A DNA stretch of 64,000 bases from Kudoa neothunni (lineage: Eukaryota; Animalia; Cnidaria). This document shows, in pieces, positions 1 to 64,000 of this stretch. The stretch is taken from positions 4,614,966 through 4,678,965 of the forward strand of contig OZ199840.1 in NCBI GenBank assembly GCA_964304625.1, in the 5' to 3' direction. Under the pieces are notes generated by a model, which saw only the letters and a program-made list of their open reading frames with translations, was not told the origin of the DNA and did not search any database. How positions within the stretch are numbered: position 1 is the first letter of the stretch; every line of letters begins with the position of its first letter. The position numbers and the translations under genes were made by a program.

Positions 1-414
1 AAAGAGTGCTGAACGATGTAAAACTAACATCTAACAACGCAGAAATATTCCATCGCCACTTTTATTCCCGCTTTGACCAATCACATTCAGGATTAGTCAC
101 ATTCATCACAAATCTAAAAGAGCAACAAAGTTTGATTGAACAGGAAATTATGTATCAGCTATGTAATCCAAATACAACAAATCAGAACAAAAAGACGGAA
201 ATAAAAATGGAAAAATTGAAGGAGATATGCTCGAATTATGGTTCCTATTATGGTACATTTTATGTAGAAGCTATATCTAAAACGTATAATTGGAAATTAA
301 AATAAAATTATAGGTACTTTGCGTTTTTTTTCAATAAAAAATTACGGTTGATGTATTTCTTGCATTCGCGCATGCGCGGGTAATCTTTCTCCATCGGCAA
401 AATTTCTCCATTCG
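1..414 (+). mobile_element. 3' remnant of a Mutator-like (MULE) transposon; transposase C-terminal fragment at 6..305
   Basis: ORF 6..305 reads TSNNAEIFHRHFY..SH..LVTFITNLKEQQ, resembling the TNNxxExFH...H....F...LK.EQ block that carries the third acidic residue of MULE transposases. A related decayed copy lies near 50600. Similarity to the duplicated block starts abruptly at 415. Confidence 0.6.
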
Positions 415-3400
415 GACTGTAGCTATGTTGGTGGCTCTGAGTGAGAAATATGGTTTATGATATTTTCTTAACTATCACTGAAGAATTTTGGTGATTGTTA
501 GATCAAGGTTGGAGGATAATAACGTCGTTTTCAATCTTGATCGAAGCGATTTTTTGATTATTTTATCATTTCTGCCGTATATTTTCTAACGATGGTTTAA
601 GCAAACTGCATGAGATAGTTCACACAACCAATGACTTACGTGGTTACAGAAAATTTTTAATATCAAAGTTATAATTAAGGGGGCGAACAAGCAATTTTTT
701 AATTGTTAAAAGATCCATTGTTATGTGAAATTAAACAGAACCAATAACTACCTTATATTGCACATAATTATAAGTTAGATTTATTAACTTTATTGACGAA
801 ATAGACCGCCATTTTCAACAAGGTCAATGAGTTCATGTGTGAACGATCTCTTTTGTGGATTTTTTCGCTATTAGAAAAAACCCTCTCTGAGCTCCAATTT
901 CCAGTAGGTCCCGAAAATAACTGTTACCTACTTTCTTAGATTTCGATATTTAGAACCTTCCAATAGTCTAGGGCGGGGATGGTAAGTTCTTGTTCGCTCG
1001 CAAGACTCCAAATTTGCACAAAATACTAATGAACGAACGTGAACGAAATTACAGCCTCAAATTATTTGAACGAACGAAATTGCCATCAATGGTAGAGAGA
1101 CACTATCTTAATTAAAACCTTCACTTAATAGAATGTCGAAGTTATCATTGAATTAATTTAATAATAAAATGTACGTGTAGAAATCCACAGTTTGATAAAA
1201 TTAAAAATCAGCGAATACTTGAGTAAATTGGAGATAATAACAAACTATATTTGATAATTAATTATAAAAAGCTTAAATAATATTTTGATTTGAGAGTTCT
1301 AATTTTTGTTCTTCATGTATCCGAAATAGAAACCTATCCCGATAACCACGATAACAACTGGAACAATCACGGAAATAATTCTAAAGATAAAGATTAAAAT
1401 ACTCAAAATTGATTATTAATACATCGTATTTTTGGATCTAAAAGAAATTAGACAAAATGATGACATATCAAAAGTTACGTTGATTTGTTTGAAGATTCAC
1501 CTATTAAATATTTATAATTAGCATCGAAATATTATGATGGTTACCTTGTTTAATTATTCCAACACCGTAGGTATTTGGATCTTCATTATAGAATAGAGTC
1601 AAATGGTAATCGTGTATATCTTCAACTTCTGTAATTGTGAATTCCTTGCAACGAGGTAATTGAGTGCAACCTTTACCAACAACCATGCATTTTTTCACGA
1701 TGGGATTTGAGGGTTCTCCAGAATTTTTTAACTGCCATTTGCATAACGCATTTTCGTCCAAACCTTGAGGTAAAGTAGTGCTAACAGTCAATGTTTTATC
1801 GACACGTGTGATCACCACTATTAATTGTTTATTGAGATCAGTGGGTTGTGAAGGCAATGGGTCTAAAATGTAATTTTAAATAGCATTAGTAAATTTTTTA
1901 ATTTTCGTTGTAGTATTAATTCAATTTTAAAATTGGTTATATAAAAATTTATGAAGAAATACTTTTGGGTATATTTATTGAAACTTCTGTGGACCTTCCA
2001 ACAGCAGTCACCGAAACTTGATAATCTTTGTCTGATTCGTATCCTTCACTAAAAATGATATTGCTGCATAAGGGTGGTGCTTGGCACGATGAGATTGTAT
2101 TTGTATTGGTGGCAGTTGCTGCATTTACGTTTCGTTGGTCTCCTGATGATCTAGCCACCCCCATTTTTGATGTTGATACGAGAGTAGAACTTCCAGCAGC
2201 TCTTGTTGGAGTTCGTGATGGACATTCGTAAATTAGTCCATAATCTTCTCCTTGTTTAACTTTAACTTTGTAATGACATACGGCTGCTGGGTAAGGCGAT
2301 GATAAGGAACCTGCGACTTTAAAACCTTTATCCAACATTTGTTTTTCAAGTGTAAGTGTTGACAAAGCTTAAAAATTATTTAATTATTATTTTATGAAAA
2401 AATATGTTACCAGTTCTGAATTGGTGAACTTTGAAACCATAATCTTTGTGTGCAACAACTTTGAGATCATAATCGGTTCCTGGAGATAACCCCACGATAG
2501 TTTGAGACTCCCCACAATATCCTCTGCATGGATAACTATCAACGCACATTGCACAAACATACGTATCTTTCCCTCGCGGGCTTAGATAGTAAGCACATGT
2601 GGTACTAGTTTTTGAAATCGATGTTTCAACATTAAGTGCCTTAATAGATAGACCTGTATCTCGTATTGTTGGTGTAGCAGTAGGAAATGTTTTTGATTCG
2701 TCGTTCGCTAAATTAAATATTCATGTAATTATTATGTAGATATTTTTATACATTGACTTGTTCTGAAGAATATATGTTCTTTAAAACTAGCTGGGATTTT
2801 ATTGTTGCTTCCAGGTGCATTTGTTGCTGCGGCAACTTCGAGAATATAAGGTTTACCAGGTGCAAGCTGGATTATTGTTAATGAAGTGGCGCAATCTGTG
2901 GCACATGGTGATGTACCAGAAGTATTGCATTGTGCTCTAGTGGCGGCGGTAGTAGTAGGCATTGGTTTGTCAGCCGCGTAATAATTTACAGTACATTCGG
3001 AAAATTTGGTCTCAACACCTTCTTGTTGAAATAAAGCTACATTTAACGTGACACCAACTGTTGAGTACGATGATAACAATTTCCCAGTGTCATTTTCAGC
3101 ATCAGTTTCCGTAACAACTAAGAGCGTATTATTTAAAAACAACTTAATCAATATTACCATATTTCTTTTGTATGTAGCCAGAATATTCGGCTCCATTTGC
3201 TTGGAGCGGAAAATGTCTGGACTGAACTAAAACTTCAACAACCACTTCTGATGTCTCAAAAATAAGCTCAACGTCGTTACATGGTGCATAACAATCTTTA
3301 TTTTCGCCGCCGCAATTTGATTTGTAATCATTAGTACTACCTTGAGGAATGCCGGTTGACGCTTTTTTAATACTGAACTTACAAATTTCAAATGGAAATT

Positions 3401-4814
3401 TGTTAGTAAATTTTAATAAATATTTAGTTTTTTCTTTATTGTATGTCACATAATATTGAGGTACATAAACGTCCGTCTTCATTAATGTGTATCTATTTTG
3501 AAGTTTATAAAAGAAACTTGGATAGTTCGTGCATTTCATTTCATAATGGGGGATCATTAAATCAAATTCTACTTTATTATCATTATTCGTATCATTTGCT
3601 TCGATACAACTTCCATCAGCTGTTCCATCGGCATATTTAACACCCTTGTAATATATTGGGCAATCGACGTTTTTGCATGTTATTGTGCTAAATTTTAATT
3701 TATTTTCGGTTGTGGTAGTTATTGTAACTTGCGGATTTACCAATAAAGCTAATAAAATTTTAGATAGATTGAAAAAACCCGTAAATTACGTATCTCAAGT
3801 CCGAAGATAGTTGGGTCTGTAACTTTTGTATTAACGACTTCAGTAGTATCTGCAACAAAAACTTCCACATATTTGGTTCTCGGAGAAAATTTATCGTATG
3901 CAAATCTTATATCATCTCCTGTGCATGTCCTAACACACTGTCCAACACCAGAACCAGTCTTATTTTCTGGACACGAATCGATTTCTCCATAAACATTCCC
4001 AGGCTCATTTAACTTTTGTATATGACAATGTTTTGAAGTATAATCAGTACCACTTAATACTAAATTAACTTTCATTTTATCATCATGTTTCACAATCTTA
4101 TAGGTAAGCATTTTTGTTGCAGTTGTTTGAGGTTGTGGTGCCACCGGCGTGCTAGCTTCGGCTAATAAAGCATATATGGCTAATATTTAATTAATAAAAT
4201 AAATATAGAGTATAAAATTTACAAACAATTTGAAGAAAAATTCCCATTGCATAGACCGAACATTTCATTGTAATGAAGATAATCTATTGACGAAAATTAT
4301 CGTTTTATTTATAAAATATATCGCGAATTCGTTTTAATGAATGTGTAGATGTTGATTAATAAATTATTTTTTCACATTAGTAAAATTTAATAAGGCTTAT
4401 TTGACCTACGTCCATATTTAACATGAAAATTAAGGATCATGTAAGAATCTATGGAAACATTTTTGGGGAATTTACTTTATACTTCAAATATTAACATTGA
4501 AATTTAATAAATCCACGCATTTTATTATTGTGTAAATTATCTTAATATAATCAATTATTTAATTTACAACTTCAAAAAAGTTCTATTCTTATTATAACGA
4601 TTTCTTTCTACTTTCAAAAAACATAAAATGATTTTATATATACCGTGGTCTGGTTTAAAAAAATACATTATTTCATTTGTCAACATATTTTCCATTAACA
4701 TAAAGTAATTTGCTCTTATTTACTTAGAATACAATAATGTATCAAATATGTGAGATTATTCGATAATTTAAAGGTAAAAAAATTTCATCTTAATGTTAGA
4801 CACAAATTTCAGTT
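415..4814 (-). repeat. Left arm of a large inverted segmental duplication (partner 13178..17101 plus 20120..20585) containing surface-protein gene copy A and its flanks
   Basis: The reverse complement aligns by eye. Examples: gactgtagctatgtt (415) vs aacatagctacagtc (20571); 841-880 vs the flanks of the MULE at 17093/20120; caactgaaatttgtgtc (4814) vs caactggaatttgtgtc (13178). Confidence 0.9.
1299..4268 (-). CDS. Surface-protein family copy A: 10-exon type I membrane protein (signal peptide, Cys-rich FN3-like modules, TM, KNKN tail)
   Basis: ATG at 4268 (MKCSVYAMGIFLQIV), with GT-AG introns at the same positions as copy C. ORFs 3749..4144, 3144..3743, 2732..3196, 1949..2365 and 1504..1857 are its exons. 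The final exon is IIISVIVPVVIVVIGIGFYFGYMKNKN*, stop at 1301-1299. No disruption seen. Confidence 0.88.
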
Positions 4815-5249
4815 GTTTATATAGAACCTTTATATATTTTTAATGTTAAATTCATCCTACATACGATGAGTACAAATCAATCCATCTATATAAGTGATGG
4901 GTATATCTCAAGGCAGCGGCTATGTTACAGGCAATTAATATCACTAAAACTAGCCAGTTGAATTTACTGAAAATTTATATATTAATATAATCCATAACGG
5001 GAAATTTATTTATAAATTTTTAAGCATATACGCATATGTTATGCAGATGGCCGTACAATAACGAACGTGACTTTATGTTAACAGGTTTATTAACATTAGA
5101 AACAGATTAAAAATCAAAGTATTCGTTTAAAAATGTATTAAACAATTTATAAATCTATAACGACAATTTTTCATGATTATGTGCGTGCGACTCATTAATT
5201 TGTGCGCCAGAATACTGAATCTGAATTCATTAAACGTTAGCATGAGGTT

Positions 5250-8200
5250 TAACATTTTTACATACACTCTAGGTTCATCGGACCCTGAGAGAATAGTTGT
5301 TGATTATATTATGGCTCTCTCAATGGAATCAGAAAGTCAAAATTTAGTCTAGCTTCCTAAACATTTATGTTGTATTTTTATTCATATTTATATGATATAA
5401 TGACGTATATGTAGTCTTTTATTTAACCAAAAAAAATTCTATCCTCTTATGTACAAACTGGGTTTAATGGACCCAGTAGAATAATTTGACAATTAACGCC
5501 TTTAACCCTCTAACGACATTGGGGTTTGCTACACTCCAAATCAACTTTAATCTGGACATAACTTCGTACACTTCACATCAAATAATTCGAAATTCTGGCT
5601 ATTATCATAATTTGGTAAGTTACACAAGTTGAGGAACGCTTATAAAAAAATTATAAAATTAAGCTTACTTTTGCATTCAATGCATACAAGAAGTTTAGGA
5701 TTGTTTCTTGGTATTCTTTAATGGAGATATGTGTGAAGAAATTATTAAAAATATCAATATATTTGGATATGATTATTTTAAGGATTCATTGAAAGAAGTT
5801 GATGATGTCGAATATATAGGGTATCTAGGAATGCTTATCTTGATGAAAATTCATCAAGAGATAGCAGAACTTTTTAGTTTATCTGAAGGGAAGCAAATTT
5901 ATCGTCAGCTTTTTTTCGAACCCGTTTTTTTATAAATATCAAAGGCACTACACTTTGGCAATCAAGGCACAAGAATGCAAAGAAATGCTGATAAATTTTC
6001 TGCAATTCGTGATGTTTTGAATATGTGGGTGAACGAATTACCAAAGTACTTTGCACCTCACCAAGACGTCATAATTGACGAACAACTTATCCCTTTTTAA
6101 AGGAAGATGCCCCTTTAGGCAATATATACCTGAAAACCCGGCGGAATATGTCCTCAATATTTCTCCATATCTCGGGGGAAAAATGACGAAAACACTACTA
6201 GATGTATTGGAGTTGGCGAAAGCATTGTTCTTTCGCTTGCATCTCCATTGTACAATTCTGGAACGAACATTGTTTCCGATAATTTTTTTTCGTCGCTATC
6301 ACTCACATGGAAATTACGGCAAAAACGCCTTACTTATCTTTGAACTATAAGGAACAATAAGAGGGATTTTCCTCCATGTGTGCCTCCATCCAGGAACAGG
6401 GAGTTACATAGTACCATATTCCTCTTCCATGAGAAAAATACGATAACGTCATATGTTATCAAAAAAGGAAAGCTCGTTAAGTTGCTATCATCAGGAACAA
6501 ATAATACCAACATACGAAGTCCACAAAATGACAGCACACCACACGTTATAGAGCATTAAAATGGCACAAAAGATGGAGTCGATACTGTTAATAGAATGAT
6601 ATCTTCAGTATCCATAGAAGATGACCAGTCGTCGTATTTTATAATATGATTGACATCTCATTAATCAACGCCTTCTCTATTTATAAAAACGTTTTTAAAG
6701 AAACCCCCCTCCAAAAAAAGAAGAGTTTTTTTACAAGAAATGGCAGAATTATTGTACAGGCCATTTCTTAGTAGAAATACTAAAATTGAAAAAATATTCA
6801 AAAGAAGTCTTACATCCATTAAAATTAAACATAATTTTACTCTAAATTCAAATCGCAACCTAGATGCCAATTACGTTCTCGAAACGACGACTTTATGTTG
6901 TGAAATCTGCCAACGAAGTTATTACAAAGATTACTCGTCAAAACCCTGTTTGTATTTCTCAAAACAAACAGTTGACTTGATTACATATCATATTCTATTT
7001 AGTCGTCTATTTATCCTAGCCAAAAATACACATTTCATTCGCTGGCCGCGTTTATATAAGTTTTCGAATAGTGTGCGAAATCATCCAATAGGACTAAGAG
7101 GGGCTTAATGGTGTCAATATTATGTATTTTCCTAGAAATGTTTCCGAATGAATTTTTTAAAACTTTGCATCTTACTTTATATTAATTTTAAAAATAAAAT
7201 GATCCAACAAAAATCTGGGGTTAAATCTACCCCAATGTCCTTAGAGGGTTAATGGAAATCGTACGGTTGCTTAGTTATCAATGCTATTGGTCCAAACATT
7301 TCAATTATTCACCTATTTCGGATGCACTCTCTAGAGATAGATTTGAGCAACTGTCTAAATTTTTACATTTTAATAATAATGATAATGCAATTAACGATCA
7401 ATCGTCCCAAACGTTTGACCGGTTTGTCAAAAATAGACCTTTTTGGAGATTTTACGGGAAGCATTTTTAAAAATAACTCCATAGAACATAAATTCAGTGG
7501 ACGAACAGATAATTCCCTCTAGGGGTAAATGCAGGGAAAAACTGTATATATCGAATAAATCTACCAAATGGGGATTCAAAGTTTTTGCTCGATGTGGAAT
7601 AAATGGGATAATACATGATTTTCATTCGTATGATTGAAAGTCGCCAGTTGTACAACAAAGCTGTGATTTGGTTTCTAGGGGTTTTGTAATAAAATTGTGT
7701 GAACAACTTCCAAAAAATAGGATGTATCTGTTGTATTTTGACAGATGGTTCACATCATTTCAAATGCAACTTATATTGAAAAAAGGCGAATATATTCCGT
7801 AGGGACTATTCCAAATAACAGAATTAAAGGGTGTCCCTTACTCTGTAAAAGAGATCTAATAAAAAACGACGTGACTCATTTGATGTTTCTTAAAACTCTA
7901 ATGATGCATTGATATTAACTCTATGGCATGATAGCTCTGTCGTGACTTTATCATCCACTCCATTCTGGTAGTGAACTTCTAACAACTGTAAATAGATATG
8001 ATAGTCGGCAAAAAAATGCTTTAAAATCGAATTCGTAGCTGTTGTATTTGAATATAACAAAAGTATGGGAGGTGTTGATTTAGCCGATAAGTTGATATCG
8101 TTATATAGATTAAATTACAAATGTAAAAAATTTTACATGAGAGTATTTTTTTCGGGCATCAACACCGCGATCACTAATTCGTGGCTATTGTATCGTAGAC

Positions 8201-8560
8201 AAAATGCCATGAATAATGTTAACAAGGGCAAAGTTCTCGATTTGCTTTCATTCACATATTCAATCTGTGAATCATTATTGTATAAGACCAAACGTTAATA
8301 CAAACTCGAAAACGTGGTCGTCCGATTAATGATTCTAAGTTACAAAACAATGGAATCTACTATATCAAAGCGCAAGGGAACTACTTCTATGTCAGATCAT
8401 ATTAGATATGATAATGTTGGCCAATTTCCAGAAGTAGTATTAACGCCAGGTAGATGCGGTAGTTGTGGAAGAAACACTCAAATAATTTGCTTAAAATGTG
8501 ACATCCCTTGTTGTCTTGTAAAAGGTAGAATTGTTTAAAAGAATACCATAATATTTTAAA
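5250..8560 (+). mobile_element. Decayed outer piggyBac (PGBD3-like) element; transposase fragments 7252..8538, interrupted by a nested piggyBac
   Basis: Fragments read YWS..ISDALSRDRFEQLSKFLHFNNN, SVDEQIIP, KWGFKVFARCG, LYFDRWFTS, YNKSMGGVDLAD, then a C-terminal RCGSC..CLKCDIPCC Cys-rich domain. There are many stops and frameshifts. Ends are approximate. Confidence 0.8.
5506..7248 (+). mobile_element. Nested piggyBac element (degenerate transposase) with TIRs and TTAA target duplication
   Basis: TTAA at 5502-5505 and 7249-7252. Left end CCCTCTAACGACATTGGGGT vs right end (reverse complement) CCCTCTAAGGACATTGGGGT. Internal fragments include IDEQL..FKGRCPFRQYIP.NPAEY and TKDGVDTV. Confidence 0.92.
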
Positions 8561-8586
8561 TTATCGTTTTATTGATTACTCTATAT

Positions 8587-10190
8587 TAGGGGTTCCCAGC
8601 CGATTTTGCATCATTTACCCCTCAACCGATAACGGGCGTCTGTTCCATTTTAGTAAAACAAATAGCACTAAATATCTTTTTAATGAATAATTATTTTTTT
8701 ATAAATATATCTTAATAATTTCAATAACTATAAGATTTTTGATTTTAAGTGATAAAAAAATATTCATCCTAGCAAAAATATTTAAACTTTTTAGTTTTTA
8801 TGGCGCCATTAGCGGTTAAAACCAATGTATTACCTTTCGTAATACATAATATTAAGTTTTGTTTAAATCAATAAGAACAATTATTTTTATTAATATTAAA
8901 GACTTAAATATATTCCAAATAAATGTTTTGTTGAAAAAAACTTCGTATTTATTTTAAAAGTATTTCTGGAACAAAAACTCTATATTATGTGATAATATAT
9001 TGGACATAGTCGGTCAAAATAATGAAACACACAAAGTTTCCTTTTGTCCTTTAAAATAAGTTTTAAAACTTTTTAAATTATTAAATAAGCAACAAAATTA
9101 TTCGAAGGCTCAAAAAATAAAAAAGATCGTTAAATATATAATGTTGAGGTTTTCGATGCAAATTCACTGTTTCTTTGCTGCTAATTCATTAGCAGCCAAA
9201 CTACGAAATAGGAAATTACTTTGTAGATATTAAATTTTATTTACATTAATCGGTATAATTTTTGGGTGAAATTATTTCCCTGCCAACAAAAATCTCAAAT
9301 ATTAATGTCAATATAATTTTTGTAAACTTAAACATCCTTTCTAGGAATCAAAAATTGATTTCCTATTTAAACTCAATTTTTATTCAAAAATTTGTATTTT
9401 CTAAGATATAACCCTGGAATGAGTTACGTTTAACGCGTAGCCATCATAAAAATTAGAATTTGTTCAGTGTAGCAATGCAGTGTAGAGTTCAAGTATCCAC
9501 ATGATAAAAACACAAAAGAGACCATAAGAAAAGAAATTGTATATTATTTCCACACCGAATATATCATTACAATTGAAAAATAAAAGTAGTAGCGACTGTT
9601 TTTAATAGCACATTTAAAGACACCAAAAATACTAAGCATCAACTTTAAAGAAAAAGTAAAGCAATACATGTAGATCAAGACCATTTTTAGTGAGAACACT
9701 GTTCATTCATTGAAGAAATTAGTTTGTCTATTCTTGGGCTTGTTGGTGACAATGCTACTCTCATATCATCACTGGCGCTCACGCGATTCCTTGTCTTTGT
9801 TTCCATTGTTACCAGTGTTGAAAATCCTGATTCGAAAAGGTAAGTAGACACGAAGAGAACGAGCACTTGGAATGCACGTTGGGTGAAAAGAGGAAATGAA
9901 CCTGAAAGGTTCAGCCAAAAATTTACACCGACCTCCTAAAATTTATTTATGAGAATAGAAGAAGATTGAAGATTAATGAGTTTGTTTTTTTCAGGATGAA
10001 TATCATCTATTTCTGATAATGAAGTAGAAAAGGGTCTCAAAATCCATTTCTCGGTCGGAATCTATCTTTGGAAAAGTAGTCATAAATTGATTCCTCCAAA
10101 TTTCCAAATGTTCAGCGTATTTCTGAGATAGCATTCTTCAGTTTCTTCGCATTTAATATATATAAGAGATGCTCATTTTCATTATATTGA
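8587..10190 (-). mobile_element. hAT (Buster/Charlie/ZBED5-like) element remnant
   Basis: The minus strand at about 9920..9687 reads FWLNLSGSFPLFTQRAFQVLVLFVSTYLFESGFSTLVTMETKTRNRVSASDDMRVALSPTSPRIDKLISSMNEQCSH*, the typical hAT C-terminal dimerisation domain. A hAT-like end taggggttccca lies at 8587. Confidence 0.8.
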
Positions 10191-11560
10191 GAATTTTAAT
10201 TTCAAATAGATGGATTGTTCTTATAAGAATAAAAGCATGATTCTATAATTTCACATGTTTTGCATGATCTAGCTGATTAATAATGATACAACCGCCTTGT
10301 TGGTTTTGTTAAAACTTTAAAAGTTGAGAATTAATGATAAGCTTGATAATCTTGTGTATTTAGAATGGTGTTTTTTCCGAATTAATAGCGAGAAATTTTT
10401 CTTTTAAATTTAATTTTTGGAATTAAATTATAAACAGATTGAGATTTACAAATGTTCGATTGGGTAAGAAAAAGCAAATGATCCACGTAAGAACCATGAC
10501 ATATACGGGCGGGTGCGCGAGTATTTAGAATGAAGTTGTTATTTTACTTTTAATTTAATCTAGGCATTCGTGGTTTCATCTTATTTAATCATTTATCTCT
10601 ATATTTATTTCAATTTTTAACAATGATGCAATTAGATTCTATTACAGCTGAAGAACGGAATAAAATATTATTGTAAAAAACGAGTTTAAAATTTTAATTT
10701 CTAATAATGACGAAAAGATATGATAACTAAATCTAAAACATGCAATTGGTTCCAATATATTATTCGCTTTTAATACTTATTTATAATTATAGGCACTTTT
10801 CGGTATTTAAAAACAACTTTAATTACAATATTAAAATTTTTACAATTAAACATAATTTTCAATAATTAATAATGATGTTTTAGGTTTAAAATTTTGTTAG
10901 CGGTTTTCTCTTGCTAAATTTAAGAGGTATTTAATTAATAATGGAAGATATTTATCATTGGGTTTTTTAAACCGTTGTTTCCCACATTAATAAAAATACA
11001 AATTTATACATCGTTTATAATAAAAAATATAACACCTATAACAAATTTATTGAAAAATTTTTAGCATAATTATTTAACTTGTTCGAAATTATTTATTTTC
11101 ATCATAATGACCAACGAACCCACTCTATGGTGTAATATTGTAATATAACTTTTTCTCTTTATTTGTCTATAATTTAATTAATTGATGAAAACCTATTTCT
11201 CAAAGATAAATTTTACATTAAAAGTTATATAAAATTAAAATATTATAGATTTCAGGAATACAAAATAAAATATTCCTTTGCAGAAGAACAAATTTAAATG
11301 ATCTTGTGCAAGTACAACAAAAACTTTCGCCTCCTATAATAATTATCTTTTTATATGTAAAGATTCGCTTAAACAGAAAAAACATCCATATAACTGTTAG
11401 ATTGCGCAGACAATAAAACAAAACTTAGTAATGTTTCGAGATTAAATTAGTGTATGATTATTTTCAAGAAGGTTATACGTGAAAATTATTTTTCTATTAC
11501 ATCATTTTAATATTTCTGTTAAGTTCTAGATATACTTTAATCCATATGCATAGTCACGTG
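10180..11560 (-). repeat. Internal fragment of the TA-flanked CAGTCAACAACGG-ended element family (other copies 20581..22170 and 53655..56822)
   Basis: The reverse complement matches about 55480..56625 and 21600..22170. ORF 11218..11421 is nearly identical to ORF 21823..22011. Confidence 0.8.
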
Positions 11561-12258
11561 TTTCAGTAGTTTATAAAATGAGCGTTTATGGTGGCATTAA
11601 CAATAATAAAATCTAAAAACCAAAAAGATTGTTATTTGTATAAAATTATTAGTTTTAATGAGTTAAATGTGTACCAATAAAAATAAAGACATAAGTTAAT
11701 GTTGGGGCTGACAGTTAGTCTTCGGCGTCAAAGATATAATGACACACATTATCTTGGTCGGTACCTATGTGTATTAATATACAGTTGGCGCTAACTATAT
11801 AAACACCCTTATATTAGCCTCTATATTATTATTGTTATATTTGAACGATGGTTCCTTGCCCTAACAGTTAACATATTTTGATTATAACTCAAAACATTCT
11901 TAGTCAATGTATTCAATCAAATTTCTTGTTAGGAATTTTGATATACATGAAGACTTAGAAAATAATAACAATATAGTTTATAATATTTTACGCATATTTC
12001 AAAGCAAGGGTAACTAATATTACCATTTTTAACAATTAGGATTGGGAATTTTAATAATAATGATAATAATAATAATAACTGAATAATTCCTTAGTTTCTC
12101 TTAAAAAATTTACTAAAAAAATTATAAACTAAAACAAGTTATACTTCATTATTATCTACATTTAAAAAATTATAAAGTATTTTGGTTATAGTGAAAATGA
12201 GATGTTTTTGTGAAATTTGCAAAAAGTATATTTTTAAAGTTAGTCGTTATAAAATTGT

Positions 12259-12264
<6 letters not shown>

Positions 12265-12291
<27 letters not shown>
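12265..12291. repeat. (TA)n microsatellite
   Basis: Uninterrupted AT dinucleotide run of about 13 units. Confidence 0.95.
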
Positions 12292-12554
12292 CAGTAATAA
12301 ATCTAAATAATAATAATAAATAACTTTTAAGTTAATAACTAAGGAGGAAACAAAATAATCCACTGTTTGTTGAAAAAAAGATGGAGATTAAACGTGTTTC
12401 CCACGGCGTTCGGATGAAAAATTCATAAAATTTACAAGTTTTTATTTTGAGCTGAATTCGAACTCTACGCATTCTTTTTTTGGCACTGGTGGCGAATTGT
12501 GGACCTTGCGTAATCCACGCATAATTCTTTAATCCTAAATTTGAGTCAAAAGAG

Positions 12555-12602
12555 AAAGGCAATGTCTATTGGCCCTTTGCCGGACCAATAGACATTGCCT
12601 TT
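12555..12602. repeat. Perfect 18-bp inverted repeat (hairpin), inside a second inverted-repeat pair at about 12488 and 12917
   Basis: aaaggcaatgtctattgg, a 12-nt loop, then ccaatagacattgccttt. The outer pair is ggtggcgaattgtggacc (12488) and ggtccacaattcaccacta (12918). Confidence 0.85.
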
Positions 12603-13724
12603 ATCTAATGAAAACTCGTCATTTGCTCCAAAACATAGTTCTACTGTGCCCCAGGAATAGCAGACCTTAAGAAATTATTGAAACATGCCTTTCTTCAAAA
12701 ACATCTTAATATTTTTGTGTGGGACACTTAAATTTTAGAACTTCGATATTTTATCAAATTCTATTGTTTCCCACAATCCTCACATAACGCGGGTGTTTTC
12801 CTCAAATGTTTTTATCCTGCAAAAATTTAAAACTAGCCTCTTCTGAAGAAGTTATCGATGAAACGAAATCGGAACTCATTTTGGAGCGATTAAAATCTGT
12901 GTAATCTCCTTAATCCGGGTCCACAATTCACCACTAATGTCCTTTTTTTAATACGAACAATCGTGCAAAAAAGAAATGTGTAAAAACACATGCTCGAGGG
13001 TGTTTTATAGGTGCTGCATACTTTTAATTACCGACAATAATTATACTAATAATGATATAATGATTATCACTAGTTTCATACTGTGCATACACCTTATTTA
13101 CAGGAATAAAAGAGGGTATTAAAAGCGGACTGTAATTAATCAGGATTATGTTTATGTCGCAATAGTTCACATGTGCCCAACTGGAATTTGTGTCGAATAT
13201 TAGGAAGAAATTTTTTTACATTTTAATTATCGAATAATCTCACATATTTACTACATTGTTATATTTTAAGTAAATAAGAGAAAACTACTCTATGTTAATG
13301 AAAAATATGTTGCAAAATAAAATGTGTTTTTTAAACCAGACCACGATATATATATATAAAATCATTCCATGTTTTTTGAAAGTAAAAAGAAATCGTTACA
13401 ATAAGAATAAAACTTTTTTAAAGTTATAAATTAAAAAATTGATTATATTGAGATAGTTTACACAATAATAAAACGCGTGGACCTATTAAATTTCAACGTT
13501 ACTATTTGAAGTATAAAGCAAATTCCAAAAAAATGTTTCCACAAGTTCTCACGTGATCCTTAATTTTCATGTTAAATATGGATATCGGTCAAATAAACCT
13601 TATTAAATTTTACTAATGTTAAAAAATAATTTATTAATCAACATCTATACATTCATTAAAACGAATTCGCGATATATTTTATGAATATAACGATAATTTT
13701 CGTAGGATGATTAACCTCATCAAA

Positions 13725-16692
13725 ATGAAATGTTCAGTCTATTCAATGGGAATTTTTCTTCAAATTTTTTGTAAATTTTATACTCTATTTATTTTATTAA
13801 TTAAATACTAGCCATATATGCTTTATTAGTCGAAGCAAGCACACTGGTGGCACCACAACCTCAAACAACTACAACTAAAATTCTTACCTATAAGATTGTG
13901 AAACATACTGATCAAATGAAAGTTAATTTGGTATTAAGTGGTACTGCTTATACTTCAAAGTATTGTCATATAAAAAAGTTAAATGACGCTGGGAATGATT
14001 ATGGAGAAATCGATACGTGTCCAGAAAATAATACTGGCACAAATACTGGACAATGTGTTAGGGCTTGTACAGGAGATGATATAAGATTTGCTTACGATAA
14101 ATTTTCACCAAGAACAAAATATGTGGAAGTTTTTGTTGCAGATACTACTGAAGCCGTTAATACAAAAGTTACAGACCCAACTATTTTCGGACTTGAGATA
14201 CGTAATTTAAGGGTTTTTCAATATATCTAAAATTTTATTAGCTTTATTGGTAAATCCGCAAGTTACAACAACTACCACAACCGAAAATAAATTAAAATTT
14301 AGCACAATAACATGCAAAAACGTCGATTGCCCCATATATTACAAGGGTGTTGAATATGCTCCTGGAACTAAAGGAGGAAGTTGTATCGAAGCAAATGATA
14401 CGAATAATGATAATAAAGTAGAATTTGATTTAATGATACCCCATTACGAAATGAAATGCGCGAGCTACCCAAGTTTTTTTTATAAACTTCAAAATAAATA
14501 TACATTAATGAAGACGGACGTTTATGTACCTCAATATTATGTGACATATAATAAAGAAAAAACTAAATACTTTTTAAAATTTACTAATAAATTTCCATTT
14601 GAAATTTGTAAATTCAGCATAAAAAAAGCATCGACCGAAATTACTGAAAGTACAACAAATGATTACAAATCAAATTGTGGCGCCGCAAATAAAGATTGTT
14701 ATGCACCATGTAACAACGTTGAGCTTATTTTTGAGGCATCAGAAGGGGTCGTTGAAATTTTAATTCAATCAAGACATTTCCCGCTTCAAAAATTCGGAGC
14801 TGTATACTATGGATACAAACAAAAAAAATATGGTAATATATATTCATTTGTTTGAAATATTATATTTTTAGTCGTGACCGAGACTGATGCAGCTGATGAC
14901 TCTGGCAAATTGCTATCAAATTATTTAGCAACTGGTGTCACGTTAAATGTTCCTTTATTTAAACCGAGCGATATTAACACCAAATTTTCCGAATGTACCG
15001 TAAGTTACTACGCTGCTGATAAACCAATGCCTACAGCTACCATTGCCACTTCAACTGGAGCAAAATGCAGTAGTACTTCAGAACCAACATCATGTCTCGC
15101 AGACTGTGCCACTTCATTAACAATAATCCAGCTGACACCCGGTAAACCTTATATTCTTGAAATTGCTGCAGCAGGAACTGCACCAGGAGAAACCAATAAA
15201 ATCCCAGCTAATTTTAAAGAACATATATTCTTCAGAACGAGTAAAATTATGAAAGTTCCTAATGATGACGTATATATTTAATTTAGAGAATGACGCAGAA
15301 AAAACATTTCCAATTGTTTCACCGACAATACGAGATACAGGTCTATCTATTAAGGCACTTACTGTAGAAACACCGATTTCCAAAACTAGCACCACATGTG
15401 CTTATTATCTAAGTCCCCGAGGAAAGGATACATATGTTTGTGCAATGTGCGTTGATAGTTATCCATGCAGAGGATATTGTGGGGAGTCTCAAACTATTGT
15501 AGGGTTATCTCCAGGAACCGATTATGATCTCAAAGTTGTTGCGCATGAAGGTTATGATTTCAAAGTTCACCAAATCAGAACTGGTATTATATTTTTACCA
15601 AAAATAAATGAACAATTTTTAAGTTTTGTCAACACTTACACTTGAAAAACAAATGTTGGATAGAGGTTTTAAAGTCACAGGGTCCTTATCGTCGCCTTAC
15701 CCAGCAGCCGTATGTCATTACAAAGTTAAAGTTAAACAAGGAGAAGATTATGGACTAATTTACGAATGTCCAGCACGAACTCCAACAAGAGCTGCTGGAA
15801 GTTCTACTCTCGTATCAACATCAAAAATGGGGGTGGCTAGATCATCAGGAGACCAACGAAACGTAAATGCAGCAACTGCCACCAATACAAATACAATCTC
15901 ATCGTGCCAAGCACCACCTTTATGTAGCAATATCATTTTTAGTGAAGGATACGAATCAGATAGGGATTATCAAGTTTTAGTGACTGCAGTTGGAAGGTCC
16001 ATTGAAGTTTCAATAAATATACCCAAAAGTATTTCCTCATAAATTTTTATACAACCACTCTTAAAATTGAATTAATACTACAACGAAAATTAAAAAATTT
16101 ACCAATGCTATTTAAAATTATATTTTAGACCCATTGCTTTCACAACCCACGGATCTCAATAAACAATTAATAGTGGTGATCACACGTGTCGATAAAACCT
16201 TGACTGTTAGCACTACTTTACCTCAAGGTTTGGACGAAAATGCATTATGCAAATGGCAGTTAAAAAATTCTGGAGAACCCTCAAATCCCATCGTGAAAAA
16301 ATGCATGACTATTGGTAAAGGTTGCACTCAATTACCTCGTTGCAAGGAATTCACAATTACAGAAGTTGAAGATATACACGATTACCATTTGACTCTATTC
16401 TATAATGAAGATCCAAATACCTACGGTGTTGGAATAATTAAACAAGGTAACCATCATAATATTTCAATGTTAATTATAAACATTTAATAGGTGAATCTTC
16501 AAACAAATCAACGTAACTTTTGATATGTCATCATTATTTCTAATTTCTTTTAGATCCAAAAATACGATGTATTAATAATCAATTTTGATTATTTTAATAA
16601 TTATCTTTAGAATTATTTCCGTGATTGTTCCAGTTGTTATCGTGGTTATCGGAATAGGTTTCTATTTCGGATACATGAAGAACAAAAATTAG
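13725..16692 (+). CDS. Surface-protein family copy B (intact, 10 exons)
   Basis: ATG at 13725 (MKCSVYSMGIFLQIF; an in-frame upstream ATG is at 13707). Exons correspond to ORFs 13847, 14247, 14874, 15262, 15626 and 16134, plus two micro-exons and a TM exon ending MKNKN* at 16692. All splice sites are GT-AG and in phase. Confidence 0.88.
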
Positions 16693-17101
16693 AACTCTCA
16701 AATCAAAATATTATTTAAGCTTTTTATAATTATTTAGAAAATATAATTTTTTATAAACTTGGAATTATTTCCATCTTATTTAACTATTCGCTGATTTTTA
16801 ATTTTATCAAACTGTGGATTTCTACACGTACATTTTATTATTAAATTAATTTAATGATAACTTCGACATTCTATTAAATGAAGGTTTTAATTATGATAGT
16901 GTCTCTTCCCTCCAAGGATGGCAATTTCGTTCGCGTTTGTTCATTAGTACTTTATGCAAATTAGGAGTCTTGCGAGCGATCGCGAACTTACCACCCCCGC
17001 CTTAGACTACTGGAAGATTCTAAATATCGAAAGCTAAGATGCTAGTAACAGTTATTTTCGGGACCTACCGGCAACTCGAGCTCCGAGTGTTTTTTTTCTA
17101 G

Positions 17102-20100
17102 GGAAGTGGCTATATCTCGGGTAATCAATATCTCTAAAACTACTCGATATTGTTTGCCCATATTTCATATATCATCTAATGTTTATCTAACTTAATTTTT
17201 TGTAAATTTTTGAAAAATTAAAAAAAATTATTTTTTCTCTGTGTGACCATACACAAGTCAAACAGCAGTTGGGCACGATTTTTTATTTTTTTAATATAAT
17301 TTCATCAATTAACGTTTTATACACAAAATATAGAAATAAAAATAAATTTCTGAGTTATCTGTAACTTAAGAGCGCAATTTTTCTTTCTAATTAGCTTGAC
17401 ACAGAATGAGTTCAAATATGTTTGCAATTGGAAAACGATTTCTTTCTTTCGAAGAACTCGATAATGCTATAAAAAATTACGATGAGTCAAACTTTTGCAA
17501 TCTTTATAAATATCAAGCGAGGAATATTTCGAATATTCGGAATAGAATAACAAAATCAATTAACCAATCTCTGCGGTATTATGAAATTACATATCGTTGC
17601 ATTTTCAGTGGCAAGAATGAAACAAAATCCGATGGAATTAGAAAAAAACCGACATTAAAGGGAAACTGCCCCGTGGTTTTATCTCTTAGGACCTCTGTTG
17701 ATGGTGTAACACTTGAAATACGTTCTAGTATATTAGAACACAATCACGATTAAGTGCAGTGCTATATCGAAATCTCCCAAAACAACGAAAAATTGACCTA
17801 AATAAACCAAATCTAGTGAAATTAATTCATCTTAAGGTCAATAAAAAATTAATTCAAAATAAAATTTACAACGAAACGGATAAAAACATCCGTTTGAAAT
17901 CCATCCACCATATTAGAGCAAACAAAGACTCATTTTGTGATAACCTATGTGTAATAGAGAAAATGTTGAAAGAAGATTTCAAATGTTACGTTAAGATTTT
18001 ATATGATAAACATAAAGTCGTTAATGGAATTTTTTCGCTGACGACAAAATGAAATCATTTTAGGAATTTTATGCTGAGGTTATGTTCGTTGATGCAACTT
18101 ATAAACTCCTTAATTCAAGGTAACTTTTGAAAACGGATGAATAATTTTATAATTTTAGTGCCCCGTTATACATATCTGCTGGGGAGTATTCTTTTGGTTT
18201 GACTCACATTTCGAATGCCTGCATTCTCTACGAAGAGATTGAAGATTCCATCCAATGGTTTTGTAATACTTTGGCAGAATTGATACCAAACTTATCAAAA
18301 AATGTACATACCATTGTTACAGATAAGGATGAAAAGCTAAGAAAATGTCTCAAATTAAGTTCTCCACTATCATCATTCATTTTATGTAAATTTCATGTGA
18401 ATCAAATTTTTCAAAGACATATCACCGTTAACAAATTTGAAATATCTTCTACTAAAAGACAAGAGATTTTAAGTTGTTTACAAAAAATGATGTACCCGAC
18501 TGACTACAATAAATATTTACATTACGTTGACCAGATTCACGATTTTAAAAATCCCAAATTAAGTGAATACTTCAAAAGAAATTGGGAAGGAATATACAAT
18601 GAATGGGTTATTGGTATTAGCAACACGAAAAATGTTTACGACAACGAAACCAATAATCGCCTTGAGGTAATAAATTCCAAAATTAAGTGATGTCCAAAAA
18701 TTCAGCTCGTTGACTAATTTCATCTAAGGTTTTTTTTAAATTCTAAGTTCACTTAGAATTGAAAGGGAAGTTTCTTCAATTAATCAACTGTATTATGAAT
18801 CAAACGATATTCTCAACAACAAGCAGGTTCTACACTATAAAGAATTTCTGACGAAGTATGCATTTATCATGCATCAAAAAAAACATAAATTCTTAGGCAA
18901 TTCTGCATTATCCTCTAATTCAAATGAAATCACAACTCGATAAATGTGTCTTTGTTTATTTTATCGCTCATTTTCATTACCATGTCGCCATATTCTAAGT
19001 TACAGGTTATCAGAGAAACTCCCGTTATTCTGTGAAACATTATGCAATGATCGATGGAACATGGCATACGGAATGAAGTTTTTAAATGCGGAATCTACAG
19101 CTCAAAATAATACAGAAAATCTTCCTACTGTTGTTCTTGAAAAGAAACAAAAAATTAACATAAAGAAATTTGGAAAAAAGTTGAAGTACGCGTCAAATTT
19201 TACAACCAAACTAACCAACACAACTTCCGAATTTTGCGGAGAATTTTTCGAAAAATCAATAAATCTATTGGAAAAAATAATTAGAAGTCACGATGTCATG
19301 GTTATCGATCAGTTCCTTGATACATGTGATTTTTGTTTATAAATGAAATATTAAATTTTATATAATTAAAGATGAAACTGAATTTCAAGAAAATCTGTAA
19401 AATTTATAATTTTACTTTAACTAATAAAAATTAGGATTCATCGATAAATTTAATAGAAATCTCACCTACCAAAATGCCAAAACTTAATTCCAGTGATGAT
19501 TTTGGTCCTCTAGAAGAACAAATTGATTGTAACGATGAATCAAACGTCATCGTAGAAGAACCTCAATTAAAAGGTTAAACCTAAAAAAAATTATGCTAAT
19601 TTTTGTTTAGATATAGTGATTCCTTCTAAAGTTAAATCGATTGGTCGACCACAAGGAAGTCGTTTAACTGCTATCGGAATTATAAAGAAAAAGAAATAAA
19701 GTTATAACTTTAAAATTAAATATATACAAAAAATTTAATTTTGAGAATAATCCTCTACATGTATCATATGAAAGCTGTTTTATTGAGTGATCGCTTAAAC
19801 TAATATTTAAATCCATTATTAGTTTTATTTCATATAACGTGAAGAATATTTATTTCTTAAAAAAACAAACATTATTATTATTATTTCTATATTTTGTGTA
19901 TAATGACGCTAATTGATGAAATTATATTAAAAAAATAAAAAATCGTGCCCAGCTGCTGTTGGACTTGTGTATGGTCATACAAAGAAAAAATAATTTTTTT
20001 TAATTTTTCAAAAATTTACAAAAAATTAAGTTAGATCAACATTAGATGATATATGAAATATGGGAAAACAATATTGGGTAGTTTTAGAGATATTGATTAC

Positions 20101-20119
20101 CTGAGATATAGCCATTACC
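17102..20119 (+). mobile_element. Full-length Mutator-like element (MULE) with ~240-bp TIRs, 9-bp TSD and a disrupted DDE/SWIM transposase
   Basis: TSD TTTTTCTAG at 17093-17101 and 20120-20128. TIRs ggaagtggctatatctcgggtaatc.. and ggtaatggctatatctcaggtaatc.. (reverse complement). Motifs VMFVDATYKL, IVTDKD, LCKFHV, ETNNRLE and SWIM finger CLCLFYRSFSLPCRHIL. In-frame stops are present. The empty site is visible in the duplicated arm at about 871-879. Confidence 0.95.
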
Positions 20120-20580
20120 TTTTTCTAGTTGCGAAAAAATCCACAAAAGAGAACGTTCACACATGAACTCATTGACCTTGTTGAAACTGCAGGTCTATTC
20201 CATCAATAAAGTTAATATATCTAACTAATAATTATGTGCAATATGAAATAATTATTGATTCTTTTTAATTTCACACCACAATCGGTCTTTTTAACAATTA
20301 AAAAATTGCTTGTCCGCCCCCTTAATCATAACTTTGATATTAAAAACTTTCTGTAACCACCTAAGTCATTGGTTATGGGAACTCTCTCATGCAGTTTGCT
20401 TAAACCCTCGTTAGAAAATATACGGCGGAAATGATAAAATAATCAAAAGATCGCTTCGATCAAGATTGAAAACGACGTTATTATCCTCCAACATTAGTCT
20501 AGCAATCACCAAAATTCTTCATGGATAGTTAAGAAAATATCATAAACCATATTTCTCACTCAGAGCCTCTAACATAGCTA

Positions 20581-22170
20581 CAGTCAACAACGGTTGTTGC
20601 ACATTTTTCGTTGTGTGTCATTATTTTATCGTTTTATAAAGTACAGTTCTATCTCATAAGTCTTTTAAGCTATTAATGAAATATTTGGGATTATTTATTT
20701 AAGAATTTTTTTACAAATACTAGAAAATGGATATTACGCACTAATTTTAGTCACCGTTAAACTTAACACTATCTTAAAATCGAAGTGTATCGTCATTATT
20801 TGATGATTTTTATTTTAAAGAACTAGAATGAAATTAAACGTTTTTCTATTTTCATATTAATAAAAATGATCCAGGGTTAATTCATTAAATAACAAAAGTT
20901 TAACTAAAAGTCAATGCAGAAAAACGGAAATATTTTATAATTATAAATTTTATCCACGTGCATAAATTTATTAGTATCTTTGTTTTATTTCAGGATTGCG
21001 CGTTGTTTTTTAAAACTGAGTAGATTCGTTGATCTCAAACTATATGTGTGGTCATTGTACATAAATAAAAATTTAATATTAGAAAGTTTTGTACGCTTTA
21101 ATTATTAGATTGTTTCAGGGCTAAATCAACTCTAATATTTTTCATAAAATAGATGATAAAATTACGGAATTAATTTCTTCATTTGAGTGTAGTTTAATCG
21201 CTGATCAAATCTAAATTTTTTTTAAAAACAACGTAGAAAGTATTTTTATTATATTTAATGTAAATAACGTAACTACGACAAATGGAGAACGATAACAATG
21301 TGGATCGCATTTAAATATTTTTTATATAAAACTGTGGATTTAATTACGAAATACAAATTGATTTCTTTGATACATATATCCCTGAGAGCCTAATATCAAT
21401 GATCAAATTGATGAAAAATCAAATATACATGGTCCGATAGAATCTTGGAGGAATCCGACCAACGACAAGCGATTATGACAAAATAATTAAATTTAGCATT
21501 CTTTCGGTTTAATGAATCAATTAAAATCAATAATTATTGATTAATACTAAACTAAAATATCTATCTTTACAATAGGCGAGAAACGTGTATAATGGTTCAA
21601 ATGGATTAACTCATTCACTAAATCTTATATGAAATATTAAAATGATATATTAAAAAAATAATTTTCATGTATAACCTGTTGGAAAATAATCATACACTAC
21701 ATTAATCCCGAAGCATTACTTAGTTTTGTTTTATGTTTTCGCAATCTAACGGTTATATGGAGCAGAATTTTTATTTTATTTCGTTTTAAATCCCCCAAAA
21801 AGATCGAACTAGCATTATATGGATGTTTTTTCTGTTTAAACGAATCTTTACATATAAAAAGATGATAATTATTATAGGAGGCGAAAGCTTTTGTTGTACT
21901 TGCACAAGATCATTTAAATTTGTTCTTCTGCAAAGGAATATTTTATTTTGTATTCCTGAAATCTATAATATTTTAATTTTATGTAACTTTCAATATAAAA
22001 TTTATCTTTGAGAATAAGATTTTCATCAATTAATTACATTATAGATAAATAAAGAGAATAATTATATCACAATATTGTACTATAAAGTGGGTTTGTTTGT
22101 CATTATGATGAAAATAAATAATTTCAAAAAGTTAAATAATTATATTAAACATTTTTCAAATAAATTTATC
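20581..22170 (+). mobile_element. Truncated copy of a TA-flanked CAGT-ended (Tc1/mariner-type) non-autonomous element, fused to the promoter of copy C
   Basis: TA followed by CAGTCAACAACGGTTGTTGCAC at 20581 matches the TIR of 53655..56822. The segment 21015..22170 matches about 54890..55830. Similarity to the gene promoter begins near 22172. Confidence 0.75.
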
Positions 22171-22302
22171 AAAAGTGTTTCCAAAGGTTCTTACATGATC
22201 CTTAATTTTCATGATAAATATGGATGTAGATCAAATAAACCTGATTAAATTTTACCAATGTGAAAAAATAATTTATTAATCAACATCTACACATTCATTA
22301 AA

Positions 22303-22345
22303 ACGAATTCGCGATATGTTTTATAAATAAAACGATAATTTTCGT
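22303..22345 (+). promoter_or_regulatory. Putative proximal promoter motif conserved upstream of all four surface-protein copies
   Basis: acgaattcgcgatat..(AT spacer)..aacgataattttcgt lies about 20-65 nt before the ATG in copies A (4290-4332), B (13661-13703) and C. It is also recognisable in the divergent copy D (48403-48445). Confidence 0.45.
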
Positions 22346-22366
22346 CAATAGATTATCTTCATTACA

Positions 22367-25335
22367 ATGAAATGTTCGGTCTATGCAATGGGAATTTTTC
22401 TTCAAATTGTTTGTAAATTTTATACTCTATATTTATTTTATTAATTAAATATTAGCCATATATGCTTTATTAGCCGAAGCTAGCACGCCGGTGGCACCAC
22501 AACCTCAAACAACTGCAACAAAAATGCTTACCTATAAAATTGTGAAACTTGATAATAAAATGCAAGTCAATTTGGTATTAAGTGGTACTGCTTATACCTC
22601 TCCAAACTATTGCCATATAAAAAAGTCAAACGAGGTTGGTGCAGCATATGAAGAGATTAATACATGCCCTGGTGCACATGATCAGCACAGTACTAACAAA
22701 TGTGTTAGAGCATGTAATGGGGGAGAGAATAAATTAACTTACGATAAATTTTCTCCGAGAACCAAATATGTGGAAGTTTTTGTTGCTGCTAATGCTGAAT
22801 CTGCTTCTACAAAAACTACAGACCCAACTATCTTCGGACTTGAGATAGGTAATTTATATTTTTTTAAAATTAATCTAAAATTTCATTAGCTTTACTGGTA
22901 AACCCACAAGTTACAATAACTACTACAGCTCAACGTAAATTGAAATTTAGCACAGTAACATGCAAAAACGTCGATTGCCCAATATACTACAAGGGTGTTG
23001 AATATGCGCCTGGAACTAAAGGAGGAAGTTGTATAGCAGAAAATGGTCTGAATAGTGCTAACGAAGTAGAATTTGATTTAATGATCCCCCATTATGAAAT
23101 GAAATGCACGAACTATCCAAGTTTCTTTTATAAACTTCAGAATACATACACATTAATGAGCACAGACGTTTATATACCCCAATATTACGTTACATATAGT
23201 AACAAAGAAAAAACTAAATACTTATTAAAATTTACAAACAAATTTCCTTTTGAACTTTGTAAATTCAGCATAAAAAAAGCATCGACCGAAATTACTGAAA
23301 GTACAACAAATGATTACAAATCAAATTGTGGCGCCGCAAATAAAGATTGTTATGCACCATGTAACGACGTTGAGCTTATTTTTGAGACATCAGAAGGGGT
23401 TGTTGAAGTTTTAGTTCAGTCCAGACATTTTCCGCTCCAAGCAAATGGAGCCGAATATTCTGGCTACATACAAAAGAAATATGGTAATATTGATTAAGTT
23501 GTTTTTAAATAATGTGCTCTTAGTTGTTACGGAAACTAATGCTGAAAATGACACTGGGAAATTACTATCATCGTACTCAACAGTTGGTGTCACGTTAAAT
23601 GTAGCTTTATTTAAACCAAGTGATATTAACACCAAATTTTCCGAATGTACTGTAAGTTTCTACGCAGCTGACAAACCAATGTCTACCACCGGCACTACGG
23701 CACAATGCAATACTTCTGGTACACCCCAATGTCCCACAGACTGTGTCACTCCATTAACTATATTACAACTTGCACCCGGTAAACCTTACATTCTCGAAAT
23801 TGCTGGATCAGCAACTGTATCAGGAGGAGAGAATAAAATTCCAACTAATTTTAAAGAACATATATTTTTCAGAACAAGTCAATGTATAAAAATATCTACA
23901 TAATAATTACATGAAAATTTAATTTAGCGAATGAAAATACAAATACATTTTCTACTGTTACACCAACAATACGAGATACAAGTTTATCTATCAAGGCACT
24001 TAATGCTGAAACGTCGATTTCCCAAACTAGCACCACATGTGCTTATTATCTAAGTCCCCGAGGAAAGGATACATATGTTTGTGCAATGTGCGTTGATAGT
24101 TATCCATGCAGAGGATATTGTGGGGAGTCTCAAACTATCGTGGGGTTATCTCCAGGAACCGATTATGATCTCAAAGTTGTTGCACACAAAGATTATGGTT
24201 TCAAAGTTCACCAATTCAGAACTGGTAACATATTTTTTCATAAAATAATAATTAAATAATTTTTAAGCTTTGTCAACACTTACACTTGAAAAACAAATGT
24301 TGGATAAAGGTTTTAAAGTCGCAGGGTCCTTATCATCGCCTTACCCAGCAGCCGTATGTCATTACAAAGTTAAAGTTAAACAAGGAGAAGATTATGGACT
24401 AATTTACGAATGTCCATCACGAACTCCAACAAGAGCTGCTGGAAGTTCTACTCTCGTATCAACATCAAAAATGGGGGTGGCGAGATTATCAGGGGATCAA
24501 CGAAACGTAAATGCAGCAACTGCAACCAATACAGCTACAATCTCATCGTGCCAAGCACCACCCTTATGCAGCAATATCATTTTTAGTGAAGGATACGAAT
24601 CAGATAGGGATTATCAAGTTTTGGTGACTGCTGTTGGACGCTCTGTAGAAGTTTCAATAAATATACCCAAAAGTATTTCCTTAGAAATTTTTATATAACC
24701 ACTTTAAAATTGAATTAATACTACAACGAAAATTAAAAAATTTACTAATGCTATTTAAAATTACATTTTAGACCCATTGCCTTCACAACCCACGGATCTC
24801 AATAAACAATTAATAGTGGTGATCACACGTGTCGACAAAACATTGACTGTTAGCACTACTTTACCTCAAGGTTTGGACGAAAATGCATTATGCAAATGGC
24901 AGTTAAAAAATTCTGGAGAACCCTCAAATCCCATCGTGAAAAAATGCATGGTTGTTGGTAAAGGTTGCACTCAATTACCTCGTTGCAAGGAATTCACAAT
25001 TACACAAGTTGAAGATATACACGATTACCATTTGACTCTATTCTATAATGAAGATCCAAATACCTACGGTGTTGGAATAATTAAACAAGGTAACCATCAT
25101 AATATTTCGATGCTAATTATAAATATTTAATAGGTGAATCTTCAAACAAATCAACGTAACTTTTGATATGTCATCATTTTGTCTAATTTCTTTTAGATCC
25201 AAAAATACGATGTATTAATAATCAATTTTGAGTATTTTAATCTTTATCTTTAGAATTATTTCCGTGATTGTTCCAGTTGTTATCGTGGTTATCGGGATAG
25301 GTTTCTATTTCGGATACATGAAGAACAAAAATTAG
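22367..25335 (+). CDS. Surface-protein family copy C (intact), 841 aa. Exons 22367-22412, 22456-22848, 22890-23483, 23524-23877, 23928-24224, 24268-24672, 24772-25089, 25134-25155, 25197-25211, 25254-25335
   Basis: Hand-spliced: nine GT-AG introns of 40-99 nt join into one 2526-nt open frame. It begins with the hydrophobic signal peptide MKCSVYAMGIFLQIVSIYALLAEA and ends with the TM helix IIISVIVPVVIVVIGIGFYFGYM plus KNKN*. Confidence 0.9.
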
Positions 25336-26332
25336 AACTCTCAAATCAAAATATTATTTAAGCTTTTTATAATTAATTATCAAATATAGTTTGTTATTAT
25401 CTCCAATTTACTCAAGTATTCGCTGATTTTAATTTTTATTAAAGTATAGATTTCTACTCTATTAATTTTTTTGAATTATTTTACTGGCAACTGGCATTTT
25501 ATGCAATAAATGATTTAATTGATTTCAATTATTAAATTCAAGTAAATTTGTAGATCAACTTAAAATAAAGATGTTAACGCTAATTTATCATTCCTTGGTA
25601 CATTTTGTTCTCTTTTATAATCTTATTTATTTAATTTTTCTAAATATTAATATATCAGTAATTCCTAAATAATTTAAATATTAGTTCCTATCTCCCACAC
25701 AGTTGCTAAAAATTAACAGTTCAAATGCATAAAAAACGAGAAAATTTAATCTGACACCGACACAAGATGGATATTTTTACTCGAAGTAAAAAAAATGCAA
25801 ACCCAAACATTCTATATATTATTATTGATAAAAAAATTGTTCAAAATATTATCTGTAACAATCGGCATCCATTCGTCTTATTAATAATTCCCAATAAACA
25901 GACTCTAACTATTTATTAAAAAACCATTTTACACATTACTTAAATCAAAACGAAATTTAACATTCATATAGATTAACTTGAAGTTGTACAAAATTAGCAA
26001 ATATAAATATCAATCAAATCTATATGATTATTCACTCAGGCAAATTTCACCTGCTAAGCTCTCAAATTTCAACACATGCATTAGTCTTGCTTGGATAAAT
26101 GATTTAATATTTTTAACGTATAAAACTTACCGAACAATACCCCCTATTAATCTAATATTTAATTTACCACAAAGGACAAAAAATTTCACAAAAAAAACAA
26201 AAATAAGAGAAAGAAATATATAGACTGCAAACAATATGGCATACAAAACAACTAACACAGAATTATTTAGTGTAGAAGCGGGAATTAAAATAAATCAAAA
26301 TAGAGAGGGATTGATATGAGGAGAGTATGGAT

Positions 26333-27023
26333 TCAACCCTTGAGAACATCCTCGATGAGGTCTTCATAACGTACCAATCCTTGAACATCTTGGAATCCGC
26401 TGATCACTTTGCTGATTTCATCATCCTTAAGTTGATCACCTAAAACAATGTTCATATTAGTACACTGTATTATCCATCTGGAATAAATGGAAAGTATAAT
26501 TCCTACCAAGAGTGCCAAGAATTTGTCGTAGTTCAGCAGCGGCTATCAAACCATTACCATCTCTGTCATATATTTTGAAAACATCAATGAATTTCTCCTT
26601 GTCTGGTTTTACAGCCTTGGTTAGCATACTTTGAAATTGAGTGAGAGCTTGTTCGAAGGTTATCTTTGTTTCTGGTCCTAAAAAATAAAAGATGATAGAT
26701 AATTTAATGTATACAGCAATTCGTCAGTCCAAATTACCACCAAGTTCATCTACCACTTTGTTCACCTCATCTTCGGTTGGATTGGTACCTCCAGCACGTA
26801 AGAATAAAGAAATATCCTTTGCATCGATGGTGTTTCCACCTCTTTTGTCTATGAGACTGAATACCTCTTCTAAAACTACACAATCATTAGATGCTAGTAA
26901 TGAAAGAGACAATAGGAATGGTATGTAAAAAGGTCATTTTTTAAACCAATCCATTTCAATTGATGCAATTTAACAACGTTAATAAAGTGGTGAATACTTA
27001 CATTCTTTAGTGTTGGAATCCAT
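26333..27023 (-). CDS. Myosin essential light chain (EF-hand, MYL6/Mlc-c-like), 145 aa. Exons 27023-27002, 26875-26738, 26677-26507, 26439-26333
   Basis: The spliced product reads MDSNTKEFLEEVFSLIDKRGG..LRAGGTNPTEDEV..ITFEQ..FIDVFKIYDRDGNGLIAAAELRQILGTLGDQLKDDE..GLVRYEDLIEDVLKG, with characteristic ELC motifs. Confidence 0.9.
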
Positions 27024-30000
27024 CTTTCATATAATTCAAATGAATATAAATCAACTCGGTTGCAATTAATACAACGAACGGAAAGTTAAGCGATCAAACG
27101 GATTAAGGTTACTACAAGACGAATACATGCGAGAGCTGATAAGCTATACACCGGCATTTGTCGATAGGGTGTGCCAATTGAGTTTATCTTTGGTAGGTCT
27201 CTATCTTTTAATTTTATATTCTCAGTTTTGTGTTTAAATTGAATATCTCGATTATATGGATGAACAATCACTTTCGAACTGGTTCATCCGTTTGGATTTT
27301 CGTTTTAAACCAATTCTTGTAGTTACTATACGTATATGTAGATATTTATTTTGGCTTAATTTATTCTATTTTATAATCCAATCGTTCCAATATGTGTGTT
27401 ATGCTAATAATTTATTTTTAAATGTAAGTATCCTTAAACATTTTGATCCAACTTATCAATTTAACAGAGTTGTTCGATTTTACATAGGGAGCGATTGACC
27501 GTATTAATTTTCTGTGTAGTTTATAATTTTTTTTATTTCATTCACTTGTTATGATAATGAATATTTTAGTTAGTCGTATAATTTGTTACCCTAATTTACC
27601 CGAAACTAATCTACTAATAATAATTAATCATTAAACGTGTTAATTACACAAAATTACACTTACTTAGGGAATATGAGGATTTAATTCTAAAAATGTGATT
27701 AAGGGAGTAGATTGAATAATCATGTATGAATCAATGACAACAATAATAGAAAAAAGTGCTTGTTAACTGATACATATACTATGAAAATATTAACTGTAAC
27801 ACATGAATTTTATAATACAAAATTTCGATTTTATTATTATTTAATATAGCCTATTTAGATACTTCCATGTTTTATTGAGACTTTATGATGGATTTTAACA
27901 GCTTGAAACGATATTCAACATTATTCAGGAAATTATTTATTAAGTATCAAATTGTTTCAATTTTTACGGTTTAACGATTTTTATACAACTTTGAGATATT
28001 TTATCTGGGCTTTTATCTTAGACGGAATTTTTGAACAATAATACCATTTTTTTCTCAACAATTTTACATCCACTTTTTTATTTGTAAAACTCAAAGGGTC
28101 GATTGTAAATATATTTAATATTACAATGATTTTAAACTCATAGATTGTAAGTTTTTTTATTGACTCCTATAAATTTGACCTTAACTTCTACTTCTACTTA
28201 ATGATTACTTTAGTGCGTGCGCACTATACTTGTTATATTAAACTTATGTTTGTAGGTTATGGAATGGATTTAATGTAGTTTTCATTATTACTGGAATTCA
28301 AAAACATTAAAAACAATAGGCAGAATTACGAGTGGTTAGTATTTTCTAGTAAACGCGCTTGCGTCTTCCATCGTTTAATGTATTATTAAATTTACGAGTA
28401 AATTGGCTTAATGAAAGATATTATTGTTTAATTGCAGTAGGTTAAGTGTTACGCATCATTTATTTAGTTGTATTGATTATAATATTTGTATATTTTGAAC
28501 CATATTCATTTAGATATCTACTTATTTACCACTGGTAACCTCGGATAAATTCATTTTTTTTTAATTTAAGATTTTTATTCGATTTTTAATATTGTGACTT
28601 AGGAACTAATTATCGTTTGTTAATTTTATGTGTATCATGTATTTTTATTGCCGATATTGACAGGAATTATTATTACGTCTCTATTGCTAATTTTTTCTAT
28701 TGAATGAAAATTTCGGATTTAAATTTTAATTACTGTTTCATCATAAATATTAGGAATAACCAAATTATGATTTATTAAAACTCACTCTATTTGAAAAATG
28801 TTAATTTTTTTAATTATCGTTGTTAAACTTTTTAATAATGAAGTAGAAAATATAATGTAAAACCTTCAGGTTATATATATCTATGTTTCAGTAAAAGAAA
28901 TCGATATTTTAGTCATAAATAATTGGTACCAATATAAGACGGAGTATGATCCCCTGATCCGATCCTTGGGAAGGAAAACAGGCAGTGCTCTTTGGGAGAA
29001 AAATGAGTTTAATATTTTGATATTCTAATTTTGCAGGAAAGCTGATCTTATTGGGAAAAGTAAAAAATTTGAGTTTTGCATTTTTAGAAAGTTCATAAAC
29101 TTTTACATTCTGTTAATAAATATTGAATGGATTACCGCAGTTCAACATTGTGGTTTTTGTGCTAATTTTAAACCATTCCACTACATAAAGCTTTTTTTTT
29201 ATTTTGAAAATTTAAAATTAATGATATTTAAAATTTTCTCGTAGAAGCCATATGCAATATTATAGTGTATTTTAGGGGATGGGTTATGTAATTCATGCTG
29301 CTTTCATAGGATATAATAAACTTGTGACAATGTCTATTTTTTCGGGCCCGACAAAATAGACGCACCCTTAAATTAATAACGTTTAAAGCGATTTCCACAA
29401 CTAATAACTAAATGACATATTCTTACGAATAACTGATTATTAGTAAGATTTTCCTTTAATTATTTTTTTAAATATATTTTTTACATCTACTTAACAAAAT
29501 AAAAACTTTTTTGTAACAATTTCATGTTAGTTACTTCATTAGTCATTTTTTGTATATTTTATTAAAGAATATCATATTAAAAGAGTAAACTCTTTAAAAA
29601 ACTTGTATATAACATAAACAGGTTATATTATTATTTTTCACTGTATATAAAATATAAAATAAGATAGAATATTAAAATTTCATTCGTTCGTTATTGCCTC
29701 ACTCTTGGTCTAAATTTAAATTACCTATTCATCATTTTTCTACAAGGGATCTAACATTATTTGGAGATTCATAATTCATTAATATATGAGAATACGCGTA
29801 ACGTGGATTTCATTTTCAGACAAAAAGTTACTAAACCACACGTCGTTTATTGGATATATACATTTAATTTGTTGGAATTTGATTTCGTTATTAATTTTTA
29901 GTTCATTAACCCGAACTTAGGGGCCAATAATTCTTATACACAAAATTACACACGGGGACTAAATTTGTCCTGACCAATGAACACTTGCTACATCGTATGA

Positions 30001-30660
30001 AATTTGGATAACATAAATATTTTACATCTATGTGATCGTTATATTTTGAATTTCCTGTAAACATTACAAATTTTTATAGGGTATGACATAGACTATGTAA
30101 ATAAAGTTTCATTTTTAAATAAATAATTAAAATGGGTATATAAATTAATAAAATTAAGAAATCGATAAAATTTATAAATGAAATTTAATGGTTAAACAAA
30201 TAATTAAAATATATGGATTAATTTTAATTGTAAAAATGTAATTAAAATATAAAGATTGATTATAAAAAAATAATTATACTATATAGATAATATTAATTGT
30301 ATAAAAATATAATTAAACTATACAGAAAAATTCGAATAATTAAAATGTAATTGTTAAAAAAACAATTCAAAACAAAAAATATGTAATAATTTAAAATGTG
30401 TTGTTTTAACACGCTCACCTTATATGGAATAACGATAAACATCTTATAATTAATAGAAGAATGAGACGATATTATTAAGGAATTTTTATCCATGACTTTT
30501 ATAAAGAGTTAATATAGTTACTATGGAACTTACGTTTAAAAATTAATTAATTAATTATATGTGTTATCCAGAGTAATTTAAGTTATTCATATAGTTAAAG
30601 ATTTATTCATCGAACAAAATAGTGAATTAGTATCAGCATACAGAGAGAATAATATTTAAA

Positions 30661-31797
30661 CCCTAGAAAGGTCACCAAAAACAGTTACACAAAGGCTCAA
30701 TGGGTCCCTTTTTGGTCCAAGTATAAATTGATCGAATAAAGTCACTTAATTATTTAAAATTATTTGTTTACCGATTATTTAATTAAAAGTGAGAAATGAT
30801 ATTTTGTAATATCCAGCTATTCATCGAATCCTTTAATCTTTCAAATAAATTAAAATTATTTTGAAAGAAACACAACTTTAATATATTTGAAACATTTTGT
30901 TATAACAATAATATATATTATTGATAACAAGACCTAAATAAACACGATGTAATGTTAACTCCCGAATGTTTAAAAAGGAGATTAATTATTATACACTACG
31001 AGATTTGTAACTGCTGGGAATAATACGTCTAATTTCGATACGTTCCATTCGAAAACATATTTCAACGTTTAATCGTATTTCAAAGAATCTGATCATAACA
31101 TATAGAAGTTTTGGAACGATACAAATGATAACCTGTCGTTGGATGATGACCATGATTCCACGGAAACAACTTCATTGCCTTACTGCGTAAATTATACGTG
31201 TTCGCATTTTTTATTAAATTATGATGGATTTTTTTGAAAAAATATTTTTTTGTAGTAGTCTGTGTTATTACTTGAATAATCATGAAAATACTAATCTTTA
31301 TGTATAAAACATAATCTCCTTTTTAAACATTCGATAACTAAAATTACATCGTGCTTATTTAGGTCTCATTACCAATATTGTATATTATGATTTACAAGAA
31401 ATGTTGTTGATACATTAATGTTTAATTTCTTTCAAATTAATTTTAATTTATTTGAAAGATTAAAGGATTCGATGAATAGCTGAATATTACAAAATATCAT
31501 TTCTCACTTTTAATTAAATAATCGGTAAACAAATAATTTTAAATAATTGAATGACTTTATTCGATCAATTTATATTTGAACGAAAAAGGGGGCCCATTGA
31601 GTCTTTGTGTAACTTCAAAAAATTTTCTCTTCCTATGTATGTTTTTTATCAGATTTTTCTAACTCCTGTAAATGTAATTACATAAAATTTATGATATAAT
31701 TTACGTAACATTAATTTTTATATATAGCATATCCCTATAATTTTATAAGCATTTAATTAAATTTTGGACCAAAAAGGGGCCCACTGAGCTTTCAGGG
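30661..31797. mobile_element. Non-autonomous piggyBac-like MITE with a ~300-bp internal inverted repeat
   Basis: The ends are (TAAA)CCCTAGAAAGGTCA and TGAGCTTTCAGGG(TTAA). About 30683..30990 is the reverse complement of about 31305..31613. No coding capacity seen. Confidence 0.8.
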
Positions 31798-32104
31798 TTA
31801 AGAACGACTCAATAACTGCGTGTTCAAAACACCACAAGGACCAGAAGAGAGAAGGAGAACAAGGATGAAAATAAGAAAAATAAAAATAACTTATAATTTA
31901 TTATGCAACTGGCTAAGATAACGCAATAAAAACAAATAATTGAGTTCAACCCTCAAAAAAATTATAACAAAAATGATTCTAAGGGTACATTTGGTACATA
32001 ATGAGGAAGATTTATCATTGCATAGCAGCAATATAAACTAAATAAAGCATCATGTCAGTAAGTTAAATCCAACAAAAATTATAAAAATAACCTGAGTAGA
32101 TAAA

Positions 32105-35100
32105 TTATTGTTGGGTTACGTTAGTATCGCAGCAATTTTCCAACAATTGTTCCCAGCGTTCTTCAAAGAAGGAAGACATACTTTTACATGCAATATAGAT
32201 CTAAAAATTCAATAAGTGATCATTTTCCAACTAAATATATCTCAAATATGCATACCTCAGATTCGGATTGATTGAAACGTCTGCAGTTTTCAAAAATAAG
32301 ACGTACGTCGGCAACAAATTCATCGCGATCTTTGTATCTTTACAACAAAAAAGTCAGAACTAATGATCGAAAAATGAAAAATCGATTACTCAAGCGCTTT
32401 CAATTTCAGGTCTATTTGATGCAGATCAATTGGTTTTCTGATAACTTGAAGGTATAGAGGATATTTTTCAAGATCAACAGGTTTTGTGAATTCTTCCGCA
32501 TTTGGGTGGTCGTATAGTTCATGCAATAAAACGTGGCATGGAGTAAACATCTCACAAATGTCCATTTTGAATTTTTTCGAAATACGTTTTCTTCCAGATT
32601 CAACCACGGTTTTTGATGTGCGGCAAGCCTCGCAACAACTGGGACAGATGTAGAGGTCATTAGCGCTACTTTGCAATGCACTCATCATATCAACACATTG
32701 TCGATGGTGATAATAGAGACAAAGGGAACATCGTATAGGTTCCATCACGTTTTCATCTTCAATCTCGTTTTCATTCACGCTCTCATTCATATTATCAATT
32801 TTAGTATCTACAGCCAAGTCATCTTCATTGTCGGATTGCAGTTCACATTCAATCATTTGTTTAGGTGGATTTTGGAATGTGGATGTGTTACATTCACGAC
32901 ATATGGTGAACGAATTTTCTTGAGCATTCAGGCAGATCAAGCTCTTACAATGATTACAACTCCAGGTCTTTTGATCCACAAGCGAGAGATCTTCTTGGAA
33001 GCCTTGACAATACAAATGATGGGATTTGTGGCAGTACATGCAGCTTATAACGCTGTCAAAATTAACGTTAAGATGACACTTGTAGCAGAATTTGTTGTGG
33101 ATTGGTGATACTAATGGTGGCGGTTGAGGAATGTTGCTGCCATTTTTGTTGTTATTGTTATTATTATTGACATTGGACGAAGCGGGTTCAAGAGATACGT
33201 TCAACTGCAACGAAGTGAGAACCAACTCTAAATCATAGCAAGCATCACCGCAACTTTCAATGAAATCAATCAAGCTTTTAATGTATCGATTTTTTGCCTC
33301 TCTGGAGTTGGTTTTGGCTTTTTTAACCAAAGCAATGAGACCTCTGGCGTCAAGCATGTTAATAAGTTGTGCCAGTTTGGATTTGAATACAGGAACAAAA
33401 TCTTTGCTCTTTAAGTCTGTCGAAAGATCGATGGTTTCGAGTTCATGATCATCAAAAACGTTTTTCTTTCGAATAAAATCCACAAACTGATTGTACTGAA
33501 GATGGACAATTCGATTCACTGTAACACCATAATTTTTCTGTACCCAAGGGGAAGATTGGACCACATAGAACGTTTCATCAGAATTAAATGAACTGGAGAG
33601 ATCTCGATAGAATTTACTCGGTGAAAGTGCATCATCAGACATATTTTTGATGTTACGATTCAAATTTTTCGACAACATTCTTTCTCTCATTCCCAGATTA
33701 TTTAGACTTTTTAATAACGCGCGAAAATCGTTCATATTTTCAATCAGCATAAGGCGAGTGAATCCGTTAGTTTGCTGTGTTGTCAACGAGACTGAATCTT
33801 TATTATCATCGTTATCCAATTCAAGCTTGATATCTTCGTCATTACGATGTTCAGTTGCAACCGATGGATCAGCAAAAGGATGAGCAAGTGGAATATGTTC
33901 TTGTTTGACATCAGTGGCGAGAGTATCCTTATTGATGGTATTGTTTTGTTCGGTAATAGAATCACAAGTAATATGAGTGATTGGATTGTCATTTTGGTGT
34001 GGTTCGGGTGAAGCAGGAGATTTACTGTTAAGGAAATTGTCCAATTCAAGTTCACCAGGATTATGTTCTACGAACACACAACTAGAATGATAGAGGATGG
34101 AATAGAAGCGCGAAAAACGATCTTGTCCAATAAACGGTCCTTTAAATCGCCTGAAGAAAGCATACCACCAATCTTTAAGCACCTTCTGAATGTTATCAAG
34201 ATAATCGCTGAGTTGTTTGCACTCCTCCATTGTTTTAGGTAGAGGCGTGGTATTAGCGTCAAATTTGACGGCCTCCAATAGCAACGGATCACTCACACTA
34301 ACCACATTGTGGTTGTTTTGGATGGAGTTTTTATTTCTGTTGTTTCTCCTAGAGGAATTGTGATCATCGTCATCGTCTTCCTCATCATCAATTTCGTTAT
34401 CCTCATCATAAGCAGCCGAGTTTTCATCTTGATCTTCCACGTCAACATTGGCGTTGTTTGGTGGTCCTTCCGCGGTGGCTTCAGCATTTTCATCATTATT
34501 GCCACCATTTGGAGGGTTGTCAGCTGTTTCTCCTAGAGGTGATTCTGACTGTTGTTCCGCTGTTGCAATATGTGAAGAATTTGTAGTCGTTTCTAATTGG
34601 GGTGATTCCGACTGTTGTTCCACTGTTACAAAGTTTGAAGAATTGATCGTTGTTGCCAATTGAGGAGATTCTGATTGTTGATCCACTGTTGCAATATGTG
34701 AAGAATTGGCAGTTATTTCCAACTGAGGTGATCCTGACTGTGGTTCACCAATCGCAACAGGTTCTGTAACGATTAGATGGCCTTCCGTCTGATTATTTTG
34801 ATTAGCAGTAACATTCTCCCCCTCATTAGCTTGAGTCGAGGCGTTTTGTTTTCTTGCCAACAAGGTCATATGACGTTTGAGTTTTCTGATGAAACTTTCC
34901 ACATTCCATTTAGCCCCTTTGATTGCTTGGAAATCATTTGAAATCACATCCAAATTGTTCAAGATGCAAGGAGTTTTGGTAAGCGTATTGTTAAGGAACA
35001 ACAACACAGTAGATTTCAATAGAGGGCTCAATTTGAGAGGGGATGGGTTAGATTTGAGTGCATGAACAAGTGCTTTTAGATCTCTGTTGTAGCTGAGCGA

Positions 35101-38100
35101 GGACGCGAACTTCAAATGAGCAATGCTCTCAAGATAATCTTCAACGAACAGACGTATGATGGTTAGCATGTTGATGCTGTTAAACCGTTGGCTCACATCG
35201 AATTCGATTTTCATATCGTAACAAGCTGAGGGTAGTGGGAGCTTTTGATTCAGATAGGTCTCAAGTAGACATTCACACAAACACAAAAAGGGGCTGTTAA
35301 CCAAGTCCAACACGTCACACTCACCAACATCATCACACTTGTCAAAATTATCACTATCATTGTTAGTTGTGGTAAGTGTAATGGCGAAAATATCCTGTAT
35401 CACACTGCCAAAGGATGGCAGTACACTTAGCCGATTTTCCAATGGGAACAACTGATAAAATTCTTGCACAAATTCGAACACGGACGCTAAATTGGACATT
35501 GTAGCACACGCCTCCGCTTCAGACATCGACTCTCTAGCGGCGCAAATCAAGTTGTCAATCTGTAGATCACTGAACATAGGTATGTGGTTGGGTTGATCGA
35601 TTGTTTCATCGTCGAAAGCTTGTTTTGGCATTTTTACATATTTATTGCCAGGTCCATTCACAACACGCTCTTTGGAATTGGACGTTTTACCAACACGTTT
35701 GGATTTTGATTTAAGAAGTGAAATGGATCCGTTTCCCATAGAAATTGATTTTTTGTTTTTTCCCGAGCCACCAGCAGATAAATTAGACTGGTCATCATTA
35801 GGTGTTTCGTTAAACTTCATTCGTTTAGCTTTCGAGGGGGTTTTGGAGGTGGCGCCTTTAGGGCGTCCTCTTTTTTTGGTGATAACCAACTGTGGTGGAT
35901 GTCCAGAAGTGACCATGGTAGCAATTGCTGTTTGTTGAGAGTTGTCTAAAGCCTCCGTATTGTTCGATTGATTCAAAAACACTTCATCTCCGTTATTTGA
36001 CAAATAAGAGTTCGTGAGACCATCATCGAACTCGCCAACTGAATAACTTTCTGGTCCACCACTAATAGATTGATGCCCGAGATCGTGAGAGGTTGATGGT
36101 CCTGGTTTTTCTATTAAAGAATCAGATGTTTTGGAGTTTTTCTTTAATCGTGGCACTTTGCCTATTGTACGAGTGTCCATATTGAAATGGATAGTGTTAT
36201 CAAAGTTGAAATTTTCAGGAATCAATTGAAAATTGAAACCCTCAGGTTGATTTTTGAGAAATCGTGATACCTCCCGCTTCGATCTCAATTCATAATCACC
36301 AATTGCTTCTGGTACCGCGTAGACAACAAACTTTTTCAGCACCTTAGTTTCGTATCCATATTTGGATCGGGAGATTTTGCGCTTGAATCCATAATCCATA
36401 GGTTTGAATTGGTCTTCGATAGGTAAAGACTCTGGCAACAATGACATCGACTCATTCAAATGAGCACTTGTGTTTGGTTCTTCGTTAGCTGTTGTTCCAA
36501 TTAAAGCGTTACTTGGCAACTTCATTTGATGGAAACTCGATGCAACCTTGTGTGACTGTCCAATTATGGGAAAATTATTACTGGAAGGTCCCCCCACCAA
36601 AGATTGCATCGGATTGAACACTCCGTTCTTGATATCGGAGGTGGCTGGCTGGTGATAAGAATGAAGAGTAGGAATAGGATAGGGAAGAGATTGGTCTATT
36701 GTGACTAAAGAATCGCCAGTTGCTATATTGCCACTAGTGTTGTTTGGTAATGCTAAAAGGTGAGTCATTAAAATATTTTTTAATGAACCTATAAACAAGA
36801 ATGCACAAACTCCGGCACTCATTGAACCTTCATTAAATTCAGATTAATGGTATTATTTTAAATGAAACGAAAAAAATCATTCGATTATTTAACTTTGATT
36901 GGTTTATTTAAATATTGAATATATCAAGAACACCTAATGAAGCTATTAAACAAATTTATTGGAGTTTTTTATTGTATAAAAACCATCAAAAAAAACCCTC
37001 TAAATAGGCAAAAAGATTTATTACTATTGGTCACCTCACCATGTACCCCATGTACCCCATGTACCCCATATGCCCCATGTGACCCATGTGATATAGAGAA
37101 AGCGTTTTTATAATAGAAGTTCATGTCACAATTTTAATTACTTCTTCCTGAGTGTGTGTGTGTGTATGTGTGTGTATAGAAGAGGAGAATAAAATCATAC
37201 AGGTATTGGGCGGATTTATGATTTAAAAATTCGTTGAACAATGCTGATTCGAAGTTAAGGTTCAATTAAAATAAGATTAATGATTAAAGTGAGTTTTATA
37301 AACGATGCGAAATTATATTTATATTTTGTGTAAAAATCAATGTTTCCATAGGAAGAATAAAAACTAAAAAAACTTTGTGTCAACGTTTATTTTACACACG
37401 TTAAAGCTGATAATGAGTACATATTAATGGGCAATTTAAACCGCACTTCACATATTACATATGGGCACACAACTACTTTGCCCACCAAAAGTGTATCTCA
37501 CATTTAATTCAGCTTATTTTTATTTCCCAGCTAAAACGACTGAAATTCGAAACAAAGTTGATGACAAGAATAGAAAATTTAATAACGCCTGGTCAGAAAA
37601 ATATGGTTTTATTCAACGGGGGACGAATATTATTTGTTTTCTATGTCATTCGCTATTCAATTTAAAGCATTCAGTACACAAGTTATTTATCGATTATTTT
37701 GAATATTGCGCTTCGAAATTCGAAAATTCATTCAAAGTGCGAGCTATAACTTTAGTTTTAAACCTCCTGACCCCTGGAAACTTTCAAAGATTAAAATTTG
37801 GCTCAACGCTCCAAAAGTTTGTGCACCAATAGCTCAAAACTTACCACTATTCGAAGAGTGAATAGGAGTGCCACTCATACTTCCGACGCCACCACCAACG
37901 CAAATAGTGGGATTGTTATTGTCCAAACAATCCGGCCCACCACAAACATTCATGTTCTTCGGAAGATACATCAACGGTGGTTGATACATTTTGAGTGGTT
38001 CTTTGTGTGAGGACAATTCCAGTGATGGCAATTGAGTATTGTTACCAATTTCATTGTGAGGATTAATAGGGTTGATAGGAGTGGTCTTAGTGTTTTCGTT

Positions 38101-38538
38101 GGGTCCAATATGCGCTAACATAGAAGTGTTGTCGTTTTTGGGGCCCGTTGACAGAATATGGTCGATCGAATAGCTGTTAGTAGACGAGTTTGGTTTGTAT
38201 GAAGTGTTTACGTTAGGAATTTTAGCAGTTGTATTAGATACAGAACCAGTTACACTTGAATCATCAACTTTCTCGATAGTAGCAGTTGGTCGTAGATAGT
38301 CATAGATAGCCTCATTCTTATTGGATTCTACCATCTGTTGGATTTGTTTCACTTTATTATCGTAGAAGGTTTTTAGAGGATTCTCTAGGTTGGATCTGGA
38401 TGGAGCTGGATGTGGAGATGATTGGTTCTCAGTTTTGGAGACTGGACTAACAGCTTTTTGTTTATCTAACTCCATCATGTGCATCAATCAGTGTTAGTTT
38501 AAAGAATGTGTACAAAATTTACCGTATTCTTCGGTCAT
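32105..38538 (-). CDS. BAZ2: BAZ2/toutatis-like chromatin-remodelling subunit (MBD/TAM, AT-hook, DDT, WHIM, PHD fingers, bromodomain), about 1725 aa. Exons 38538-38523, 38465-37845, 36752-32390, 32337-32256, 32200-32105
   Basis: MBD-like GFKRKI..VVY..ELRSKREVSRFL, AT-hook KKRGRPKG, WHIM2 IGQDRFSRFY, WHIM3 LLKSLNNLGMRERML and PHD fingers. The bromodomain FTKPVDL..YPLYLQVIRKPIDL is completed by two small exons (FVADVRLIFENCRRFN). ORF 37834..38487 splices in phase into the large exon. The 5' exons are less certain. Confidence 0.82.
37039..37176. repeat. Intronic 10-bp minisatellite (ccatgtaccc, about 5 units) and (GT)n tract
   Basis: ccatgtaccc-type units at 37039-37090 and a GT dinucleotide run at about 37152-37176. 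Confidence 0.85.
37545..37777 (+). mobile_element. hAT (Charlie/SPIN-like) N-terminal fragment inside the BAZ2 intron
   Basis: KVDDKNRKFNNAWSEKYGFIQRG..IICFLC resembles the start of Buster/GTF2IRD2-type transposases. A CAGGGGTC-like end lies on the minus strand at about 37776. Confidence 0.55.
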
Positions 38539-41500
38539 AACTCTACTCGCTTTACGAATCGAATGCGGTCTCTAGACAAAATTAATCAGCAAAATTTAAC
38601 CTAATAGCCGATTATTGATCAAATGTTACACCATCAAAGCTGCTTTTGGCCGACTGAATAGAGTGGATGCAACGTTGGTTGATCACACCTAATCAAACCA
38701 CTTCCCACCTACTCCAATCTATCTACCTACCTTTCTTAGTAGAAAATTAACACTTACAACTACTTGGAATGTGATGTATTGCTGATGTTAGGTGTGGGTG
38801 TTCCAGAAGGAAGTACGTAAAATGCAGGAAGTTGTGATATAACGAAATCAACAAAAACAGAAATTCGACGAGTGTAACACTTGATAACGCTTCGTAGCTA
38901 GTGTTAGAAAAGTTTAATTACCTTGGTTTGATGTGTATAGAGAGAAAAGTGTGGAATCTGCTTCAACTAACAAGGTGAAAGTCGTCGTGCCGGAGCAATT
39001 AAATAACAAAGCCGAACGAAAATACTGTTTTAATCACCTCGCAGTTTTAATGAAGATTTTGTTTGTGATTATCAACCCAGCTGATGATACGATGTGATCG
39101 GTGGATTTTAATATAATTTTATAAGGACAAAAAAATTAATTAGATCTAGTTGATAGCGCAAATTGAAATTGTCAATGTAAAATCGGTATTTTGAGGCGTG
39201 CCCCTCTAAGCACGGGTTCCAATTGTTATCAACTAATAAAATCAGATAGATTTATGGTGATAATGATTTTATTGGATGGTGAATGTATTCACGTCCATCT
39301 AACTCAGTCAGTCAGGTGACCCACACAAACATCCCTTATCCAACTGTGATTGGTCGTCGTCGTCGTCGACAATTGGTAGTTAGCGTTAAATTTTTTGTTT
39401 GGTTTACTACTACATCCTTAATCTAACACGCACGTGCTACTCAACATACGCCAATCAACCTATCGGTTTATTCATATTTCGAAAAGCATCCTAATCAGGT
39501 TACCATCCAAAATCCACCCTCTCTCCAATATTGGATTATTGAATTTAATCCATTAAGGATTAGGTTGTGAAGTGTAATTAATCTCTTTAGTTTCATTCAT
39601 CGGACTGTTATATTTGCAACTTCCGGTGATAGTTAGAGGTGTGTTGGGTGGTTGGATTTCGAAATTGTCATCCTGTCAAACTTGTAACGTGTTATACCAC
39701 GTGTTAACTATACTAACTCTACAGGTGGAGATGATCATTTTCCGTATCACACTCAACCATCTTGAGTCATGAACATTGTTCTACACGTGTGTTACTCTTC
39801 ATCGTTAACTCTCCACTACTGTTATTATTCTCATTATATCACATTTATGAAAAGTGTGATTGCATCGTGTGAACGTTTTGGCAATCGAAATTTGCTATTT
39901 GTTCTTCATGTATAAACAACTACCGTTTCTATTCCCTTATCCTTTTTTCTATCTATCTAAACTCTTTTTTAACATCACATATCTTGTGATTATACTGCTA
40001 AGTCCCGTATTTCCTGTTGTACTACAGATGATTGTGTAGTTAAATTTTGTGTAATAATAAATTTACATTATGATACAGTAGTGTTATTAGTAACATATTG
40101 GCGATTGTCGTTTGAGTCAAGAAATAATTACTACTACTACTACTACTACTATTATTATTGTGGAAACTTTTAGAAAATTACTCAATTTAAATCGGGTTAA
40201 GTTTAGCCAAAGCAAAGAATGCGAATAAATCCGATATAATTCATTATTTAACTTTTTTATTTATGATCCACGTACACAAGATGCAAGACGCAACATGTGA
40301 GGTGATGCGAGATGCGGCTTCTCAAGAGATTTCGAGAGGGAACTTTTTCGTGAGGCCTTTCTTGCCTCGTTATTGTCATAGCAACTACTCGTGGTTCGAT
40401 TATTACTAAATTGTGTTTTATTTTTCAAATTATAACCTCAGTAACTATGAGTGAACGCCTTTGTTTTCGGTGCAATTTTTTTAGATTATTTATTGTTTTT
40501 TCTGAGAAATAACTCCATATAAACTCACACTCTCTGTATTATCACTCAATCACTTTTTAGTGTTGGAAATCATTTTACCTTGACAACGTCATAAATTGCT
40601 AGATTATCCATTCTTCTAAATTATTGTTAATTATTATTAATTGAAAAGAAATAATCGTCCTTTTCGTGAAGTGAGTCATTAACGTTAAATATTCTTTGAA
40701 ATTTGAAGTGAAGTGATTTATCTATTGTTTACTAATATCTACGTATGCATGGGAAATATTTTAATTATGAAGCTTACTTTTTATTTGGATAAGTTTCCGT
40801 TGTCAAATAACATCTATTTGTAGAATCGGAATTTTTTAATGCTTTCTGAACCCCCGCCAGTTGCGCCATTGAATATTACGCTTAATTTATAATATAGATT
40901 TGTTTATCTTGATATTTTTGATTGATTTAAAGCATAAATTGATACTATTGAACCTTTGGATGCAAGGATTTTAAAACATTCTACAAAATTTACCGACTTT
41001 ACTTGGAAGCTAAGTTCATATCTACTTAAAGTTGTATACTTATTTAAATATAATTAAGCTGCACCTCTCAAGGATGAACCAGGCGTAAAAGAAAGATACT
41101 GAGAGTAGTTTTATGAATAGTTGTTATTTGCTTATTCCTAAAAATATTTTAAGAATCTCTACCAACATCTGAATTGAGTTTATTAGCATTGATTAATATG
41201 ACTCCTTAGAATTCGTTAAGCACGTAACAGATCCCATTACGCAAAAATTTCTCGTATCCAACTTTCATGTCACTTAATTTGTTCCCTATCATCTAAGATT
41301 TACCCCCGGTCGAGAATCTCTCATTTAATGTATAAATGCCTTAAGAAAAAAGACTAAAGGTTTTTGCAATGCTCCGAATCAATTTAACCCTTGCAAATTC
41401 CATTTTTTTAAATATATTGTTACTAAGGTACTTAAAAGAAAAAATTAAAAATTTTAATTAGAGAAAATAATTTTATCATGCAAATTTTTTTAATTTTATT

Positions 41501-41849
41501 CATGTGCATTTAAATATACACTAGGATTAAAGGGTAAAAATGGTTGAAAATTTCAAAATAACTATTTTAGCATTAGATGTAATAATTAATTATTTTAATT
41601 ATGAAATTAATAAAAAAATGTTGACAAATAACCCTGAAACAGTATGCCTCAAAAAACCCATAATTTATTTAACTTTTCGTAGTAATAATATACCAATAGA
41701 TTTATATGATCAGTATAGTGCATTATTATATTTTGAAATTATTTTTTTACGCATTTTGGTTAGACATTTAATTTCATTAAGATTCGAAGAATAAAGAACA
41801 AAAATTTGCAAAAAATATACAATTAAACGTACGGACTAATTCAATATAA

Positions 41850-43450
41850 TCGATTTCGATTTTGATGAAATTCGTAGAAACAGCTCGCTTTACACTTAAA
41901 GAATTCGATTTTCGTGACTTATTTGACATAGTTCGTATTTATTGCATGTGGATGTGACTTTAGGGATATGCCCTCTACATTGTCGGATCGGATATCCTCC
42001 GAGAGACAGAGAGGAAGATATAATTTTCCGGCTTATTGAATTTTTCAGTTAATTATTTACTAATAGTGATGGTCTATCGCTCTTAACTTTATGTTCGTTC
42101 CCTTTTCATGAAATATTAAAGACTCACGAACTGAACTGGTGAAATTCATCATTATGTCTAATATTTCGCTCTCATTTATTCTTCGTGATTTACTGTTTTT
42201 CTTGTATAACAGCCAAGAGTTACTCATTGCTGCATTTATTTCCCAATAACATTTCTCATGTAATATTTACTATATTTATTGCTTAGAAGATAAAAAGATG
42301 ATAACATATTTGATGTATCCACTCCGTCTATATTTTTATTGTATTCAGATACAACATGAGGATATTTAATACTTAATTTGGACCATTTTTCTCGTCTTAC
42401 GATAGAATCATTTAATTTGTGAAACCGGTTTTCACATCAGACGCGTCAAAGCTAAGTAACAACTGATCCATCATATAAATGAGATAAAAGGATTCCGTTA
42501 TTTGAATCTTTTATATATTCATATAAATCGTGGCCTTTTTTTCTTTAACTCCTTTTCATTTGAAAATGGACATCCTCTACGTCGGTTAGATCCAATGGTC
42601 CAAGTGGAATAAATCAATCGTCCCTTTAGAATAAGTTGCATTGGTTACTTGATAAACCAATTATCAAATTAAACAAAGTATGCAGAATTATTAGGATGTA
42701 TTTCACATAATTTGATAACATAATCACCAGAAGAGAGATTACAACTTCTGGACACTTTCATGGGTGTTCCAGCATAAAGAAGGAAATCGTGAACTATACT
42801 AAAAACTCCACATCTAGTTAACATTTTAAACCCCCATTTGGTAGGCTTTTTAGATATACGTTTCTGTGAACAGCATCTACCTTTAAATGGTATCATTTGT
42901 TCATTTACATATAACTGACTTTCAAGTTGGATCATTAAGCAAGTTGATCTAAAGAGGTTTAAAAATGGTCTTATTTTCGAAAATCTATCAAGTTCATTAT
43001 AAGATTATTGGTGACCATCTCGTCATTGTTTTTGAAATAATCTCAAAATCTACTGCGTGTGAACACGAACCCAATAGCAACTGGTTCAAACTTAACATTT
43101 TTTTCGCTAACACCGATATCTAGGCATCCTTATTATATCCATTAAAATGAGAACTCAAATATAGCTTTCTAGTTCATTACTATCAATCTTGAAACAAGAA
43201 TTAGACTACCCGAAATAATGGTTTGTTTGGTTTGTTCAACTATCAAATCTATGAAGGATTCATTGATAAATTGGTTGAAGTAATCGATAAAATTAAAAAT
43301 TCCATTTATTTCCTCAAAATCAATAAAATCAATAATATCATCTAAAGTTAGTTTATCTATTTTCCAATTAAATTTGAAGTTCGAGTTGTATTTTTCTTCG
43401 TCAGTAACCTCATTATAGAAAATAGAGTAGTCATCGCGTTTTTCGAAAGT
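41850..43450 (-). mobile_element. Decayed piggyBac (PGBD3-like) transposase
   Basis: YVNEQMIPFKGR..KKPTKWGFKMLTRCG..IVHDFLLYAG, FDNWF, GTIGSNRRRGCP and YNKNIDGVD fragments, with many stops. Ends not resolved. Confidence 0.8.
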
Positions 43451-43979
43451 ATCGATATTTAGGTTTTATGAACGTATCTTGGGCTCCAAAATATCAGCAT
43501 GGGAAAAAATAATTATTTCTTGTTAAACTTTTCCATTTTTCGCAGATATGCCCAAAATATCGTAATCCATATCTTCAACACATGTGCCACGAGATCCCAA
43601 TGTAAATGTAAAAGCACAAGCTATAATACTCAAATAACTATTTATTTTTAAAACTTTTTTACAAAATACTCTTATGTATCTTATTATTCTTAATTAAAAA
43701 TTAAAATAATTGTTTACAGTTGACACTCATCAATTTTATGTGTGTAATTTTGAGCACGTTTGGAACTTGCTCAAAATATAGATGAAAACCTTAATATTTT
43801 CTTAAATTTTCAATGAAGATTTTTCATAATTTTAAATAGATGTTGTATACGCGCTAAACGCCAAAAGAAAAAACAAAATTAATCGAAAAGGCACGAGAGA
43901 GTCCCCTAGCAAAATATAGCATTGGTTTAAATAGGTCGAGGGGTTCTAAATCCCGATGCTGTCCGTGTCTTCATTTCTG

Positions 43980-44200
43980 ACAATTTGCACCACCGCTTTC
44001 GATGGTAAGATGGTTTCTTAATGTGGTCAATGTTGAGGGGTGTATTGGTCCCACGTTTCTTCACCAAATCGAAGGAACAGTGTAAGTGGTGTAATTCGTG
44101 GAGAAAAAGGGGGACCAAATACTCTTTGAATAAAGAAGGACACGGTTTCCAATTCTTACCTCAACGGCTGCAAGGGGGGTTCCGTTTTGGCGCCAATTCG
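43980..44200 (-). mobile_element. Possible LTR-retrotransposon integrase C-terminal remnant
   Basis: A GC-richer island. Minus-strand pieces VRIGNRVLLYSKS..WSPFF..Y.V and NIDHIKK resemble the GPY/F-type integrase tail. Short and frameshifted. Confidence 0.3.
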
Positions 44201-44350
44201 TGGAAAGCTCGAGACCCAACAATAGAAAAGACAATTAGATATTACTTATGATACATCAAAGATGTTGAATGAAACAGCGGTTAAGTATATTAACCTTCAA
44301 ATACTCGGGGGTGGCCACTGTGGCTATTCAGCACTTATTATATCAATACG

Positions 44351-44945
44351 GTAGTTAACCGATTTTTCGCACATTTTTCCACCTTTCATCCTATTTTTGC
44401 TCTGAAGAGCATGCGATAAAAATAGTTTTCCTTTAGTTGGATGACAAATTTGTAAAATATATATATATTTTCCGTCTCATTCTCCTTAAACTGTTTTTTA
44501 TTAATAAAATTGTGTTATCTATGATAAACATACATATTGCTTTACGATAATTCGAACTTCCGCGTGGATACAAATCCCATTCACAAACATTTACTGGCCA
44601 CTCTATCATGTTATTTCCTGTATTTTCTGAAGGTATTATTCTACGTCAAGAGAAATACGAGAATTATAATAAAATGATAATTCTAATTTTAATAGGTGTA
44701 GCAATATTAATAATAATTAGTGAAAACGTATTGACAAGAATTCTCTTTATCTTAGAGTACATGTCGCACATTCTATAATTTAGATTGGTTCATAAGGACC
44801 CCCAATTATACTGTAAACTGAATGTAATATATTATTTAATAATATAATTTAAATAAAAGGAGGGTAGAATAATATCGTTGTATAAATTGGCAAGGCGAAA
44901 CTAAGTTTCCCCCGTGTGGCGCTCGCACAAAAATCGGTTACCTAC
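44351..44945. mobile_element. Probable MITE with ~20-bp terminal inverted repeats
   Basis: gtagttaaccgatttttcgc (44351) vs the reverse complement of gcacaaaaatcggttacctac (44925-44945). No TSD resolved. Confidence 0.45.
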
Positions 44946-46219
44946 TTTAACTTTATCAAAATAATTTATTTCCTTTTCTCCTTAGGTGTATTTCATAGTA
45001 TAATGATGCTTTTAAAATTTTTAAATAATTGGGTTTTATGTTTAAAATCAAAACAAGAAAAAAAGTTACACGAATTACTGAACAGGCTCACCGTGACCAC
45101 CTTATAAATATTAACGTTTAGATAGTTAAAAATACACAAAAGATTTTCTGTAGTAAAATAAAAATTATAAATGTACTTTGAAGGAGGGAATTTTGTTTAA
45201 ATTAATTTTTTTATTTCTATAACTACTTGATTCTGTTAACTAATTTAATCTGGCATGTGAATCGCTCGGATCATAATAATTTTATAAAATACGTATCAAA
45301 AACAAGTAACAAGTCAAACATAGTAGTTTGAAGTTTAACCTAGACCATCGTATCATAACTAAAAATCGAAATCTAAAAATACGTAGACTCTATATATACA
45401 AATATATATATTTCTTATTCATAAATTAATTTATAATGCCAAATTTCAATTTATAAAGTACGAATTTATATATTTAACATATTTCCGTCAATATGGGAAG
45501 TAATTTCATAATACAATAATGGATTTTGATAATAAAATAAAATCCTAACTGTTAAAATAAGATTAATAATAATAATAATAAGAAGAAGAAGAAGATGAAA
45601 ATGTGAAAAATGAAGCAATAATAAAACAGTTCATTTCAAGTTTTCGTGTTATTTAACGTGTATACAAGCATACTTTTTCGTTTTCTTCGCATTTGAGCAA
45701 AAAACGTCAAATCAATGCATCATTTATTGATTTTTATTATTTTAATAAATATTTACATGTGATCGCAGAGACCACCTCCCGGTATTCGTATAATTTTTTT
45801 CCTCAGGTGTCCGAGAGTTAATAATAACTGGAACAATAGGAAAATCTAGAATGAATTATCTTAATTAAAATAATCAATCAGCTAAATTTCAAAATATGTG
45901 ATAATTTATCCTTTTTTTTATTTTAAATACAATCTAACAAAGAATCCTAAGGAACATTTTAAGCCTGACATCCTTACAATTTTTAAGGGTATGTGAAGAA
46001 TCCGCGCAAGAATGAACGTTTTTAAATCTATTACAATATATCAATGAATTGAACCTAAATCTATATTATTATCGAGATTATACTGAAATTGTCTAATAAT
46101 ACAAATAATATAAAAACAATTCAAAGTGTGGGAAATATATAGAGAAAATATTTAATTAATTATATACTATATTTGATAACTAACACTAATCACCCACGTA
46201 TTTTCTTTACTCTTAATAG

Positions 46220-48381
46220 CTATTTTTTATTCCTGTATTTGAAATAGGAACCTATTCCAACACCCACGATAACAACTGGTAGAATCACGGAAATAATTCT
46301 AAATATAAAGATTAAAATAATCAAAATTGATTATTAATACATCGTATTTTTGGATCTAAAAGAAATTAGAAACAATGTTGACATACCAAAAGTTACGTTG
46401 ATTTGTTTGAAGATTCGCCTATTAAATATTCATAATTAAAATCAACATCAAAATAATATGATGGTTACCTTGTTTTATTATTCCAACACCGTAGGTATTT
46501 GGATCTTCACTATAGAATAGAGTCAAATGGTAATCGTGTATATCTTCAACTTCTGTAATTGTGAATTCCTTGCAACCAAGTAATTGAGTGCAACCTTTAC
46601 CAACAACCATGCATTTTTTCACGATGGGATTTGAGGGTTCTTGCAATATCCTCTGCAAGGATAACTATCAACGCACATTGCACAAACATATGTATCTTTT
46701 CCTCTCGGGCTTAGATAGTAACCACATGTAATGTCGGTTTTGGAAATCGGCGTCTAAACAGCAAGTGCCTTAATAGATAGACTTGTATCTCGTATTGTTG
46801 GTGAAACAGTAGGAAATGTTTTTGTCTCGCTATTACCTAAATTAAATATATACGTAATCAATAGGGATTTTTATAATTTTACTCGTTCTGAAGAATATAT
46901 GTTCTTTAAAATCAGTTGGGATTTTATTGGTTTCTTCTTGTACATCCGTTGCTGCGGCAACTTCGAGAATATAAGGTTTTCCAGCATCAAGCTGTGATAT
47001 TGTTAACGCATCAGTACATGATCTGTTACATAGAGTACCCTCAGCATCGCATGTTGCTTCCATGCTCACAGTAAGCACTGGTTTATCAGCAGCGTAGTAA
47101 CTTACAACACACTGCGTAAACTTTGTATTGACAGTACCAGGATTAAATAAACGTACATTTAATGTGACACCAGTTTCTAAATAATTTGAGAGCAATTTTC
47201 TAGTGTTATCGACAGCATTAGTTTCCGTAATAACTAAAAGGGTATTATTTACAAAATTTAATAAATATTACCATATTTCTTTTGTATATAACCAGGATTT
47301 TCGATTCCTTTTTCTTGGAGGGGAAAATGTCTGGATTGAATTAAAATTTCAACTATCGTTTTTGATGCATCAAAGGTAAGTTCGACGTTGTCGCCTGGTG
47401 CATAACAATCTTTATTTTTCTCACCACAATTTGATTTGTAAACATTAGTATTATCTGTAGCACGTTCGGCTAAAGCTTCTTTAATATTAAATTTACAAAT
47501 TTCAAACGGAAATTTGTTAGTAAATTTAAGTAAATATTTAGTTTTATTTGGGTTGTTATATGTCACACAATACTGGGGTATATAAACACCCATGTTCATT
47601 AAAGTGTATCTATTTTGAAGTTTATACAAGAAACTTGGATAGTTCTCGCATTTAATTTCATAATAGGGTATCATTAAATCTAATTCTACTTCACTGTCGT
47701 CATCCACATCATTTGCTACGATACAACTATCACCAGCTGTTCCACCAGCATATTCAACCCCCTTGTAATATATTGGGCACGCAACTTTTTTGCATGTTAT
47801 TGTGCTAAAATTTCAATTTACGTTGAGCTGTAGTAGTTATTGTAACTTGTGGATTCACCAATAAAGCTAATCGAATCTTAAATAATTTCAAAAAAACATA
47901 AATTACGTGTCTCAAGTCCGAAGATAGTTGGGTCTGTAGTTTTTGTAGCAGCAGCACTATCTGCAACAAAAATGTTGACATATTTTGTTCTTGGTGAAAA
48001 TTTATCGTAGGTTAATCTTATATTGTTTCCTGTGCATGCTCTTACACATTTGTTATTACCATTGTGAGTATCATTTTCTGGGCACGTATCAGTTTCGTCA
48101 TAATCCCCACTAGCCTCATTTAACTTTTTTATATGACAAAAGTTTCCAGAAACATAAGCAGTACCGCTTAATACTAAATTAACACGCATTCTGTTTTCAT
48201 GTTCCATAATCTGATAGGTAAGAACATTAGATGTAGATGCTGAAGCTCTTGGTGCATCTTGTCTCCCTGTCTCAGTTAAGAAGGCGTTTCCACCTGATAC
48301 TTTATATAAAAATTCATAGTAAATCAAAAATTTACAAAACATCGCAATTAGAAGCCCTATTAAGTAGATAAAACCCTTCAT
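46220..48381 (-). pseudogene. Surface-protein family copy D: divergent pseudogene
   Basis: Same exon order, from signal peptide MKGFIYLIGLLIAMF to the TM exon ending YRNKK*. Three lesions: +1 T giving TAG at 47805-47807, TAG at 46754-46756, and an out-of-frame deletion at about 46642 fusing exon 5 (YPCRGYC) to mid exon 7 (EPSNPIV). Confidence 0.88.
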
Positions 48382-48449
48382 TTTAGTTTGTATAAACCTA
48401 GAACGAATATTATCGCTGTATTAGGAAAAAATATCTCGAATCGGTATAA

Positions 48450-50338
48450 CCTTCCGAGTGCTTTTGGGGTCTATTAGACCCCAGACCACATTAAAGATTA
48501 GTTTTACCCCTTCCAATTATCTAAATTTTCTAAAATTCAGTCTATTATTATAAAATTTCTTACACTGTATGCCTGCTAAATAAGTTATGAATTACCATTA
48601 ATGAATAAAAAATAAAATAAAAATTATACACTTGGTGTTTTTGGGGTCTAATAGACCCCAATATTTTATTTTATCATTTTATGTAAAAACTTATAATAAA
48701 ATGGAATTGAAAATATTGGACAAATCTATTGACGAAATATATTCCTCCGAGTATAATTCCGACTTTAGTGAAATCGTCAATTCCTCCGATTTTATTTATT
48801 CAGCCACTGATTTTTCTGAATATGATGACAATAACCTTACCTGGGCTACAGAAGCCTTAAAAACTTCCAAATACTAAAAGAAAATTTTTTAAGGAAGGCC
48901 TTTGATCTTAATAATGTTGCAACTCTTATTATATTTCATATACCTGATTTTTTGGCATATTTATAGATGGCAATTTCTACAGTAATGTTGCGTGTAATGC
49001 TATTAGGTTTGACTTTCATTATTATAATCAATGTTGCAAAGTGCTTTCAGTCATTGAAAATGGTTCTTACTGCAGTTAGAACATTGAGAGCTAATAAGAG
49101 GAATGTTCCGCGTATAATGAAAAAAATAAACCAAGGGAGTCATTTAGCACACTTTTTCTGTTTAATGAAAAGAAAATTATAGTCGCTAAAGTCCCTAAAA
49201 TAACAAGGATTTATTAATTTTAGCCAATTCAACAGCTTATACAAATATACTGAACGATGAAAAAAAGAAGCCAGGTAGCTTCGATTATTATAACAAAATT
49301 AAATGAGCTATTGATACAATTGATCGGATTTTCACCCCCACAAGCTTAAAAAGATATTCCATACGCAGGGCAGCAGTTATTCTTTGTAACATCGACATAA
49401 ATCTTTTAAACTCATTTTTCTTTACAAAATCATATTCAATGATGGAAAAATCAAAAGAGCCTAATTTTTAGGGAATCTCGCTAGCACGTTCCGTTCCTTC
49501 AGCAGTTCCTTTGCGCTAAATTTGTAACTTAATCAAGAACAGAAAATTCAAATATCACCAATATTGTTCCAAAAAATCCCATCAACAATGTACTATGTGC
49601 TGTAAGCCCAAGAAACAGTGATCGTAACACAATGCATATGTGTTGTATGTAGGAAACATTGCTGCGAAGAACATACCGAAAGTGCTTGTTTTAACAATTC
49701 ATTGGACACAAATAAATGTCTGGATTACATTGTAATTTTCATATTTTTGCGGAATGAGATTTCTGTTTTGACTTACGTAATAAATTGTTAGTTAGAGGCG
49801 ATCATAGATTTTATTGTAGATCTGATATAAATAATGATACTATCATTCCCTTAAAACCACAGATAATAATAGGGAAGGTCATAGAAAGCAAATTTTAACT
49901 TATACATTGATATATGTGTTTAAGTTGAACGTTGGCGACCTTTTTAGTCCATTTTGTTGGGAACTATTTTTCTGTTCCATAAAGTTTTAATCTAATTAAC
50001 TATATATGAGATAATTTATAACACATTATTTTAAATATTTTTGAAAGTTCTTCTTAAATAATATCTCGTAAAAAATTTTCTACGAGAATATATAGCTCTT
50101 AACATTGTTCGGACGGCATTGGGAAATTCCGCCATCTATGTTTTTTGCCAATATTGGGTGATTTTGTCGATAGAATTTTTTTATTTAGAATTTGCATCAT
50201 TTTCAAATAAATTTTAAAAAATCATTCAGATAGCGCGATTTTCGAATAAACGGGGTTCGACTGTATTAAATAAAAAAGTTAAGTCTAATAGACCTCCAAA
50301 GCACTAAATGTACAGTCGATTTTGAATCTCTCGGAAGG
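48450..50338 (+). mobile_element. Decayed piggyBac element with ATAA target duplication, inserted about 70 bp upstream of the copy D start codon
   Basis: ATAA at 48446-49 and 50339-42, CCTTCCGAG TIRs, and subterminal ggggtcta(a/t)tagacccc repeats (about 48465, 48642, 50282). Fragments include TLRANKRNVP, DYYNKIK*AIDTID and a C-terminal Cys cluster. Confidence 0.85.
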
Positions 50339-50589
50339 ATAAATAAATGTATGGCCGAAAAATACAAAATTTTGGGTTGATTTCTAAATATCGAGATAAT
50401 ATTGATTTTGGTTTTCTCATTAAACGTTTCACGTCGTTATTATTTGTGCCGCCTGATAAAGTTTCAGTCGGATTCGAAAAACTTTAATCTGAAGTTTTAT
50501 CCAATAAACTTCTGTAACGCAGTTCATAAAGCATCCCCCCCCCCGAGAATTTAACTAAAAATTTCACGTATGAAAGTATACAACGGAAA

Positions 50590-50860
50590 ACATAGATCTA
50601 ATTTTAAATTATGCCGAAATATTTCACCGCCACTTTTATGCTCGATTCGAGAAATCTCATTTTGGAATCGTAATCTTTTTGAAAAATTGTTAAAAAATTA
50701 AGCTATGATGAAGAGAGATAAATTTTCTGTTACGCGATCTAACCTTTAACAAAAATTCCAGATATAATGACAAATTAAAATATTTGAAAAATATTGGCTT
50801 CGATTAGGGTGGATACTATGTATTTAGAAAAAATCCCCAAAATATATAAATTATAACTTG
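50590..50860 (+). mobile_element. MULE transposase remnant related to 1..305
   Basis: aattatgccgaaatatttcaccgccacttttatgctcgattcg matches positions 34-76 (NYAEIFHRHFYARF vs NNAEIFHRHFYSRF). Confidence 0.6.
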
Positions 50861-51249
50861 AAAAGAGAAATATATATCTAACTTAATATTTTTACCGGGA
50901 TTTTAAATACTTTTATCATTCCAATATATTTATGCGCGTGTATTGTATAGGCGAATTTTCGCTTTGCGAAATTAATCGCTTAATTTGTATTTTGATACAA
51001 ATTTTATTCAAAAATATCTATATATTATATCCAATTAAATGTTGGGTGCATATCAATCAAAAGTAATTGAAAATTATTTCAACATTTTCTTTATGAACCT
51101 ATATAAGTTGGAGATTATAAGTAAGGTTGGCGATTTTCGGCGTTTATTTTTTTATAAATCGACGGTTTTAATCGTTTAAAATAAGTAAAAATTTAAAATC
51201 GTTCAATATCGACCTAAATATTGACTAATAAGTAATATTATAGTTGAGA

Positions 51250-52816
51250 TTTACTGTGAGGAACCATTGAAATTTAACACTGATAACATCGCGAGGAGTT
51301 CATCTGAAAGATTCATCCTTTCTTTGCCATAAACATACCTTAATTTTGAAAAGCTCCTTTAGATGTTGATGGGTGGGTCTGATTCTTTCAAAATTTTGCA
51401 GAGGGAATCATTATTTTTTAATTTCAGACTTTTTGTTTATCTCTAATGATAAATAAGACGAGAAATCTCAACCTTTTCGATTTTATTTTTATTTTTCGGA
51501 TCAATTTCTTTAATCGTGTAGAAAAATGTAGTCGATGGCAAACAACGGTTAACACTATTTGATACTGACTGGTGAATCTCGTAAACAATTTTAGAACAGA
51601 AACTCACTGTTTTTATCATTAATTAACTTCTAGATTAAGATGGAATAAGTCCAAGAATATCGTTGTAAACTGTGATTATATCCTTCGGTTTAAACCCAGT
51701 CATCTTTTATCCAATCAGCAATACTTGAAATAGAGCAGTTTTCTTCAGTTTCGATGAATATAGAGAATTTGAACAATGATGTTAGTTCATCCATTAAAAT
51801 ATTTTATATACAATAAAATATATTGTAATTTTCTGGATAAATTTTAATTATTGAGTTTAATTTGTTTTCCTGTTTCAATATTTTTAGTTTCTTTGAAGAA
51901 ATCAATGACTGCAAGATAGTAGTCTTTTATCTGTTTTAAACAGTTAAAGAAACTATACCATCGTGTGTCCAAAACACGAGGAATTTCCTTCGTTGTTTGG
52001 AAGCTATTTTTAAGGTGAACCCAAAACTTCCTATTATAATCCTTTTTATTTTTCGGTAAAATATTCATTTGTAGTCTTTTGAACTGCCAAATGAATAATG
52101 TGTGAAAAACATGGAATTCTGATGATAGTTGGATATATGGTTCTCAAATCCTTAGAATACTTTTTCATGTACTGTGCTGAGTTAGAAACAATCGCAATGC
52201 ATTTATCCCAGTTTAAGTCGTGTCGATTTAGTACGCTGGATATGTGTTCAGCTATGGTTAAGGATTTGCACTGAACTAGCCTCGAAGAATCACGCAGTAT
52301 AGTTCTCCGTTTACCAGTAACACAATCATGACAAGAAGCTAACGTATTGAAAATCGGCCTATTTTTCGAATCAGGAGACTCATCAATTATTAACCTAAAT
52401 CGTAAAACCCTCATCACTGATTTATTGTTAATGACACCTTCTTGGAATACAACCGAAAGATGTTTATCAATCAATGTTTTTCCATCTGGCAAGGATCTTG
52501 ACACTGGGCAATACTTAGAAATGAACCCTCTCAAGTTACTCTTTTTACTAATTGCATCAAATGGAGGGCCGTATAAAATTACATTCTTCACCAAATCGAT
52601 TTCAGTATCACTTAATTTCGATCTGTCGAGAATTCGAATTTTTTTCAAGGGTATTGTTTTAAGAGCATTTGACCTTACTGACAAATGTTTCTGTGAATTG
52701 AAATATTCTTGAATTCTGTTTTGTTTAAGCGTCAATAGAATCTTGCAATATTTACAAGACAAGGAATCGCCAACAACCTCTAAATAACTAGTAATATCAT
52801 GGCGCTTCATACCCAT
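51250..52816 (-). mobile_element. Degenerate hAT-type (DUF659/CGGBP1-like) transposase
   Basis: N-terminal CKYC..SQKH zinc-finger remnant, LIIDESPD, IVSNSAQYMKK, IPCFSHIIHL, DTRWYSF and a C-terminal RSFSKL..YGKERMNLS. Frameshifts and stops are present. Confidence 0.75.
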
Positions 52817-53654
52817 CTTAATTCGATGTTAACGTGCCAAAATCGATTTTTACCAATCAAAAATAAATACATTGATGTATTTGTGGTATGCTTGTTTTTA
52901 ATAAACCCATAATGTTTTCTTGAAAAACTATATTTTTGGAATTAAATAACTTCAAAAAACTCTGCAAGGACGTTAAAATTTTTTAGAAAACTCAAAATCT
53001 ATCATTATTATTTGTAGACTAACAAAATTCACGTATATCTTTCTTTTAATCTCGTAGTTATCTCCAGATTATTGATTTCTCGAGCTTAATATTGATTTTT
53101 TCCGTTGATTTATTGCATCATATAATGAAAAACATAATGTACCTTTCATTTATTTAATCTTTTGCGACAGCGATTTAATAAATTTAATTTAGTCCATGTA
53201 ATTACAAACAACGTTTTATATTAAAAAATATAACGCAGAAAATTAAACAATGTTTAATAATTATATTATCTTCCTAAATCAATACAAAGATATGTTCCAT
53301 TTTGGGTCATAAAATTTGTAGAAATATCTTAATGTTATTTTTGCTATCGAATTTACTTTGCCAAAATCTCGAATTTTAAATTTCAATATAATTGATCTAC
53401 ATTTTACATAATATTATACGTCATACTGTATGTAACATTATAATATAGATATTTATCTATTGTAATAGATAACGATAGTTTCGGCATCTAAATATTCCAG
53501 TTATCCTTTAGAATCTGTATTCTAGATGGAAATAAATTTAGTTTTGAAGTGATCTAATTTAAAACATTACGTTAATATGAATGATGAATAATATTGTTTT
53601 GACTACGAATTTAACTTTATGTCAGAACAATTAAATAATATAATTAAGCATATA

Positions 53655-56600
53655 CAGTCAACAACGGTTATTGCGTAGGTCAGGGGTCGGCAACCTCGGC
53701 ACCCCACCTTACGTAAGTAATGTAAACTACAATATCTAAGGTTAAACCGCGAAGAAATTATATATTTTCTAGTCGCTGAACTCATCATTATGTTCAAATT
53801 TTGAGTTTTCATCGGAAATAAATTATTTTTAATGGAAATCTATGGGCATTGAAATGAATGTATGGTACCACAATTTCATCAACTTTAATTAATTTTCTTA
53901 ATTTGCAACGTAATAGTTAAATAAAGAAAGGAAAGATTCAGAAAAAAACGAATAACTTATAAATATAAAAAATTCCCCACAGAACACAGTCCTATGCATA
54001 GGCAATAATTAACGAGGCAGAATAACTCTAAATTTTCTCAATTTTATCTGCGGTTTTAAATCAAAAAATCGTTTTTTATCATTAATAAAAATTTTTCCTT
54101 AATAAATAGGTTGTAATTAAACTGAAACTACTTAAAAATAAACGTTTCGAGTATTATACAAAATACATCTTATTTTCTGGTATTCACAACATTTTGTAAA
54201 CCATTGAATTAGATTTATGAAAGTGATGATAGTTTTTCCGGTTTAAAATTTTGTTTATTCAACTTTTTTAAATAAAAAAAGTAATTATACATGCATTTTC
54301 ATTCAATTTTATCCATTAAAAAGAATTCTCTTGTGATATTAAACGTTCTTTGGTTTTAATACGAAGAAAATCCCATTTAAATGTCGTTAAAATAATTAAA
54401 TTAAGGAAAATACACTAGAAACTAACTCTTTCACTTTAAAAGATTAAAAGATTAAATTATATGGTTGAAATTTCCTTTTTGCTGACAATAATATTCATGA
54501 GAGTTGATTTTATATCGGATATATTTTGTAGAGGTCAACGGTAAAATTTATAATTCATCATAATGGAAATGATCAAAAACGAAATCACAATATTATTTGA
54601 AGTAATCAGGAAAATTCGAATGCATACTTTTTTTACTTTTATTATCTCTCCTTGCATTGAAATGCTACTAATAAAAATAATAGGTTAATTAGTTGTAGAG
54701 AAACGTGTAAATAGACTAATTGGATAACTTTCTCCAGATTTTTCTTAAATGTGTGTATTCATGATTTCAACGTTTTTCTATTTTAATATTAATAGAAATT
54801 TAACTAATAGTCAATACAGAAAACCAGAAATATTTTTAAAATTATGTAGAAATTTATTAGTACTTTGGATCCCTTACAGGATTACATGTTATTATCTAAC
54901 TCTGAGTAGATTCGTTGATTTTGAACTATAATGATAACATGGATGTACGTTTTTACTTTTAGATTGTTTTATGGTTAAACCAACTCTATTTTATTGCATA
55001 AAAAAGGTAATAATATAAATACGGAACAAATTTCTTCATTAGAACAGAATTTTAATTGCTGATTAAATTCAAAAATATTTTTAGTATATTTAAGGTTATT
55101 GATGTAACTGCGATAAATGGATAATGTTAACAATTTGGATGACATTTAAATATTTTATATAGAAAAATGTGAGCGTACTTACTAAATATAAGTTGATTTC
55201 TTTGATGCATATATCCCTGAGAGCCTAATATGAATGATCAAATTGATGATAAATAAAATATACGTGATCCGATAGAATCTTGGAAGAATCTGACCAACAA
55301 CAACAACAACAACAATCAATAACAATAATATAATTAAATTTTACTTTCTTTCGATTTCATTAGTCAATTAAAATCAATTTTTATTTATTATAATAAATTA
55401 AAGTGTCTATTATTCAAACTTTGCAAGATACGTATATAAACGTGCGAATGGATTAAAAAATTCGTTAAACCTTACATAAGATATTAAAATGATGCAATAA
55501 AAAAATAACTCACATGAATAAAAGTTTGTTAAAATAATCATACTTTAAATTAATTTCGAAACATTTCGAAGTTCTGTTTTTGTGTCTGCGTAATCTAATG
55601 GCTGTATGGAGCAGAATTTTTATTTTGTATTTTCTGAAATCCATAATATTTTATTTTTATGTAACTACTAGTATATTTCATTAGAAAAATAAGTCTTTCA
55701 TCAATGAATTAAATAATAAACAAATAATGAAAAAACTATAACGAGACATTTAAATCTCAATATGTTTGTTGATCATTATGATGAAAATAAATAATTTAGA
55801 AAAGTTCAATATTTCTGTTAAATCTTTTTTGATTAAATTTATTATAAGTGTTATATTTTTCATTGTGAATAACATATAGATTGATACCATTAAAATGTGG
55901 AAAACAACTATTTAAAAAATCCTATGGTAGATATCTTCCAATATTAATGACATATCTTTTAAATTTAGCTATTGAAAACCGCTAAAAAAATTTATAAACT
56001 AAAACATCATTATTGATTAGTGAAAATGATGTCTAATTGTAAAAAATTTTTTAAATACTGAAAACAGGCCTATAATTATAAATGATAAATATTAAAATGC
56101 GAATAATATATTGGAATGAATTGCATTTTTTGGATTTAATTATCACGTTTTTTCCGTCACAATTAAAAATTGACGTTTTTAATAAAAATATTTAAATGAA
56201 TATAAATATAACCGATTATATAAGATGAAATCATAAATTTCAAAATTAAATTAAACGTAAAATAACAACTTCATTCCGAAGACACGCACACCCCTCTATG
56301 TCGTGGTTCCTACGTATATCATTTTCTTTTTCTTATACAACCAAACCTTGGCAAATCCAAATCTGTTTATAATTTAATTCCCAATATTAGATTTAAAGGA
56401 AAATTTATCGAGAATTAATTCAATCAAAAGGAACACCTTTCCAGATACACAAAGACGATCTAGTTTGCCTTTAATCCTCAACTTTTAGAGTTCTTACAAA
56501 TCCAACAAGATGGTTATATCATTATTAATAAGTTTGATCATGGAAAACATGTGAAAATATAGAATCTGGTTTTTATTCTAATAAGAACAATCCATCTAGT

Positions 56601-56822
56601 TTGAATGAAAATTCTCAATATGATGCCAGTCACAATGATAATGACCACATCATGTATTTATTTAGCAATTTTTCTGAAAATTAATGTTAATTAATTCGTT
56701 CTAATGAAAATAATTGAATTTTATATTTCGTGCGCGCACGATTAGATGGATATTACGCACAGAATATGTGTTGCGTACCTTTTTGCCATCCCCAAAAAGT
56801 GCGCAATAACCGTTATTGACTG
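53655..56822 (+). mobile_element. 3.2-kb TA-flanked element with CAGTCAA(C/T)AACGGTTATTGCG TIRs (Tc1/mariner-type ends), no transposase recognised; a hAT end is nested at 53681
   Basis: TA|CAGTCAACAACGGTTATTGCG at 53655 and CGCAATAACCGTTATTGACTG|TA at 56822. CAGGGGTCGGCAACC lies at 53681. The interior is repeated at 10180-11560 and 21015-22170. Confidence 0.75.
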
Positions 56823-57431
56823 TATTATAAGAATCCCAATTGTATTTATTTGGTTTATTAATTTTCGGGTTAAATAAATTTACTTTTATATGAAAAAATT
56901 TTTTTTAATTTTATACGGAATTAATAATTAAAATAATTAGTACAATAATTCAGTAATACCTATATATACTGATAAATCGTTATTTATAATAAATTACCTA
57001 TTAACTAAACTGAAAATAATATTATCAATGCTTATATTTACATGAAAATATTCCAAAAACTATATATAGAAAAATATGCAAAAATTATCTGCATGTATTG
57101 CTATCAATATCTGAGCTATCAGAACAGATAAAAAATAATTTAATACTTCATTGAACATAGGTAATGGTCTTTATGATAATAATATTGTTATTGCCATTTT
57201 ATTATAATCAGGTAAACTCCTAAAAAATTAGTATTATTTGTTGCACTCATACTAAATCAATTTATAATTAATAAAACCATGACTCACGAAAGAATATTCC
57301 AATGATGAATTATGACATAAAAATATATTACATTGGGAAAACTATATCAATAGAAATCTAATAAAACATTATCTGATAGTGCAAAAGATTTGTAGAGGAA
57401 CATTCAATATTTTTTTTGCCATAACACTCGA

Positions 57432-58477
57432 ATGATGTCAAAATATATACGTAAATGTCGTTTCGAAATTGGACCAAAATGGATGCCTTTCATTTTCAAA
57501 TTAGTTTGCATAGTAACTAACGAAATATTCTTAATATTTTATTTTCATAATGTGTTCTAAGTTGGTGAACACGGCTTCAGTTTTATTCGGAGTGATTATC
57601 AGCATTGTTTACGATAAATGGCACCTTATAGCTATGGATTTTACATGGAATAATTCAATAAAATTGATGATTGCTTCATCAGTGTCTATTGTAGTGGCAT
57701 TCATGATAGTGGAAGTGGTCGGGAGAGTAAAACTGCGAATCCCGGCATATTTCGCCGTATTTATCATCTATGAAATTCTCAACATTATTCCGATCGAATT
57801 TAGATGATTCCTGTTATTGTGTTAGGAACGCTTACAATTCTGTGTCCTTTGATTTCTTCTGTGTTGTCAATTCACCACGTAACAGCTCTGTTCATTGTTG
57901 GAAGAAAAAGACGCAAAAATCTATTATATTTAGATGAAAACAACAAAGGAAGATTTCGTCCGAGAAGTGAATCAATCGTTTAAACTCTACGGACACCCTT
58001 TCAGATCCTACTATACTGAGGCAATTGATAAAATACAACAAAGTGGTCAATGTTGCGGTTTCGGCCGTCTCCATTACTACGATAAAACCTATTATGGGAG
58101 GAAAATAGATAAATATCCGGAATCCTGTTGTCAATATGGTTTCGTCGGGGAGTATTGCACAAGAAATATACAAGTAATGAATAATGAGGTGAGTCCAAGT
58201 GATGAAAAAAAGCATCAACATCACTTCTACATTTAGACGTGTGACTACACCTTAGAAAATGTTCACACTCGAATACATATATCTTCAGCGATAATTTCGG
58301 TGTTATGTGTGCTTTCAAACGTAATCCATAAACATATAAGAGTATGATAGAGTTATGCATTTGTTTTAGGTGCTAACAGCTATCACTTACATCCGTGCAT
58401 TGATCAAGGATAACAACAATCAATCTCCCTCAACTTCTGCGTCAATACAGGAGCTTTCGAGGTTAGCACAAATCTAG
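57432..58477 (+). CDS. Divergent tetraspanin (multi-exon)
   Basis: Hydrophobic TM segments (ORF 57550 and about 57805-57890). The large extracellular loop has IQQSGQCCG and YPESCC, the CCG and PxSCC tetraspanin motifs. The last exon is VLTAITYIRALIK..LAQI*. Internal exon borders are only partly resolved. Confidence 0.75.
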
Positions 58478-61324
58478 TTTAATCTATCAACAATAATTTC
58501 TCATTATTAATCACATAATATTTGATTCGTGTGTATTTGAGCAAAAAAATCCACGCTCGTCTGAAATAATGGCGCTATACAACATTATAAAATAGTTTGA
58601 CCCAAACCCGACGAATTTTCGTTCCATGTAATTATTAGTCACTTATTGGATGACTTACTTTCGTAATGAGGATATATTTGATTCGATGAATTATTTAATA
58701 AAAATAATTTTTATCCACAATAATCCCTTTATTTATTTCACCACCGTACGAACTCATGAGAACAAATAATGTATATTGAATATAATTATGACCTCTAAAT
58801 TAAGTATTATTAAGTAAAGAAAATAAATTATTGATTTGCATTAGGAATAATTTATTAAATCCAAATAAGTGATATCAATTAGAATAAGCGATTATAGCTG
58901 AATTAATAATACAGTAAGTAGCAATACTACACAACTTATCTGTCTTTGATGTTGTAGTATTTTTTTTATTAAAATAGTAGAAATACATTTTTAAGACCGT
59001 TATTTTCAAAGTATTCTTTATTTAGAGTATAAATAATATTTGTTGATATATTTATATCCATAATTAAATCTATGGTTACTTCTATGAAATGATAATGATT
59101 ATATTTTAGTTATTTATTTGCTATATTATTATAAAAACAAAGCTTTTTATGTTTGGTCCTCCAATATTTTTAAAGAATGCACCTAAGCAACTTTTTTAAT
59201 TGATCTTTATCACTGTTTAAAATTTTAAGTTATTTTCATGTTCCTTAACTTGAAATTGATTAATTTTTGTTAAATAACTATATAAATTATTAATTCAATC
59301 CGAGCTTTTCTACTTCACCCTTAAGAACAATTGGCTTTAAATATTTTTAATTCAGACGTATTTCATTGTATTGACTATTGATTTTAAACCCATATTTATG
59401 TTCGCCTAGAAGACTCCTATTATATCATATCTATAACTCATTTTTACTGCGATACAACCATTCTAGGACAACATTGTTGTAATACTCACAACAGAAACTA
59501 GCTCTTCCTTTACAATTATTTTTTCAACCAAAATTTGTTTGAATTTCTTACTTTATTAAATCACCCAAATATAAATTTGGATTGGCTGATAAATTATTTC
59601 CTTCCCATTGTTTTTCCGACACCTCACAAAATTTAAAAATATTTGAACATTTTTTATTTAACTCTGATATAAGAAAAATTCTTAAATATTCTACAATCAC
59701 TATTTTTGCGCAATAAATAATCTTCAGGTGCCTATACTTTTGATTATATTTAATTATTTCTGGCCTCTAAGAACGAATCGATTGAATAAAAATAATTAAA
59801 TATACCAGATTTTAAAAAATTAAATCTGGAAAAAGCTTATGAGAAAGAGATGATGAGATTAAAAATAGTCACCGCGCAAACGTAACTGTCGTTTAGGATT
59901 AAATTTATCATGAAGATAACCTCAGCCTTTTTACACATCCAGATACCGAGTAAAAATATAAATAATTTCCCGTTATTTAGTATTTTTTTCAAAAATTCAA
60001 TCATTCAAATTCAAACGAACTGCGTTAATAATAAAAAAAAAATTAAATCCACATAATTAAACCTAAAGAAAATTAGTAGGATTAGTTAATCTGATGATAA
60101 AAACTCAATAATAATTCCCTAGTTAAATTCAGGAAAATTTTAGAGAATTTTGCGCCATTATAATCTTAAAACTATCGTAGAACATTATTTGATTAAACCT
60201 ATAAATTCGTCGTACTAACGAAATTTCGTACCGTTAGACATCTACAGTATAATTAACTGGCGGAATCCTACATTAAGGTTTATAAACGAGGCAATTTTTA
60301 CTCAAAAAAACAACCAACGAGTACAAACGACGAAGTACGATATCATATACATATGACGCATTGACTTACCATATTAATATATTAGATTGCTTTGAATTGT
60401 TCACAGAATCCAATATTATTAAAATTAAACATGCGGATTGACATAAATTTTAATGCTACGTGTAAAACCGAACAAATACGATTTTATCAACGATGAAATA
60501 TTAATAAAGTGCGCGGATAATCACCAAATGGGGGAAAAAAAGTTGGTTTCGATCCATTTCCAACCATACATAAACTACACTTGAGGACACTCAAAATAAT
60601 TTACATGTCAACAACATAGATAAGCACATCCAGCACATATGTAGGCAGCCTGTGTTAAGATTCTAAATAGCTCTTCAATGTTAATCTTAAGCTATCGATT
60701 GCGATATTGTGTAAGAATAGTATTAGTTTATTTTCGTTGACTGGATGAGTATTTAATATGAAATTATCGTGTAAATTATCTCTCGGCTAATTTTTAAATT
60801 TAAATACAGGTGAAAATTATTGTCAGCGTGCATCATGACTACATAGAGTATTTTTGAGGTTATTTAAACCGAAAATTCCCCTCTTTTTATTAGATAGATC
60901 GATACTTAAGTTATTTACTACTCACAAAATATTTTAGTACAAACTCAACCAACTTATAGCTTAAATTTAGTTTGTATTATTAAATCTTATTATCAAAAAT
61001 AATCCTTTTTGTTAATTTATCGAAAAATAAACCCACAATCTGTTGCAATTTCATTATTTTAATTAGCTTTAGTAGGTATCAATCATTCCTATACACATAG
61101 ATAAATAATATCGATCACTAGATATTTTGCTATGTGCTGTTTAAATATTTCTCATATTTAATACCCCGCTCAAAATCGTTTACACACGAGATAGTCTAAA
61201 GTCAAGGTAGTTGTTGTATTACAAGTGGAAGTTGTTAACTGGCATTGTATGATTTGTTTAGTGACGATAAAATCCAATCTAACTATTTTCGCCAACCAGT
61301 TTAGATTGTTTACAGAGATTCTGA

Positions 61325-63994
61325 ATGAGCTATCGTGGAAGAGGTGGTGGTCGAGATGACTATCCCAGAAGAGGTGGATACGATCGAGGCGGCCGTGGAG
61401 GTTCTGACCGACGCGATCGAGGTGGTTACGATAGAAGTAGCTACGACCGTGGTGGTGATCGAGGAGGCTCGCGAGGTCGAGGCAGATATGAAGGTTCAGG
61501 ACGTGGAGGTCCTCGTGGAGGAGGTGCTCCACCTCCAAGACGAGATCTACCACCCTCAACTATCGATGTCAGTACCATAGTTGAAGCATTTAAAACTGTG
61601 TCCGTCGACGAACCAAACACGTTTATTCCCAGCAAAGGCAATGTGTATGGTGAATTTGGTGAGGTGATTCCAATTGTTTCGAACTATTTTCGTGTTGGCA
61701 GTTTGCCACAGACCCAGTTCTCTCAATATCGAGTGACGTTCGAGCCACCAATTGAAAGCATAAGAGTTCGATCTGCAATAGTGCATTCACAGAAAGAAAT
61801 GTTTGGTGAGGCATACACTTTCGATGGAGAGATTTTGTTCCTACCTAAACGTCTTCCCCAAGACATCACCACATTCAATGCACGAAGAACCGCTCCAAGC
61901 AAAAAAGAAGAAGGTGAAATTGTTGAGCATGAAGGTGTTGAATCAGCGTGTGTGGTTACGATAAGTTTCACCAATGTTGTTCCAGCCAATTCACCAAGAG
62001 TGTTACAGATTTGCAATTTGATCTTCAAAAGAAACCTCAAAACACTCGGCTACAAACAAATCAATCGTCATTACTTTGATAATCGCAAGAAGATCGAGTT
62101 CACCGATTATGGATTGGAAATTTGGCCTGGTGTACGCTCGTCGTTCTCATCGATTGGATCCAATTTGGTGTTGTGTTGTGATGTGGCCTATCATGTGGTG
62201 ATGCGAGAAACCGCTTTGGATCGTCTCAAGAATATCTATAACAACCGTGGTAGTGAAGATTTTATCACCAAAGCCAAACAATCACTTATCGGTCAAGTTG
62301 TGATGACACGATACAACAATGCATCCTATAGAATTGATGACATTGACTTCACGTTGAAAACCAACGATAAATTCGACCTCAAAAACGGTCAACAAATTTC
62401 CTACATCGAATACTATAAGTCGCGCTACAACTTGGATATCACCGATCATGGCCAACCAATATTGATAAGTTTCCCAAAAAAAAAGAGAGAACCAAACAAG
62501 AAGGGAGAAACTGGATTGAAATCATTGGAGGATGTACCAGTTCAAGCAGTTCATCTTATTCCCGAGTTGTGCTGCCTTACTGGAATGTCAGATGAGATGA
62601 GAGAGAATTTCCAACTCACCAGAATGATCAGTGATCAAACACGTCTTGATCCCACACAACGAAGTCAAGTGTTGGTGGATATTATTAATTCGATCTACGG
62701 CAACGATACCACCAAGAGCTATATGAATAGTTGGGGTGTGAAAATCGAAAACCGATTGATGTCATTCCCTGGTAGGCGTTATCCAGCCGAACAAATCTAT
62801 GCTGGCAAAGATGTGGCTGTTGCAAGTCAAGATGGTGATTGGACACGGGCTTTACGTGATTTGCCATTGGTCTCGCCGGCCAACATGTCCAAATGGATGT
62901 TGGTGTATTCACGTCGCTCGTCGTCCGAAGTTTCCAACTTTGTTCAACAACTCATTCAAATCTCAGGCAAAATGGGATTCGTTATTTCACCTCCGCGTAC
63001 TGTTGAAGTCCATGCAACCAATGCCGGTGTTATCAAAGATGAAATCAAACACAATTTCAGCTCAAGCTGCCAGTTGGTTATGTGTGTTTTGGATTCCCCC
63101 AAGAAAGATGTGTACGATGCGGTGAAAAGACTGTGTTGTTGTGAGCTGGGTGTCTCGTCACAGGTGGTGCTAGCCAGAACACTCAAAAAGAATGGACTTG
63201 CTTCGATTGTCACCAAAATCGGCATTCAGGTCAATGTCAAACTTGGTGGTGGTGCATGGTATGTGAAAATCCCCATGCAAAAAACAATGGTTGTTGGTAT
63301 TGATGTGTGTCACGATCCCCAATCGAGAAAAAATTCCTATGGTGCTATGGTGTGCTCGATGAATGCCCATTACTCACGCTATTACTCGTGTATCACTGTG
63401 CAACACAGCCAAGGTGAAATCATCGACTCCTTGAGCGCCAACTTCAAATCCGCTCTCCAAGAATACTACAAAATCAACAAATTCTACCCCGAAAAAGTTG
63501 TGGTATTCAGAGATGGTGTTGGTGACGGTCAGTTTGGTGTTGTAGAAGGCTACGAGATTCCTCAGTTTTTGGAGAATCTTAAGGATCTCCCTGGAGGACA
63601 GGAAACTTCGCTTGCCTTTGTGGTGGTCAAAAAGAGAATTACTTCACGTTTGTTCCTGCCCGGCACCGACAAACTATCCAATCCTGGTCCCGGTACAGTG
63701 GTCGATCAAGGCATCACCAAAGCTGACTACCCCACCTACTATCTGATTAGTCAATGTGTGCGTCAAGGCACAGTCAACCCCACCAAGTTTGTCGTGCTTC
63801 ACAATGATTCCAAACTCAAAACCGACCACATCCAACGTCTCTCCTACAAACTCACACATCTTTATTTCAATTGGAGTGGTACCGTTCGTGTTCCGGCACC
63901 CTGCCAGTATGCCCACAAGTTGTGCTTTATCGCCAGCAACAGTGTCCGACATGAACCCAAAAGAACTTTGTCTCACTTCTTGTACTATCTTTGA
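61325..63994 (+). CDS. piwi: PIWI-clade Argonaute (RGG-rich N-terminus, PAZ, MID, PIWI), 889 aa, uninterrupted CDS
   Basis: RG/RGG repeats, VMTRYNNASYRIDDIDF, LIPELCCLTG, KIGIQVNVKLGG, VGIDVCHD, FRDGVGDGQ, YKLTHLYFNWSGTVRVPAPCQYAHKL, and the C-terminal LYYL typical of the PIWI clade. Confidence 0.97.
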   Translation: MSYRGRGGGRDDYPRRGGYDRGGRGGSDRRDRGGYDRSSYDRGGDRGGSRGRGRYEGSGRGGPRGGGAPPPRRDLPPSTIDVSTIVEAFKTVSVDEPNTFIPSKGNVYGEFGEVIPIVSNYFRVGSLPQTQFSQYRVTFEPPIESIRVRSAIVHSQKEMFGEAYTFDGEILFLPKRLPQDITTFNARRTAPSKKEEGEIVEHEGVESACVVTISFTNVVPANSPRVLQICNLIFKRNLKTLGYKQINRHYFDNRKKIEFTDYGLEIWPGVRSSFSSIGSNLVLCCDVAYHVVMRETALDRLKNIYNNRGSEDFITKAKQSLIGQVVMTRYNNASYRIDDIDFTLKTNDKFDLKNGQQISYIEYYKSRYNLDITDHGQPILISFPKKKREPNKKGETGLKSLEDVPVQAVHLIPELCCLTGMSDEMRENFQLTRMISDQTRLDPTQRSQVLVDIINSIYGNDTTKSYMNSWGVKIENRLMSFPGRRYPAEQIYAGKDVAVASQDGDWTRALRDLPLVSPANMSKWMLVYSRRSSSEVSNFVQQLIQISGKMGFVISPPRTVEVHATNAGVIKDEIKHNFSSSCQLVMCVLDSPKKDVYDAVKRLCCCELGVSSQVVLARTLKKNGLASIVTKIGIQVNVKLGGGAWYVKIPMQKTMVVGIDVCHDPQSRKNSYGAMVCSMNAHYSRYYSCITVQHSQGEIIDSLSANFKSALQEYYKINKFYPEKVVVFRDGVGDGQFGVVEGYEIPQFLENLKDLPGGQETSLAFVVVKKRITSRLFLPGTDKLSNPGPGTVVDQGITKADYPTYYLISQCVRQGTVNPTKFVVLHNDSKLKTDHIQRLSYKLTHLYFNWSGTVRVPAPCQYAHKLCFIASNSVRHEPKRTLSHFLYYL

Positions 63995-64000
63995 GGGCAT

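Follow-up and report, generated by a model that had tools for sequence, protein, structure and literature searches.

The question raised by this locus is whether a scatter of short open reading frames (ORFs) in the genome of Kudoa neothunni, a tiny cnidarian (myxozoan) parasite of tuna, represents a family of variable surface proteins and, if so, what such a family may do. The window analyzed is a stretch of 64,000 nucleotides (assembly GCA_964304625.1, contig OZ199840.1), and 19 ORFs of 80 aa or more fall in four related blocks within it. The original prediction read these blocks as four paralogues of an undescribed family of variable type I surface proteins, and suggested a diversifying coat, adhesin, or self-recognition system by comparison with VSG, MSG, VSP, and the Hydractinia Alr complex. 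As described below, the observation was confirmed and extends far beyond the window, whereas the interpretation was only partly supported. A variable host-facing coat or adhesin is the reading that fits best, although splicing, surface location, and a host-facing role are inferred from DNA alone and switching of expression is not shown.

Gene Structure of the Four Copies

Self-comparison of the window revealed the four related blocks, and their boundaries agreed exactly with those originally predicted. The features are as follows.

1299-4268 (-): gene A, 10 exons (4268-4223, 4179-3790, 3748-3158, 3117-2758, 2707-2411, 2367-1963, 1862-1545, 1500-1479, 1437-1423, 1380-1299), 841 aa
4291-4302 (-): conserved CG-N8-CG near-palindrome about 34 nt upstream of the ATG of A, a candidate shared regulatory element
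13691-13702 (+): the same upstream element before B
13725-16692 (+): gene B, 10 exons (13725-13770, 13812-14201, 14242-14832, 14872-15240, 15287-15583, 15624-16028, 16129-16446, 16491-16512, 16554-16568, 16611-16692), 844 aa, an inverted duplicate of A with flanks
17102-20119 (+): MULE transposon inserted in the 3' flank of B, context and not part of the gene
22333-22344 (+): the same upstream element before C
22367-25335 (+): gene C, 10 exons (22367-22412, 22456-22848, 22890-23483, 23524-23877, 23928-24224, 24268-24672, 24772-25089, 25134-25155, 25197-25211, 25254-25335), 841 aa, a mosaic of A-like, B-like, and other tracts
46220-48381 (-): pseudogene D
48404-48415 (-): the same upstream element before D

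In A, B, and C all nine introns are canonical GT-AG introns (39-50 nt, with one of 99-100 nt) and no internal stop was found. Introns 1-7 are in phase 1, making each module exon symmetric, and in A introns 8-9 are in phase 2. Each spliced product contains 30 Cys, a hydrophobic N-terminal stretch (signal peptide), seven modules with mostly four Cys each, one C-terminal TM helix, and the tail KNKN. A spliced aligner using an A/B/C profile recovered the model of B exactly. The splicing itself is inferred from DNA conservation rather than from RNA. Three points of the original prediction required correction: the S/T stalk is only about 12 residues long and is encoded by two micro-exons (22 and 15 nt), exon 3 carries two modules, and the copies do not form a local locus but belong to a genome-wide family. 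Interestingly, retention of the last intron (16569-16610 in B, and the same in A, C, and D) would give a stop right after the stalk and hence a secreted ectodomain; myxozoans are reported to retain introns.

D is broken by a frameshift near 47808, an in-frame stop at 46756-46754, and a deletion of about 794 nt at about 46643, spanning late exon 5 to mid exon 7. Evidence that D serves as a silent donor was not convincing, as only 30-42-nt identical tracts were shared with A, B, and C in conserved regions.

The copies lie among transposable elements and ordinary neighbors. The MULE has about 240-bp TIRs (95% alike), a 9-bp target duplication, and a transposase in pieces, and it splits the A/B inverted duplication (415-4815 versus 13178-20585). 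Other nearby sequences are piggyBac-like and DUF659 (hAT-like) transposase remnants (42669-42935, 52046-52816) and an unclassified repeat present three times (10180-11545, 20890-22179, 54790-56625). The neighboring genes include an intronless Piwi (61325-63994, +), a BAZ2-like MBD/WSD/PHD/bromodomain ORF (32386-36822, -), and a tetraspanin (57550-58236, +).

Family Size and Integrity of the Copies

The genome is 40.26 Mb in four contigs of 17.15, 12.04, 11.05 Mb and, by subtraction, about 18 kb, with a (TAAACC)n array at one end of the 12.04-Mb contig. This agrees with the published K. neothunni genome, for which 40.2 Mb, three chromosomes, an N50 of 12.0 Mb, the same telomere motif at one end, a circular mitogenome, 49-nt introns, and 5,316 predicted proteins were reported (Weber et al., PMC12239612). 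A search of the genome with exon 3 of B gave 430 candidates, and all 150 that were scored had E below 1e-46, at 42-100% identity, on all three chromosomes. Exon 7 gave 306 candidates. A distant homologue used as query added 51 loci, giving at least 201 copies. Moreover, an exact degenerate motif from module 3, which misses a few known copies, occurs 266 times against 35 in the control. The number of copies is estimated at about 250. Clusters lie near chromosome ends and internally.

A further 44 copies were modelled with the spliced aligner, and all keep the module introns at the same positions and phases. Splice ends are overwhelmingly GTA...TAG and the median intron is 42 nt. Eleven copies carry 35 single-base indels but no nonsense codon, and 22 of 38 indels sit at runs of four or more bases against an 18% background. 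As the assembly came from about 7x k-mer coverage, these are probably consensus errors, and the pseudogene load may be low. Among 48 copies only D has a nonsense codon, so a large pseudogene archive is not supported. Just upstream of the window, a near-identical copy (L032:6514; L numbers denote individual loci) carries eight single-base indels and no stop, which is likely assembly error, and a partial copy (L033:2633-3965) covers modules 5-7. Size variants also exist, as members at C1:16870823 and C1:1091250 of the genome (G000) have much longer open frames around exon 3 (about 445 aa).

Predicted Fold of the Modules

Pfam searches gave only faint fn3 hits, below the cut-off, in 22 of 29 exon-5 copies. 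The exon-5 profile found titin (E 3.9e-6) and fibronectin over the strand E-F motif (L-x-P-G-T-x-Y type), with only the C-terminal third aligning by sequence. The Tyr of the strand-F motif is invariant or near-invariant in exons 2, 4, 5, 6, and 7. An AlphaFold2 model of module 1 (pLDDT 84, pTM 0.78) is a beta-sandwich whose best matches are FN3 domains of cytokine receptors and fibronectin at Z 5-7, while Foldseek gave only weak nanobody rows, none at E<=0.001. Exon 3 (pLDDT 69) was modelled as two sandwiches, the second of which (module 3) matches FN3 at Z 5-7 and the first of which (module 2) is of uncertain type. These Z values, all under 8, show fold class and not function, and modules 4-7 are assigned by motif only. 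The modules, predicted to be FN3-type sandwiches, have a C-x3-5-C pair among the mostly four Cys. Sequence homology among modules found little support: a mixed alignment paired modules 1 and 3, but this was not supported by profile comparison, in which only modules 4 and 5 reached 55% probability.

Sequence Variation and Recombination

Mean identity among the sampled copies is 45, 67, 52, 66, 54, and 52% for exons 2-7, respectively. The dN/dS values are 0.21-0.56 per exon, highest in exons 2 and 4, as expected of real genes under constraint. In disjoint close pairs, however, the loop between Cys2 and Cys3 has pN 0.32 (pS 0.28) in exon 2 (module 1) and pN 0.39 (pS 0.26) in exon 4 (module 4), against pN 0.14 elsewhere. 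In exon 2 the loop pN/pS is near 1 (p=0.37). The exon-4 excess has p=0.05 against the loop's own synonymous sites and 2e-5 against those of the exon, although it rests on short, length-variable loops that may be misaligned.

Further analysis of the six closest copies showed that partners switch along the gene (A=C, then A=B, then B=C), with 169 runs observed against 311 +/- 10 expected and a PHI-like p=0.001. The 3' halves, introns included, are 92-100% identical among five of them, while the 5' halves are mostly 65-90% identical. This shows patchwise exchange, most simply gene conversion. Family-wide, however, the membrane-proximal module 7 is as diverged (52%) as module 4, and a gradient from variable tip to constant base holds only among close copies.

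The Upstream Element

Of 44 copies, 38 have CG-N8-CG, with a consensus close to a palindrome, mostly 33-36 nt before the ATG. Other spacings and control windows gave almost none. The element was absent before Piwi, BAZ2, and two other ORFs in the window, and it is barely enriched genome-wide (272 versus 225 in the control), which argues against a general core promoter. It is a candidate for shared regulation, although inheritance by descent alone is not excluded.

Relatives Outside K. neothunni

An HMM of exon 3 searched against 1.84 billion proteins gave 15 hits, and the ten looked up were all unnamed singletons from ENA or Logan. Word-based searches gave one hit each, and the ESM Atlas gave no usable hit. 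The ten traced hits come from five samples, probably other myxozoans, but the species could not be named. One traced locus, L073 (17% GC), holds a whole gene with the same seven modules, stalk exon, micro-exon, TM, and lysine tail at about 43% identity in exon 3, with an internal repeat inserted in module 6. A second, L072, lacks intron 2 and joins module 1 to module 2 at the predicted junction with the other introns in place, providing independent support for the splice model. One sample has at least three deeply divergent members, and its SNF5 is only 41% identical to that of Kudoa, so the family probably predates Kudoa. In both species a family gene lies within about 5 kb of SNF5, though on opposite sides (L074:350-5609 and G000:C3:1356584-1362282), which may be old linkage or chance given 250 copies. 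The sampled K. neothunni copies form one clade (98/91), pointing to a lineage-specific burst, with the caveat of long branches and biased sampling. No named protein of any animal was hit in these searches, which were run exon by exon. No description of the family was found in the literature searched, including the passages of the genome paper that were searched (PMC12239612).

Comparison With Known Surface Protein Families

The Hydractinia Alr family is likewise a cnidarian multigene family of single-pass proteins with one Ig-like domain per exon, extra conserved cysteines, an FN3-like domain, and pseudogenes (PMC9546547). Alr proteins have 1-3 V/I-set Ig domains plus one FN3-like domain that lacks the Tyr corner, often have long ITAM/ITIM tails, and are encoded in one complex. 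Here there are seven modules, no V/I-set Ig domains were seen, the Tyr-corner motif is kept, all modelled tails end within a few residues of the TM without a signalling motif, and about 250 copies lie on three chromosomes. Kinship with Alr is therefore not supported.

The VSPs of Giardia and Spironucleus and the VSP-like genes of Sphaerospora molnari (10.64898/2026.02.11.705288) share with this family a signal peptide, a Cys-bearing ectodomain, one TM, and a short basic tail. However, VSPs have >10% Cys and >5 CXC/CXXC motifs, whereas A has 3.6% Cys, one CXXC, and no CXC. The family also has beta-sandwich modules (predicted) and nine introns, and S. molnari has 18 genes. The tail consensus is (K/R)N(K/R)N or KK(K/R)N, which is not the S. 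molnari motif. One subfamily (L036, L049, L056, L058, L067) ends in KKKN or KKRN, which fits the KKXX ER-retrieval pattern but sits right against the membrane; most copies do not fit it. Kinship with VSP is likewise not supported.

In size and mosaicism the family works like VSP, var, or VSG repertoires, being large and diverse with recombination between copies. As in trypanosome VSG and Pneumocystis MSG archives, which may be promoterless or leaderless with many pseudogenes, mosaics appear to arise by gene conversion and the membrane-proximal part is conserved among close copies. Here, however, no GPI signal is present, the predicted fold differs, few true pseudogenes were found, and clusters are both distal and internal. 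Most copies have their own signal exon and upstream element, so no cassette-into-expression-site step is needed.

Possible Functions of the Family

Taken together, the favored reading, held as somewhat more likely than not, is a Kudoa-expanded repertoire of about 250 genes encoding single-pass rods of seven disulfide-stapled, predicted FN3-type sandwiches. Each rod would be held in the plasma membrane by a TM helix and a short basic tail that only anchors and is too short to signal alone. The frame is conserved, short loops in modules 1 and 4 vary, and variants arise by duplication and by ectopic gene conversion that swaps patches among neighbors. The most likely role is a variable host-facing coat or adhesin, with subsets used by stage or clone so that fish antibodies or receptors meet different surfaces. 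Stage-specific antigens are reported for K. thyrsites and antigenic variation is suggested for myxozoans (PMC8481699). On the other hand, whole-exon dN/dS is below 1 everywhere, and Kudoa sporulates inside muscle cells, partly hidden from antibodies. True clonal antigenic variation in an animal parasite, in which each cell or plasmodium expresses one or a few of the genes chosen through the CG-N8-CG element while gene conversion keeps producing new loop combinations, is possible but less likely than not.

Other explanations remain less likely. Self or kin recognition, in which homophilic, isoform-specific adhesion in the manner of Alr, Dscam, or clustered protocadherins sorts cells in cell-in-cell development or between co-infecting genotypes, would suit a cnidarian lineage, the design of one module per phase-1 exon, the tandem Ig-like sandwiches with variable loops, and an element that could serve stochastic promoter choice. 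This reading is tentative at best, given the lack of any signalling tail, the dispersal over three chromosomes, and gene conversion that homogenizes neighbors. It is more doubtful that the proteins are decoys or co-receptors that capture host cytokines, complement, or cell-surface receptors, or that partner with a signalling subunit, with diversity tracking ligands or hosts rather than antibodies. The cytokine-receptor matches of module 1, the short tail, and the possible secreted form are consistent with this idea, but identity is 7-15% at Z values in the range of any FN3 sandwich, no WSXWS-type motif was seen in the consensus, and 250 copies is far more than a decoy role needs.

A structural surface or spore-wall protein amplified for dosage, with neutrally drifting loops and copies spread by transposon-rich duplication, is similarly improbable. 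It would explain the purifying selection on the frame, the exon-2 loop ratio near 1, and the surrounding MULE, piggyBac-like, and hAT-like elements; however, copies diverge to below 50% identity yet stay intact, loop pN exceeds pS in exon 4, and deeply divergent paralogues also coexist in another species. Finally, an artefact of transposon-borne debris or unpurged haplotype copies was considered because the low-coverage assembly needed haplotype purging and some copies carry indel errors. This is refuted for the family as a whole, since copies differ by 10-55% in protein with dN/dS well below 1, splice sites and phases are conserved in another species at 30-43% identity, and no transposase similarity was found, although a few near-identical copies could still be haplotigs.

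Implications for Myxozoan Biology

Myxozoans persist in immune fish and change antigens, but the molecules are largely unknown and no vaccine exists (PMC8481699). A genome reduced to about 5,300 annotated genes that spends roughly 5% of that number on one undescribed surface family gives a concrete, testable candidate. It also marks the conserved modules (2, 3, and 5) as possible diagnostic or vaccine targets.

What the first reader, a model, noticed from the sequence alone, without database searches (positions are those of the whole stretch)
13847..16487. Diversity gradient: hypervariable Cys-bounded loops distally, near-invariant exons and introns proximally
Module 1 loop: CPENKTGSGVGQC / CPENNTGTNTGQC / CPGAHDQHSTNKC / CPENDTHNGNNKC. 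Exon 4 loop: TTTAATRAQCNTSGTSPCATDC / TATIATSTGAKCSSTSEPTSCLADC / TTGTTAQCNTSGTPQCPTDC / TVSMEATCDAEGTLCNRSC, with in-frame indels. Exons 6-10 differ by only a few residues among A-C, and their introns are better conserved than these coding loops. Loops more divergent than neighbouring introns, on a fixed Cys scaffold far from the membrane, suggest diversifying selection on exposed surfaces (inference).
Basis: partly seen in the sequence, partly recalled or inferred. Interest (0 to 1): 0.8.

Follow-up and report, generated by a model that had tools for sequence, protein, structure and literature searches.

The report
Half-homogenised Kudoa surface-protein gene copies
Neighbouring copies of a surface-protein gene in a tuna-muscle parasite are alike at the membrane end and different at the tip mainly because the copies keep overwriting each other's membrane-end half, and selection for variable tip loops is not shown.

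Summary
Copy B (13725-16692, +) is an intact 10-exon gene for a type I membrane protein built from Cys-stapled FN3-like modules. All quoted loops, the in-frame indels and the invariant Cys scaffold are there. Identity among the six cluster copies rises from about 0.80 (exons 2 and 4) to 0.97 (exons 6-7).

Silent sites and introns show the same gradient: dS is 0.39-0.45 distally and 0.07-0.09 proximally, and introns 2-4 are 0.83-0.85 identical against 0.96-0.97 for introns 6-9. Omega barely changes (0.24-0.50 against 0.25-0.27). Against an out-of-cluster copy, and between clusters, the proximal exons and introns are as diverged as the distal ones.

The gradient is therefore concerted evolution. 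Gene conversion has homogenised the 3' half, and shorter patches make the 5' half a mosaic (13 of 15 cluster pairs, p<=0.004). The same polarity recurs in two other clusters.

The Cys-bounded loops lie in predicted non-strand regions and evolve at about the silent rate (pN/pS 0.65-1.2). Site-model tests are marginal and weaken when local trees are allowed.

The genome matches Kudoa neothunni. No RNA evidence exists. Earlier follow-ups of this scan reached similar readings on other DNA of this genome.

The parts
13725..16692 (+). Copy B: intact 10-exon gene (844 codons). E1 13725-13770, E2 13812-14201, E3 14242-14832, E4 14872-15240, E5 15287-15583, E6 15624-16028, E7 16129-16446, E8 16491-16512, E9 16554-16568, E10 16611-16692.
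   Evidence: (with E8 end corrected): all GT..AG, an open frame of 2535 nt with no internal stop. Splice sites are conserved in all seven close copies. No RNA reads are available to confirm splicing.
14018..14056 (+). Module-1 Cys-bounded loop (residues 85-97, C-x11-C). It is the most diverged patch of the gene.
   Evidence: Nucleotide identity is 0.53 among A-C and 0.64 among six copies, and the best pair reaches only 0.82-0.87. pN/pS is 1.0-1.1 here and 0.65 pooled over three clusters. It lies in a low-confidence non-strand stretch between strands 50-56 and 81-84 of the exon-2 model.
15027..15107 (+). Exon-4 variable stretch: a Thr-rich leader plus two Cys-bounded loops (residues 395-421; the Cys loops are 15066-15107). 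It carries in-frame indels.
   Evidence: Identity is 0.73-0.76 gap-free and 0.67 with gaps counted. pN/pS is 0.52 for the leader and 1.3 for the Cys loops, and 1.13-1.37 for the Cys loops in three clusters, pooled CI 0.83-1.93. The stretch is a coil of pLDDT 52-67 between strands 42-47 and 82-84 of an FN3-like model.
13725..15390 (+). Distal mosaic half (E1 to mid-E5): old divergence interrupted by short identical tracts shared with different copies.
   Evidence: dS is 0.39-0.45. Tracts include B-U1 13835-13973, A-C 13730-13886 and B-C 14612-14711, each p<=0.0005 by permutation. The window-by-window partner changes, and the exon trees disagree.
15390..16700 (+). Homogenised proximal block (mid-E5 to the stop and, for some copies, beyond). 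Exons and introns alike are 95-100% identical among the six cluster copies.
   Evidence: dS is 0.07-0.09. The same stretch is only 0.71-0.80 identical in introns to the out-of-cluster copy F, with dS 0.28-0.37 for E6-E7.
1299..4268 (-). Copy A: intact paralog, head-to-head with B.
   Evidence: 841 codons, no stop, all splice sites kept.
22367..25335 (+). Copy C: intact paralog, in tandem with B.
   Evidence: 841 codons, no stop, all splice sites kept.
46220..48381 (-). Copy D: broken paralog, with a frameshift early in exon 3 and a deletion from mid-exon 5 to mid-exon 7.
Evidence: It was left broken and kept out of all codon models.

Best explanation
The stretch is one intact member (B) of a local cluster of seven full-length and two partial paralogs on chromosome 3 of Kudoa neothunni. 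Five full-length copies read intact, one carries frameshifts, and one is the broken copy D. They encode a type I membrane glycoprotein made of Cys-stapled FN3-like modules, one or two per phase-1 exon. The distal-variable, proximal-invariant gradient is chiefly a footprint of partial concerted evolution. Long gene-conversion or unequal-exchange tracts have recently overwritten the 3' 1.3 kb (mid-exon 5 to the 3' end, exons and introns together) in all cluster copies. The 5' 1.6 kb keeps older divergence and receives only short patches, which makes each copy a different mosaic. Inside that older half, the Cys-bounded loops are the least constrained positions of the beta-sandwich. They change at about the silent rate and tolerate in-frame indels, so they stand out as hypervariable. 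Shown: the gradient at silent sites and introns, the mosaic tracts, the loss of the gradient between clusters, and the loop location of variability. Inferred: that conversion (rather than repeated partial duplication) is the exchange mechanism, why it is polar, and that the protein sits on the parasite surface.
For: Silent divergence and intron divergence follow the same gradient as amino-acid divergence, while omega is flat. Four-fold sites are 0.716 identical in E2-E4 against 0.929 in E6-E10. Identical tracts are far longer than chance in 13 of 15 cluster pairs (p<=0.004) and in none of 6 pairs with the copy 740 kb away. Partners change along the gene and the trees of exons 2, 3 and 4 disagree. 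Against copy F the proximal introns are 0.71-0.80 identical, like the distal ones at 0.75-0.82. The within/between-cluster distance ratio falls from 0.66 (E2) to 0.15 (E7) in three independent clusters. Between clusters E7 (0.338; third positions 0.508) is as diverged as E2 and E4 (0.371 and 0.376; third positions about 0.50). Amino-acid identity of B to distant members is 46/66/53/69/58/52% for E2-E7, so it is not monotonic. Loop pN/pS is about 1 and the site-model tests are not robust. Organism: 40.26 Mb, three chromosomes of 17.15/12.04/11.05 Mb, an 18.2-kb mitochondrial contig, one (GGTTTA)n end and about 30% GC. These match the published K. neothunni assembly (PMC12239612).
Against: Omega is about twice as high in exons 2 and 4 (0.40-0.50) as in exons 3, 6 and 7 (0.24-0.27). 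Weaker constraint, or some positive selection, therefore adds roughly a factor of two to the amino-acid gradient. The exon-4 Cys loops give pN/pS above 1 in all three clusters (1.37, 1.16, 1.13), and M8 against M7 on a single exon tree gives p=0.005. The same polarity in three clusters needs a systematic cause, which could be selection against homogenising the tip. There is no transcript evidence, so the gene model and expression are unconfirmed. The codon models were my own implementation on six sequences.
Confidence: 0.75

Rival explanations
1. Diversifying selection on exposed distal loops: replacement changes in the Cys-bounded loops are favoured, for example by host immunity or variable ligands, and this creates the gradient.
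For: Variability sits in predicted non-strand positions. Exon-4 Cys loops have pN/pS of 1.13-1.37 in three clusters. M8 against M7 gives p=0.039 for exon 2 and p=0.005 for exon 4 on single exon trees. With local trees exon 2 still gives p=0.025-0.03. No two copies share a loop, although flanking tracts are shared.
Against: dS and introns carry the same gradient. Pooled loop pN/pS is 0.65 (CI 0.43-0.91) for module 1 and 1.19 (CI 0.83-1.93) for exon 4. M2a against M1a gives p=0.052, 1.0 and 0.059. With local trees exon 4 drops to p=0.41 and 0.08, and the exon-2 signal rests on about one codon in a hundred with an implausible omega near 40. Recombination, which is demonstrated here, is known to inflate such tests.
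Confidence: 0.15
2. Stronger purifying selection on the membrane-proximal modules and on functional elements in their introns keeps them invariant.
For: E7 and E10 have low omega (0.17-0.25, and 0 within the cluster).
Against: Proximal introns are 20-29% diverged from copy F. Between clusters E6 and E7 are as diverged as E4, at third positions too. Omega of E6 against F (0.40) equals that of E4 (0.42).
Confidence: 0.05
3. A regionally raised mutation rate (targeted hypermutation or slippage) in the 5' half.
For: Silent sites and introns are more diverged distally. The Thr-rich leader of exon 4 varies by indels.
Against: Between clusters, third-position distances are equal along the gene (0.43-0.51). 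The distal half holds perfectly identical tracts of 100-160 nt shared between copies.
Confidence: 0.03
4. Assembly artefact: the 3' halves were collapsed or cross-polished among paralogs in a low-coverage assembly.
For: The source paper describes low coverage for this genome. One copy (U1) has four single-base indels in homopolymer runs.
Against: The proximal halves are not identical but carry copy-specific differences with their own mosaic. Contigs from the public run reproduce B exactly in pieces. The same polarity occurs in two other clusters at lower identity (0.92-0.95).
Confidence: 0.02

Closest known systems
Fibronectin type III / class II cytokine-receptor-like domains
   Same: The exon-4 model superposes on FN3 domains of fibronectin, tenascin and LAR (Z 6.0-6.9, 79-87 residues, rmsd 2.8-4.0). 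The exon-2 model superposes on IFNAR1, IL-9R and IFN-gamma receptor FN3 domains (Z 6.1-7.4). There is one module per symmetric phase-1 exon.
   Different: Pfam fn3 is hit only at E 0.04-0.09, below its threshold. Each module carries 3-6 invariant Cys residues and a long Cys-stapled insertion between the C and E strands. Exon 3 is double-sized and has no family hit.
Concerted evolution of tandem gene families by partial gene conversion (as described for rDNA, globins, and KIR and MHC genes; from general knowledge)
   Same: Within-cluster identity greatly exceeds between-cluster identity at silent sites and introns, with mosaic tracts and incongruent trees.
   Different: Homogenisation here is polar, covers only the 3' half, and recurs in three clusters of one family. 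In MHC genes the diverse exon shows omega above 1 and is flanked by homogenised introns. Here the introns flanking the diverse exons are themselves 15-20% diverged, and omega above 1 is not shown.
Variant surface protein families of parasites (Giardia VSP, Plasmodium var/rifin, trypanosome VSG; VSP-, RIFIN- and STEVOR-like families reported for the myxozoan Sphaerospora molnari, bioRxiv 10.64898/2026.02.11.705288)
   Same: A large clustered family of Cys-rich single-pass membrane proteins with pseudogene members and segmental exchange between copies.
   Different: The domain type differs (FN3-like). There is no evidence of exclusive expression or switching, positive selection is not shown, and no telomeric expression site is apparent. 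The papers read do not mention this family.

Membership tests
FN3 domain (Pfam PF00041) | Sequence match above the curated threshold | tested here: not met
   13.5-14.4 bits against a cut-off of 25, for exons 4 and 5 only. Exons 2, 6 and 7 have no Pfam hit, and exon 3 has only two unrelated sub-threshold hits.
FN3 domain (Pfam PF00041) | Seven-strand beta-sandwich that superposes on solved FN3 domains | tested here: met
   the top matches are almost all FN3 or cytokine-receptor domains, at Z 6-7.4. Model confidence is moderate (pLDDT 68-76), and Z below 8 is not decisive on its own.
Concerted evolution by gene conversion | Silent sites and introns more alike within a cluster than between clusters | tested here: met
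   the third-position within/between ratio is 0.17-0.21 for E6-E7, and introns 6-9 are 0.96-0.97 identical within the cluster against 0.71-0.80 to copy F.
Concerted evolution by gene conversion | Shared tracts longer than chance, with changing partners | tested here: met
   permutation of 899 polymorphic sites gives p<=0.004 for 13 of 15 cluster pairs. One search gives the partner map.
Concerted evolution by gene conversion | Phylogenetic incongruence along the gene | tested here: met
   different topologies for exons 2, 3 and 4 and for thirds of exons.
Variant surface antigen system | Large family of surface-exposed proteins | tested here: inconclusive
   There are 41 scored matches of 162 candidates in the genome. 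A signal peptide and a TM can be read from the sequence. Surface location is not testable here.
Variant surface antigen system | Positive selection (omega above 1) at exposed sites | tested here: inconclusive
   loop pN/pS is about 1, and the likelihood tests are marginal and sensitive to recombination.
Variant surface antigen system | Exclusive or switching expression of one member | not testable with these tools
   No RNA reads mapped in three metatranscriptome runs. The source paper also reports very few parasite transcript reads.
Variant surface antigen system | Silent or pseudogene donors feeding expressed copies | tested here: inconclusive
   Broken copies exist (D; U1). U1 shares a 140-nt identical tract with B, but the direction of transfer cannot be read.

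The most novel reading that the evidence does not exclude
The polar architecture is itself selected. Long conversions keep a common stalk and anchor, while short patchy conversions plus fast-changing Cys loops (the exon-4 loops under weak positive selection) keep reshuffling the tips. This would give a cnidarian parasite a combinatorially variable surface coat or adhesin repertoire.
Probability: 0.2. Interest if true: 0.7.

Novelty: new member of a known kind. Interest (0 to 1): 0.42.

Why it matters
Myxozoans are economically important fish parasites, and their surface biology is almost unknown. A family of at least dozens of FN3-like membrane proteins is not named in any database searched (15 unnamed fragments among 1.8 billion representatives), and the myxozoan genome papers I read do not mention it. 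That makes it a natural candidate for the host interface. This report gives the cautionary result: a variable tip on a constant stalk is not evidence of diversifying selection here, because silent sites and introns show the same pattern. The positive result is the recurrent 3'-polar homogenisation in three clusters. This regularity can be tested across Kudoa species and could show how such families are maintained.

Tried and rejected
- RNA evidence: three metatranscriptome runs carrying the same species label gave no read on the stretch, so this is no test of expression.
- Exact look-up of the neighbouring Argonaute to name the organism: not on record.
- Nematode SL1 RNA search: nothing, and the control also rang nowhere, so it is uninformative.
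- tRNA scan of the 18.2-kb mitochondrial contig: no credible tRNA set.
- Maximum-likelihood omega on loop-only partitions of 11-25 codons: unstable. Tree lengths were near 7, and one run converged below the constrained model. These values were discarded in favour of counting methods with a bootstrap.
- Single-tree M2a on concatenated exons 2-4 (p=0.001) and exons 5-7 (p=0.005): rejected as evidence, because the exons have different trees.
It was redone with M0 branch lengths scaled per segment.
- GC3 as a sign of biased conversion: no gradient (0.21-0.32).
- Foldseek on the exon-2 model: nothing at or below E 0.001. The exhaustive aligner was used instead.
- The word-based protein search with exon 3 found one fragment only.
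Full report
WHAT IS THERE

The window is AT-rich (about 30% GC). It lies at C3:4614966-4678965 of a 40.26-Mb assembly. The assembly has three chromosome-size contigs (17.15, 12.04 and 11.05 Mb) and an 18.2-kb contig. That small contig has 44% GC, open frames that need UGA=Trp, and no credible tRNA set. One chromosome end carries (GGTTTA)n.

These figures match the published Kudoa neothunni assembly recovered from yellowfin-tuna data. That assembly is 40.2 Mb with N50 12.0 Mb, three chromosomes, one (TAAACC)n telomere, a circular mitochondrial genome, 30.4% GC and a 49-nt median intron (PMC12239612). I checked it against the paper and against my own measurements.

THE GENE MODEL

The finding covers copy B of a gene that occurs four times in the window. 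At least nine closely related copies lie within 90 kb, or stand 740 kb away.

B is a 10-exon gene, 13725-16692 on the + strand. All introns are GT..AG. Eight introns are 39-46 nt and one is 100 nt. Exons 2-7 are symmetric phase 1 (with the E8 end corrected).

The product has 844 residues: a signal peptide, six exon-modules, two micro-exons, a 23-residue transmembrane helix and a five-residue tail. Splice sites and frames are conserved in A, B, C and two upstream copies (U2, U3). Copy U1 has four single-base indels. Copy D has a frameshift in exon 3 and a deletion from exon 5 to exon 7.

Pfam gives only sub-threshold fn3 hits. AlphaFold models of exon 2 (pLDDT 76) and exon 4 (pLDDT 68), built on alignments of 24 and 27 paralogous exons, are beta-sandwiches. 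Their best structural matches are FN3 and cytokine-receptor domains (Z 6-7.4).

HOW SPLICED AND BROKEN SEQUENCES WERE HANDLED

No search or fold tool was given the joined, spliced protein. All such calls were made exon by exon, by reference. The spliced coding sequence was assembled only inside scripts, for codon counting.

The broken copies (U1, D) were left broken and kept out of the codon models. Copy F entered those models without its exon 1, masked with N, because that exon is one base longer than in the other copies.

Exon-4 length differences are all multiples of three in the intact copies. All 29 ectodomain Cys columns are invariant.

Among A-C, exons 6-10 differ at 6-11 of 282 positions, and exons 2-4 at 83-110 of 455.

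Mean nucleotide identity among the six cluster copies is as follows.

| Exon | E2 | E3 | E4 | E5 | E6 | E7 |
|---|---|---|---|---|---|---|
| Identity | 0.80 | 0.86 | 0.81 | 0.93 | 0.97 | 0.975 |

The two loop regions are the local minima.

| Region | A-C | Six copies |
|---|---|---|
| Module-1 loop | 0.53 | 0.64 |
| Exon-4 Cys loops | 0.75 | 0.73 |
| Introns I2-I4 | 0.80-0.84 | 0.83-0.85 |
| Introns I6-I9 | 0.95-0.97 | 0.96-0.97 |

WHY THE GRADIENT IS NOT A SELECTION GRADIENT

1. The neutral markers show it too. Among the five intact cluster copies, the Nei-Gojobori estimates are as follows.

| Exon | E2 | E3 | E4 | E5 | E6 | E7 |
|---|---|---|---|---|---|---|
| dS | 0.39 | 0.45 | 0.44 | 0.14 | 0.09 | 0.07 |
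| omega | 0.50 | 0.24 | 0.40 | 0.38 | 0.27 | 0.25 |

   Four-fold sites are 0.716 identical in exons 2-4 and 0.929 in exons 6-10. Introns follow the same gradient.

2. The near-invariance of the proximal half is local. Against copy F, 740 kb away, introns 6-9 are only 0.71-0.80 identical, like introns 1-4 (0.75-0.82). Exon 6 has omega 0.40, the same as exon 4.

3. I compared three clusters: this one, ten copies at C3 0.86-0.95 Mb, and five copies at C3 1.64-1.90 Mb. Between-cluster distances are flat along the gene: 0.371, 0.277, 0.376, 0.288, 0.311 and 0.338 for E2-E7, with third positions at 0.43-0.51. Within-cluster distances fall steadily, so the within/between ratio drops from 0.66 at exon 2 to 0.15 at exon 7, in every cluster.

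4. The copies are mosaics. Permuting the 899 polymorphic columns shows identical runs longer than chance in 13 of 15 cluster pairs (p<=0.004), and in none of the six pairs with F. Partners change along the gene. A and C are 99-100% identical from the 5' flank into exon 2, and then 48% at the module-1 loop. B matches U1 at 13835-13973 and matches C at 14612-14711. Exon trees disagree.

This is partial, 3'-polar concerted evolution. A block from about 15390 to the 3' end has been homogenised recently, exons and introns together. The 5' half keeps old divergence with short conversion patches.

THE LOOPS THEMSELVES

Variability is higher at predicted non-strand positions (p=0.006 for exon 2 and 1e-5 for exon 4). 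The exposed-loop part of the reading is therefore reasonable, within the limits of moderate-confidence models and without solvent-accessibility data.

The loops nevertheless change at about the silent rate.

| Loop set | pN/pS in this cluster | pN/pS pooled over three clusters, bootstrap CI over columns |
|---|---|---|
| Module-1 loops | 1.0-1.1 | 0.65 (0.43-0.91) |
| Exon-4 Cys loops | 1.3-1.4 | 1.19 (0.83-1.93) |

I wrote M0, M1a, M2a, M7 and M8 codon-likelihood code and applied it to six sequences, with these results.

| Test | Exon 2 | Exon 3 | Exon 4 |
|---|---|---|---|
| M2a vs M1a, one tree per exon | p=0.052 | p=1.0 | p=0.059 |
| M8 vs M7, one tree per exon | p=0.039 | p=0.70 | p=0.005 |
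| M2a vs M1a, three local trees per exon | p=0.03 | not run | p=0.41 |
| M8 vs M7, three local trees per exon | p=0.025 | not run | p=0.08 |

With local trees, the exon-2 signal rests on about 1% of codons with an implausible omega near 40. On the single exon-2 tree, residues 92 and 130 were the sites flagged for that class. Recombination is known to inflate these tests.

Positive selection is therefore not shown, though it is not excluded for a few sites. The exon-4 Cys loops are the best candidates, because pN/pS exceeds 1 in all three clusters.

WHAT REMAINS OPEN

The recurrent polarity needs a cause. Three possibilities remain:
- Conversion may start from the conserved 3' end.
- Fast-diverging loop patches may block long tracts, a feedback between divergence and conversion.
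- Homogenised tips may be selected against.

The data do not separate these. Three breakpoints fall in exon 5: the start of the homogenised block near 15390, the start of a 3'-only partial copy just upstream of the window (equivalent to 15363), and the start of D's deletion (equivalent to about 15481). This hints at a preferred exchange zone.

RELATIVES AND NOVELTY

A profile of exon 3 found 15 proteins among 1.8 billion representatives. The ten I looked up are all unnamed singletons, and all 15 are short fragments. Two come from one other sequencing run. The word search found one fragment. The myxozoan genome papers read do not mention such a family.

Earlier follow-ups of this scan, on other windows of the same genome, described the same family and reached a similar verdict. 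My results agree with them, from independent measurements on this cluster.

The family appears undescribed. The phenomenon, partial concerted evolution in a clustered surface-protein family, is of a known kind.

Noticed in passing
window 18199-18690 (+); 52046-52816 (-): There is a MULE transposase fragment between copies B and C, and a hAT-type (DUF659) ORF further on. The S. molnari preprint reports MULE expansion as a shared myxozoan trait.
   Followed up: no
window 61325-63994 (+); 32386-36822 (-): There is an intron-less 889-residue Argonaute/Piwi-type ORF, and a 1478-residue ORF with WSD and bromodomain hits that looks BAZ-like. Both are long single-exon stretches in a genome with 40-nt introns.
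   Followed up: no
L003 (C3:4607078-4610143), copy U1, upstream of the window: Its four single-base indels, in exons 2, 3 (two) and 6, mostly sit in or beside short homopolymer runs. This is either a young pseudogene or consensus errors of a low-coverage long-read assembly.
   Followed up: partly
L008 (C3:4613332-4614765, 201 bases before the window); window 46643/46642; window about 15390: Three independent rearrangement or exchange boundaries fall inside exon 5. They are the start of a 3'-only partial copy, the start of D's deletion, and the start of the homogenised block.
   Followed up: partly
L041 and L042 (Logan contigs of run SRR31175926); L040 (ENA ERZ795007): These hold unnamed fragments homologous to exon 3 from other public samples. 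In L041 the fragment lies next to split SNF5/INI1 and ribosomal S14 genes, so it probably comes from another myxozoan that carries the family.
   Followed up: partly
G000:C4 (18,219 bases; L035 and L039): The mitochondrial contig has 44% GC, well above the nuclear 30%. Its frames open only with UGA read as a sense codon, and it has no credible tRNA set.
   Followed up: partly
window 13707: Only copy B has an extra in-frame ATG, six codons upstream of the start shared by all copies.
   Followed up: no
L007 (C3:3870556-3873609), copy F: Exon 1 is one base longer than in the other copies (47 against 46 nt), and intron 6 carries an insertion of about 30 nt. All other exons are in frame.
   Followed up: no

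What the first reader, a model, noticed from the sequence alone, without database searches (positions are those of the whole stretch)
22456..24224. Patchwork mosaicism between paralogues points to segmental gene conversion
Copy C changes its nearest relative repeatedly. The promoter, signal exon and start of exon 2 match A. The rest of exon 2 and start of exon 3 resemble D (TTTAQRKLK, extra residue in TSPNYC/VSGNFC, NKCVRAC, LTYDK, TKTTDP). GVEYAPGTKGGSCI and ASTEITESTTNDYKSNCGAANKDC match B. VLVQSRHFPLQANGAEYSGYIQKKY, the following intron and ENDTGKLLSSYSTVG are A-like. LFKPSDINTKF matches B, and the 3' exons and UTR match A. D in turn shares GKPYILEVAAAT with A and its exon-4 donor region with B. 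A single duplication tree cannot explain this. Short conversion or recombination tracts are the inference.
Basis: seen in the sequence. Interest (0 to 1): 0.85.

Follow-up and report, generated by a model that had tools for sequence, protein, structure and literature searches.

The report
Gene-conversion mosaics in Kudoa surface-protein genes
Neighbouring copies of a large, undescribed surface-protein gene family, in what appears to be the fish parasite Kudoa neothunni, have repeatedly swapped short DNA stretches, a familiar way for parasites to diversify exposed proteins that has not been described in this animal group.

Summary
Copy C (window 22158-25400) changes its nearest relative about 20 times.

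- **Recombination tests:** Sawyer-type run tests and 3SEQ-like tests are also significant.
- **Trees:** segment trees conflict at 94-100% bootstrap: (C,A), (C,E3), (C,E2), (C,B). AU tests reject the single tree in 8 of 17 fixed 200-nt windows after Bonferroni correction.
- **DNA-level exchange:** tracts carry synonymous sites and introns with them, so this is not protein convergence.
- **Missing donors:** Four more full-length copies (three in the cluster, one 750 kb away) and a 3' fragment lie outside the window. They are better donors than D for the "D-like" parts.
- **Other copies:** every copy is a mosaic, and a second cluster is too (z = -58).
- **Gradient:** the 3' half is homogenised even at silent sites (dS 0.07-0.09 against 0.41-0.46).
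- **Genome and family:** the assembly statistics match Kudoa neothunni. The gene encodes a type I membrane protein of FN3/Ig-like modules, with at least 150 copies genome-wide. I found no description of the family.

The scan's first readers noted similar mosaics in other clusters of this genome. Verdict: a new member of a known kind.

The parts
22158..25400 (+). Copy C, whole duplicated unit: 5' flank, nine exons and 3' UTR. This is the mosaic copy under study.
   Evidence: Self-comparison, genome search, alignment and identity scan.
22367..22412 (+). C exon 1: start codon and first part of a hydrophobic signal-like peptide. It ends in phase 1.
   Evidence: Read directly. All copies are 46 nt with a GT donor. 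The signal-peptide function is inferred.
22456..22848 (+). C exon 2, the distal module (131 codons). It is the most variable exon. It is A-like to 22557, then E3/D-like, then E2-like at its 3' end.
   Evidence: dN 0.20, dS 0.41.
22890..23483 (+). C exon 3 (198 codons), two tandem FN3/Ig-like beta-sandwich domains. It holds tracts of D/E3, B, E2, A, E2, B and A affinity.
   Evidence: AlphaFold2 pLDDT 87. Fold matches.
23524..23877 (+). C exon 4 module (118 codons), with a variable Cys-bounded loop.
23928..24224 (+). C exon 5 module (99 codons). It is 100% identical to E2 over 23953-24206.
24268..25089 (+). C exons 6 (24268-24672) and 7 (24772-25089) with intron 6. These are the membrane-proximal modules, homogenised among cluster copies.
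   Evidence: dS 0.07-0.09 and intron distance 0.04 within the cluster, against 0.27 to the outgroup copy.
25134..25337 (+). C exon 8 (25134-25155, stalk), intron 8, and exon 9 (25254-25337). Exon 9 encodes a hydrophobic transmembrane stretch, a 5-residue basic tail and the stop codon.
   Evidence: Read. Splice sites are conserved in all copies. The membrane topology is inferred.
22323..22530 (+). Tract 100% identical to A (208 nt): promoter-proximal flank, exon 1, intron 1 and the start of exon 2.
   Evidence: Sawyer-type run of 88 polymorphic sites, p <= 0.0005. (C,A) bootstrap 100.
22558..22736 (+). Old tract nearest to E3 (80%). Among in-window copies it is nearest to D (71%, against 55% for A).
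   Evidence: (C,E3) bootstrap 94. 3SEQ-like test A x D, p <= 0.0002.
23114..23248 (+). Tract nearest to E2 (96% against 89% or less for the others).
   Evidence: (C,E2) bootstrap 99. 2 synonymous differences against 7-11 to the other copies.
23249..23337 (+). Tract 99% identical to B (83% or less to the others).
   Evidence: (C,B) bootstrap 100. 0 synonymous differences to B against 7 to every other copy. Run test p <= 0.0005.
23338..23604 (+). Tract 98% identical to A. It spans the end of exon 3, intron 3 and the start of exon 4.
23841..24073 (+). Tracts 99% identical to E2. They span the end of exon 4, intron 4 (0 of 50 mismatches) and exon 5.
1234..4477 (-). Copy A, intact, inverted relative to C, 91% identical overall. 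It is itself a mosaic of C, E2, B and E3 tracts.
13529..16754 (+). Copy B, intact, 88% identical to C. It is itself a mosaic.
46223..48255 (-). Copy D, a pseudogene. It has a frameshift in exon 3 and lacks about 800 nt from mid exon 5 to mid exon 7. It is 77% identical to C in the 5' part and 92% in the 3' part.

Best explanation
Copy C is one of at least eight clustered paralogues, spread over about 90 kb of chromosome 3, of a gene for a type I membrane protein. The protein has a signal peptide, about seven FN3/Ig-like beta-sandwich domains encoded one or two per phase-1 exon, a transmembrane helix and a 5-residue tail.

The paralogues have exchanged sequence many times by short-tract non-allelic homologous recombination, most simply interlocus gene conversion. 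Exchange occurs between copies in either orientation.

In the membrane-proximal 3' half (exons 5-9, their introns and the 3' UTR), exchange has homogenised the copies. In the distal 5' half (exons 2-4), old divergence persists. There, overlapping tracts of different ages have produced a patchwork, so each copy carries a different combination of variable loop blocks on a conserved framework.

Shown here: the mosaic, its statistical significance, its extension to silent sites and introns, and its presence in all copies and in a second cluster.

Inferred, not shown: non-reciprocity of the exchange, surface exposure of the protein, and any role in antigenic or binding diversity.
For: - **Identity scan and copying-model path:** about 20 ancestry blocks in C, with donors A, E3, E2, B and D.
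- **PHI:** z = -22.9 for 7 copies, -18.2 without E3, -12.1 for A, B, C and D only, all p <= 0.0005.
- **Sawyer-type runs:** p <= 0.0005 for C-A, C-B and C-E2 tracts.
- **Conflicting ML trees:** 94-100% bootstrap.
- **AU tests:** the single tree is rejected in donor-defined segments and in fixed windows.
- **3SEQ-like tests:** p <= 0.0002.
- **Silent sites:** synonymous differences drop to 0-2 against the donor, compared with 7-11 against the other copies. Introns 1-5 follow the flanking tract.
- **Gradient:** dS is 0.41-0.46 in exons 2-4 against 0.07-0.09 in exons 6-7. Introns 6-8 differ by 0.035-0.05 within the cluster and 0.20-0.27 from the outgroup copy.
- **Other copies and clusters:** all other copies are mosaics, and so is a second 10-copy cluster, PHI z = -58.
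- **Continuity:** A, B, C and D lie on a 64-kb stretch without N.
- **Assembly method:** the matching published assembly used hifiasm-meta on HiFi reads and YaHS scaffolding. The methods section read describes no polishing step.
Against: - No read-level check was possible.
- The matching assembly rests on only about 7x k-mer coverage of a diploid, possibly mixed parasite population.
- A 200-N scaffold gap, with a 98.6% direct duplicate on either side, lies just before the window. The neighbourhood is therefore not flawlessly assembled.
- E3, an important partner, carries suspicious single-base indels.
- Direction and non-reciprocity of transfer cannot be read from one genome.
- Donor-defined segments were chosen after seeing the data. 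This is mitigated by the fixed-window and permutation tests.
Confidence: 0.85

Rival explanations
1. Assembly artefact. The patchwork would come from chimeric consensus between paralogues, haplotypes or strains in a low-coverage meta-assembly.
For: - Coverage is about 7x and the authors report residual haplotypic duplication.
- A scaffold gap with a near-identical direct duplicate lies at the window's left edge.
- E3 and E4p carry indel-only differences that look like consensus error.
- Reads could not be inspected.
Against: - Blocks are 40-400 nt, far shorter than typical HiFi reads, which would span a whole 3.3-kb copy with its unique flanks (general knowledge; read lengths were not checked here).
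- The assembly methods section read describes no short-read polishing step that could copy patches between paralogues.
- Many tracts are old (80-96% identity), which an artefact cannot produce.
- All copies and a distant cluster show the same signal.
- A, B, C and D lie on gap-free sequence.
Confidence: 0.04
2. Reciprocal unequal crossing-over and duplication of already chimeric genes, with no gene conversion, built the mosaics.
For: The genes lie in a tandem or inverted cluster with repeated flanks. C and E3 share 1.15 kb of upstream flank. Copy number clearly changes, with a family of at least 150. Single-breakpoint chimeras are expected in such arrays.
Against: - About 20 switches within 3.3 kb, in every copy, would need very many crossovers.
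- Tracts are flanked on both sides by other-affinity sequence.
- 100% identical tracts link copies in opposite orientation, such as C(+) and A(-). A single crossover there would invert the 18 kb between them.
- Double crossovers cannot be told apart from conversion.
Confidence: 0.08
3. There was no exchange. Rate heterogeneity, saturation or convergent selection on the same loop sequences mimic changing affinities.
For: The variable half has hypervariable loops with pN close to pS in a few 20-codon windows. High divergence produces homoplasy.
Against: - Within tracts, synonymous differences to the donor fall to 0-2 while 7-11 remain to the other copies.
- Introns switch affinity together with the adjoining exon sequence.
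- PHI compares neighbouring with distant sites and is strongly significant.
- AU tests allow branch lengths to vary by window.
Confidence: 0.01

Closest known systems
Pneumocystis jirovecii msg superfamily, with mosaic genes made by ectopic recombination (PMC5676039, read)
   Same: Both are large families of surface-protein genes. Mosaic members share perfectly identical fragments of about 100-1000 bp with a parent gene. Recombination stays within a family, and pseudogenes and partial genes take part. Mosaics were detected with sliding-window and HMM methods on one long-read assembly.
   Different: The msg genes are fungal, subtelomeric, GPI-anchored and of an unrelated fold. Here the genes lie in many internal clusters on all three chromosomes of an animal parasite. 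They are intron-rich and encode transmembrane proteins built of FN3/Ig-like modules. Nothing is known about their expression control.
Trypanosoma brucei VSG and Plasmodium falciparum var (my own knowledge; VSG mosaics and pseudogene donors are also mentioned in PMC5676039)
   Same: Segmental gene conversion or ectopic recombination within a large archive creates new combinations of variable blocks on a conserved scaffold. The variable part lies distal to the membrane and the conserved part proximal.
   Different: Those systems have demonstrated mutually exclusive expression and switching within an infection. Here only the evolutionary footprint is seen. No expression site, no telomeric location and no RNA data are available.
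Schistosoma mansoni polymorphic mucins (SmPoMuc) and vertebrate MHC/KIR clusters (my own knowledge, not checked here)
   Same: These are metazoan multigene families at host-parasite or immune interfaces, diversified by frequent recombination or gene conversion between clustered paralogues.
   Different: The protein families are unrelated. This family has far more copies and a module-per-exon FN3-like architecture.
Variant-surface-protein candidates proposed in the myxozoan Sphaerospora molnari (VSP-like, RIFIN/STEVOR-like; bioRxiv 10.64898/2026.02.11.705288)
   Same: Both are lineage-restricted, duplicated single-pass membrane proteins of a myxozoan with a short basic C-terminal tail. Both are proposed as a basis for antigenic variation, whose mechanism that preprint calls unknown in Myxozoa.
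   Different: Those proteins are described as having more than 10% Cys and CXXC-rich ectodomains, with 18 genes. Here Cys is only a few per cent (4, 8, 4 and 5 Cys in exons 2-5). The fold is FN3/Ig-like, the family has at least 150 copies, and that paper does not mention gene conversion (0 occurrences).

Membership tests
Interlocus (ectopic) gene conversion / concerted evolution | Phylogenetic discordance along the alignment that a single tree cannot fit | tested here: met
   PHI z = -22.9. Conflicting clades at 94-100% bootstrap. AU rejection in fixed windows.
Interlocus (ectopic) gene conversion / concerted evolution | Exchange at the DNA level: silent sites and introns move with the tract | tested here: met
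   0-2 synonymous differences to the donor against 7-11 to the other copies. Intron mismatches of 0-1 against 6-13.
Interlocus (ectopic) gene conversion / concerted evolution | Short tracts bounded on both sides, also between inverted copies | tested here: met
   Blocks of 40-400 nt. C(+) and A(-) share 208-nt and 421-nt runs with no mismatch at polymorphic sites.
Interlocus (ectopic) gene conversion / concerted evolution | Non-reciprocal transfer (donor unchanged) | not testable with these tools
   This needs parent and offspring genomes, or several isolates.
Variant surface antigen systems that use mosaic gene formation (VSG, var, msg type) | Large multigene archive | tested here: met
   At least 150 scored places (342 candidates) for the exon-3 module, all E <= 1e-56, on all three chromosomes.
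Variant surface antigen systems that use mosaic gene formation (VSG, var, msg type) | Protein exposed on the parasite surface | not testable with these tools
   Only inferred, from the hydrophobic N-terminus, the C-terminal hydrophobic stretch and the short basic tail.
Variant surface antigen systems that use mosaic gene formation (VSG, var, msg type) | Switching or mutually exclusive expression during an infection | not testable with these tools
   No RNA data. The assembly paper reports that very few transcriptomic reads mapped to the parasite.
Variant surface antigen systems that use mosaic gene formation (VSG, var, msg type) | Pseudogenes serve as sequence donors | tested here: inconclusive
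   D is a true pseudogene and shares a 90-98% tract with C at 22790-22942, but the direction of transfer is unknown. E3's frameshifts may be consensus errors.
Fibronectin type III domain (Pfam PF00041 and clan) | Sequence match above the Pfam gathering score | tested here: not met
   Only sub-threshold hits: NDNF Fn3 at E 0.013 and Dep-1 Fn3 at E 0.06.
Fibronectin type III domain (Pfam PF00041 and clan) | Seven-stranded beta-sandwich fold | tested here: met
   Model pLDDT 87. Foldseek finds tandem-FN3 cytokine-receptor modules at E 2e-4 and probability 1.0, but with TM only 0.27-0.38. VIA Z 6.5, rmsd 2.6 over 80 residues to fibronectin module 1. TM 0.53 to gp130-like proteins. The Z values are middling, so this is a fold-level resemblance only.
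Giardia-type VSP (as used for S. molnari) | More than 10% Cys with multiple CXXC motifs | tested here: not met
   4, 8, 4 and 5 Cys in exons 2-5 (131, 198, 118 and 99 codons), with a single CXXC.

The most novel reading that the evidence does not exclude
The family of at least 150 members is the sequence archive of an antigenic or binding variation system in a metazoan (cnidarian) parasite. New mosaic surface proteins would be generated by gene conversion on a time scale relevant to infections or host populations. This could be the missing molecular mechanism for the antigenic variation reported in Myxozoa.
Probability: 0.12. Interest if true: 0.9.

Novelty: new member of a known kind. Interest (0 to 1): 0.55.

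Why it matters
Kudoa species spoil fish muscle, and myxozoans are major fish parasites. A recent preprint states that antigenic variation has been observed in myxozoans but that its molecular basis is unknown.

This locus gives a concrete candidate: a very large, lineage-restricted family of FN3-like membrane proteins. Its distal modules are reshuffled by gene conversion while the proximal modules are kept uniform.

The family has at least 150 copies of the exon-3 module, in a genome with 5,316 predicted proteins. The published annotation used only protein hints, so the family may be poorly represented in it. I could not check this.

The result also shows that paralogue trees in this genome cannot be read as duplication histories.

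Tried and rejected
- **Read check:** No runs were obtained and read laying was not run.
- **Exact-product look-ups:** the Piwi ORF and C's exon-3 ORF found nothing.
- **Rfam:** no hit in the window.
- **First structure model:** the exon-3 module with 23 close paralogues was unusable (pLDDT 49). A 71-sequence alignment fixed this.
- **ESM Atlas feature search:** only a meaningless 0.76 hit.
- **Organism guesses:** Strongyloides-type nematodes, Oikopleura and orthonectids were considered and dropped. The window holds a metazoan Piwi. Mitochondrial COX1 uses TGA for Trp and AGA at conserved Arg positions. The assembly statistics match Kudoa neothunni.
- **Exon shuffling:** the switch points do not coincide with exon borders, so this was rejected.
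- **E4p as an independent partial pseudogene:** rejected as the likeliest reading. It sits at a contig end beside a 200-N gap and duplicates the sequence on the other side.
- **Joined protein:** the spliced protein was not joined or searched as one sequence.
Full report
**Locus and gene model**

The finding covers exons 2-5 of one gene. Direct reading gives nine exons for copy C:

| Exon | Coordinates |
|---|---|
| 1 | 22367-22412 |
| 2 | 22456-22848 |
| 3 | 22890-23483 |
| 4 | 23524-23877 |
| 5 | 23928-24224 |
| 6 | 24268-24672 |
| 7 | 24772-25089 |
| 8 | 25134-25155 |
| 9 | 25254-25337 |

Exons 2-7 are symmetric phase-1 exons. Introns are 40-99 nt with GT/AG borders. The borders and frames are conserved in the other intact copies. 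The product would have a hydrophobic N-terminus, six exon-encoded modules, a short stalk, a hydrophobic stretch and a five-residue basic tail. The type I membrane topology is an inference.

**Copies**

Within the window there are four copies:
- C, at 22158-25400(+).
- A, at 1234-4477(-), 91% identical to C.
- B, at 13529-16754(+), 88% identical.
- D, at 46223-48255(-), 77% identical in the 5' part and 92% in the 3' part, with about 800 nt missing.

The same chromosome holds further close copies just upstream of the window:
- E1, at C3:4572322, 86% identical.
- E2, at C3:4601256, 88% identical.
- E3, at C3:4606886, 91% identical. It also shares 1.15 kb of upstream flank with C.
- E4p, a 3' fragment.
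- O7, an 80% copy 750 kb away, used as outgroup.

More than 30 matches at 66-69% lie elsewhere. C, A, B, E1, E2 and O7 are intact. D has a frameshift and the internal deletion.

**Checking the observation**

I aligned nine copies and ran a 100-nt identity scan. C is 98-100% identical to A over 22250-22500. Identity to A falls to 54-55% at 22600-22700, where E3 (72-75%) and D (67-69%) are nearest. C is then 98% identical to B at 23244-23344, 97-99% to A at 23344-23494, 100% to E2 at 23973-24120, and about 100% to A to the end of the 3' UTR.

A copying-model (Viterbi) path gives 21 blocks when all donors are offered. All quoted peptide motifs are present.

Two details need correction. The extra residue before the first Cys also occurs in E1 and O7. 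Several "D-like" or "B-like" parts match E3 or E2 better.

**Statistics**

- **PHI test:** z = -22.9 on seven full-length copies (p <= 0.0005). It is -18.2 without E3, -12.1 on A, B, C and D alone, and -19.2 within 22456-24224.
- **Sawyer-type longest-run permutation test:** significant fragments at pairwise p <= 0.0005. Examples are C-A 22323-22530 (88 polymorphic sites against a permutation mean of 20), C-B 23263-23362, C-A 23398-23512 and C-E2 23953-24206.
- **ML trees of donor-defined segments:** (C,A) 100, (C,E3) 94, (C,E2) 99, (C,B) 100 and (C,A) 100. The other copies also conflict, for example (A,B) 100 against (A,E3) 99-100.
- **AU tests on those segments:** the global topology is rejected in 10 of 11. 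These segments were chosen after seeing the data.
- **AU tests on fixed 200-nt windows:** the global tree is rejected at p < 0.003 in 8 of 17 windows. The sister of C runs A, E3, E2, B, A/E3, E2, A.
- **3SEQ-like max-descent tests:** C as a recombinant of A x B, A x E2, A x E3 and A x D gives p <= 0.0002.

**DNA exchange or protein convergence?**

Inside the B-like tract 23249-23337, C has no synonymous difference from B and seven from every other copy. Inside 23947-24073 it has none from E2 and eleven from A. Intron 2 follows E2 (1 of 41 mismatches against 6-9). Intron 4 follows E2 and A (0-1 of 50 against 11-13). Intron 1 follows A (0 of 43).

Switch points do not coincide with exon borders. 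This is therefore homologous exchange of DNA within exons and introns, not exon shuffling or convergence.

**Gradient along the gene**

Among cluster copies, dS is 0.41-0.46 in exons 2-4 but 0.07-0.09 in exons 6-7. Introns 6-8 differ by 0.035-0.05 within the cluster and by 0.20-0.27 from O7. The uniform 3' half thus reflects homogenisation (concerted evolution), not purifying selection alone.

dN/dS is 0.2-0.5 per exon. A few 20-codon loop windows approach or pass 1 on small counts. The picture is a conserved framework with hypervariable loops. I do not claim positive selection.

**Generality**

Every other copy is also a mosaic of 14-29 blocks. Some stretches are long and free of substitutions, for example A-E3 over 973 nt and E3-E2 over 930 nt. 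A second cluster of ten copies at C3:0.86-0.95 Mb gives PHI z = -58. First-stage notes of this scan report similar patchworks in several other clusters. Apart from that one cluster, those notes are unchecked.

**Organism and assembly**

The window also holds a metazoan Piwi gene, at most 40% identical to bilaterian PIWIL1. The fourth contig is mitochondrial. Its very divergent COX1 uses TGA for Trp and AGA at two conserved Arg positions, as in the cnidarian code.

The assembly has 40,260,978 bases in four contigs: 17.15, 12.04 and 11.05 Mb plus the mitochondrion. GC is about 30% and most introns are 40-50 nt. These figures match the Kudoa neothunni assembly of Weber, Paulini and Blaxter 2025 (PMC12239612). 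That assembly has 40.2 Mb, three chromosome scaffolds plus a circular mitochondrion, N50 12.0 Mb, GC 30.4% and median intron 49 bp. The identification rests on these matches, not on a label.

That assembly was built with hifiasm-meta from about 7x k-mer coverage of HiFi reads from an infected tuna. It was scaffolded with YaHS and then treated with purge_dups. The assembly methods section I read mentions no polishing step.

**Assembly caveats found here**

A run of exactly 200 N lies at C3:4614766-4614965, directly before the window. The 2.65 kb to its left, which holds E4p, is a 98.6% direct repeat of window 1-2631. This is the signature of an uncollapsed overlap or haplotype at a contig join, so E4p is probably not a separate locus.

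E3 and E4p carry 8-10 single-base indels each. Three lie inside the 973-nt stretch that has no substitution against A. That pattern suggests consensus error near a low-coverage contig end rather than pseudogene decay, so E3's pseudogene status is doubtful.

The window itself has no N, and the tests hold without E3.

The artefact rival is unlikely for four reasons. The blocks are much shorter than typical HiFi reads, which would span a whole copy (general knowledge; read lengths were not checked here). Many tracts are old, at 80-96% identity. The assembly methods section read describes no polishing step. The pattern is also family-wide. Even so, the rival is not formally excluded.

**What the protein is**

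Pfam gives only sub-threshold FN3-type hits.

A profile of the exon-3 module finds at least 150 places in this genome (342 candidates), all at E <= 1e-56, on all three chromosomes and mostly without stops. The same profile finds only 15 proteins among 1.84 billion representatives. All are unnamed fragments from ENA and Logan assemblies. They are 26-75% identical to copies here. Two of them come from one run (SRR31175926), and the contig I tested has almost no DNA similarity to this genome. The family is therefore lineage-restricted but not confined to this species.

With a 71-sequence alignment, AlphaFold2 models the exon-3 module at pLDDT 87 as two beta-sandwich domains. The fold matches are:
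- Foldseek: tandem-FN3 cytokine-receptor modules at E 2e-4, with low TM because the domain angles differ.
- VIA-align: Z 6.5-7.5 to Ig-like and FN3 domains for each half.
- ESM Atlas: TM 0.53 to gp130-like proteins.

This is a resemblance of fold only. I found no description of this family in the papers searched.

**Mechanism and comparison**

The best-supported mechanism is repeated short-tract non-allelic homologous recombination among clustered paralogues, in either orientation. It homogenises the proximal half and produces combinatorial patchworks in the distal half.

The closest documented parallel is the msg superfamily of Pneumocystis jirovecii. The VSG and var systems are the classical analogues (my own knowledge). 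The footprint seen here is evolutionary. Whether mosaics form fast enough to serve antigenic variation is untested.

**Verdict**

This is a new member of a known kind. Its interest lies mainly in the size and novelty of the family and in its relevance to immune evasion by myxozoans.

Noticed in passing
G000:C3:4614766-4614965 (the 200 bases before window base 1); L008:2902-3101: There is a run of exactly 200 N, probably a YaHS scaffold gap. The 2.65 kb to its left (C3:4612124-4614765, holding the truncated copy E4p) is a 98.6% direct repeat of window 1-2631. This is probably an uncollapsed overlap or haplotype at a contig join, not a real extra copy.
   Followed up: partly
L003 (C3:4606886-4610111, copy E3) and L008 (E4p): Each carries 8-10 single-base indels. 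Three lie inside a 973-nt stretch with no substitutions against copy A. This suggests consensus errors in low-coverage sequence near the contig end, so the apparent pseudogene status of E3 is doubtful.
   Followed up: partly
C3:4606886-4610977 (+) against window 373-4477 (-): E3 and A are arms of an inverted repeat of about 4.1 kb (93.9% identical, inner part 97-98%). The 3' ends of the genes face each other. If E4p is an artefactual duplicate of A, the real spacer would be only about 1.5 kb, although the assembly places the two arm ends about 4.4 kb apart. The substitution-free A-E3 tracts fit arm-to-arm conversion.
   Followed up: partly
whole genome G000: The exon-3 module occurs at 150 or more scored places (342 candidates), mostly open, in many internal clusters on all three chromosomes. 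This is a very large family for a genome with about 5,300 predicted proteins.
   Followed up: partly
window 61325-63994 (+): An 889-codon single-exon ORF encodes a Piwi-clade Argonaute (Piwi, PAZ and Piwi_N domains). It is at most 40% identical to bilaterian PIWIL1.
   Followed up: partly
window 32386-36822 (-), repeats at 34508-34746: A 1478-codon ORF has WSD and bromodomain matches (BAZ-like chromatin protein). It contains three 63-nt tandem repeats.
   Followed up: no
window 52046-52816 (-): A 256-codon ORF has a sub-threshold DUF659 match (27.1 bits against a cut-off of 34.7). This may be a transposase-derived remnant. An earlier scan note also reports a MULE transposase near copy A.
   Followed up: no
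window 21901-22179, 11031-11310 (-) and 55614-55852 (+); also 21237-21468 and 55072-55303: The sequence just upstream of copy C recurs elsewhere in the window at 77-90% identity. It is a dispersed repeat that flanks some family members.
   Followed up: no
L031 (G000:C4:1216-5445): Mitochondrial COX1 is only 459 codons long and very divergent. It has 8 TGA codons read as Trp and AGA at conserved Arg positions. This mitochondrial stretch has GC 42%, higher than the nuclear 30%.
   Followed up: partly
L032, L033 (Logan contigs of SRR31175926): A different, unidentified compact eukaryote carries exon-sized ORFs of the same family (about 37-41% identical) next to SNF5 and ribosomal protein S14 genes. 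The family therefore extends beyond this species.
   Followed up: partly
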